A stretch of DNA of 41,022 bases from Candidatus Omnitrophota bacterium (lineage in GTDB: Bacteria > Ratteibacteria > UBA8468 > MWAK01). Numbering within the stretch: the first letter of the stretch is position 1; the number at the start of each line of letters is the position of its first letter. Both the position numbers and the translations under genes were made by a program. The DNA is taken from positions 1 through 41,022 of the forward strand of contig JAZDPL010000035.1 of assembly GCA_043797665.1 (NCBI GenBank), read 5' to 3'. Shown here piece after piece: positions 1-41,022 of the stretch. Below the pieces are notes generated by a model. It was not told where the DNA came from. It did no database searches and worked only from the letters and a program-made list of their open reading frames with translations.

Positions 1-300
1 TACTTCCCGGATGAGTTTATAGAGACGACTTACAAAAGGAAGGTTTTCAAAGAATCGTTCAAAGAAGAGGAGAACCTTTTTCCCGATGATGTTGTATGCC
101 AAAAAACCGAAAAATAAGATTAGCAGAACAAGGGATAAAAGCCCCACCCCGGGTAGATAGAAAGAAGGCAGAAATTTCTTCAGGAACCCTCCGGTAATTC
201 CTTCAAAAAAGACAAAGATTTTGTATAGTACCCACAGGAAGAACGAGACCGGGACAATAAATAAAAGCCCGGCGATAAAGTATTTCTTAAGGCGGCGCAT
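1..300 (-). CDS. DUF502-family membrane protein, runs off the window edge
   Basis: Not in the ORF track. Manual translation from ATG at 300 (SD GGAGG upstream): MRRLKKYFIAGLLFIVPVSFFLWVLYKIF...LPGVGLLSLVLLILFFGFLAYNIIGKKVLLFFERFFENLPFVSRLYKLIREV; open to position 1 and fits the DUF502 pattern. Confidence 0.8.
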   Translation of the reverse strand, partial: MRRLKKYFIAGLLFIVPVSFFLWVLYKIFVFFEGITGGFLKKFLPSFYLPGVGLLSLVLLILFFGFLAYNIIGKKVLLFFERFFENLPFVSRLYKLIREV

Positions 301-753
301 TTGTTACCTCCGTATGTTTATTAAGAGTTACTCTAAGGAAACCCGTCTATGGGTGTAGTGAACCCTTATCCTTGGACAGACAGATTAGGATAACCTGGCT
401 GGGCTACTTGTTTGGGTAGTGTGTCTGCCTCCCAGATTGTACTTCTTCCTGTGTTATAGGGTCAACTTCCTGAAACCAAACTAATTGTGACTGGGTGGTG
501 AGGTACTTGCCGGAGCAGATAGGGCTGTATGATGTACATTCTATCAAATCCGCGAAGGACTACGCCTATAAAGATCAATTACAGGGAATCAATAATAAAA
601 CCTTATACCTAAGTTTGCTCCCCAAAATCGGGTGCCTACGGGTTTCTGGAGATTGGGTGAGGGAAGGAATATCAATTCGGAGGAGATATCTCCGCAAATC
701 GCAAATTAGAAAGGAGGAAATTTCGACTGGATGGTGGGGGTAGGGGTAGCAAC

Positions 754-1884
754 TCAGGGGAGAGTAGGTAGGGTCTCTTCATCCGGCGCCGGCAGAGTAC
801 TATCGAATTTCAGGTTGAGCCAGTGGAGCATCCCGAGGTTACGTATGGTTGAAGCGACGGTTGATTCATCCAATTGTGGACGCCGCCTCTGTTTCCATTG
901 CATAACCTCAGCCAGCACTTCGGTTTCCGTTGGATTGATCTCACCTTGTTTTTTGAGGGAATCGGCGGAATACATGACTGTTGCGGTAATCTCTGCTTGA
1001 TTCGTGTTCATCCGCAGAAAAAGGTCTGCCGTCTTTTCAATTATTGCCGTCCATTGTCCAAATGACTGTGCGAAATTTTTTCTTATCCGTTCAAAGTTTG
1101 GCCCTGTTTTGACCCGGAACAACTTGCCGATACGCTCTTCTTGCAACAGGTTGTTGTTTACCAATTCGGTCTCTGCTTTTTTAAGTTCTTTGCAGAAAGG
1201 TCCAAAACTGCCTTTCTGATAAACAAATCCGGTTGGCAGGCCTTGCTGAGTTGCGACATATGCAATTTTCTGAAAGATAGTCCTCCCGATTGGCCAATGA
1301 TATGGCTGTTTTTCTATCCGGTCTACTATTTCTACGAGTGCAACCCACGCCGGATTCAAAGCGGAGGAGGCCGATCGGCCGTTACGTTGCTGTGCATCAG
1401 GCGATATTTGCTCCAGGAAAGCAGTCGTCAGTTCTTTGGGGGATGTCCCATAAGGTGCGTACATTTCTACCGGGATGTCCATCTGTTTTGCATACTTGTA
1501 AATCAATGGGCCGACAATCCTCCATTCCTGTTGACCGTTACCGCACCCTAACGGCGGCATGGCAAGTGAAGTGATATCCCATTCTTTGTAGTGCGCCAAA
1601 AGATACCGCAAACCATTTTCGATATCACTGAGCTGAGACACTGATTTCCAGTGGTCTTTCGTTGGAAAGTTTACAATCTTTGGTGGGAATAGTGTTTTAT
1701 AGAGATAGGGCAGACCCGGTTTAATTTCTTTGTGTTCGCATTTCTTGACATAGTCCTTGAACATCTCCGGGAAGCGCTTTTTGAATTCAAGGGCGATTCC
1801 CTTACCCATAATTCCAACACAGTTGACGGTATTGATTAAGGTTTGTGCTTTGGATTGAAGGATGTCCCCGACTAAAATTTCCAT
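754..1884 (-). CDS. darG: DarG-like macrodomain antitoxin (DNA ADP-ribosyl glycohydrolase)
   Basis: Macrodomain motifs GDIL...INTVNCVGIMGKGIA...NFPTKDHW...AMPPLGCGNG, plus a C-terminal domain with QKIAY...GSFGP; directly downstream of a DUF4433 gene. Confidence 0.9.
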   Translation of the reverse strand: MEILVGDILQSKAQTLINTVNCVGIMGKGIALEFKKRFPEMFKDYVKKCEHKEIKPGLPYLYKTLFPPKIVNFPTKDHWKSVSQLSDIENGLRYLLAHYKEWDITSLAMPPLGCGNGQQEWRIVGPLIYKYAKQMDIPVEMYAPYGTSPKELTTAFLEQISPDAQQRNGRSASSALNPAWVALVEIVDRIEKQPYHWPIGRTIFQKIAYVATQQGLPTGFVYQKGSFGPFCKELKKAETELVNNNLLQEERIGKLFRVKTGPNFERIRKNFAQSFGQWTAIIEKTADLFLRMNTNQAEITATVMYSADSLKKQGEINPTETEVLAEVMQWKQRRRPQLDESTVASTIRNLGMLHWLNLKFDSTLPAPDEETLPTLP

Positions 1885-1893
1885 TGTTTCCTC

Positions 1894-2484
1894 TCAGAAA
1901 AATATATCATTTTTTACGCTTACAGTCAAATTGACTTTTAACTTCTGAATCCGCAATCGGGCGGTTGGATTCGCCACATACGCACCTATGAGAAAATGAG
2001 GATCAACCCGGTTGGGTACCAAAACCTCCGCACATTTTTCAGACTTGTGTCTCATTTCCTCGATGGGGTCCTCCGGGTGAGTCCAGTATTGAGCAAACAC
2101 GCGATTTCTATCTATGGATTGAAGACCATCAACCACCGGAAAGAAACGAACGCAATTGCTGGCCGCATTTTGGTCAGCAATGATGACTCCTGGCAAATTT
2201 AACACCGCAGGATCAATGCGCAAAACACAAATCTCGTTGTTCCGCGCCCGGCATTTACTGAGCATCGGATTATGCGCATCAAAATAAAGGTTTACATAGT
2301 CGTGCAGACGCTCCGCGCCCGGTATCTGCTTGTTCTCTCTTCGTTCCTGTATCTCCGGCATTGCTACAGAATCGTGTTCCATCTGTTTAGCCAGATTATG
2401 GGATAAGATACCGTGTTTCATTATGGATGGAACATTAACTACCGGGGCGATGAAGTACAATTCTGTTATGTCAATACGATCCAT
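1894..2484 (-). CDS. darT: DarT-like DNA ADP-ribosyltransferase toxin (DUF4433)
   Basis: IQERR, LHDYVNLYFDAHNPML, DQNAAS and KCAEVLVP match DarT2 motifs; 9 bp upstream of darG. Confidence 0.85.
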   Translation of the reverse strand: MDRIDITELYFIAPVVNVPSIMKHGILSHNLAKQMEHDSVAMPEIQERRENKQIPGAERLHDYVNLYFDAHNPMLSKCRARNNEICVLRIDPAVLNLPGVIIADQNAASNCVRFFPVVDGLQSIDRNRVFAQYWTHPEDPIEEMRHKSEKCAEVLVPNRVDPHFLIGAYVANPTARLRIQKLKVNLTVSVKNDIFF

Positions 2485-2493
2485 TTAATTAAA

Positions 2494-2522
2494 ATATTAC
2501 CACGCCAAGAAAAATAGGTCAA
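2494..2522 (-). promoter_or_regulatory. sigma70-type promoter for darTG, probably leaderless
   Basis: TTGACC-17 bp-TAATAT with a TG extension, 9 nt before the darT ATG; no SD. Confidence 0.55.
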
Positions 2523-2550
2523 AACTAATTGCGACAGCGTGGTGAGGTTG

Positions 2551-2580
2551 GTGTCCAAATAGTGTCCATTAGGTGTCCAA
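2551..2580. repeat. Three GTGTCCA direct repeats at 11-bp period, possible integrase arm-type sites
   Basis: GTGTCCA at 2551, 2562 and 2573, about 110 bp from a tRNA fragment. Confidence 0.6.
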
Positions 2581-2687
2581 AACCGTATAGAATGGCACAA
2601 GGTGGTATAAACCAGAAAGGTGGGTAAGATGATTGACAGACAACGCTTTCGGTTATCTGGTGCGGGTCTAAGAAAAATGGCTGGATA

Positions 2688-2728
2688 GCCTTAAAAGGGC
2701 GGTGCTCTGCCGGATGAGCTAGCGGCCC
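2688..2728 (-). tRNA. 5' half (nt 1-41) of tRNA-Lys(UUU), truncated
   Basis: GGGCCGC TA GCTC ATCCGGCA GAGC A CCGCC CTTTTAA GGC gives acceptor 5' strand, D-arm and anticodon arm with TTT; no T-arm or acceptor 3' strand follows. Confidence 0.85.
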
Positions 2729-2760
2729 AAATTAATCAATCTTTAATTTTCCAAACTCTG

Positions 2761-2783
2761 CGCAGGCTAAAGCCTGCGGCTAC
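2761..2783 (-). repeat. GTAG-type REP singlet
   Basis: GTAGCCGCAGGCTTTAGCCTGCG on the minus strand: GTAG head plus hairpin. Confidence 0.75.
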
Positions 2784-2788
2784 CACTA

Positions 2789-2817
2789 CTGGATTCCTGC
2801 CTAAAACATGCAGGAAT
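2789..2817 (-). repeat. TGTCATTCC-type palindrome, partial
   Basis: GGATTCCTGCCTAAAACATGCAGGAAT resembles the right arm of the 4130-4221 element. Confidence 0.65.
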
Positions 2818-2847
2818 ACGGGTCTCCATAGGATTGGAAAGGGCACA

Positions 2848-4221
<1,374 letters not shown>

Positions 4222-4223
4222 TG

Positions 4224-5294
4224 CTACAGGTGGTTTTTTATGGCTTGCGCCATTTCGCGCGTACCGACCGCTTCTTCGGTCCGGCCCGGTTTTAAGTCGT
4301 AGGTTACGGTCTTCCCTTCCCGGACGACCCGGCTGATAGCATTCTCTAACCGTTCCGCTGCTTCACGCTCTCCCAGGTACTCTAACATCAGATAGACCGC
4401 TAAAAGCATGGCGGTCGGGTTCACCTTATTCTGTCCTTTGTACTTGGGAGCGCTTCCGTGTACCGGCTCAAAAATGACGATATCTTCACCGATATTGGCA
4501 CCCGCAGTCATTCCCAAACCACCGACCAGACCGGCTGCTAAATCCGAGATGATGTCACCGTACAGGTTTGGCAGGACCAGGACGTCGTAAATCTGCGGTT
4601 TCTGCACTAATTGCATGCACATATTGTCCACAATCCGGTCCTCAAAAGTAATATCCGGAAATTCCCGGCTCACCCGGCGGCAGGCTTCCAGAAACAGCCC
4701 GTCGGAATATTTCAGAATGTTTGCCTTATGAACCGCGGTAACTTTCTTCCGGCGGTTCTTGCGCGCATAGGCAAAAGCAAATCTGGCTATTCGTTCGGAA
4801 GCGGAGATAGAGTTGGGTTTAAGACTGATGCCGGAATCCGGCAGAATCTTTTTTTTACTCTTTTCCGCCACAAACGCAATTAACTCTGCGGTCTCCTCCT
4901 TGCCTGCCTCAAACTCAATACCGCAGTAAAGGTCTTCGGTGTTCTCCCGAACGATTATCAGGTCTATTTTTTCATAAGGACTTGGCGCACCCGGATAGAG
5001 TTTGACCGGCCTTAAGTTTGTGTAAAGTTTAAAGTGCTGTCGCAAAAAAACGTTGACGCTGCGATAGCCGGTACCGACCGGAGTGGTAATGGGTGCCTTA
5101 AGACAAATCCGGTTCCGCTCGATGGAAGAAAGAAGGATTTCCGGCATCGGAGTTCCGTAAAGGGAAATCGCCTCTTCGCCGGCCGGAACCTCTTCCCAGT
5201 CAATCGGTACGCCTAAAGCGCCAACTATCTCTTTAGCAACCGCAGCTAATTCCGGGCCAACTCCGTCTCCCGGTACCAACGTAATTTTATACAT
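4224..5294 (-). CDS. Isocitrate/isopropylmalate dehydrogenase family protein (NAD-IDH-like)
   Basis: PGDGVGPE, SVNVFLRQ, RENTEDLY, VHKANI, NLYGDIISDLAAGLVGGLG, FEPVHGSAP. Confidence 0.9.
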   Translation of the reverse strand: MYKITLVPGDGVGPELAAVAKEIVGALGVPIDWEEVPAGEEAISLYGTPMPEILLSSIERNRICLKAPITTPVGTGYRSVNVFLRQHFKLYTNLRPVKLYPGAPSPYEKIDLIIVRENTEDLYCGIEFEAGKEETAELIAFVAEKSKKKILPDSGISLKPNSISASERIARFAFAYARKNRRKKVTAVHKANILKYSDGLFLEACRRVSREFPDITFEDRIVDNMCMQLVQKPQIYDVLVLPNLYGDIISDLAAGLVGGLGMTAGANIGEDIVIFEPVHGSAPKYKGQNKVNPTAMLLAVYLMLEYLGEREAAERLENAISRVVREGKTVTYDLKPGRTEEAVGTREMAQAIKNHL

Positions 5295-5591
5295 TCAGGC
5301 CTTCTTTTCAATATTCGAATCTTTTTTTATCGTCGTATCTTTAGTATCTTTCGTATCTTTAGTGTCTTTCGCGGCCCCTTCTTTCTCTTTCTTTTCCCCC
5401 TTCTTGTACGACTCGCTGCGGTACTCGGTGGTGTAGAACCCTGACCCCTTGTAGATAACGCCGGCTCCGGTTCCCACCAGGCGCTGAACCTTACCCTGGC
5501 ACTTCGGGCACTCCTTCAAAGTTTCCTCGCTCATTTTCTGAAAAACCTCAAAGGTCCCGCACTTACCGCACTTATACTCATAGGTCGGCAT
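5295..5591 (-). CDS. FmdB-family zinc-ribbon protein
   Basis: MPTYEYKCGKCG...CPKC...YKGSGFYTTEY; start moved to ATG 5591 because the track start overlaps the promoter. Confidence 0.88.
   Translation of the reverse strand: MPTYEYKCGKCGTFEVFQKMSEETLKECPKCQGKVQRLVGTGAGVIYKGSGFYTTEYRSESYKKGEKKEKEGAAKDTKDTKDTKDTTIKKDSNIEKKA
5334..5369 (-). repeat. 4 x 9-bp coding tandem repeat (KDT)4
   Basis: AAAGAYACN four times in the low-complexity tail of the FmdB protein. Confidence 0.8.
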
Positions 5592-5616
5592 ATTCCATCC
5601 CCCTTTAGAACTATTT

Positions 5617-5645
5617 ATTTTAGCCGAAAAAGGAAAAAACGTCAA
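5617..5645 (-). promoter_or_regulatory. sigma70-type promoter upstream of fmdB-idh
   Basis: TTGACG-17 bp-TAAAAT. Confidence 0.55.
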
Positions 5646-5684
5646 GTAAAATCCCTACCAAACGATGTCCCTACCAAATGAATT

Positions 5685-5734
5685 GTAGGGGTCGGATTTA
5701 TCCGACCCGCGGGCTTGATGAATCAAGCCCCTAC
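5685..5734. repeat. 50-bp GTAG REP doublet (REPIN-like)
   Basis: GTAGGGGTCGGATTTATCCGACCCGCGGGCTTGATGAATCAAGCCCCTAC. Confidence 0.9.
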
Positions 5735-5749
5735 AGTTTGGACTAACAG

Positions 5750-5774
5750 AAGATATAAATTCCTGTAGGTTCAA
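5750..5774 (-). repeat. Partial copy (first 25 nt) of the 162-bp element
   Basis: TTGAACCTACAGGAATTTATATCTT; contains the TGA that ends the last cstA fragment. Confidence 0.75.
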
Positions 5775-6996
5775 GACTTGACAGTCCTGCGGCGGGTGGT
5801 GATGAAGTGAGTAGTCTGGTAGGAAACGTAGACAGCGAGGATAAGTAAGAGCAAACTGATGTTACCCAAAAGGTACTTCCCGGTGTGATAGAACTTATTT
5901 GCCTGATAACCTAAAGCAAAGACGGTGGTAAAGAAGGATAGGTTAAACCCGTACCCTGCCACCTTAACCCGGCGGCCACCGCCATTATGGCTATCACAGC
6001 CATTACTCCTTCCGCAGCCATCGCACCGTAGCCAATCTTGCGGGCATCCCTTTCGGAAGGCAACTGTTTGCTGGAAGTACCGCTGGCAACTAAACTGTGA
6101 AACCCGGAAATCGCGCCGCAGGCTATGGTCACAAAGAGCATGGGCCAGAGGATTCCGGTTTCGGATTTAAAACCGATATAGGCGGGCGTATTCATTACCG
6201 GATGGACTAAAAATAGACCCAGAAGACCTGCCAGCAGACCGAAGAAGAGCAGAAATGCGGAGAGGTAATCCCGGGGCTGCAGAAGGATATTGACCGGTGT
6301 CACGGAAGCAATCAAACAGTAAACTAAAAGGATGGCGGTTCAGGACTTCCCGGCTGACGGCAGCAGGATGGGGAACTGGTAACCGAAAATGACTAAAAAG
6401 ACCAGAATTAAAAGCCCCAAAACGGTGACCGCCGGATAAGGTCCGTTGCGGTGGTAAAGGAGGTAACCTACCAGGACAGCGTCAAAGATTAAACCAACGG
6501 TCGGTATCACCATCTCCGGTTGGATCTCTAAGGTCTGGGCGGTAACCGCAGCAAAAACCGCGATGATTAAAACCAGGGTCACCCAGAGGAAGAACGAAAG
6601 GACAAGGCGTAGTTTTTTTCCCAGGAGATCCTCGGCGACTGTGGCAACGGATTCACCTTTGTAACGGACCGAAACCATTAGACTGGAGAAGTCATGGACT
6701 CCGCCGATGAAGACGGTACCGAAAACTACCCAGAGTAAAGCGGGCAGCCAGCCCCAGGCAGCGACCGCAATTACCGGACCTAAGATGGGTCCGGCACCCG
6801 CGATACTGGAAAAGTGGTGGCCGAAGAGCACAAACCAGTTCTTGGCGGGAATATAGTCACAGTTATCCCGGCAGGTAAAAGCCGGGGTGGGCTTTTCCGG
6901 GTCAACCTCCCATAATTTCTCCAGTTTTTTGCCGTAAATAATGTACCCGGCAACAATTAAAACAATACTCCCCAGAGTAATTACCACTGAATTCAT
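5771..6996 (-). pseudogene. cstA: Carbon starvation CstA-family transporter pseudogene
   Basis: LFGHHFSSIAGAGPILGP, GGVHDF, LLQPRDY, TIACGAISGFHSLVASGTSSKQL. In-frame TGA at 6340-6342, then an apparent internal deletion with frameshift near 5935 that joins the C-terminal helices. Confidence 0.88.
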
Positions 6997-7031
6997 AGGT
7001 ATTTCTATATCTTTATATTTCCACCCTTCAG

Positions 7032-7061
7032 ATTATATCGCTTTCTATGTTCTTAGGTCAA
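7032..7061 (-). promoter_or_regulatory. sigma70-type promoter for cstA
   Basis: TTGACC-18 bp-TATAAT. Confidence 0.55.
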
Positions 7062-7099
7062 CAGTTAAGGGTTACTTTGGTGTAATTTGTAAAGTGGAC

Positions 7100-7129
7100 T
7101 TGACAAAAATATACGCAATATTGTAAACT
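7100..7129 (+). promoter_or_regulatory. sigma70-type promoter for the AAA ATPase, probably leaderless
   Basis: TTGACA-18 bp-TAAACT, ATG 8 nt downstream, no SD. Confidence 0.5.
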
Positions 7130-7137
7130 AACGTTGG

Positions 7138-8487
7138 ATGAATAGCGAAAACCTCAAAGAACTCCTCTATTTTTATAACCCCTGGTGGGTAAAGGATAAA
7201 GTCCCTCAGGTTTTGGTGGCCGGGTATCAAAGACCGGTTTTAAAAAAACTTCTTTCCTATCTTTCTTTAGAGAGGGTTTTGATAATTAAGGGAGCCCGGC
7301 GCACCGGAAAGACTACGCTCCTTTACCAGATAATAGACGCCCTTTTGAACCAGGGAATACCAAGCCAAAACATCTTTTTCTTCTCTTTTGATGGTCTACG
7401 ACAGGAGGAAAACTTTGGTGAGATTATAAAGGCTTATCAGGAATTAAGTAAAAATGTCTTACCCGCCACAGAAACGATTTATTTCTTCCTGGACGAAATC
7501 CAGTTTTTACAGGGCTGGTCTTCAGAATTAAAAAGATATTTTGACCGGAAATATCCCTTGAAATTTATCGTTTCCGGGTCCGCAGCCTCTTTAATAAAGA
7601 AAGGCTCTGAGTCTCTGGCTGGTAGAACCGTGGAAGAAGTTATTACACCATTTAGTTTTTATGAATATCTCAACTACCGTCTACGCAACCCGGAAATTCA
7701 GCGGATAATTGACAATTACCGGCAGCAATCTGTTTTTTCACGGATGCCTTCCAAGAATGAACTTATCCCCTATGAAACCCAAGTCAAAATCATCTGGGAA
7801 GAATATTTAAAGAAAGGGGGATTTCCGCACCTTTTCGGAATAGAGGAAGAAATTATCTGGAAAAAACTCCTTCAGGAGGATGTAATTGAAAAGGTTATCT
7901 ATCGTGACCTGATCGAACTGTTCGGCGTGGAAAAACCCAGAACCTTAGAGAAACTTTTTCTGTATCTGGCTAACCACTCCTCGGAAATTTTAAATATCTC
8001 TAACATAGCTAATTCCTTAAAACTGAGCCGTCAGTATACAGAAAAGTACTTAGACTATCTCAAACATGCCTGTCTTGTCTTTACGGTAGAAGCATACGCG
8101 GGTAGTATTGAAAAACGGATTAGAAAAGGAGAAAAAAGTTATCTGGTTGACCCGGGACTTTTACAACTGGCTGGGACCGTTGAAATAGGAAAAGCCTGTG
8201 AAACTGTAATCAGTCGGCACCTCTTTAATGGTGGTGCTAAAATTTACTGGTGGCACAACAAATATGAAGTAGACCTGGTCCTGGCACAACAAGAAAATCT
8301 TTTCCCCATTGAAGTAAAGTATCGGGAAAGCATCAGGCCGGAAGATTTAAAGGGAGTGATAAAGTTTTTAGAGGTTTATCAACAGAGTAGAGGGTTCCTC
8401 ATCACGAAAGACATTTTAGAAGAAAAAACTCTACCTGAAAAGAATATTTTTTGTATTCCAGCCTGGCTCTTTACCCTTTTAGTGTAA
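7138..8487 (+). CDS. AAA_14 ATPase with DUF4143 C-terminal domain
   Basis: NPWW, Walker A GARRTGKT, FLDEIQ, SGS, LAGR, GGFP, YLVDPG, EVDLV...PIEVKY. Confidence 0.9.
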   Translation: MNSENLKELLYFYNPWWVKDKVPQVLVAGYQRPVLKKLLSYLSLERVLIIKGARRTGKTTLLYQIIDALLNQGIPSQNIFFFSFDGLRQEENFGEIIKAYQELSKNVLPATETIYFFLDEIQFLQGWSSELKRYFDRKYPLKFIVSGSAASLIKKGSESLAGRTVEEVITPFSFYEYLNYRLRNPEIQRIIDNYRQQSVFSRMPSKNELIPYETQVKIIWEEYLKKGGFPHLFGIEEEIIWKKLLQEDVIEKVIYRDLIELFGVEKPRTLEKLFLYLANHSSEILNISNIANSLKLSRQYTEKYLDYLKHACLVFTVEAYAGSIEKRIRKGEKSYLVDPGLLQLAGTVEIGKACETVISRHLFNGGAKIYWWHNKYEVDLVLAQQENLFPIEVKYRESIRPEDLKGVIKFLEVYQQSRGFLITKDILEEKTLPEKNIFCIPAWLFTLLV

Positions 8488-8511
8488 TAGTGAGATTTTC
8501 CCCGAATCAGG

Positions 8512-9705
8512 CTAAGTTAAATGGCGGGTCAAAACTTCCAAAACCTTATCGGGTGGGATTAATTCACCGCCCTGGGGTGCAGAACGTTTCTTAAAGTCTA
8601 CCTTGCCTTCTTTCAGATTCTTGCCTACGGTAACCCGGAAAGGGATGCCGATGAGGTCAGCGTCTTTGAACTTTTCACCGGGGCTCTTGTCCCGATCGTC
8701 CAGCAGGACCGAGAGTCCTTTGTTGCGATAAACATGTCCCTGCATGCGGTAGGCAGGGATCGCACCGCTACATTGGGCATAAATCCGGTCTGATGCCTCT
8801 TTTATCGCCGGATCCTGGTAATTTACCGGCAGGATATGGAGGGTAAAAGGCGCCACGGAAAGGGGCCAGATGATGCCGTTGGCATCATAGTTATTCTCAA
8901 TAACCGCAGAGATTAAGCGGGAGACGCCGATACCGTAACAGCCCATCACGTAAGGTTTCTGTTTGCTTCCCTCATCCAGAAAGTATCCCTTCATCTTCTC
9001 GCTGTAAGAGGTGCCCAACTTGAAGATATGACCCACCTCTAATTCCGGGCACTCGCCCTCAACCACAAACTCCTCAGAGAACTTCCCGCCCATCGCACCG
9101 CTGTCCGCCCGGTCTATCCGGTAACGTAATTCCAACCTTTTAAATATGCCATGGTAGGCGGCTAACATTTTCTGGTAACTTGCCTCCAGGCCGGCCTCGT
9201 TTATGTCAAAACTGTAGGCGTCCTTCATCAGAAACTCCCGGCAGCGCACCAAGCCGTACCTGGGCCGCATCTCGTCCCGGAACTTGGTCTGAATCTGATA
9301 GAGGGTCACCGGTAACTGTTTGTAGGAGGTAACCTCCCGGCGTACCACCTCCAGAATTATCTCTTCGTGGGTGGGTCCCAGGACCAGTTCCCGGTCGTGC
9401 CGGTCCTTAAACATAAAGGAAACGATGTCCTGACCTAAAAGTTTGTACCGGTCTGATTCTTTCCAGAGGCTGGTGGGCTGAAGGGCAGGCATCAAAAGTT
9501 CTATGGCACCGGCAGAATTCATCTCCTCCCGGATAACGTTCTCAATGTTGGCCAGGACCGCAAAACCGAAAGGCAGGTAAGTGTAGATACCGCTGGCTAA
9601 CTGGCGTACCAGTCCGGCCTGGAGACTCAGGCGCAGACTGGGAGTATCCTCTCCCTCAATCGAGGCCTCTTTTAGGGTCGGCAAAAAGTACTGGCTCCAC
9701 CTCAT
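8512..9705 (-). CDS. proS: Proline-tRNA ligase, bacterial type, lacking the INS editing domain
   Basis: LGPTHEE, QIQTKFRDEMRPRYGLVRCREFLMKDAYSF, EVGHIFKLG, MGCYGIGVSR, DDR...DADLIGIP. Confidence 0.95.
   Translation of the reverse strand: MRWSQYFLPTLKEASIEGEDTPSLRLSLQAGLVRQLASGIYTYLPFGFAVLANIENVIREEMNSAGAIELLMPALQPTSLWKESDRYKLLGQDIVSFMFKDRHDRELVLGPTHEEIILEVVRREVTSYKQLPVTLYQIQTKFRDEMRPRYGLVRCREFLMKDAYSFDINEAGLEASYQKMLAAYHGIFKRLELRYRIDRADSGAMGGKFSEEFVVEGECPELEVGHIFKLGTSYSEKMKGYFLDEGSKQKPYVMGCYGIGVSRLISAVIENNYDANGIIWPLSVAPFTLHILPVNYQDPAIKEASDRIYAQCSGAIPAYRMQGHVYRNKGLSVLLDDRDKSPGEKFKDADLIGIPFRVTVGKNLKEGKVDFKKRSAPQGGELIPPDKVLEVLTRHLT
8724..8771 (-). repeat. GTAG REP with nested hairpin module, inside the proS reading frame
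   Basis: GTAGCGGTGCGAT-CCCTGCCTACCGCATGCAGGGACATG-TTTATCGCA; the outer part matches the intergenic REP at 16897 and the inner part matches 4158 and 29006. Confidence 0.85.
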
Positions 9706-10907
9706 ATCCAGGAACGTTCGCGCATTGCGGATACTAACTCCGAAACCGAAAGGAGGTAGGCACCCTCCCGGAAATTAGTCTTATGTTCTTTAGTCAGTCC
9801 TTGAATCTGCTGAAAGGTCTTCTCCATCTTTCCGTCGATGAAGTCATAGACTTCCTCGGCGGAAGTCTGATTACCGCTCTTGGCGTTACGCCACTCCACG
9901 TAAGAAGCGACCACGCCGCCGCTGTTAGCCAGAATGTCCGATACCACCGGTATCTTCCTCTGGTTCAGGATTTCATCTCCCTTCGGTGTGGTGGGACCGT
10001 TGGCCGCCTCAATGACCAGCCGGGCAGAGATGTCCCCGGCATTCTTCTCCGTGATAACGTCTTCCACCGCAGCCGGAATGAGAATATCCACCGGCAGGGT
10101 AAGGAGTGACGGGTTATCAACCTTCCGGAGTTTGTCCGACGGATACGCTGAGAGTAGGTTTCCCCTGGAAACAAAGTCGAAAATCTCCGGGACAGGTAAA
10201 CCTTCTTTGGCGTACAGTCCTCCGGAGATATCGCTGATGGCGATAATTTTGGCGCCTTTACGGTAAAGAAATTCTGCGGTGTAACTCCCAACGTTGCCGC
10301 AACCCTGAATCGCGACGGTCGCATCCTTAATCTCTTTTCCCAAAACCGCCCGGCAGGCAAGTCCGGCGATTGTGGAAACTCCCCTTCCGGTAGCTTCCCG
10401 GCGTCCCGGCAGACCTCCCAACCGGGGTGGTTTTCCGGTAACCGATTCCGGCCGGTGGGTCTCGCCGTAGATAATAGCCATATCCAGAGGGGTTGAACCC
10501 AAATCCGGCGCCGGAACATAAGCGCCGGAAAGCAGGTCTGACATTATCATATGGGCGTACTCCCTGATAAGAGCCATCCGCTCAAAATCCGGGATACTCT
10601 TGGGGTCAAAAGCGATAGCCGACTTCCCGCCGCCGAACGGGATACCCATCAGGGCGCACTTGTAGGTCATCAGTTCCGCTAAAGTCTTGGTCTCTTCCAG
10701 GGTCACGTTGGAAGCAAACCGTACCCCGCCTTTTGCCGGACCCATAACCACGTTGTGGTAAACAACATAGCCGTTATAGATAAGCACCTTGTTGGGTCCT
10801 AACTTAATGTTAATAGAAAGGGTGGTTGCTTTCTCCGGGGTGGTGAGCAAGACCTTAGCCGATTCCGGAATTTTAATAAATTTTTCCAACCTTCCGAAGT
10901 CTACCAT
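9702..10907 (-). CDS. Glu/Leu/Phe/Val dehydrogenase (glutamate dehydrogenase-like)
   Basis: GPAKGGVRF, MTYKCA, PFGGGK, VPAPD, ATGRG, QGCGNVG, EAANGP, DILANSGGV. Confidence 0.93.
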   Translation of the reverse strand: MVDFGRLEKFIKIPESAKVLLTTPEKATTLSINIKLGPNKVLIYNGYVVYHNVVMGPAKGGVRFASNVTLEETKTLAELMTYKCALMGIPFGGGKSAIAFDPKSIPDFERMALIREYAHMIMSDLLSGAYVPAPDLGSTPLDMAIIYGETHRPESVTGKPPRLGGLPGRREATGRGVSTIAGLACRAVLGKEIKDATVAIQGCGNVGSYTAEFLYRKGAKIIAISDISGGLYAKEGLPVPEIFDFVSRGNLLSAYPSDKLRKVDNPSLLTLPVDILIPAAVEDVITEKNAGDISARLVIEAANGPTTPKGDEILNQRKIPVVSDILANSGGVVASYVEWRNAKSGNQTSAEEVYDFIDGKMEKTFQQIQGLTKEHKTNFREGAYLLSVSELVSAMRERSWI

Positions 10908-10927
10908 CTATCTCCTTAAGACCCGCG

Positions 10928-10958
10928 TGTCATTCCCGCGTGCCTTTAGCGGGAATCT
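10928..10958 (+). repeat. TGTCATTCC-type REP singlet
   Basis: TGTCATTCCCGCGTGCCTTTAGCGGGAATCT. Confidence 0.8.
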
Positions 10959-11077
10959 ATGAAGACTGTAGATATTTTACCACACAACTCCACCGGGATG
11001 GTAGACCCGGATTTGACTTTGCTTTATATTTAATATAAAATAACCTGTTAGTTACTTTATATTGAATATGGAGGAAT

Positions 11078-12310
11078 ATGGAAATATATCGAAGAACGGT
11101 TTTTGAGGAGTTAATTAAATATCTGGATACAGCCGAGGCTATCATTCTACATGGGGCAAGGCAGGTTGGTAAAACTTGTATCCTTTTGTATCTTAAAAGA
11201 TATCTTGAAGAAAAAAAAGAACTAACCCATTATATTGACCTGGAAGACTCTCGCTTTGTCAGGATTCTTGATGCCGGACCACAAGAATTCTTTAAGTACC
11301 TATTGGAGGAAGGTTTCGATCTTGATATACTGTCTACCCAACGCAAGAAGATTTTTGTCCTTATCGACGAAATCCAATACCTTAAAAATCCCTCCTCCTT
11401 CCTGAAAATAATCGTCGACCACTACCCCTCTCTCAAGATTATCGTTTCCGGTTCCTCAACATTTGATATCAGAAATAAATTCAAAGATTCTTTAGTGGGC
11501 AGAACCGTCAACTTTAATATCTTTAACCTTTCTTTTCAGGAATTTCTCTTATTCAAGGGTTATCCATTTAACGGAGAAATGTCTTTTACCAAGAAAAAAG
11601 AGGGGGAACTTAAATCGTTATATCAGGAGTATGCCCTTTTTGGAGGTTACCCCAAGATTGTTTTGACGCCGGACGTGGAAATGAAGGAAAAATATCTCCA
11701 GCAAATCATCGACACCTACGTAAAAAAAGACATCCGAGATCTGGCGGTAATTAAAGATATTGATAAGTTTAATAAAATTCTGGAAGTTCTGGCTTCCCAA
11801 AGTGGTCAGTTGTTAAACACCGCGGAACTTGCCAACACCTGTTCTTTGGCTAAGAAGACCGTGGAAAATCATCTTTTCCTCTTGGAACAGACTTACGTTA
11901 TCAAACTTGTCCGGCCGTATAGTACCAACTTAAGAACCGAATTATTCCGAAGACCCAAGATATTCTTTTATGATACCGGTCTAATGCAGATGCTGTGGCT
12001 GAAGGGACTCCAGAAGCAAATTTTAGGACCGGTATTTGAAACCAGTATCTTTGCCGAATTAGTAAAAAAGTACGGAGCGGAAAAAGTCAATTTCTGGAGA
12101 ACTACGGACAAAAAAGAAATAGACTTTATTTTGCGGAAAAAGAACGAGGTTTTGCCCATTGAGGTAAAGATGAACCTTACCCAATTTAACCCTACGGCAA
12201 TAAGATACTTTCTGGAAAGGTACCACTTAAAGGGATACCAGGTAATCTGTCTGGAAGGCGAAGTGGATAACCGCCTTTCCTTTTATCCCTGGCGCGTAGG
12301 TACTCCTTAA
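11078..12310 (+). CDS. AAA_14 ATPase with DUF4143 C-terminal domain
   Basis: GARQVGKT, IDEIQ, SGSS, LVGR, GGYP, FFYDTG, EIDFI...PIEVK. Confidence 0.9.
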   Translation: MEIYRRTVFEELIKYLDTAEAIILHGARQVGKTCILLYLKRYLEEKKELTHYIDLEDSRFVRILDAGPQEFFKYLLEEGFDLDILSTQRKKIFVLIDEIQYLKNPSSFLKIIVDHYPSLKIIVSGSSTFDIRNKFKDSLVGRTVNFNIFNLSFQEFLLFKGYPFNGEMSFTKKKEGELKSLYQEYALFGGYPKIVLTPDVEMKEKYLQQIIDTYVKKDIRDLAVIKDIDKFNKILEVLASQSGQLLNTAELANTCSLAKKTVENHLFLLEQTYVIKLVRPYSTNLRTELFRRPKIFFYDTGLMQMLWLKGLQKQILGPVFETSIFAELVKKYGAEKVNFWRTTDKKEIDFILRKKNEVLPIEVKMNLTQFNPTAIRYFLERYHLKGYQVICLEGEVDNRLSFYPWRVGTP

Positions 12311-13305
12311 ATACAGTCCAGGGGCCAGAGGAAGAAGTTGAAGGGCGAACCGGAAAGGGTGCCGAAGAGCGCTTCCACTTGGGCTGGTTCGGGTAAGAAC
12401 TTGAGCGCGGCAAGGTCCGGTTTAGCGCTGCCGCCGGTTTGGGGTAGGAAAACAGAGATGGTCTTCTCTAAGTCTATAATCTTTAACATCCAGGTTGAAA
12501 CCACGTTCCAGTCTGAGGCAGACTTTAAAATAGGTTCAGGAACCGCAGACCTTTCCGGAAAGAAGAAGGTTAGCGGAGTATCGCCAAACCGTTCCATTAC
12601 GTACCGGGTAATCCCTAAAATGGTCCCAGCGTTACCGCCAAATTCCACCACTCCTTCCCGGCCACCTTCGCCGGAGAGCGCCAGATATCCGAAGTCCTGG
12701 TCTTTACCGCTGCAAAAAAGGAGTAAACCTGATTTCCGGTAGATAAGGCGGTACTCTTCTTCAGCCCTCTTTCTCCGGTAGGGATGCTGTTGATAAGCAA
12801 TGATTATTTGACGTAAGAGGTCTGGTTCACCAAAATAACGCTGGGGGAAGATTGGTTTTATACCCGCTTTATCCAGTCCGCGGCGGGTAACGGTGAGCCG
12901 AAGGGTTTTGCCGGCGTTCTCGTAACCAAAACTCCGGTAGCGGTGCCGGTCACCACCCAGGATAGAAACAGGAAAACCTTCCTCTTTCATCTGGTCAATG
13001 GCATGGTTCATCAGTTGACTCATATAGCCTTTGCCCCTTATTGAAGGAGAGGTGGCGACGCCTCCGATACCACCCGCCTTCACCCTGGACTTACCCAGAA
13101 TTAAGTCGAGCGAAAAGACACGCACCAGGCTGGCGATACCATCGCCTTCCCGGATTAAGTAGGTGTGCTGAAAATCGGTTGTCTCTTTCCGCCAGACCGC
13201 AGGATAGGCTGCAGAAAAGTAGTTGTGCGTATGGCCGTAGGCATCCTCTAACAATCTTTGTATCTCTTCGTAATCTTCCGCTTTAGCCTGAGATATCTTT
13301 TCCAT
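12307..13305 (-). CDS. GNAT N-acetyltransferase, Eis-like
   Basis: GIGGVATSPSIRGKGYM acetyl-CoA motif and YRSFGYE; start moved to ATG 13305. Confidence 0.8.
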   Translation of the reverse strand: MEKISQAKAEDYEEIQRLLEDAYGHTHNYFSAAYPAVWRKETTDFQHTYLIREGDGIASLVRVFSLDLILGKSRVKAGGIGGVATSPSIRGKGYMSQLMNHAIDQMKEEGFPVSILGGDRHRYRSFGYENAGKTLRLTVTRRGLDKAGIKPIFPQRYFGEPDLLRQIIIAYQQHPYRRKRAEEEYRLIYRKSGLLLFCSGKDQDFGYLALSGEGGREGVVEFGGNAGTILGITRYVMERFGDTPLTFFFPERSAVPEPILKSASDWNVVSTWMLKIIDLEKTISVFLPQTGGSAKPDLAALKFLPEPAQVEALFGTLSGSPFNFFLWPLDCI

Positions 13306-13315
13306 ATCAATAATC

Positions 13316-14359
13316 CTAATGGCGGAGGCGCTGGAAGGATTGCCAGAGACTTTTGACACTCTGGTAACGTTTAGGATAATCAATCTTGACCGGATCAACC
13401 TCCACATCTTTTCCTTTAACCTTAACCATCAGGAAGTGGTAATAGCCGCCGCTTTCCTCGGAAAAGTTCAGTAAGGGAGCACCGCCGCCGCCGCTGATAT
13501 ACTCAGTCAAGCCACTCCGGCGGTTAATTCCGAAACGGTGTTCGTGGCCCACAAAGAGGTACTTAACTTTGTAGCGTTTTAATATTTTCTCTAATTTTTC
13601 GCTGTCCCGGAGAGTACCGGGTTGGATTATACCCCGGTAAAGGGGCCGGTGGAGAAAGACAAAAAAGAGACCAGCGTCACTATGAGCCTTCAGGTCCTCT
13701 TCTAACCAGGCAATCTGCTCCTGGCCCAAACTGCTGTGCATACCCGGTACCTTCTCACTACAGAGAACCACAAAGTGGTAACCTTTATGGTCAAAAGAAT
13801 AATAAAGATTCGGCGATATCATCGCCTCATAGACCGGGAATATTTCCGCTTTAGGGATATCATGATTGCCCGCTACTTCATAAACAGGAACAACAAACCT
13901 GGCTTTTTTCTCCTGATAGACAGAGAATTGTTTTCCCTGACTTGCCTGGTCAGCGCTACCAGCAACCTTATCACCCAAATGAACCACAAAGTCAGGCTCA
14001 GGGGTTGTACCACCCTTAAGACTATTGATTTTTTCAATAATTAAGTCGAAGACCGGCGAGACCGGCTCGGCTAAACTCGCTCCCTGGGTATCACCTACCA
14101 CTGCAAAAGACCATTCCTCCGGTATCTCTGCTCCGGCAGATACTGATTTACTAAGTCGCACCTCGCTTCGCTCGGCGCTCTCCAAAGGGAGTTTACACTC
14201 CCTATGGCGGTCACTAACGTTCCCTGTTACCCTCTCTACTACGCAAGGGGGTTCTTCGCCACCCCCTTGGCAATCCCCCCTTGAACCTACTAAGGTATAA
14301 ATTCCTGTAGGTTCAAGGAGGAAACAAATTAAAAATAAAAACCAACCTTTTTTAAACAT
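13316..14359 (-). CDS. Calcineurin-like metallophosphoesterase with a 54-aa insertion in its signal peptide
   Basis: VGDTQ, HLGD, AGNHD, HRP, GHEH motifs; likely start MFKKGW at 14359, since the longer track start runs through a REP doublet. Confidence 0.85.
   Translation of the reverse strand: MFKKGWFLFLICFLLEPTGIYTLVGSRGDCQGGGEEPPCVVERVTGNVSDRHRECKLPLESAERSEVRLSKSVSAGAEIPEEWSFAVVGDTQGASLAEPVSPVFDLIIEKINSLKGGTTPEPDFVVHLGDKVAGSADQASQGKQFSVYQEKKARFVVPVYEVAGNHDIPKAEIFPVYEAMISPNLYYSFDHKGYHFVVLCSEKVPGMHSSLGQEQIAWLEEDLKAHSDAGLFFVFLHRPLYRGIIQPGTLRDSEKLEKILKRYKVKYLFVGHEHRFGINRRSGLTEYISGGGGAPLLNFSEESGGYYHFLMVKVKGKDVEVDPVKIDYPKRYQSVKSLWQSFQRLRH
14153..14316 (-). mobile_element. 162-bp multi-hairpin non-autonomous element, copy 1 (in frame in the CDS)
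   Basis: Differs from 39100-39263 at 7 of 164 aligned positions; flanked by CTT on both sides in the coding strand. Confidence 0.8.
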
Positions 14360-14372
14360 ATATACGAACGAA

Positions 14373-14422
14373 GTAGGGGTTTGATTTATCAAACCCGCGG
14401 GTCGGATAAATCCGACCCCTAC
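14373..14422. repeat. 50-bp GTAG REP doublet
   Basis: GTAGGGGTTTGATTTATCAAACCCGCGGGTCGGATAAATCCGACCCCTAC. Confidence 0.9.
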
Positions 14423-14493
14423 GTTTTTTAAAGACGTTTGTATTTGGTTTGCGTAAGTCAAGATTATTATTATACAATAATCCGGGCTAAAAG

Positions 14494-15654
14494 ATGAAGA
14501 AAGCAGTGGTTTTTGGGGCGGGGAATATTGGCCGGGGGTTCTTAGGTCAGATATTCTTTGAATCCGGTTATGAGATAACCTTTATTGAGGCAATACCAGG
14601 GGTCGTCACCAATCTTAACCGGAAGAAAGCCTACCCGCTCTGGGTCGTTTCCGAAAAAGGTACCGAAAAGTTCGAAATCAGCCGGGTTCAGGCGGTTCCG
14701 GCTGAAGATGAGAAAGCGGTAGCCGGAATCTTAAAAGATGCCGACATCTCGGCTACTGCGGTTGGTGTCAACAACCTTCCCCGTATCTATCCCCTTATCG
14801 CATGCGGGATTGAAGAAAGATTCCGGTCAAAAACCGACGCACCTTTAAATATTATCATCTGCGAAAACCTCCTTTCTGCGGGAAAGGTATTCCGGACCGA
14901 GATTAAAAAGAGGTTATCTCCGGAATTGCATCCCTATTTTGACGAAAAGGTGGGTCTGGTGGAAACGGTGGTCAGCCGGATGGTGCCGCCGGTACCGATA
15001 GATCTGAAAGAGAAAGAACCATTATTGGTCCTGGTGGAACCCTACAAAATCCTGCCGGTAGCCAGGACCGGTTTTAAAGGCGAACTCCCGAAAGTAGCCG
15101 GATTTCATCCGGTCTTGAACATCTCGGCTTACGAGGAACAAAAGTTGTATATCCATAATTTGGGTCATGCAGTCTGTGCGTACTTAGGGTACTTAAAAGG
15201 ATACCGGTATATCCGGGAAGCGGTTGCTGATTCTGAAATTAGCCATCGGCTTACCGGCTGCCTGAACGAAACCGGTACTGCCCTGGTCAAAAAACACCCG
15301 TTCCTCCAGCCGGAACTGCCCGGCCATATCGCCGACCTCCGGCACCGTTTTGCCAATAAGGCTTTAGGAGATACGGTCTGGCGGGTAGGCCGGGAACCAA
15401 TAAGGAAGTTAGGTCCTTCAGACCGATTAGTCGGTGCGCTCCGACTATGTCTAAATTACGGAGTGGAACCGGAAAACTTAATCTTTACGATAGCATCGGC
15501 ACTGTGTTATAATTATAAAGAGGATGGAGAAGCGGCCATCCTGGCAAAAATGATTTTAGAGAATGGTGCCGGCTACGTTCTTCAGGAAGTCTGCAAGATT
15601 AAACCGGAAGAGCCAATCTATAACGCAATCCTGGAAAATTACAATAAACTTTAG
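14494..15654 (+). CDS. mtlD: Mannitol-1-phosphate 5-dehydrogenase family
   Basis: FGAGNIGRGF, TAVG, IICEN, VSRMVP, KLYIHNLGHA, RFAN...RVGREPIRKLGPSDRL. Confidence 0.85.
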   Translation: MKKAVVFGAGNIGRGFLGQIFFESGYEITFIEAIPGVVTNLNRKKAYPLWVVSEKGTEKFEISRVQAVPAEDEKAVAGILKDADISATAVGVNNLPRIYPLIACGIEERFRSKTDAPLNIIICENLLSAGKVFRTEIKKRLSPELHPYFDEKVGLVETVVSRMVPPVPIDLKEKEPLLVLVEPYKILPVARTGFKGELPKVAGFHPVLNISAYEEQKLYIHNLGHAVCAYLGYLKGYRYIREAVADSEISHRLTGCLNETGTALVKKHPFLQPELPGHIADLRHRFANKALGDTVWRVGREPIRKLGPSDRLVGALRLCLNYGVEPENLIFTIASALCYNYKEDGEAAILAKMILENGAGYVLQEVCKIKPEEPIYNAILENYNKL

Positions 15655-15655
15655 A

Positions 15656-15786
15656 TGTCATTCTGAACGTAGCGAAGAATCCGACGTTATTCTGTCGTTC
15701 TGAACGAAGTGAAGAATCTATAGATCCTTCACATTCGTTCAGGATGACACTTCGTGTCAGATCCTTCGTTTACACTCAGGATGACA
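15656..15786. repeat. Cluster of four TGTCATTCTGA-type REPs (two forward, two reverse; BIME-like)
   Basis: TGTCRTTCTGAACG..GAAGAATC twice, then GATCCTTC..TCAGGATGACA twice. Confidence 0.85.
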
Positions 15787-15790
15787 AAAA

Positions 15791-15846
15791 GGCGGGGCGC
15801 GGGTACCCTTACCATAGGATTGGTAAGGGATGAATCCGCCCCCGAC
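15791..15846 (-). repeat. GTCG-variant REP with a nested 24-bp hairpin
   Basis: GTCGGGGGCGGATTCAT-CCCTTACCAATCCTATGGTAAGGG-TACCCGCGCCCCGCC; the inner module recurs partially at 2826-2843. Confidence 0.65.
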
Positions 15847-15856
15847 AAAATATATT

Positions 15857-16894
15857 ATGAAGGCGGCGTTAGTAAGAGGAATTGAGGATTTAGTATACGG
15901 GGACTTTCCCACGCCCTCTCCCGGTAAAGGGGAGATGGTAATCAAGGTAAAAGCCTGCGCGGTCTGTGCTACCGACGTCAAGGTCTATCATTATGGCCAC
16001 CGGCTCATCCAGTTTCCCAGAATCACCGGCCACGAACTGGCCGGAGAGGTAGCCGGCGTCGGTGAAGGAGTAACCGGCTTTGTCCCAGGGGAGCGGGTCC
16101 AGGTGGCCGCCGCCATTCCCTGCGGAGAATGCTACTACTGCCTGCGGGGAATCCAGGCGATGTGCGACGACCTGAAGGCGATCGGTTACCACTATAACGG
16201 TGGTTTTGCGGAATATACTCTCCTGCCGGAACGAATCTTACGCAACGCCTGCGTCAACCGGATTCCGGAAAATCTTTCCTTTGAGGAAGCAGCCCTGGCG
16301 GAACCGTTAGCCTGTGTCATTAACGGACAGGAAATCAGCGGCGTGGGTTTTGGGGACGTGATCGTGGTAATCGGTGCCGGACCCATGGGATGTATGCATA
16401 CCCAGGTGGCAAGAACCAAAGGTGCGCGGAAAGTAATCCTGGCGGACATTGATGAGGCACGGCTGAAAATGGCGTCCTTTACCAAGGCAAACCGGTTTGT
16501 CAATCCCGTCAAAGAAGACATGGTAAAAGCGGTTAAGGAAGAGAATAACAACCGGTTAGCGGACCAGGTTATGGTGGCAGCCGGTTCCGGACAGGCGCAG
16601 ATCCAGGCGCTGCAGTTAGCCGCAAATAGAGGTACGATAAACTTTTTTGGGGGCTTACCAAAAAGTCAGCCAACGGTAACCCTGGATACTAACCTTATTC
16701 ACTACGGAGAACTTAAGGTGGTGGGCACCCACGGTTCTGCGCCAAGACACAATTCTCTGGCTTTAGCGGTCCTGGCTTCCGGTGCGATTAAGGGTACGGA
16801 CTATATCACCAACACTTACCCCCTTTCGAAAATTAAAGAGGCGCTGCAATTTGCAGAAAAGGGACAGGGACTGAAGATTATCGTGAAACCTTAA
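15857..16894 (+). CDS. Zn-dependent alcohol/polyol dehydrogenase (MDR family)
   Basis: VCATD, GHE, CGECYYC..C, EPLAC, GAGPMG; start moved to ATG 15857. Confidence 0.9.
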   Translation: MKAALVRGIEDLVYGDFPTPSPGKGEMVIKVKACAVCATDVKVYHYGHRLIQFPRITGHELAGEVAGVGEGVTGFVPGERVQVAAAIPCGECYYCLRGIQAMCDDLKAIGYHYNGGFAEYTLLPERILRNACVNRIPENLSFEEAALAEPLACVINGQEISGVGFGDVIVVIGAGPMGCMHTQVARTKGARKVILADIDEARLKMASFTKANRFVNPVKEDMVKAVKEENNNRLADQVMVAAGSGQAQIQALQLAANRGTINFFGGLPKSQPTVTLDTNLIHYGELKVVGTHGSAPRHNSLALAVLASGAIKGTDYITNTYPLSKIKEALQFAEKGQGLKIIVKP

Positions 16895-16896
16895 AG

Positions 16897-17005
16897 GTAG
16901 CGGTGCGATTTATCGCACTGTAGTGGCATAAATGCCACCGCTACACCTGTAGGGGTCGGATTTATCCGACCCGAAGATTTCGGGTTCAATAAATTGAACC
17001 CCTAC
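16897..17005. repeat. Two tandem GTAG REP doublets
   Basis: GTAGCGGTGCGATTTATCGCAC..GTGGCATAAATGCCACCGCTAC (16897-16944) and GTAGGGGTCGGA..TTGAACCCCTAC (16949-17005). Confidence 0.88.
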
Positions 17006-17027
17006 ATTTTTGGTTGGAAAGAAGATT

Positions 17028-17996
17028 ATGAAGAAGATAACGAAAGAGGAGGCAAGGCATCTCCTGAAACAAATGATGCAAATCCGGCAGTTTGAAGACG
17101 CCATTATGGACCTTATGGCACGGAATATCGCGGAAGGCGGCTCGCACCTTTATGCGGGGGAAGAAGCGGTGGCGGCCGGAGCAATCTCCGCCATCAGACC
17201 GGACGACTACATCACCAGTACCCACCGGGGCCACGGCCATGCCATCGCCAAGGGCGGCTCGCTGCCCCATTTAATGGCGGAGATTTTAGGCAAGGAGACC
17301 GGGGTCTGCAAGGGAAAAGGCGGGTCTCTCCATCTGGCCGATGTCTCCCAGGGCAACCTGGGTGCCAACGGTGTGGTGGGCGGAAGTATCGGAATCGCCG
17401 CTGGTGCCGGTACATCAATCAAACTGCGGGGCACCGACCAGGTGGTCCTCTGTTTCTTCGGAGACGGCGCCACCAATACCGGTCTCTTCCACGAAGCATT
17501 AAATATGGCCGGGAAATGGAAACTCCCGGTAATTTTCATCTGCGAAAATAATCTGTATGGAATGTCGGTCTCCGTGGAACGCGCCTGCGCGGTGAAAGAC
17601 TTGACCAAGAAAGCGGTTCCCTACGGCATGCCGGCGGAATGCTGCGACGGGATGGATGTGCTGGCGGTAAAAGAGGCAGTGGCAAAGTACGTGGCACCAG
17701 CTCGGAAGGCCGCCGGTCCGGCATTTATTGTCTGCAACACCTACCGCTACTACGGCCATTCCCGCAGCGACCCCAGGGTCTACCGGACCAAAGAAGAAGA
17801 GAAGAAGTGGAAAGACCGTGACTGCATCAGCAGTTTCAGCCGGAAGATGCAGAAAGAAGGCATCCTGACCGAAAAAGAAGTTTCTGACCTGGAAAAAGAG
17901 GTGACCGCAGAACTGGAAGCGGCCATAGACTTTGCCATCAAGAGTCCGGACCCGAAACCGGAAGAACTATACCAGGACGTATATTACGAAACGTAG
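17028..17996 (+). CDS. Pyruvate/acetoin dehydrogenase E1 alpha (TPP-dependent)
   Basis: HLYAGEEA, STHRGHGH, GDGATN..N TPP motif, TYRYYGHSRSDP; start at ATG 17028. Confidence 0.92.
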   Translation: MKKITKEEARHLLKQMMQIRQFEDAIMDLMARNIAEGGSHLYAGEEAVAAGAISAIRPDDYITSTHRGHGHAIAKGGSLPHLMAEILGKETGVCKGKGGSLHLADVSQGNLGANGVVGGSIGIAAGAGTSIKLRGTDQVVLCFFGDGATNTGLFHEALNMAGKWKLPVIFICENNLYGMSVSVERACAVKDLTKKAVPYGMPAECCDGMDVLAVKEAVAKYVAPARKAAGPAFIVCNTYRYYGHSRSDPRVYRTKEEEKKWKDRDCISSFSRKMQKEGILTEKEVSDLEKEVTAELEAAIDFAIKSPDPKPEELYQDVYYET

Positions 17997-18042
17997 GGGC
18001 GCCATTCATGGCGCCCGCGGGCTTGATGAATCAAGCCCCTAC
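17993..18042. repeat. 50-bp GTAG REP doublet overlapping the E1 alpha stop codon
   Basis: GTAGGGGCGCCATTCATGGCGCCCGCGGGCTTGATGAATCAAGCCCCTAC. Confidence 0.9.
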
Positions 18043-18063
18043 GAAAATAAAACAGAGGTTGTA

Positions 18064-19038
18064 ATGAGGGAAATTACTTACCGCCAGGCTCTGAACGAAG
18101 CGCTGGCTGAAGAGATGGAAAAAGACCCGTCGGTCTTTCTGATGGGCGAGGACATCGCCATCTACGGCGGCGCCTACGGTGTAACCTTAAACTTAATGCA
18201 GAAGTTCGGCGAAGAGCGGGTGCGGGACACCGCCATTTCGGAAGCGGCCATTATTGGCGCCGGCTTAGGCGCAGCCATCACCGGAATGCGTCCGGTGGTG
18301 GAGATTATGTACATTGACTTCATGGGTATCTGCCTGGAGCAGATTAACAACCAGGTGGCGAAAATCCGGTATATGTTCGGAGGCAAGACCCGAGTCCCTC
18401 TGGTCATCAGAACCGAAGGCGGAGCAGGCCGGACTCTGGGTGCGCACCACTCCCAGAGTTTAGAATCCTGGTTCATCCACATCCCGGGGCTGAAGGTGGT
18501 AATGCCGGCAACCCCTTACGATGCTAAAGGACTGCTCAAGTCCTCCATCCGGGACGACAACCCGGTGGTCTTCATTGAACACAAAATGCTCTACAATACC
18601 AAGGGACAGGTCCCGGAAGAAGAGTATCTGGTACCCATCGGCAAGGCAGACGTCAAACGGACCGGCAAGGACGTTACCATTATTGCCTATTCCCGGATGT
18701 TACTCTTTGCTCTGGAGGCAGCCAACCGGTTAGCCGGGGAAGGAATTGAGGCTGAGGTCATCGACCCGCGCACCCTTCTTCCGTTAGATATAGAAACAAT
18801 ATCGGAATCAATAAAAAAGACCCACCGGGTCGCGATTGTGGAAGAGGATACCAAAACCGGCGGAACCGGTGCGGAAATAGGGATGCAGATTATGGAAAAC
18901 TGCTTCGACTATTTAGACGCACCGGTCCTGCGAATCGCCGGCGCTGACGTACCGATGCCGAAAAGCCCGGTTCTGGAAAAGTTGGCTATTCCCCAACCGG
19001 AACGCATCTACCGGGAAATTAAAAACATTGTGGAGTAA
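18064..19038 (+). CDS. Pyruvate/acetoin dehydrogenase E1 beta
   Basis: MGEDI, DTAISE, RPVVEIM, GAHHSQSLE, IDPRTL; start at ATG 18064 because the track extension is REP-derived. Confidence 0.92.
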   Translation: MREITYRQALNEALAEEMEKDPSVFLMGEDIAIYGGAYGVTLNLMQKFGEERVRDTAISEAAIIGAGLGAAITGMRPVVEIMYIDFMGICLEQINNQVAKIRYMFGGKTRVPLVIRTEGGAGRTLGAHHSQSLESWFIHIPGLKVVMPATPYDAKGLLKSSIRDDNPVVFIEHKMLYNTKGQVPEEEYLVPIGKADVKRTGKDVTIIAYSRMLLFALEAANRLAGEGIEAEVIDPRTLLPLDIETISESIKKTHRVAIVEEDTKTGGTGAEIGMQIMENCFDYLDAPVLRIAGADVPMPKSPVLEKLAIPQPERIYREIKNIVE

Positions 19039-19041
19039 ACT

Positions 19042-20286
19042 ATGGTAAGAGAAATCATTATGCCCAAACTGGGCGAGACAATGGAAGAGGGTTACCTCAC
19101 CAAATGGTTTAAGGAAGAGGGTCAAAAGGTAGAAAAAGGTGAGGTTGTCTTCGAGGTAATGAGCGACAAGACTAACTTTGAGGTGGAATCGCCTTATTCC
19201 GGATACCTGCGCAAGATTATTGTTCCAGCCAGCGAGAATGCGATTCCGGTAACCTCCGTGGTAGGCTACCTGGCGGATGGGATGGACGAACCGGTGCCGA
19301 CAGTAACACCCCCACCTACACCCTCTTCTTCAGAAGAAAGTAGGGGCTCGATTCATCAAGCCCGCCCCGTAAAAGGCGATAGCCGCCTATACGGGGCCCG
19401 CGGGTCGGATAAATCCGACCCCTACATTACCGCCGAAAAACCTGGCGGCCCCATTATGGCTTCACCCCTGGCGAAAAAGATTGCCAAAGAATTAGGGGTT
19501 GACCTCGCTTCCGTCAAAGGGACAGGACCTGGCGGCAGGATTACGGAAAAGGACGTCCGTTCCGCTGTCAATGTAGCGATGCCCCTGAAACACGTTCAGG
19601 GTATCGCACCAAAAATAGAAGGCGTTACCAAAAAACGCCTTTCCCCTCTGCGCCAGATTATCGCGGAACGTTTAAGCAAGAGCAAGCGCGAAATACCCCA
19701 CTACTACCTCCGAAAGGTGCTGGACGTCTCCTCTCTGGCAGCCGGCCGGAAAAAGTTAAAGGCAGAAGGTCAGGATATTACCTACACCGACCTCTTGATT
19801 AAAGTGGTCGCGGATACCCTGATGGAATTTCCGGAGATGAACGCTACTTATGAGAATAACGAATTGACCGTTTATCCGGAAGTCAACCTGGGTCTGGCGA
19901 TCGCCCGTCCGGAAGGACTTATCGTACCTGTCCTGAAAGGCGTTAACCGGAAAACCCTGCCTGAGATTACCAGGGAACGAAAACGTCTGGTTGAAACCGC
20001 CCGGCAGGATAAATTAGCCAAAGAAGATTTAGAGGGCGGCACCTTTACCCTTTCCAACTTAGGCTTATACGAAATTGACGCCTTCTCGGCCATCATCTAC
20101 CAGCCTCAGGTAGCGATTCTGGCAATCGGCGCCATCAAAGATGGTGTATCTGCCAGCGGCAACAGTCTGGCAATCAAACCTCTGGTAGAGGTTACGTTAT
20201 CCTGCGACCACCGGGTCGTTGACGGTTCCTACAGCGCTCAGTTCCTTCAGAAGTTGCAGGAAAAAATCAACACTATGTCATTCTGA
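19042..20286 (+). CDS. Dihydrolipoamide acyltransferase E2 with a single lipoyl domain
   Basis: MPKLG..MEEG, lipoyl site SDKT, PSBD ASPLAKKIA..GTGPGGRI, catalytic DHRVVDG. Confidence 0.93.
   Translation: MVREIIMPKLGETMEEGYLTKWFKEEGQKVEKGEVVFEVMSDKTNFEVESPYSGYLRKIIVPASENAIPVTSVVGYLADGMDEPVPTVTPPPTPSSSEESRGSIHQARPVKGDSRLYGARGSDKSDPYITAEKPGGPIMASPLAKKIAKELGVDLASVKGTGPGGRITEKDVRSAVNVAMPLKHVQGIAPKIEGVTKKRLSPLRQIIAERLSKSKREIPHYYLRKVLDVSSLAAGRKKLKAEGQDITYTDLLIKVVADTLMEFPEMNATYENNELTVYPEVNLGLAIARPEGLIVPVLKGVNRKTLPEITRERKRLVETARQDKLAKEDLEGGTFTLSNLGLYEIDAFSAIIYQPQVAILAIGAIKDGVSASGNSLAIKPLVEVTLSCDHRVVDGSYSAQFLQKLQEKINTMSF
19340..19425 (+). repeat. GTAG REP doublet with a nested 36-bp hairpin, in frame in E2 linker 1
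   Basis: 50-bp doublet plus GCCCCGTAAAAGGCGATAGCCGCCTATACGGGGCCC; encodes SRGSIHQARPVKGDSRLYGARGSDKSDPY. Confidence 0.9.
19573..19610 (+). repeat. GTAG-headed hairpin in frame in E2 linker 2
   Basis: GTAGCGATGCCCCTGAAACACGTTCAGGGTATCGCACC; encodes VAMPLKHVQGIAP. Confidence 0.65.
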
Positions 20287-20302
20287 GCGGAGCGAAGAAT
20301 CT
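20276..20302 (+). repeat. TGTCATTCTGA-type REP supplying the E2 stop codon
   Basis: TGTCATTCTGAGCGGAGCGAAGAATCT. Confidence 0.85.
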
Positions 20303-20328
20303 AATTCGAACGCATTAAATATTTTGAT

Positions 20329-20378
20329 GTAGGGGTCGGATTTATCCGACCCGCGGGCTTGATAAATCAAGCCCCTAC
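20329..20378. repeat. 50-bp GTAG REP doublet
   Basis: One mismatch to the 5685-5734 copy. Confidence 0.9.
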
Positions 20379-20396
20379 AAGTGATGACAGACACCT

Positions 20397-21071
20397 ATGT
20401 TTCGGATAATTAAAGAGGATATTCAGAGCGTCTTCAGCCGGGACCCGGCCGCGCGCAATATCTTAGAGGTAATTCTATGCTACCCGGGCCTGCACGCCAT
20501 CTGGCTCTACCGGATTAGTCATTTCTTCTGGTGTACCGGCTCCAAAACCTTTGCCCGACTCATCTCACACAAGAGTCGATTCCTCACCGGCATAGAAATC
20601 CATCCGGGTGCCAGAATTGGCAAACGATTCTTCATTGACCACGGAATGGGTGTGGTCATCGGTGAAACGACGGAGATCGGCGACGACGTTCTCCTCTACC
20701 AGGGCGCGGTCCTGGGAGGGACCGCTCTGGAGAAGAAAAAACGCCATCCCACCCTGGGCAACAGGGTTGTGGTAGGCACCGGCGCCAAGGTTTTAGGCCC
20801 GATTACAATAGGGGACGATGCGATGATTGGCGCCGGTTCAGTGGTGGTCAAAGACGTACCGGCCGGTGCCACCGTGGTAGGCGTACCCGGCAGAATAGTG
20901 GAAGAGCACCGCAAAATCAGCCTTGCCCTGGAACACGGAAAACTCCCCGACCCCTTTGCGGAACCCCTGCGCATCCTTTTCCAGGAATGTTCAAAACTCA
21001 ACGAACGTATCCGGAAACTGGAAGAAGAGCTGAAAGCAAAAAAACTCCCTAATGCCGAAACGGATATTTAA
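20397..21071 (+). CDS. cysE: Serine O-acetyltransferase
   Basis: [44 protein letters not shown]. Confidence 0.96.
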
Positions 21072-21693
21072 GATAGGACTGGTATTATTGATACTTTTCC
21101 GGGCAAGCCTTACCTATGCGGAAACCTATAAAGTAAAACCGGGTGACACCCTGGGCAAGGTTGCGCAAAAGTACCACGTCAGCGTCAAACAACTAAAGAC
21201 CTGGAATAAGATAAAAGGTGACAAGGTTTATGTTGGTCAGCGCCTGAAGATTCGACCGGATAAAGGCTACGTTACCAAAAAAGATTACTATGTGGTAAAA
21301 AAAGGTGATAGCCTCTCCGGTATCGCCCATAAAACCCACACCACCACCGCAAATTTAAAAAAGATTAACCATCTCAAAAGCGATATTATTCAACCGGGTC
21401 GGCGCCTCTTAGTCCGGGTCCGTAAGGTTAAAAAGCACGGCAAGGGTTATGAGTCTGAAGCCTACCCGGACACGCCTCCCACTATTGAACCCACACCCAT
21501 CATTGAAGGCAATATCACCTTCTACACCGTAAAAGACGGTGAGACCCTGGAGAGTATCGCCAGCCAGTCCGGCCTCGAAATAGAGGAAATTTGTGAAGCC
21601 AACCTGATGCCGGAGGATACCGTAGTAAAGAAGGGCCAGATTCTGTCTATCCCCCAGCAAACCGAAGAGACCACCACCTCCGACACACATTAG
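21052..21693 (+). CDS. Secreted protein with three LysM domains and no catalytic domain
   Basis: Signal peptide, then [18 protein letters not shown] and YTVKDGETL repeats. Confidence 0.88.
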
Positions 21694-21768
21694 GAACAAT
21701 GTACCGAGTCCGCCAGACTCGACAAGGCGATTTGGACCAACCTTAAGGAGTTAGGGTATGGCGCATAA
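21694..21768 (+). pseudogene. hsdM: 3'-terminal relic of a type I R-M methyltransferase gene
   Basis: Translates EQCTESARLDKAIWTNLKELGYGA*, resembling the C-terminus of HsdM; overlaps the yhcG start. Confidence 0.65.
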
Positions 21769-22978
21769 AAATCAGCAGAAATCGAATAATCGACCCTCAA
21801 TTGTGCAGGCATCGCTTGCACAATTGCCATCAACTTACGCAGCAGTGCTGGAAGACATCAAATGCCGAATCCGCACGGCTCAAGTTAAAGCATCCCTTTC
21901 GGTAAACCGGGAATTGATCCGTCTCTATTGGGACGTCGGCAGGATTATCGTCGAAAGGCAACGGAACGAAGGCTGGGGTAAATCGGTAGTCGAGCGGCTC
22001 GCAACGGACATCCAGCAGGAATTTCCAGGCGTCAGCGGGTTCTCGCCCCAGAATATCTGGAAGATGCGCAGTTTCTACATCGCATGGACCGACCAAGTTC
22101 GAAATCTCTCACGGACTGTGAGAGAAATCCACAAACCACAAAATCTCTCACAACTTGTGAGAGAAATGGACGGACGGAACCTGCCGAATGCGGCGGCCGA
22201 AATTCCTTGGGGACATAATACGGAACTTATCTTCAAACTCAAAGACCCTGTTGAGCGCCTCTGGTATGCCCACCAAACCATCGCCAACGGCTGGTCGCGC
22301 TCCATGCTTCTGCATTGGATTGAATCAGGTCTGTACGCCCGCCAGGGTAAGGCCGTCACTAACTTTAAGGCTGTGCTTCCACAGCCCCAATCGGACCTGG
22401 CTGCCGAAGTAATCCGGGACCCCTACAATTTCGATTTTCTCACGCTCCGCACCGACGCCGCCGAACGGGAACTTGAAGAGGGACTGCTCGAACACATCCG
22501 CAAGTTCCTGTTGGAGTTGGGTGCTGGATTCGCCTTCGTGGGACGGCAGGTACCCATTGAGGTAGACGGCGAAGATTTCTACCTTGACCTGCTTTTCTAC
22601 CACCTGCGCCTACGGTGTTTCGTCGTCATTGATCTGAAGACTCGACCTTTCAAGCCCGAGTTTGCAGGTAAGATGAATTCCTACCTTTCGGCTGTGGACG
22701 ATTTGCTGCGACATCCGGACGACAAACCCTCCATTGGCATCATTCTCTGTAAGACCCGCAGCAAGGTTATAGCCGAATACGCTCTGCGCGACCTGGTAAA
22801 ACCCGTAGGTGTTGCCCGCTACGTGACTAAGTTGGTAGAAACTCTGCCCGATAATCTTAAAGATAATCTGCCGACCATCGAACAGATTGAGACGGAACTT
22901 GCCCGTTCGCCGAAGCCACGGGGTGGAAAGCAGAAGGTTGCACAAGAGGGGCGCGATGGTACTTCTAAAAAGCATTAG
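21758..22978 (+). CDS. yhcG: YhcG / DUF1016 PD-(D/E)XK nuclease-domain protein
   Basis: VNRELIRLYWDVG, WGKSVVERLA, GFSPQN, IPWGHN, RDPYNFDFL, ELGAGFAFVGRQ, DLLFYHLRLRC. Confidence 0.92.
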   Translation: MAHKNQQKSNNRPSIVQASLAQLPSTYAAVLEDIKCRIRTAQVKASLSVNRELIRLYWDVGRIIVERQRNEGWGKSVVERLATDIQQEFPGVSGFSPQNIWKMRSFYIAWTDQVRNLSRTVREIHKPQNLSQLVREMDGRNLPNAAAEIPWGHNTELIFKLKDPVERLWYAHQTIANGWSRSMLLHWIESGLYARQGKAVTNFKAVLPQPQSDLAAEVIRDPYNFDFLTLRTDAAERELEEGLLEHIRKFLLELGAGFAFVGRQVPIEVDGEDFYLDLLFYHLRLRCFVVIDLKTRPFKPEFAGKMNSYLSAVDDLLRHPDDKPSIGIILCKTRSKVIAEYALRDLVKPVGVARYVTKLVETLPDNLKDNLPTIEQIETELARSPKPRGGKQKVAQEGRDGTSKKH

Positions 22979-22999
22979 GTGGGCTTATTTTATCGTCAT

Positions 23000-24019
23000 A
23001 TGAAGTACTTTACCCTGCGGTGGACCGGTGAAGCGTTGCGCATCCTGGACCAGAGCCGTTTGCCCGGCGAAACCGTTTATCTTAACCTGAGGAGTGCGGA
23101 AGAAATCCGGGAAGCGATTCGGAGTCTACGGGTCCGGGGGGCGCCAGCCTTAGGCGTGGCGGCAGCCTACGGCCTCTATTTGGGAATGAGGAACGATACC
23201 TCCAAAGATTTGCCCCAATTTTTAGCCCGCCTGAAAAAAGTCCGCGCCTATTTGGAAACCAGCCGGCCTACTGCGGTTAACCTCTTCCATGCCTTGCGCC
23301 GGATGGAAGAAAATTGTCAGAAATTTAAAGGATGTTCGGTATCCAAAGTCAAGGCTTTCGTATTGAAAGAGGCTCAGCAACTGCACAAAGAAGACGAAAC
23401 ACTCTGCAAAAAGATTGCGGATTTCGGGAACGACCTCATCCCGAAGCAGGCAACCATCCTGACACACTGCAACGCCGGTGCCTTAGCCACCGCAGGTATG
23501 GGAACCGCCTTAGCCATAATCTTCCGAGCCAAAGAAAAAGGCAAAAAACTCTCAGTTTTTGCCGATGAGACCAGACCCCTCCTTCAGGGAAGCAGACTGA
23601 CGGTATGGGAACTCCAACAACGCGGGATTAAATCTACCCTAATCTGCGATAACATGGCCGGCTGGGTAATGAAAAAGAAGAGAATTGACCTGGTCCTGGT
23701 CGGTGCGGACCGAATCGCAGCCAACGGTGATACCGCCAACAAAATTGGTACCTATTCCGTAGCAATCCTTGCCCGGCATCATAAGATACCCTTTTACGTC
23801 GCGGCGCCGATGACCACTTTTGACCTCTCCCTTCCGGACGGAAAGGGTATCCCGATTGAGGAAAGGCCGGAAGAAGAGGTTACCTGTATCGCGGGGAAGA
23901 GAATCTCACCCGGTGGCATCAAGGCTTACAACCCTGCCTTTGACGTGACACCCGCGGAACTGATTACCGCCTTCGTCACCGACCAGGGCATACTTCGTCC
24001 TCCATTTCGTTCAGAATGA
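23000..24019 (+). CDS. mtnA: S-methyl-5-thioribose-1-phosphate isomerase
   Basis: LDQSRLP, VRGAPALG, RPTAVNL, THCNAGALAT, ETRPLLQGSRLT, GADRI, NKIGTY, NPAFDVTP; start at ATG 23000. Confidence 0.96.
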   Translation: MKYFTLRWTGEALRILDQSRLPGETVYLNLRSAEEIREAIRSLRVRGAPALGVAAAYGLYLGMRNDTSKDLPQFLARLKKVRAYLETSRPTAVNLFHALRRMEENCQKFKGCSVSKVKAFVLKEAQQLHKEDETLCKKIADFGNDLIPKQATILTHCNAGALATAGMGTALAIIFRAKEKGKKLSVFADETRPLLQGSRLTVWELQQRGIKSTLICDNMAGWVMKKKRIDLVLVGADRIAANGDTANKIGTYSVAILARHHKIPFYVAAPMTTFDLSLPDGKGIPIEERPEEEVTCIAGKRISPGGIKAYNPAFDVTPAELITAFVTDQGILRPPFRSE

Positions 24020-24068
24020 CAAATAATATCGGAAGAACACACGTTAAACCTATAAACTGGAGAGGTTC

Positions 24069-24995
24069 ATGACGGGAAGAGAACGTTTTTATACCACGCT
24101 GAAATTCATTGAACCGGACCGGCCACCCCATTTTGAAGCCATGTTTGAGCTGGAGCGCGAGGCGTTCGGTCTTTCCTTCCCCGACCGGAACAGTTGGGCA
24201 GGTTGCACAGCGGAAGAAAAGAAGCGCAAGATTGCCGTTTGCTGTGAAATCTATGAGCGTATCGTTGAGCGTTTTCAATGGGATGCGCTCGTTGTTTACT
24301 GTCCGTGGAGCGACCCTGACGGGGTTGCCGCCGTTAAAAAGACGTTCGGCGACCGGATTGCCATCGGCGGGATGGTCGGCGAGGCAGTCCATTCCATAGA
24401 CACCACTACGGATTGGATGGCGTTTGCAGGTAACCTTGCGGAAAATCGGAAGGTTATTCACCAAGAGGCGGAGAAACGCTGTTGTGCCGCCATGGACCAT
24501 ATTGCCGGAATGGTCGATGCGGGCGCCGATTTTCTCTTCATCGCCAGTGACGTCGCTTTCAATGGAGGGCCGTTTGTGTCACCGGCTGATTTCAAGGAGA
24601 TTGTGACGCCATACCTGGCGCGGGTGATTGATAAGGTTAGAGAAAAAAACGCTATAGCTATTCTCCACAGTGACGGGGACCTGATGCCGGTTCTGGACCA
24701 GATACTTGACTGCAAGCCCCACGTCCTTATGTCCATTGACCCGATGGCCGGGATGGATATCGCAGAGGTAAAAAAGATTACCTGCGGAAAGATGGCCCTG
24801 ATGGGCAACGTCCAGTGCAGCCTGCTGCAGGACGGTCCTGAAGAGGCAATCCGCGCCTCCGTTCTCTACTGTCTGGAATACGCATCACCGGGCGGAGGAT
24901 ACATCTTTTCCACCTCCAACACGGTCTTTCCCGGCATGCCGCTGGAGAACTACGAATACATGCTTGCGGTTTATCGGGAGTTTTGCAGAAAATAA
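24069..24995 (+). CDS. Uroporphyrinogen decarboxylase / MtaA-like TIM-barrel protein
   Basis: MTGRER..EPDRPP start, SDVAFNGGPFVSP, LHSDG, LMGNV, GGYIFSTSN..PLENY. Confidence 0.85.
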   Translation: MTGRERFYTTLKFIEPDRPPHFEAMFELEREAFGLSFPDRNSWAGCTAEEKKRKIAVCCEIYERIVERFQWDALVVYCPWSDPDGVAAVKKTFGDRIAIGGMVGEAVHSIDTTTDWMAFAGNLAENRKVIHQEAEKRCCAAMDHIAGMVDAGADFLFIASDVAFNGGPFVSPADFKEIVTPYLARVIDKVREKNAIAILHSDGDLMPVLDQILDCKPHVLMSIDPMAGMDIAEVKKITCGKMALMGNVQCSLLQDGPEEAIRASVLYCLEYASPGGGYIFSTSNTVFPGMPLENYEYMLAVYREFCRK

Positions 24996-25001
24996 GAGAT
25001 A

Positions 25002-26123
25002 ATGAATTACACACCGAAACAGCGGATGTTAAACGCCTACCGGGGCATCTTTTCCGACCGGTACCCGGTGGCGCCGGAATTCTGGTATTATTATCCGGCC
25101 AGGGTAATGAACGTAGACATGGTTCAGTTTGAGAAAGAAATCCCTTTTTGGAAAGCACTGCTTATTACTTTTAAGAAATACGGGGCCGAAGGGTGGGGGA
25201 TTGTATCTCCCGTTTCCCGCTTACCATTTCCCATCAAATCTTCTTTTGAGAAGATTTCAGAATCTCAATACCGTCAAACCGACACGGTTTCTATCGGTGG
25301 CAAGGAATTCAGCAGTACCATTATCTACGACCGGAAAGAGCCGTCCTGGCTGACGGAGTCTCCGGTAAAAGATGAAGCAGACGTCCTCCCTTATGTCGAC
25401 ATGCTCTTATCTCCGGAAACCACCTTTGACTTTAAACCGGCCGTGGAAGCCCACAACGCAGTCGGCGAGGATTATCTTTTGGAATTATGGCTGGGCGTGC
25501 CCTTTTTTGATTTTATCGCGGGTTTTATGGGTTTTGAAAAAGCCGCGATGTATTTTGCCGACCAGGACGCGGCGGCGCTCCGGGACATCCGGGACCGGTA
25601 TATTGAATCCCGATTGGAATACATACAAAAGGCCTGCAGTCAGACAAAGTTTGAATCCTTCTTTGTCGGATGCGGTTACTCCAACAACTCCCTTATCGGA
25701 CCGCGGATGTGGCGCCGGTGGGATAAACCCTATCTGGCGGCTGTCGCAACGGAACTGCATAAACATGGCAGGCTGTTGCATGTCCATATTCACGGGAAGT
25801 GCCTGGAGACGGTGCAGGAGTTCGCTGAAATCGGCCTGGATTGCGTCTGTCCGTTTGAGAGACCGCCCGGCGGCGACGTGGATGGGCTTGACGGTTTGAA
25901 GAAGGTGCGCGCGGCTTTAGCCGGTAAGGTCACCGTGAACGGAAACGTCCATACAGTTGAGACGCTGATTCGCGGAAGACCGGAAAAAGTACGGGCTGAA
26001 GTGCAGGAGATAAAGGCGGCGTTTGCCGGTGAACCGCGTCTTATTATCGGGACCGGCGACCAGGTAGGGAGAGAAACGCCGGAAGAAAACATTCTGGCTA
26101 TGATTGCGGAAGCAAAAGCCTGA
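25002..26123 (+). CDS. Uroporphyrinogen decarboxylase / MtaA-like TIM-barrel protein
   Basis: TPKQRM..DRYPVAP, HVHIHG, FERPPGGD, VNGNV, IIGTGDQ..TPEENI. Confidence 0.82.
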   Translation: MNYTPKQRMLNAYRGIFSDRYPVAPEFWYYYPARVMNVDMVQFEKEIPFWKALLITFKKYGAEGWGIVSPVSRLPFPIKSSFEKISESQYRQTDTVSIGGKEFSSTIIYDRKEPSWLTESPVKDEADVLPYVDMLLSPETTFDFKPAVEAHNAVGEDYLLELWLGVPFFDFIAGFMGFEKAAMYFADQDAAALRDIRDRYIESRLEYIQKACSQTKFESFFVGCGYSNNSLIGPRMWRRWDKPYLAAVATELHKHGRLLHVHIHGKCLETVQEFAEIGLDCVCPFERPPGGDVDGLDGLKKVRAALAGKVTVNGNVHTVETLIRGRPEKVRAEVQEIKAAFAGEPRLIIGTGDQVGRETPEENILAMIAEAKA

Positions 26124-26149
26124 AAACGCAAAAAAAGGAAGAGGGCATT

Positions 26150-27253
26150 ATGATAGACCACACATTCGTTCTGAACCTGCTGAAGACCCTTGTTAACATC
26201 AGAAGCGTCAGCGGCGAAGAACAAGAGATTATGTTATATCTGGAGAAGGAACTGAAATCCTGGGGGGTGAAGACGAAAAGGTTCCAGGCCAGAGATAAAC
26301 GGTTTAACCTCTTAGCCCGGTATGGTGAAGGTCAACCAGTTTTCTGTCTCAACAGCCATGCGGATACGGTGCCTCCAAGCGGAATTTCCGTTCCTTATGC
26401 TGAATCTAAAAACGGGATTCTATATGGTTTAGGCGCCTGTGATGCCAAGTCATCTTTAGCGGCGATGATGGCTGCGTTCAGAAACCAGGTTGCCGCCGGG
26501 GAAAGATTGAACGGCACCCTTGACCTTCTGATTTCCGTTGACGAAGAGAGAAAAAACAAAGGAGTCCATTCCGTCATAAAACAGGGCTATCAATGCCGCT
26601 ATGCCATCGTCGGTGAGCCAACCAGTCTGGAGATAATATCGCACCATATGGGCCAGATATTTCTGGAACTCCGCGCCAGAGGCAGAGCCGCCCACAGTTC
26701 TTCCCCCTGGAAAGGTATCAATGCCGTTGATGAGTTGATAGATGTCGTCAATTCAATACGCCGCAGGGTTGAAGATGGCAACATCTTTCCCGGTATCGGC
26801 AAACAATCTCTGAACCTGGGGGCAATCAGGGGCGGGGATGTCGCCAACCGGGTGCCGGATTCCTGCCGGGCTTTAATTGATATCCGTATTCTGCCGGGCA
26901 GGTCTGCCGCGGATATCCTATCCCGGACGGATGCCCTCTTTAAGGGAAACAAAAATGTTTCCTGCAAAGTTTTGAGAAAGACCGAGCCGATGAAGCCGAA
27001 TAAAAATCCGTCTTTTATAAATCTGATTAAAAGCCAGGCAAGAAAAATCACGGGCCGGGGGGTAATTTCTAAAGGCACCAGATTCTGGACCGAGGCCGCT
27101 GATTTCCGGAATGAACTGGATGCAGAGACCGCGGTCCTGGGGCCGGGAAATATCAGGCAGGCACATTCGGAAAATGAATTCGTTAAACTAACGCAGGTTT
27201 TTCAGGCCGCCGAAATATATTCTTCGACGGCCCGGCGTCTCCTGTCACGATAA
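26150..27253 (+). CDS. M20-family amidohydrolase (ArgE/DapE-like)
   Basis: SHADTV, GACDAK, VDEE, VGEPT, AAHSS..G.NA, AHSENE. Confidence 0.9.
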   Translation: MIDHTFVLNLLKTLVNIRSVSGEEQEIMLYLEKELKSWGVKTKRFQARDKRFNLLARYGEGQPVFCLNSHADTVPPSGISVPYAESKNGILYGLGACDAKSSLAAMMAAFRNQVAAGERLNGTLDLLISVDEERKNKGVHSVIKQGYQCRYAIVGEPTSLEIISHHMGQIFLELRARGRAAHSSSPWKGINAVDELIDVVNSIRRRVEDGNIFPGIGKQSLNLGAIRGGDVANRVPDSCRALIDIRILPGRSAADILSRTDALFKGNKNVSCKVLRKTEPMKPNKNPSFINLIKSQARKITGRGVISKGTRFWTEAADFRNELDAETAVLGPGNIRQAHSENEFVKLTQVFQAAEIYSSTARRLLSR

Positions 27254-27354
27254 TCCCTTTTTACCCCCCACCTCAGAAGAGCCAATTCGTAAATTGAAAA
27301 ATCAAACGGTTTTATCCGGCCGGTCCATCTTAGCTCTCCGCTCCGATATGCCTG

Positions 27355-27384
27355 TTGACAGAAAGTTTGGTAATTTGGTAATAT
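27355..27384 (+). promoter_or_regulatory. sigma70-type promoter for the nifS operon, near-leaderless
   Basis: TTGACA-18 bp-TAATAT with a TG extension; ATG 8 nt downstream. Confidence 0.55.
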
Positions 27385-27392
27385 GGTCAAGG

Positions 27393-28568
27393 ATGGAACG
27401 GATATATTTAGATTATGCGGCGACCACACCCACCCATCCGGAAGTGGTAAAGGCGATGGAGCCCTACTTCACCGTGAAGTTCGGCAACCCTTCCAGCCTC
27501 TACTCTTTTGGACAGGAAGCCAGAGCTGCATTACAAGAGGCGCGGCAGAAGGCGGCGGATTTCATCGGCGCCAAACCGGAAGAGATTGTCTTTACTTCCG
27601 GCGGAAGCGAGAGCAACAATTTTGCCTTAAAAGGAATCGCTTTTGCCCTTAAAAATAAAGGGACCCGGATTATTACCAGCGCCATTGAACACCACGCCGT
27701 CAGCGAACCCGGTAAATTCCTTGCCAAACAGGGCTTTGAAATCGTTACCCTGCCGGTAGACAAAGACGGTCTGGTCAACCCGGATGAGGTCCGCAAGACA
27801 ATTAATGACCGGACGATTCTGGTCACCATTATGCACGCCAATAACGAAATCGGGACCATCCAGCCGGTTAAGGAAATTGGCAAAATCTGCCGGGAGAAAG
27901 GGGTACTCTTCCATACCGATGCGGTCCAGACCGTGGGACACCTGCCCACTTCCGTCACGGAACTGAACGTTGATTTGCTTTCCTGTTCCGGGCATAAGTT
28001 CTACGGACCAAAAGGCGTGGGGGTTCTCTACATACGGAAAGGAACAAGAATTATTCCTTTCATTCAGGGCGGTGACCAGGAACGAAGGTTCCGTGCCGGT
28101 ACGGAAAATACACCCGGTATCATCGGTTTAGGAAAGGCGATTAAAATTGCGGAATCTGAGATGGGAGAGGAAGCCAGCCGCCTGATTCACCTGCGTGACC
28201 GGCTCATCAAGACCTTATTGAAAAGAATCCCTGACTGCCGGCTCAACGGACACCCGGACAAACGCCTGCCCAACAACGTTAATCTATCCTTTGCTTACGT
28301 GGAAGGCGAATCCATGCTCCTTAACCTTGACCTGGAAGGGATTGCCGTCTCAACCGGTTCTGCCTGTACCAGCAGTAGTTTGGAGCCGTCTTCGGTCCTT
28401 CTGGCAATCGGTCTGCCGCCGGAGACCGCCCACGGTTCCATCCGTTTTACGTTAGGCAAGTGGACTTCGTCAGAAGAAATTGACCGGGTCCTTGAGGTTT
28501 TCCCGAAAATTGTCGCAAAACTGCGGCTGATGTCCCCGCTCTATCCCGGAGGTAAAAATAATGGCTGA
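27393..28568 (+). CDS. nifS: Cysteine desulfurase NifS/IscS
   Basis: YLDYAATT, GNPSS, IEHHAV, HTDAVQ, SGHKFYGPKG, STGSACTS; start at ATG 27393. Confidence 0.95.
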   Translation: MERIYLDYAATTPTHPEVVKAMEPYFTVKFGNPSSLYSFGQEARAALQEARQKAADFIGAKPEEIVFTSGGSESNNFALKGIAFALKNKGTRIITSAIEHHAVSEPGKFLAKQGFEIVTLPVDKDGLVNPDEVRKTINDRTILVTIMHANNEIGTIQPVKEIGKICREKGVLFHTDAVQTVGHLPTSVTELNVDLLSCSGHKFYGPKGVGVLYIRKGTRIIPFIQGGDQERRFRAGTENTPGIIGLGKAIKIAESEMGEEASRLIHLRDRLIKTLLKRIPDCRLNGHPDKRLPNNVNLSFAYVEGESMLLNLDLEGIAVSTGSACTSSSLEPSSVLLAIGLPPETAHGSIRFTLGKWTSSEEIDRVLEVFPKIVAKLRLMSPLYPGGKNNG

Positions 28569-28956
28569 GACGCCTCTTCCCTACAGCGAAAAGGTGATGG
28601 ACCATTTCCGCAACCCGCGTAACGTGGGTATGATGGAAAACCCGTCCGGCGTGGGTAAAGTGGGAAATCCCGTGTGTGGCGATATTATGGAGTTGTTTAT
28701 AAAAGTAGAAAGTGATATCATCACCGACGCCAAGTTCCGCACTTTTGGCTGCGGCGCGGCAATTGCAACCAGTTCCATGGTTACGGAACTGGTTAAAGGA
28801 AAGACCATGGAGGAAGCGCTCCGGATTTCCAACAAGGCGGTGGCTGAGGCTTTAGGAGGATTACCGGCCATCAAGATGCACTGCTCGGTTCTGGCGGAAG
28901 AAGCGCTCACGGCCGCCATCGAAGACTACAAAAACAAAACAATTCAAAATAGGTAA
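28561..28956 (+). CDS. nifU: Fe-S cluster scaffold NifU/IscU
   Basis: YSEKVMDHFRNPRNVG, NPVCGD, FGCGAAIA, KMHCS. Confidence 0.95.
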   Translation: MAETPLPYSEKVMDHFRNPRNVGMMENPSGVGKVGNPVCGDIMELFIKVESDIITDAKFRTFGCGAAIATSSMVTELVKGKTMEEALRISNKAVAEALGGLPAIKMHCSVLAEEALTAAIEDYKNKTIQNR

Positions 28957-28978
28957 CTTGATTTATGCCCACCTTACA

Positions 28979-29066
28979 TGTCATTCCTGCGCAAGCAGGA
29001 ATCCATCCCTGCTTACTGCATGCAGGGACAGGCCTGGATTCCCGCTTTATGCCTGCGGGAATGACA
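28979..29066. repeat. TGTCATTCC-type REP doublet with a nested 23-bp module
   Basis: TGTCATTCCTGCGCAAGCAGGAATCC..GGATTCCCGC..GCGGGAATGACA with TCCCTGCTTACTGCATGCAGGGA at 29006-29028. Confidence 0.88.
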
Positions 29067-29090
29067 AATAAGCTTCGGGTTTCTTCCCCA

Positions 29091-29891
29091 ATGCTCCTAC
29101 AAAAAAAACTGCACAGATTAATCCGAATCTTAAGGAAAATGCAAGGTGTGGTGGTTGCTTTCTCCGGCGGTGTTGACAGTACCCTGCTTTTAAAAATAGC
29201 CTCCGATGTATTAGGAAAAGATAAAGTCCTGGCGGTTACCGCGGTAAGCGACACCTACCCGAAAGAAGAACTGAAATCTGCACGGAATCTCGCCGGATTT
29301 TTAGGAGTAAACCTCCGCCTGGTGAAAACAAAAGAATGGGAAAATAAAAAGTTCCGTTCCAACCCTCCAAACCGCTGTTATTATTGCAAAAGAGAACTAT
29401 TTACCACCCTGAAGAAGATTGCCGAAAAAGAGAAACTGGACTGGTCTGCCGACGGCACGACCAAGAGCGATGAGGCTGACTTCCGGCCGGGAAATCTGGC
29501 GGGCAAGGAATTGGGTGTCCGCCAGCCCCTTCTGGAGGCGGGGTTTACTAAAGAAGAAGTTCGTACCCTCTCCCGAAAATTCCGTCTGCCCACCGCGGAC
29601 AAGCCGGCGGCCGCCTGTTTAGCCAGTCGAATCCCTTACCACACCCCTCTGACGCAAGAGAAGGTCAGGATGGTGGAGAAAGGTGAGGCTTTTTTTAGAA
29701 AACAGGGGATTACCGGAAATATCCGGCTCCGCCATCACGGTGCGCTTGCCCGGATTGAAATAGATGCGGAAGCGTTTCCGAAACTCCTGACAAAACGGGA
29801 AGAGATTAGCCGATACTTGAAACGCTTAGGGTTCACCTTCATTGCCCTTGACTTAGAAGGATACCGGACCGGCAGCCTCAATCCGAAATAG
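29091..29891 (+). CDS. larE: LarE-family ATP-dependent sulfur transferase
   Basis: PP-loop SGGVDS, RCYYCK, DFRPG, AACLASRIPY, RLRHH, GYRTGS; start at ATG 29091. Confidence 0.92.
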   Translation: MLLQKKLHRLIRILRKMQGVVVAFSGGVDSTLLLKIASDVLGKDKVLAVTAVSDTYPKEELKSARNLAGFLGVNLRLVKTKEWENKKFRSNPPNRCYYCKRELFTTLKKIAEKEKLDWSADGTTKSDEADFRPGNLAGKELGVRQPLLEAGFTKEEVRTLSRKFRLPTADKPAAACLASRIPYHTPLTQEKVRMVEKGEAFFRKQGITGNIRLRHHGALARIEIDAEAFPKLLTKREEISRYLKRLGFTFIALDLEGYRTGSLNPK

Positions 29892-29912
29892 GGATTGTCC
29901 CTATTTCCCAAT

Positions 29913-29969
29913 GTAGGGGTTCAATTTATTGAACCCGGGAGAAACGGGCTTGATGAATCAAGCCCCTAC
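29913..29969. repeat. GTAG REP doublet
   Basis: GTAGGGGTTCAATTTATTGAACCC..GGGCTTGATGAATCAAGCCCCTAC. Confidence 0.9.
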
Positions 29970-29977
29970 TTATTTTT

Positions 29978-31039
29978 ATGGCCAAGAAGAGGGTGGCGGT
30001 CTTAATGAGCGGCGGGGTTGATTCTTCCGTAGCCGCCTGCCTTTTGAAAGAGGCCGGCTACGAGGTAATCGGTTTTACCCTGCAGTTATGGCCGGCCAGC
30101 AAAGAAAAAGAAATCGGAGGTTGCTGCGGTCTTTCCGCCATCAACGATGCCAAAGCGGTCGCCAAGATTCTGGGAATCCCTCACTATGTCCTGAACTTCC
30201 GGAAAATCTTTGAAAAAGAGGTGATAGAATACTTCTGCCAGACCTACCTCTCCGGTCAGACACCAAACCCCTGCGTGATGTGTAACCGCCGGATTAAGTT
30301 TCTCCATTTCCGGCAAAAAGCACAGGAAATTTCTGCGGACTACATCGCCACCGGCCACTACGCCCGCATCGTCAAATACAAAAGGTCCTACCTCCTGAAA
30401 AAAGGGACCGACCCCAAACGTGACCAGTCCTACTTTCTCTATCACCTTACCCAAAAACAGATGGCTTATACCCTGTTCCCTTTAGGTGCATTGACCAAGG
30501 AAGAGACGCGAAAAAAGGCGCGCTCCTGCGGCTTCCCAAACGCGGAGAAAGAAGGCAGTCAGGAAATCTGCTTCATCCCGGATAACGACTACGGAAGGTT
30601 CATCAGAATGAGGATACCCAGGGCAGAAGAACCCGGCTCTATCTTTAATCAGCAAGGCAAACTCTTAGGCAAACACAAAGGCATCGCCTTTTACACCGTA
30701 GGTCAGCGGGAAGGCCTGGGAATTTCATTTCCCAAGCCGCTTTATGTCCTCCGGATTGACCCTGACCGAAACCGTCTCATCGTCGGCGAAAAAAAGGATG
30801 TTTACCGAAAAGAACTCTTTGCCACCGATATAAACTGGATTGCGGAAAAACCATCTAAACAGATTACCGTAAAAGCACGCATCCGCTACCGGAACCCGGA
30901 GACCCGGGCGACCATCATCCCGCTTGATGAAAACGTTCAGGTAACTCTTGCTAAACCCCAATTTGCCATCACCCCCGGCCAGTCGGTCGTCTTCTACCAA
31001 GGCGAAACCGTCTTAGGCGGCGGCATCATTCAACTATGA
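29978..31039 (+). CDS. mnmA: tRNA 2-thiouridylase
   Basis: MSGGVDSSV, TPNPCVMCN, ATGHYA, DQSYFL, SQEICF, TVGQR, TPGQ. Confidence 0.96.
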   Translation: MAKKRVAVLMSGGVDSSVAACLLKEAGYEVIGFTLQLWPASKEKEIGGCCGLSAINDAKAVAKILGIPHYVLNFRKIFEKEVIEYFCQTYLSGQTPNPCVMCNRRIKFLHFRQKAQEISADYIATGHYARIVKYKRSYLLKKGTDPKRDQSYFLYHLTQKQMAYTLFPLGALTKEETRKKARSCGFPNAEKEGSQEICFIPDNDYGRFIRMRIPRAEEPGSIFNQQGKLLGKHKGIAFYTVGQREGLGISFPKPLYVLRIDPDRNRLIVGEKKDVYRKELFATDINWIAEKPSKQITVKARIRYRNPETRATIIPLDENVQVTLAKPQFAITPGQSVVFYQGETVLGGGIIQL

Positions 31040-31052
31040 TACAATGAAATAG

Positions 31053-32345
31053 ATGGAAGAATATCCGGGTCTGGTGGAAAGGGATTACCGGCGCAACCTG
31101 TTTTCCTTCCTCCTGGTTGAGGTTGCCTGGGGAGTGGGGATGGGCTTTGGAGTCCTTGACGTTACGGTGCCGGCGTACCTCTCCAGCCTGAACGCTCCCA
31201 AAACTCTCATCGGCATCATCCAGTCGGCGGGTATGACCTTTGTCTTCCTGCAACTCTTCAGTTCGTTTTACTTGGGGGGCAAAAACCGAAAACGGAACAG
31301 CGCCCTCCTCTTCATCATCGGTTCTGCCTGTCTGGCTCTGGCCGGCATCATCTGCCTGGTCTGGAAAAAACCGGCCCCTTACTGGCTCAGCGTCTACCTC
31401 TTCTCATTGTTTATCCTGCTCTTCGTCATCATCCTGTCCAGCGCCACCCCTCTCTATTTAGAAATGCTCACCGACAACATTCCCCGGGGAAAAAGGGGAA
31501 ATTACTTTGGAGTTGCCTGGGTAATACTGGGGAGTCTGGGACTTCTTTTCTCCTATGTTGCCGGATTCCTTACTAAATTATTCGGCTCTCCTGCTAACTA
31601 CTACCTCAGGTTTTTAGCCGCGGGTATTCTCTACGCGTCTTCCTGTCTGGCGGTCTTAAAAATTAATGACCATCTCAATCCGGCCCACTCCCGGGAGATT
31701 CAACAACCGGAGTTTCTTTCAGAAACAAAGGCTCTCCTGACCAGGGTACTCCAGAACCATAATTACCGCCTCTTCATCTTTTTTTATACCTTCATCAGCA
31801 TCGCCTTAGCCATCGGTATCTCATTCATCATCCCCTACGGCCGGGATTACTTGTCCGCCAACGAACAGCAGATATCGGTCTTCTTTAAAGTCTGGTTCCT
31901 TACCGCTCTCTTCGGCTGTATACCGCTGGGGAAATTAGGCGACCGGTCCGGTTATAGGGCGGTAGGTATGGTGATGTCAGGGCTGCTGCTTCTGGGCTAT
32001 ATTACCATACTAACTACAAAAAATATCAAATGCCTTCCCATCGCTTATATTCCTTTCTGTCTTGCCACTCAGGCATCTTTGACGTTATTAAATAACCTGG
32101 GTGTGGAGTTCTGCGAGGATATAAAGCCGTCCAGCCTCTTTTCGGTCGGTTCCCTGATTCCGATTCCTTTTGTCTTTGGGATAATAATTCTCTGCGGACA
32201 GATTATTGACATCGCCAAAAACTATCTGGCGGTATTCCTGATTGGAGCGGCCTTCTCCGCAGTGGGGCTGGCCGGGTTCTGGGTGCTCCTGCGGGAACCT
32301 CGTAAAGGCTTACTCTTTGTCATCCAGCCGGTCAACCGCGGGTAA
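31053..32345 (+). CDS. MFS transporter
   Basis: About 12 hydrophobic segments, IP..KRG.YFG, GKLGDRSG; TGaTACAAT 7 nt before the ATG. Confidence 0.8.
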   Translation: MEEYPGLVERDYRRNLFSFLLVEVAWGVGMGFGVLDVTVPAYLSSLNAPKTLIGIIQSAGMTFVFLQLFSSFYLGGKNRKRNSALLFIIGSACLALAGIICLVWKKPAPYWLSVYLFSLFILLFVIILSSATPLYLEMLTDNIPRGKRGNYFGVAWVILGSLGLLFSYVAGFLTKLFGSPANYYLRFLAAGILYASSCLAVLKINDHLNPAHSREIQQPEFLSETKALLTRVLQNHNYRLFIFFYTFISIALAIGISFIIPYGRDYLSANEQQISVFFKVWFLTALFGCIPLGKLGDRSGYRAVGMVMSGLLLLGYITILTTKNIKCLPIAYIPFCLATQASLTLLNNLGVEFCEDIKPSSLFSVGSLIPIPFVFGIIILCGQIIDIAKNYLAVFLIGAAFSAVGLAGFWVLLREPRKGLLFVIQPVNRG

Positions 32346-32348
32346 CCT

Positions 32349-33329
32349 TCAAATCAGGCTGTTCAGTTCGGAGAGGATATCTTTCAGAGACGGGGAGGGA
32401 AACCATGTCCTTCCGGTCAGTTCGTTGCAGAAAGACTGGTAGAGGAAAGCGATTAATTCGGCCAGCCGGGGAGGTAATGACGGAGGAGTACTTTTAACCA
32501 GACCTTTCCAGGAGACACGGTCTCTTTTCTTTGCCTCTTCTACGTCCTGGAACCAGTCGGTCTTGCGATACCAGATTCGGGCGGCCTCTTTACTGACCGG
32601 GATACCATTAAAAGAGAACCGGCATTCGTCCGGCGTACCTAATACATCCACCATCAAGAGCCTCCGGCTCTCATCAAAACCAAACTCCACCTTGCCGTCT
32701 TCATGGAGCAGACCCAACCGGTCAACCTCTTTGGTAATCAAGTCATTGACCAGAAGCGTTATCCTTCGGATATCAGCCAGTTCGCCTTCCGTAAGGTTAG
32801 CAATGGTTCCGGCTTCCTCCCAATCTAAGTGGCGGTCAGTCGCCTCTAATTTTGTGGAAAGGTCCACCACCGGCTTCTCCAACTTCTGACCCGGCCGGGG
32901 CATCTTACTCAAACCTAAACTTTCTATGGTTATCTTGCCTTCCCGCAACCTTTTGAGCAGACTGGAACCTTCCGGCAGATAGTTACGGTAAATAACCTCT
33001 AAAGGGATAAGAAAGTTACCGGTTTCTTTCCGATAAATTGAATAGTCGTAGGCATCGCCTTGCGGAGGTGGCTTAAGGACACGTAACAGCACAACTTCCA
33101 TAATACCATCCTCCACCACGCCCCGGTAGTGGGTTTTTATGCCCATCTCCTCTAACTTTTCAAAGAAATAGGCGCCGATAATGCAGAGGGCTTTACCCTT
33201 GCCGGTGATATGGTCGGGCATCTCGCCCCAGTCAAAGACCGAATAACGGTCAGAAAAGATAAATCTCCCCCGGCCGGTCTTATCTTTGGTGGGTTTTTCT
33301 AAAACCTCCAAATCCTTAACGCTCCCCAT
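32349..33329 (-). CDS. purC: SAICAR synthetase, long form
   Basis: GSVKD, FSDRYSVFDWG, IPLEVIYRN, STKLE, DGKVEFG, DVLGTPDECRF. Confidence 0.93.
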   Translation of the reverse strand: MGSVKDLEVLEKPTKDKTGRGRFIFSDRYSVFDWGEMPDHITGKGKALCIIGAYFFEKLEEMGIKTHYRGVVEDGIMEVVLLRVLKPPPQGDAYDYSIYRKETGNFLIPLEVIYRNYLPEGSSLLKRLREGKITIESLGLSKMPRPGQKLEKPVVDLSTKLEATDRHLDWEEAGTIANLTEGELADIRRITLLVNDLITKEVDRLGLLHEDGKVEFGFDESRRLLMVDVLGTPDECRFSFNGIPVSKEAARIWYRKTDWFQDVEEAKKRDRVSWKGLVKSTPPSLPPRLAELIAFLYQSFCNELTGRTWFPSPSLKDILSELNSLI

Positions 33330-33444
33330 ATCCCTAAAAAGTATATCACACCCCCGCTTCTTTTAACAATCAAACCGCCAGTTCCAAAACTAAGGTTAAG
33401 GTTATGGATATTGCCCGGAAATTGGGTTATATCCCGGATATAGT

Positions 33445-33666
33445 TCAGGGAAGGTTTTTGAATTCTTCGGGAGTAATATTAACCGTACGGAGGATGGAGC
33501 GCAATGTACCACGGTCTACTTCGTGATGTGCCGGAACGGTTACCGGAAGACGATATGGGTGATAAAGCCTTATGTGGCTACCTCTCTGTTTCCGCACATA
33601 ATAGCCGATTCGCTGGAGGGCATTTACAATTTCCTGGCCGGATAATAAAGGAAGGACTTCCTTCAT
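33445..33666 (-). CDS. hicA: HicA toxin (mRNA interferase)
   Basis: LQRIGY..QRGSH, VTVPAH, GTLRSIL. Confidence 0.92.
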   Translation of the reverse strand: MKEVLPLLSGQEIVNALQRIGYYVRKQRGSHIRLYHPYRLPVTVPAHHEVDRGTLRSILRTVNITPEEFKNLP

Positions 33667-33878
33667 GCATTAACGAATATTTCCGCCACCCTGGTTACAT
33701 CTTCAGGAATTTTTGCGTGGTCTTCTTTATAACACTCCAGACACAGGGCTATCGCCTCTTTTATATTCTTCTCCGCCTCTTCCATCGTCTTACCCTGAGA
33801 GATACAACCAGGAATCGCCGGACACTCAGCGACGATATATCCATCTTCCCCTTTAAAAAAGATTACCTTGTACTTCAT
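33663..33878 (-). CDS. hicB: HicB antitoxin, short form without DNA-binding domain
   Basis: EDGYIVAECPAIPGCISQGKTMEEA..NIKEAI. Confidence 0.92.
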   Translation of the reverse strand: MKYKVIFFKGEDGYIVAECPAIPGCISQGKTMEEAEKNIKEAIALCLECYKEDHAKIPEDVTRVAEIFVNA

Positions 33879-33962
33879 AATGATTCACCTCGTTCTTGAT
33901 AATACAACAAAAATCGGATAAAAGTCAAAATGTTATTTAGACAAACTTCTATTTTCAGGTCC

Positions 33963-33992
33963 TTGACAAAGTATACCCATTAGTGTATACTT
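33963..33992 (+). promoter_or_regulatory. phd-relE promoter with a palindromic operator
   Basis: TTGACA-17 bp-TATACT; inverted repeat AAGTATAC-N8-GTATACTT (33969-33992); SD AGGAGGTG follows. Confidence 0.8.
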
Positions 33993-34013
33993 AATCTCAG
34001 GAGGTGAGTTTAT

Positions 34014-34292
34014 ATGGTTAACACCATTTCCTTGAAAGAACTGCGGCCGGAATTACCGGGGGTGATAAGGGATATAGACATCAGGTTAGACCGCTTCATT
34101 ATTACTAAAAGAGGCAAACCCACGGCCATAATGATGAGCCTGGACGATTATGAAGGCCTCTTGGAGACAATAGAAATTCTTTCCGATAAAGAGGCGATAA
34201 AAAGAATTAAAAAGGCAAAGCAGCAAATTAAAGAAGGCAAGATTATATCCCTGAAAGAATTGCGTCGTAAAATTGAAAAGGTGGATGTATAA
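34014..34292 (+). CDS. Phd/YefM antitoxin
   Basis: ITKRGKPTAIMMSLDDYEGLLETIEILSD. Confidence 0.92.
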   Translation: MVNTISLKELRPELPGVIRDIDIRLDRFIITKRGKPTAIMMSLDDYEGLLETIEILSDKEAIKRIKKAKQQIKEGKIISLKELRRKIEKVDV

Positions 34293-34545
34293 AATAACCT
34301 TTTCCAATCTGGCAGCAAAAGAATTAGAGGAAATTTACCGGATAGATAAAAAACTATATTCTCGGCTTGTTGCTGCCATAGAAACTCTGGAGATAAATCC
34401 TTATCAAGGGAAACGGCTGAAAGGTAAACTCGCCGGAGACTATTCATTACGCACGGGTAATTATCGTATCATCTATACCATCTATAAAAATACGTTGGTG
34501 GTATGCATCATTGACTTAGGCCATAGAAAAAATATATACCGGTGA
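34285..34545 (+). CDS. relE: RelE/ParE-family toxin
   Basis: YKITFS..A.KEL, GKRLKG.L, YSLRTGNYRIIY, GHRKNIY; start at ATG 34285, overlapping the antitoxin stop. Confidence 0.9.
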   Translation: MYKITFSNLAAKELEEIYRIDKKLYSRLVAAIETLEINPYQGKRLKGKLAGDYSLRTGNYRIIYTIYKNTLVVCIIDLGHRKNIYR

Positions 34546-34547
34546 AA

Positions 34548-34597
34548 GTAGGGGTTCGATTTATCGAACCCGCGGGTCGGATGAATCCGACCCCTAC
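34548..34597. repeat. 50-bp GTAG REP doublet
   Basis: GTAGGGGTTCGATTTATCGAACCCGCGGGTCGGATGAATCCGACCCCTAC. Confidence 0.9.
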
Positions 34598-34645
34598 TAT
34601 TCTTTTGACCGGCGGAAGAAAAATATGGTATAAAGTAATTAAACT

Positions 34646-35221
34646 ATGGTAAAAAAGAAGAAGGTGCTTTTGGGGGTTACCGGAAGTATCGCGGCTTTCA
34701 AGTCGGCGGCTTTAACTTCCCGGCTGGTCAAAAAAGGCTGTCAGGTTAAGGTGGTGATGACCGAAGAGGCAACCCATTTCGTAACACCCCTTACCTTCCA
34801 GACCCTGTCCGGCAATCCGGTCTATCTAAAGATGTTCGGGGAGAACATTACCCCGGGTAATCTGATTACCCCGGAGATTGAACATATCAGTCTGGCAGAA
34901 TGGCCGGATATCATTCTGGTCTGCCCGGCAACCGCCAACATCATCTCCAAGGTGGCTTGCGGTCTGGCGGATGACCTCCTCTCGACTACCATCCTTACCA
35001 CCCGGAAACCGGTGGTTTTCGTTCCGGCAATGAATGCCGGAATGTGGCAGAACCCGATTCTCCGGAAAAGGGTTCAGGAACTGGAAGACCTGGGCTATAA
35101 GTTCATCGGGCCGGTCAAAGGCAGGTTAGCCTGCCGGAAGGAAGGCGTGGGCAGGATGGTTGAGGTGGAAACAGTGGTTAAGGAACTCACCCGAACATTT
35201 TGTCATCCTGAACGGATGTGA
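34646..35221 (+). CDS. coaC: Phosphopantothenoylcysteine decarboxylase, CoaC domain only
   Basis: GVTGSIAAFK, HISLA, PATAN, GLADD, PAMN..MW, G.LAC..G.GRM; ends inside a REP. Confidence 0.88.
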   Translation: MVKKKKVLLGVTGSIAAFKSAALTSRLVKKGCQVKVVMTEEATHFVTPLTFQTLSGNPVYLKMFGENITPGNLITPEIEHISLAEWPDIILVCPATANIISKVACGLADDLLSTTILTTRKPVVFVPAMNAGMWQNPILRKRVQELEDLGYKFIGPVKGRLACRKEGVGRMVEVETVVKELTRTFCHPERM

Positions 35222-35257
35222 AGGATCTATAGATTCTTCGCTCCGCTCAGAATGACA
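35201..35257. repeat. TGTCATTCTGA-type REP doublet
   Basis: TGTCATCCTGAACGGATGTGAAGGATCT-AT-AGATTCTTCGCTCCGCTCAGAATGACA. Confidence 0.88.
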
Positions 35258-35266
35258 TTTTTTAAT

Positions 35267-36460
35267 ATGGGATATTTTTTGACAAAACCGGTGGATTTTA
35301 AGAAACATAACGAAGAGTCTAAACGACTCTGGGAGGCGTACCATAACCGTAAGCCCTACCGAATTCCGGTTGCGGTTGCCGGGAGTATCCGGAACCTCTT
35401 CAGTAATCCGGAGGTGAATAAGACCGGTTATAATTTTGAAGACTTTTTCAAAAACCCCCAGGCACAGATTGAGTGCCAGTTAGCCTTCCAAAAATGGTGG
35501 CGGTATAACATTATTTGCGACAACGAGATGGGTCCACCGGAAAGCGGCTGGCAGATCAACGTTGATTTTCAGAACTCTTATGAGGCGGGCTGGTTCGGTT
35601 GCCTTCTCCGTTACTTCGGAGACGGTGTGCCGGATACGGTGGAAATACTGAAAGAGGAAAAGCGGAAACTCTATGACTTAGAGCCACCCGACCCTTTACG
35701 AGGAAACCTTTTAGGCCGGGCGATGGAGTTCTTTGAATATATGCAAACCCAATGCCCCAAAATGGAGTTTGAAGGCTTGCCGGTAAAACCGCCGGGTACC
35801 ATTCCCGGTGAAGGGACCGATGGCCCTTTTGACGTGGCTTATAAACTCCGGGGAGCGACAGAGGTCTGCCTGGATATGTACGAAGACCCAAAATATTACC
35901 ATGACCTGATGACTTTTGTTACGGAAAATGCCATCCGCCGGATGAAGGCGCTCAGAGAATGGCGCTGGTCTCGCACTCCGGATGCTCCGGATAAAGGTAA
36001 GTTTAAAGTGGCAAATTTTGGCTTTGCCGATGATGCTATCGCTATGCTTTCTACCAAAACGTATCAGGAATTTGTCTTTCCGTACCACAAGAAGTTGGTG
36101 GAAGAGTTCAGCGACGGAGGTCCGGTCAGCATTCACCTGTGCGGTAACTCTACCCGGCATTTCAAGTTTTTAAAGGATAATTTACGGGTAAATTCATTTG
36201 ATACCGGCTTTCCGGTAGATTTCGGGAAAATCCGGAAGGAATTGGGACCAGACGTCCAGATATATGGCGGTCCGACTATTATGCTTTTAAAAAATGGAAC
36301 GCCGGAGGATGTGCGGAAGGAAGTAGCCAGAATCTGCCAGTCCGGGATTATGGAAGGCGGCAGGTTTGTTCTGAGAGAAGGCAACAACTTAGCGCCCGGT
36401 ACACCGGTAGAAAATGTTTCGGCGATGTACGAAGCCGGGAAGGAATTCGGGAGATACTAA
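35267..36460 (+). CDS. Uroporphyrinogen decarboxylase / MtaA-like TIM-barrel protein
   Basis: GPFDVAYKLRG, FADD..MLS..Y.EFVFPY, IHLCG, GRFVLREGNN..TPVEN; start moved out of the REP to ATG 35267. Confidence 0.82.
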   Translation: MGYFLTKPVDFKKHNEESKRLWEAYHNRKPYRIPVAVAGSIRNLFSNPEVNKTGYNFEDFFKNPQAQIECQLAFQKWWRYNIICDNEMGPPESGWQINVDFQNSYEAGWFGCLLRYFGDGVPDTVEILKEEKRKLYDLEPPDPLRGNLLGRAMEFFEYMQTQCPKMEFEGLPVKPPGTIPGEGTDGPFDVAYKLRGATEVCLDMYEDPKYYHDLMTFVTENAIRRMKALREWRWSRTPDAPDKGKFKVANFGFADDAIAMLSTKTYQEFVFPYHKKLVEEFSDGGPVSIHLCGNSTRHFKFLKDNLRVNSFDTGFPVDFGKIRKELGPDVQIYGGPTIMLLKNGTPEDVRKEVARICQSGIMEGGRFVLREGNNLAPGTPVENVSAMYEAGKEFGRY

Positions 36461-36462
36461 GG

Positions 36463-37836
36463 ATGGGGTTACAGGCATTTTCGTTGGAACCAAAGGTATT
36501 CCCTGCGGTGGAGACGCCTTTCCGCCGGGTCAGGACCAAAATACCGGTACCGGAATCGGTGCCTTTCTTCCGGAAACTCCGGGCTTCTGAACCCCGGTCA
36601 ATGCATTGTGAACCCCCGGTCATCTGGGAAAAAGCCCGCGGGGTTAATGTTTTTGACCCTTACGGAAATAAGTGGCTGGACTGGAGTTGCGGGGTACTGG
36701 TTACCAACGCCGGTCACAACCATCCTAAAATAATCTCTGCGCTCCAGGACTATCTTGAAAAAGGGGGACCGCTCCACTCTTATATCTTTGCCAATCAGGC
36801 CCGGGCTAAATTAGTGGAGAAATTACTCAGTATCGTACCCAGGGAATTAGACCGGGTCTTTCTCCTTACCACCGGCTCGGAGGCGGTGGAGGTGGCGCTC
36901 AAAGTGAGCCGGACCGCCGGCATCAGGCAGAACCCAAAAAAACGTTACGTAATCAGTTTTGAAGGCGGTTTCCACGGCCGGACCTATGCCTCCCAGTTGG
37001 CCGGCGGTGCCTTAGGGGGCGGCGAATGGGTGGACCGGAACCCTTACTTTGTTCCGGTGCCTTTTCCGGGCAGTATTGAAACGAAGGACAAGTCCTTTTC
37101 CCTCTTTGAAAAGAGTCTGCAGGACGCCGGCATCAAACCCGACGAGGTCTCTGCGGTAATTTCCGAGACCTTCCAGGGCAGGGAAGGTAAATTGATGCCG
37201 AAAGAGTACGCAGTATCATTGCGGGAATGGTGTAACCTTTATCAGGCGGCTTTAATCTTTGATGAGGTCCAGGCCGGCTTTGGCCGAACCGGTAAACTAT
37301 TCGGGTTTGAACACTGCGGTGTGGTGCCGGACCTGTTTGTCTGCGGTAAAGGAATATCCAGTTCCTTACCCTTATCTGCAGTCATCGGCAAAAGTACCTA
37401 TTTGGACCTCTATGAACCCGGTGAGATGACCAGTACCCATACCGGCAGCCCTTTACCGGCAGTAGCCGCCTTAGCCAGCATTGAAACCATTTTAGAAGAG
37501 AACCTGGTTGAGAACGCAGACCGGTTAGGAAAGTATTTACGGGAACAACTGAAGAAAATAACCGCTCCTTATCAGAACCGGATTGACGTGGGCGGCTGCG
37601 GCCTGGTAGCCGGTATGCTCTTTTTTCAGGACCGGCAAAGCCTTAAACCAGACCCGGAGAGCGCCTTCCGGTTCTGCGAGTCTGCGGTCGGCAGCGGGAA
37701 CCTTTTCTTCGCACCGGTAGGAAAAGGAAGAGGCACGATAAAATTCTGCCCGCCGCTTTGCATTACCAGGGAGGCAATTGACGACGGTATTTACGGCACC
37801 CGCGGCCTGGCAGAAATTATAAAGGAAGTAATGTAG
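36463..37836 (+). CDS. Class III PLP aminotransferase
   Basis: DPYGNKWLD, GHNHP, TGSEAVE, FHGRT, FDEVQAGFGRTG, PD...GKG. Confidence 0.92.
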   Translation: MGLQAFSLEPKVFPAVETPFRRVRTKIPVPESVPFFRKLRASEPRSMHCEPPVIWEKARGVNVFDPYGNKWLDWSCGVLVTNAGHNHPKIISALQDYLEKGGPLHSYIFANQARAKLVEKLLSIVPRELDRVFLLTTGSEAVEVALKVSRTAGIRQNPKKRYVISFEGGFHGRTYASQLAGGALGGGEWVDRNPYFVPVPFPGSIETKDKSFSLFEKSLQDAGIKPDEVSAVISETFQGREGKLMPKEYAVSLREWCNLYQAALIFDEVQAGFGRTGKLFGFEHCGVVPDLFVCGKGISSSLPLSAVIGKSTYLDLYEPGEMTSTHTGSPLPAVAALASIETILEENLVENADRLGKYLREQLKKITAPYQNRIDVGGCGLVAGMLFFQDRQSLKPDPESAFRFCESAVGSGNLFFAPVGKGRGTIKFCPPLCITREAIDDGIYGTRGLAEIIKEVM

Positions 37837-37884
37837 GGGTCGGATTTATCCGACCCGCGCGGGCGCGATAAATCGCGCCCCTAC
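37833..37884. repeat. GTAG REP doublet supplying the aminotransferase stop codon
   Basis: GTAGGGGTCGGATTTATCCGACCCGCGCGGGCGCGATAAATCGCGCCCCTAC. Confidence 0.9.
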
Positions 37885-37887
37885 TTT

Positions 37888-39111
37888 ATGCAAAACGACG
37901 ACATCCGGGAATTTCTGGAAGGCAAGAAGGCGGAGGCGGCTGAATTCCTGTCCGAATTGATTCGGTTTCCCAGCATCTCCGGAGAAGACGAACGGGAAAT
38001 CCAGGATTTCCTGGCGGACAAATTCCGAAATTTAGGCCTGGAAGTAAAATTGGAACTGATGCCTCCCGGAATCAAAGACCACCCCGCTTATACCCGGGCA
38101 GACAAGGAATTAGATTACCGGAGCCGACCAAACCTCTATGCTACCCTTAAAGGTGAAGGGAACAGTTCTGTAATTCTATGCGCCCACTGTGATGTGGTTC
38201 CACCAGGTGACTGGCCGGAAGCCTTTACTCCGGTCATTAAAGACGACCGGGTTATCGGCCGGGGTGCGGCAGACGATAAGGGACATATTACCAGCATCTA
38301 TTACGCTCTCTTAGCCTTGAAAGAACTACATCTTAAATCCAAAAAAATGGCTAAGGTTCAGGTTGTAATTGAAGAAGAGGTTGGTGGCAACGGTGCCCTG
38401 GGCACTATTCTTTCCGGTCATCAGGCTGACGGTGTCATCGTCTTAGAATCAACCGACTTAGCCATCTGTCCGGCTAACCGGGGTGCGGTCTGGTACAAGA
38501 TTGAGGTAACCGGCAAACCGGTCCATATGGGCAGAATCCGGGAAGGGGTCAATGCGGTGGAGAAGATGGCGGAAATAATGAAAGAACTCCGGCGTTACGA
38601 AACCAAACTGATTGCCGAGAGCGACCACCCCCTGTTCCGGGAGTACGAACAACCGGTCCAGGTCAATATCGGAATAATTAAAGGTGGAGACTGGCCAAGT
38701 ATGGTGGCTGGCTGGTGTGAAATGGAAGGCGGGGTGGGATTTCTTCCGAATAAAGAACTGCCTCAGATACAAGAAGATTTGCATCAGTTGCTGGCAAACT
38801 TTCCGGACCCCTGGATTCAGGAGCACAGCCGGGTCTCTTTTCCGAAACTCCATAACGACGCCTACGAAACTCCGGTAAGCGACCCGCTGGTTACCGGTTT
38901 AACCGAAGCGGTCAGCGAATCCGGTTTGAACCCAAAAATTACCGGTTTTATCGTAAGCTGCGACGCCCGGCTCTATGCCAGGGTCGGCAAGATGCCCACC
39001 GTGGTCTTCGGCGCCGGTTCCATCAAAGAGGCGCACAGCCGAAGTGAAAGTATCTCCATTCCCGAAGTTCTGAAGGTTTCTGAAGTACTGACCCGGTATT
39101 TGAACCTATAG
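37888..39111 (+). CDS. M20-family amidohydrolase (ArgE/DapE-like)
   Basis: AHCDVVP, GRGAADDKG, EEEVGGNG, GVNA, CDAR, AHS..E. Confidence 0.9.
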   Translation: MQNDDIREFLEGKKAEAAEFLSELIRFPSISGEDEREIQDFLADKFRNLGLEVKLELMPPGIKDHPAYTRADKELDYRSRPNLYATLKGEGNSSVILCAHCDVVPPGDWPEAFTPVIKDDRVIGRGAADDKGHITSIYYALLALKELHLKSKKMAKVQVVIEEEVGGNGALGTILSGHQADGVIVLESTDLAICPANRGAVWYKIEVTGKPVHMGRIREGVNAVEKMAEIMKELRRYETKLIAESDHPLFREYEQPVQVNIGIIKGGDWPSMVAGWCEMEGGVGFLPNKELPQIQEDLHQLLANFPDPWIQEHSRVSFPKLHNDAYETPVSDPLVTGLTEAVSESGLNPKITGFIVSCDARLYARVGKMPTVVFGAGSIKEAHSRSESISIPEVLKVSEVLTRYLNL

Positions 39112-39263
39112 GAATTTATATCTTAGTAGGTTCAAGGGGGGATTGCCAAGGGGGTGGCGAAGAACCCCCTTGCTCAGTAGAGAGGGTAACAGCGAACGTT
39201 AGTGACCGCCATAGGGAGTGTAAACTCCCTTTGGAGAGCTCCGAGCGAAGCGAGGGGCGACTT
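39100..39263 (+). mobile_element. 162-bp multi-hairpin element, copy 2
   Basis: Near-identical to 14153-14316 (inverted); TTGAACCTATA repeats at 39100 and 39262, 162 bp apart; contains the M20 gene TAG. Confidence 0.8.
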
Positions 39264-39276
39264 GAACCTATAAAAG

Positions 39277-40254
39277 ATGAAGAAAGCCGGCATTTTATTC
39301 GGAATCTTTCTGCTGATTTCCCTATCTCTGGCAAAGGGGGTTTATTCCCAGGGACAGCGTGGTTCAGGTCCGGGAGGCTCTCCGGGCGGGCCGATGAATG
39401 ACGAGACATTCGGTGCTGTTTCCGATAATGGGCTTGACTTTACAATACTCCCGGGTCCATTCTTTGAACATGCTTCCGTGCCGGATGTGCTGGAATTTTC
39501 CAAAGATGGTCCGGCCGGGAAGGCCGGGACCTTGTTACTCTACTTTGTGGATTTCTCGGAGGCCAGGGGACCAGGAACAGAAACTATTTCCATGGCAACT
39601 TCCACTGATGGAACTACCTGGTCAGAAAAAGAGCCGATAGTACTGGCAGGAAAACGTAATCAGGGAGCAACCGTGGACCCGTCGGTGATAGAACTGCCCG
39701 ACGGAAGAATCAGGATGTATTTCTTTGGTTCTGAAATGACCGGCGGCGATCCGGCAATGGTTCCGGGAGACCACAAAATCTACAGCGCTATAAGTGGTGA
39801 CGGAATTCACTTTAAGGTAGAAGAAGGAGTCAGGTTCCAGTCTCCCTCTACTACCGACCCTGATGTCGTGCGTTCCGGTAGCGAATGGTTTATGGTCCTT
39901 TCTAAAGGCCGCGACACGTTGCTTGCCCGTTCCAATGATGGGCTTACTTTTAATCTGGACCGGGATTTTATTTTATCGTTCGGAGGTGTTCCGGGAGCGG
40001 TAATGTTGCCGGGTGGCAAGATTAGAATATTTGTCTGCGGTCGAGAGGGGATATTGAGCGCTCTTTTTGACCCCGGAACAGGTACCATCTCTGAGGAGGG
40101 GACACGCATCAAAGGAAAAACGGGTGGACTTGTTGCCGACCCTTCTCCGATTCAGCGCCGGGACGGGAGTTATTATCTGATTTTCAAAAACAGAAAAAAC
40201 AGTCCCCGGAAAAACCCTGAAAGGAAACCTCCGGAACAAAGGGAAAGTTATTAA
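39277..40254 (+). CDS. Secreted probable beta-propeller protein (GH43/32/sialidase-like)
   Basis: Signal peptide, Gly/Pro linker, repeated DPSVI/DPDVV/DPSPI and S.DG..W/F Asp-box-like motifs. Confidence 0.65.
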   Translation: MKKAGILFGIFLLISLSLAKGVYSQGQRGSGPGGSPGGPMNDETFGAVSDNGLDFTILPGPFFEHASVPDVLEFSKDGPAGKAGTLLLYFVDFSEARGPGTETISMATSTDGTTWSEKEPIVLAGKRNQGATVDPSVIELPDGRIRMYFFGSEMTGGDPAMVPGDHKIYSAISGDGIHFKVEEGVRFQSPSTTDPDVVRSGSEWFMVLSKGRDTLLARSNDGLTFNLDRDFILSFGGVPGAVMLPGGKIRIFVCGREGILSALFDPGTGTISEEGTRIKGKTGGLVADPSPIQRRDGSYYLIFKNRKNSPRKNPERKPPEQRESY

Positions 40255-40362
40255 CATAAATTTTCCCACTATTTGCCCTCCCCCACCATCTTGTCGCAAT
40301 TAGTTTTGATTAGTACCTTACAATATGGTATGCTTTAATATGGCTGAGCTTAGGGAGGAACA

Positions 40363-40587
40363 ATGAGAAACTATAGATTTTCCGTAGTGATTGAGAAAGA
40401 TCAGGATGGTTATTTTGCCTTTTGCCCAGATTTACAGGGTTGTTACACTCAGGGAATAACTTACGAAGAAGTTTTAGAAAATATCAGGGATGCCATTAAA
40501 CTCCATGTTGAAGACAGAATAGAAAAGGGAGAAGCGGTGAGTTGCCCGGAAATGGTCAACCTTACTTCCCTACAAGTAGCGGTATGA
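40363..40587 (+). CDS. hicB: HicB antitoxin, short form
   Basis: IEKDQDGYFAFCPDLQGCYTQG.TYEE..NIRDAI; SD GGGAGG. Confidence 0.92.
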   Translation: MRNYRFSVVIEKDQDGYFAFCPDLQGCYTQGITYEEVLENIRDAIKLHVEDRIEKGEAVSCPEMVNLTSLQVAV

Positions 40588-40813
40588 AAGAAAAACTCCC
40601 CCGAATAAAAGCATCTGAAATAATCAGGGCATTAGAAAAAACCGGATTTTTCTTTCCCGCCAAAGTGGAAGCCACAAAATATATAAGAACCGGGAAGGTA
40701 AAAGAGTAACCGTTCCTTTTCACTCCGGCAAAATCCTCCATCCAAAAGTATTAAAAAGCATATTAAAAGACGCCAACCTTGCTATTAAAGAATTAAAAAA
40801 ACTAATAAAGTAA
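40584..40813 (+). pseudogene. hicA: HicA toxin with a 1-nt frameshift
   Basis: MKEKLPRIKASEIIRALEKTGF, then in the -1 frame SRQSGSHKIYKNREGKRVTVPFHSGKILHPKVLKSILKDA...*; the break falls at or near the T5 run 40647-40651. Confidence 0.85.
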
Positions 40814-40881
40814 AACCTGAAAAAAGCGTGAAAAATGATATTTCCTTTAACAATAAATAGCCGGATTAGCTTGTAACTACT

Positions 40882-41022
40882 ATGAAAATTGCATATAATA
40901 TTAGCGACAAAACCCCTCTGGCAGAACCCTACTTAAAAAGTAGCATTGTGCCCGATGCCCAAAGGAATCAGAATTTTGCACATATCGGTGGGAGCCCGCA
41001 ATCTGACTCACTTTGGCGGTAT
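40882..41022 (+). CDS. Possible 5' end of a hypothetical protein
   Basis: ATG at 40882 is open for 47 codons to the window end; no recognisable family. Confidence 0.3.
   Translation, partial: MKIAYNISDKTPLAEPYLKSSIVPDAQRNQNFAHIGGSPQSDSLWRY

Follow-up and report, generated by a model that had tools for sequence, protein, structure and literature searches.

The window analysed here is a stretch of 41,022 nucleotides from Candidatus Omnitrophota (contig JAZDPL010000035.1) that contains copies of a short, hairpin-rich repeat. One full type-A element of 162 nt, beginning GAACC and ending GACTT, lies on the plus strand at 39102-39263, where the final codons and the stop of an M20 peptidase gene (37888-39111) are supplied by its left end. 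A second full type-A element, also of 162 nt, lies on the minus strand at 14153-14314 and is an in-frame insertion of 54 codons just past the hydrophobic N-terminus of a calcineurin-like metallophosphoesterase gene (PF00149; 13316-14359, minus strand, the ATG at 14359 being the start chosen in the analysis). As a previous sequence-only reading of this DNA had reported, 14153-14316 and 39100-39263 align over 164 nt without gaps and with exactly 7 differences, and one reading frame of the unit is free of stops. The element proper is nevertheless 162 nt, and the leading TT outside it may be target DNA or may be shared with the right end. Likewise, the 25-nt match noted earlier is present at 5750-5774, but it is the left end of a 129-nt type-B element (5644-5772, minus strand) rather than a fragment. 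This element has the same left end as type A, has as its cargo a GTAG-REP doublet together with a nested CCCTAC hairpin, and ends in TTACTT ahead of the promoter (TTGACG-N17-TAAAAT) of a zinc-ribbon gene.

The hairpins named in the sequence-only reading are all present, and the plus strand of 39095-39280 folds better than 200 of 200 shuffles (z of -3.9 as DNA and -5.1 as RNA). Hairpin 1 (39099-39136, plus strand, as are the others) has 11 bp, and its 5' arm takes in the three bases preceding the element; if the element were circular, these bases would be supplied by its own right end. Hairpin 2 (39147-39172) has a G5/C5 stem with covariation at two pairs, and hairpin 3 (39192-39207), a short stem with GA/GA mismatches that also covaries, has GCG-N-AGC loops in other copies. 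Hairpin 4 (39209-39234) has a GTAA loop and an A-T/G-C covariation (6 versus 7 of 13 rows), while hairpin 5 and the terminal GACTT (39238-39263) make up a terminator-like (terIS-like) end, for which a terminator role is suggested by comparison with IS91 (PMC13181058). In total, eight pairs covary, and 26 GNA triloops with a variable middle base are found in 18 copies, as against 4.2 in shuffles, both counts overstating independence since the copies are related; d(GNA) loops are reported to be stable in DNA (PMC3201870). The better folding of the top strand (18/18 copies) was discarded as evidence, as shuffles give 168/180.

The change that had been offered as the key evidence is not part of this covariation. 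The G.T to T.G 'swap' between the window copies is not compensatory. Each of them departs from a T.T consensus by one separate change, because four other copies in the same genome (C45, C88, C20 and C72), as well as locus L064, have GCTCC...GGTGC with the T.T mismatch. Hairpin 1 has two C/T changes, both described as wobble-compatible; position 10 is indeed in the main stem and forms a T.G wobble, whereas position 22 is in the loop.

In the 2.69-Mb genome of the window (G000), 23 left ends are found at up to 2 mismatches and 28 at up to 3 (versus 2 in shuffles). The 23 consist of 12 full type-A, 1 partial, 6 REP-doublet, 3 C-rich-hairpin and 1 other, such that one left end is joined to at least three kinds of cargo, in many and unrelated flanks. 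Most copies are intergenic and both orientations occur, with some copies inside genes or promoters, often at -35 boxes with TTGAC left intact or in frame within genes. For instance, one copy provides the stop codon of rpmE and likely gives prfA a GTG start. In some copies, stems are broken up by nested hairpin insertions. Among 65 genomes of the phylum, all of them incomplete, 17 are carriers, and a distant family D with the same hairpin order as type A is present in 13 of the 65. Scans for the origin motif described below gave 13 loci on genome contigs, 4 of them true copies, 19 loci on metagenome contigs, and chance matches or none on viral contigs; a BLAST search of plasmids found no match to the element and only chance matches to its end. 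One Microviridae-like viral contig has only the hairpin-3 motif in common with the element.

That the repeat is a structured non-coding RNA, duplicated or retro-copied, is extremely unlikely. Its strong folding as RNA, the real covariation and loops compatible with GNRA (GTAA, GAAA) would suit such an origin; against it, no Rfam family reaches the gathering score (the lowest E being 0.73), copies are found in either orientation and within genes and promoters, the left end is also found on unrelated cargo, stems are interrupted by nested insertions, and no reverse transcriptase was seen near copies. The proposal of a mobile structured RNA is thus not upheld, given also that the GNA triloops are of DNA type.

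The repeat is real and mobile, and empty sites are seen in relatives. In two other sequencing runs (X1 and X2), the 14153 site is empty, with contigs joining 14152 to 14316, and X1 also lacks 5647-5803, the region of the type-B element. A copy on contig C30 is missing from a sister genome (G001), which in turn is filled at G001:C4 where G000:C38 has a single CTTGACA, and holds an insert of ~105 nt in G001:C5 that is absent from G000:C16. Both informative sites (14153 in X1 and X2, and C30 in G001) place the cut before G, as CTT^G, a register that is moderately supported at the one-base level because the relatives with empty sites are only about 90-95% alike. In G001, the sites orthologous to 39102, C72 and C92:73386 were rejected as empty sites, being diverged or holding other repeats, as was the comparison of an insert in G001 mnmA with mnmA of the window, which is a replacement and not clean.

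The ends of the element are asymmetric, with neither a terminal inverted repeat nor a consistent duplication, and a classical MITE of the DDE type was rejected for want of terminal inverted repeats and of a target-site duplication (TSD) of fixed length. Among 28 left junctions, which include rows beyond the 22 of G000, the flank is YTT in 26, and the first base of the element is G in 28/28, including 22/22 in G000 that were found with no flank in the search pattern. The left flank has CT before TG or G in 25/28 and is TTT in 3/28. At the other end, the element ends in TT in 27/27 cases and is followed by G in 24/27; in type A, hairpin 5 is followed by ACTT(G), and in types B, C and D other hairpins are followed by CTT(G), the right ends of B and C having been picked by eye. 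A right-end census of looser design was dropped, its criteria being too loose. In family D, CTTG is found in 11/28 listed rows, 4 of these being false rows, and G follows the right CTT in 14/19. A single copy may have unlike flanks on its left and right (for example TTTG versus CTTG, or CTTG versus CTTA), and TT is present at both junctions, such that the crossover can fall anywhere within it and a 2-nt TT duplication at insertion could also account for it.

The left end resembles the origin of IS91. The strand opposite 39102-39120 reads TATAAATTCCTATAGGTTC, which has in common with the IS91 oriIS of locus L077 the 11-mer TAAATTCCTAT, found at just 4 places in the 2.69-Mb genome. The origin-like TAAATTCCT box, given as TAAATTCCTRT, corresponds to the oriIS-type TTCCTA(T/A) near one end; the 39102 copy is identical to IS91 at 11/11 nt, and most others have TAAATTCCTGT. 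The IS91 of L077 itself ends ATTTAAATTCCTATCGAT|GAAC, and the 39102 copy reads ATATAAATTCCTATAGGTT|CAAA. The gap between box and target is 5 nt in type A versus 4 nt in all 17 distinct IS91-family origin rows that have the box and the following tetranucleotide. Family D has the canonical 4-nt spacing between box and CAAG. Directly 3' of the 39102 element, at 39264-39272 on the plus strand, is GAACCTATA, the same as its first 9 nt; this may be an origin-end-like target or the leftover of a head-to-tail junction, and GACTT-GAACCTATA at 39259-39272 is suggestive of the trace of an ori-ter (circle) junction. A repeat of the first 6-9 nt follows two copies (39264 and L030), and this, together with the TT at both junctions, would also fit integration by a core-dinucleotide recombinase, IS110-like or tyrosine, where TT is the shared core and a GACTT-GAAC circle junction resembles the CTT-GAC target. 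Such an integration is very unlikely, in view of the IS91 origin box and the spacing in family D, the modular cargo behind one constant end, and the fact that no such recombinase adjoins any copy fetched.

The suggestion of a non-autonomous element mobilised by an HUH enzyme finds support here, and the origin box, the YTTG target, the hairpin beside the far end, the lack of terminal inverted repeats and TSD, and the empty sites narrow it to the IS91/ISCR type. The sequence-only reading had named a match to the end of a known IS or to an Rfam family as counting against its view, and a match to a known IS end is largely what is seen.

No match to the Y2_Tnp or Zn_Tnp_IS91 profiles was found in G000, nor in any of the 17 carriers when G000, 41 relatives and the 65 phylum genomes were searched. 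Only G008 and G043 among the 65 have one, neither being a carrier, and the ends of the G008 element (integrase plus Y2) are unlike those of the repeat. In a check of the profiles, 0/14 controls were positive and G008 was found with an E of 2e-59; in G000, two IS91-type proteins used as tblastn queries gave a best E of 0.36. No transposase lies beside copies at any locus fetched, or beside any of 20 solo origin-like sites in relatives.

G000 does have a RAYT-like gene (L002), matching NF047646 at 63 bits, below the cut-off of 80, flanked by GTAG REPs and preceded by a degenerate motif like the left end. Movement by this REP-associated Y1 HUH nuclease at CT^TG, with the IS91-like box a relic or coincidence, would be in keeping with the about 494 GTAG REP halves in the genome, the REP doublets of type B, the reported cleavage after CT by TnpA-REP enzymes (PMC8266576) and both empty sites, which are compatible with a CT^TG cut. 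It is nonetheless unlikely: the left end is on only 6/494 REP halves, types A and C and family D have no REP and their ends are not REPs, the motif before the RAYT gene is absent from the G001 orthologue, and Y1 matches occur in 26/48 non-carriers as well as 12/17 carriers. In addition, 3/28 left flanks are TTT, a CT-to-TT change having been reported to abolish cleavage (PMC8266576), and a constant, non-palindromic end that matches the IS91 box is no feature of REPs.

The repeat is probably, then, a gene-less, non-autonomous rolling-circle element of IS91 type, with the HUH Y2 transposase supplied from elsewhere; it is a known kind of genome parasite in a new form, and not a new RNA. The enzyme would bind the TAAATTCCTRT box and nick the strand reading CTT^GAACC, and the nicked strand would be displaced as single-stranded DNA in which the hairpins with GNA loops fold. 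A second cut would follow the last hairpin, at GACTT^, and the strand or circle would be joined to a YTT^G site in the chromosome. As the last bases of the element are CTT, a copy that lands in a -35 box of sequence CTTGAC is followed by an unbroken TTGAC, and within genes, copies with a length divisible by three may persist through selection on survivors.

It is possible, if doubtful, that the repeat was left behind by a rolling-circle HUH transposase not yet described, one that retains the IS91 box but nicks one base earlier (CTT^G), whose CTTGAC target regenerates -35 boxes such that promoters survive, with an internal arm pairing across the circle junction and any genomic hairpin repeat serving as terminator, and which has built new composite repeats phylum-wide. 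Both the apparent shift of the cut and the failure to find its enzyme point to a divergent HUH transposase. Read as a gene-less IS91-type element, the repeat is accounted for by DNA parasitism, with no need of a new RNA, and represents a natural two-ended IS91-type miniature, in which covariation marks the hairpins that matter, and which would stay harmless through -35 restoration, in-frame insertion, and the rpmE stop with the likely prfA GTG start.

Among known systems, REP/REPIN sequences with TnpA-REP (PMC8266576) are similar in their single-stranded hairpins, HUH chemistry and CT-containing junction, and in the REP doublets of type B, but unlike them the repeat has a constant, non-palindromic origin end and lacks REPs in types A, C and D. 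Rickettsia palindromic elements are likewise hairpin repeats of about 150 bp found in frame in genes (PMC10969869), although the description given there does not extend to IS91-type ends, and copies of the present repeat are mostly intergenic. The miniature right-end derivatives of IS801 in Pseudomonas syringae (229, 360 and 679 nt) are small and gene-less, have the origin end, and are reported to use a transposase in trans and to stop at a target-like tetranucleotide (PMC3189936). These are described as continuous truncations made anew from the full IS, with no ter palindrome, whereas the repeat, for which no parent IS was found, is two-ended and forms a family of copies that have proliferated and drifted apart in sequence. 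IS91 itself is reported to have no TSD, a CTTG/GTTC target beside oriIS, a palindrome beside the terIS cut and a single-stranded circular intermediate (PMC13181058), and the ISCR1 and ISCR27 origins share TTCCTATA (PMC13023784, PMC8894482). Like IS91, IS801 and IS1294, the repeat has asymmetric ends, no TSD and a palindrome by the far end, and, like the family, an origin box near a CAAG/CTTG tetranucleotide (PMC13181058). It differs in having no tnpA, an interior of swappable hairpin modules, and a gap of 5 nt with a cut apparently at CTT^G, as against 4 nt and a cut after G in IS91. Its size is nonetheless near that of the minimal mini-IS91 constructed in the laboratory from 89 bp of terIS and 82 bp of oriIS (PMC13181058).

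The hairpin-rich type-A element, 162 nt in its two window copies (14153-14314, minus strand, and 39102-39263, plus strand), is likely to act as a non-autonomous IS91-type element. The sequence-only reading had described these copies as 164-nt units with seven substitutions and one frame without stops, which is borne out, and the genome-wide BLAST check it proposed finds additional copies in the host genome (2.69 Mb, 86% complete). There, the left-end 18-mer has 23 matches at up to two mismatches and 28 at up to three, against 2 in shuffles. Twelve of the 23 are full multi-hairpin type-A copies of 135-238 nt and one is a partial copy, whereas six left ends run into a GTAG-REP doublet (type B), three into C-rich hairpins (type C), and one into other DNA. 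What had been taken for a mere 25-nt piece at 5750 is really a type-B element, 5644-5772. BLAST finds type A or its ends in 5 of 41 relatives and a pattern search in 4 of 65 phylum genomes, the carriers besides the host being G001, G009, G013, and G015, the last with a right end alone. Hairpins of 22-24 nt (CCCTACCATCAAGGTAGGG, CCAACCCTTGGTTGG and CTCCATC..GATGGAG types) are nested at recurring positions within type-A copies of the host genome (contigs C56, C79:57277, C89:38683, C49:7117, and C72).

The junction table, with 23 host rows and six type-A rows from relatives, gives a left flank of YTT in 26 of 28 rows, the patterns that found the six rows having included TTG, followed by G in 28/28. 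The element's last bases are TT in 27/27 rows and a G lies next to the right end in 24/27, type B and C right ends having been picked by eye. The flanks of one copy are unlike on left and right, so there is neither a 4-bp duplication nor a terminal inverted repeat, the latter as the sequence-only reading had held.

Empty sites are present in contigs from other sequencing runs: those of X1 and X2 pass from window position 14152 to 14316. A single letter separates the two positions in X1, which makes the net difference 162 nt, and the codons on its gene strand are CTC CTG AGT AAA. In addition, window 5647-5803 is absent from X1, the C30 copy is absent from G001, an insert of ~105 nt in G001:C5 is lacking in G000:C16, and the filled G001:C4 has as its counterpart in G000:C38 one CTTGACA together with a -10 box. 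Two sites are informative on the cut. At 14153, AGT follows the element and is also found in the empty allele, and at C30, TACGA follows the element where the empty allele has TTTACGA. Beyond shared divergence, a cut after CTT requires one synonymous change at 14153 and none at C30, as opposed to three and two for a cut after CTTG; the left G thus appears to be the element's and the right base the host's. The cut itself may be at any position within TT.

Whether folded as DNA or as RNA, the plus strand of 39095-39280 outperforms 200/200 shuffles; the advantage of one strand over the other was rejected as evidence, the effect being compositional. Rfam has no match at gathering score within the window, with E at least 0.73 at best over the element. 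In an alignment of 13 of 18 type-A copies, the other five having been dropped for a deletion or nested insertions, 92% of cells pair and 8 of 36 pairs are changed on both sides, counts inflated by the relatedness of the copies. The covariation score is reached by 0/500 shuffles, and slid controls drop to 0-1 pairs. The G.T to T.G swap once read as compensatory is not among the covarying pairs, since the consensus is T.T with one separate change per window copy. Loops of the form xC-GNA-Gx number 26 in 18 copies versus 4.2 in shuffles, and one and the same site has GAA, GTA, or GGA depending on the copy; in DNA, d(GNA) loops closed by C:G are described as having very high stability (PMC3201870). 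The GGGAGCGATAGCGACCG hairpin motif of the element also occurs, among several GCGAAGC-type motifs, in a Microviridae-like (ssDNA phage) contig (L248:1922-1941).

For the mover, no match to Y2 or Zn_Tnp_IS91 was found in the host genome or any of 17 carriers, and among 65 phylum genomes only G008 and G043 have one, all genomes searched being incomplete MAGs. Insertion sequences are often left unassembled in MAGs. G008:C237 (L013) encodes a complete-looking pair of tyrosine recombinase and IS91-type Y2 transposase, with ends unlike this element. Movement by a RAYT, the REP-associated Y1 nuclease, is improbable: the host has a RAYT-like gene (143 aa, C47:11054-11800, flanked by GTAG REP doublets) and about 494 REP halves, and RAYTs are reported to cut after CT (PMC8266576), but the left end sits on only 6 of those halves, and Y1 matches do not track carriers (12/17 versus 26/48 non-carriers). 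A degenerate left-end-like motif upstream of the RAYT-like gene is not kept in G001.

Of 27 right ends, 11 are followed by TTGAC, as against a background of 1.3% of YTT sites. A -10 box (at most 2 mismatches, 16-18 nt) accompanies 7 of these 11 against 16%, a genome-wide background that overstates the enrichment for intergenic survivors. Length is a multiple of three in 14/21 two-ended host copies. Four copies (14153, C8, and two on C92) lie in frame within long ORFs that remain open after element removal, and there is probably one more; for instance, the 14153 copy lengthens a PF00149 enzyme by 54 aa, placed after its hydrophobic N-terminus. The rpmE stop codon is completed by the out-of-frame C72 copy (31140-31327, 185 nt), which lies between rpmE and prfA and provides, in frame with prfA, a GTG that would serve as the start of this gene; in G001 and G002, prfA has an upstream ATG overlapping rpmE.

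Other repeats also lie within genes. A type-C element at G001:C15:9137 is in frame within mnmA, replacing a short stretch of the window mnmA (29978-31039). The prolyl-tRNA synthetase gene (8512-9705, minus strand) contains an in-frame REP-like palindrome (8704-8778), for which X1 and X2 have 33 other letters instead of 75, and a duplicated 27-nt palindromic repeat (22102-22167) lies within a DUF1016/YhcG gene. Two more palindromic families, of GTCATTCCCGC..GCGGGAATC and GTCATTCTGAGCG..AAGAATCT types, occupy 2790-2821, 4154-4221, 10925-10960, 15655-15749, 20275-20301, 29005-29066, and 35201-35258. The minus strand also encodes a DarTG-type toxin-antitoxin pair (754-2484; DarT, PF14487, then a Macro-domain gene) and a truncated cstA (5911-6996) split into two ORFs, with 403 extra letters at 5931-5935 in X1 and X9.

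The type-A covariance model gives weak full-length matches (E 1e-7 to 1e-4) in five further genomes, and these matches belong to a distant family D. This family (~145-nt unit; 13/65 phylum genomes, including G018, G023, G051, G052, and G061; loci L189-L244, L253, L259-L263) has hairpin order and hairpin-3 core in common with type A. Its TTGAAATTCCGAT box is separated from CAAG by 4 nt, the canonical IS91 origin spacing, its right end is TATCTT(G), and its cargo is again variable.

Gene-less IS801 right-end miniatures (PMC3189936) and in-frame palindromic elements (PMC10969869) are already published, the latter in a MITE review whose accessible portions leave IS91 unmentioned. No natural two-ended, multiplied IS91-type miniature was found in the literature searched, most subscription journals and supplements lying outside it. 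PMC13181058 defines the IS91 family by no TSD and a CTTG/GTTC target adjoining oriIS, places a palindrome next to the terIS cut, and describes ssDNA circles and a functional mini-IS of 89 + 82 bp; ISCR origins contain TTCCTATA (PMC13023784, PMC8894482). Among the real IS91-family elements retrieved, the IS91 end reads ATTTAAATTCCTATCGAT, then GAAC, alongside ATATAAATTCCTATAGGTT, then CAAA, on the opposite strand of the 39102 copy, and TATAAATTCCTGTAGGTT, then CAAG, at the 14314 end. The gap from box to tetranucleotide is 4 nt in 17/17 distinct family rows having both (ISMno24, L081, and L013, with no such box, and five more rows lacking the tetranucleotide are not counted), whereas in type A it is 5 nt. 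Strict membership of the IS91 family would leave type A outside on two counts, its spacing and its apparent cut register.
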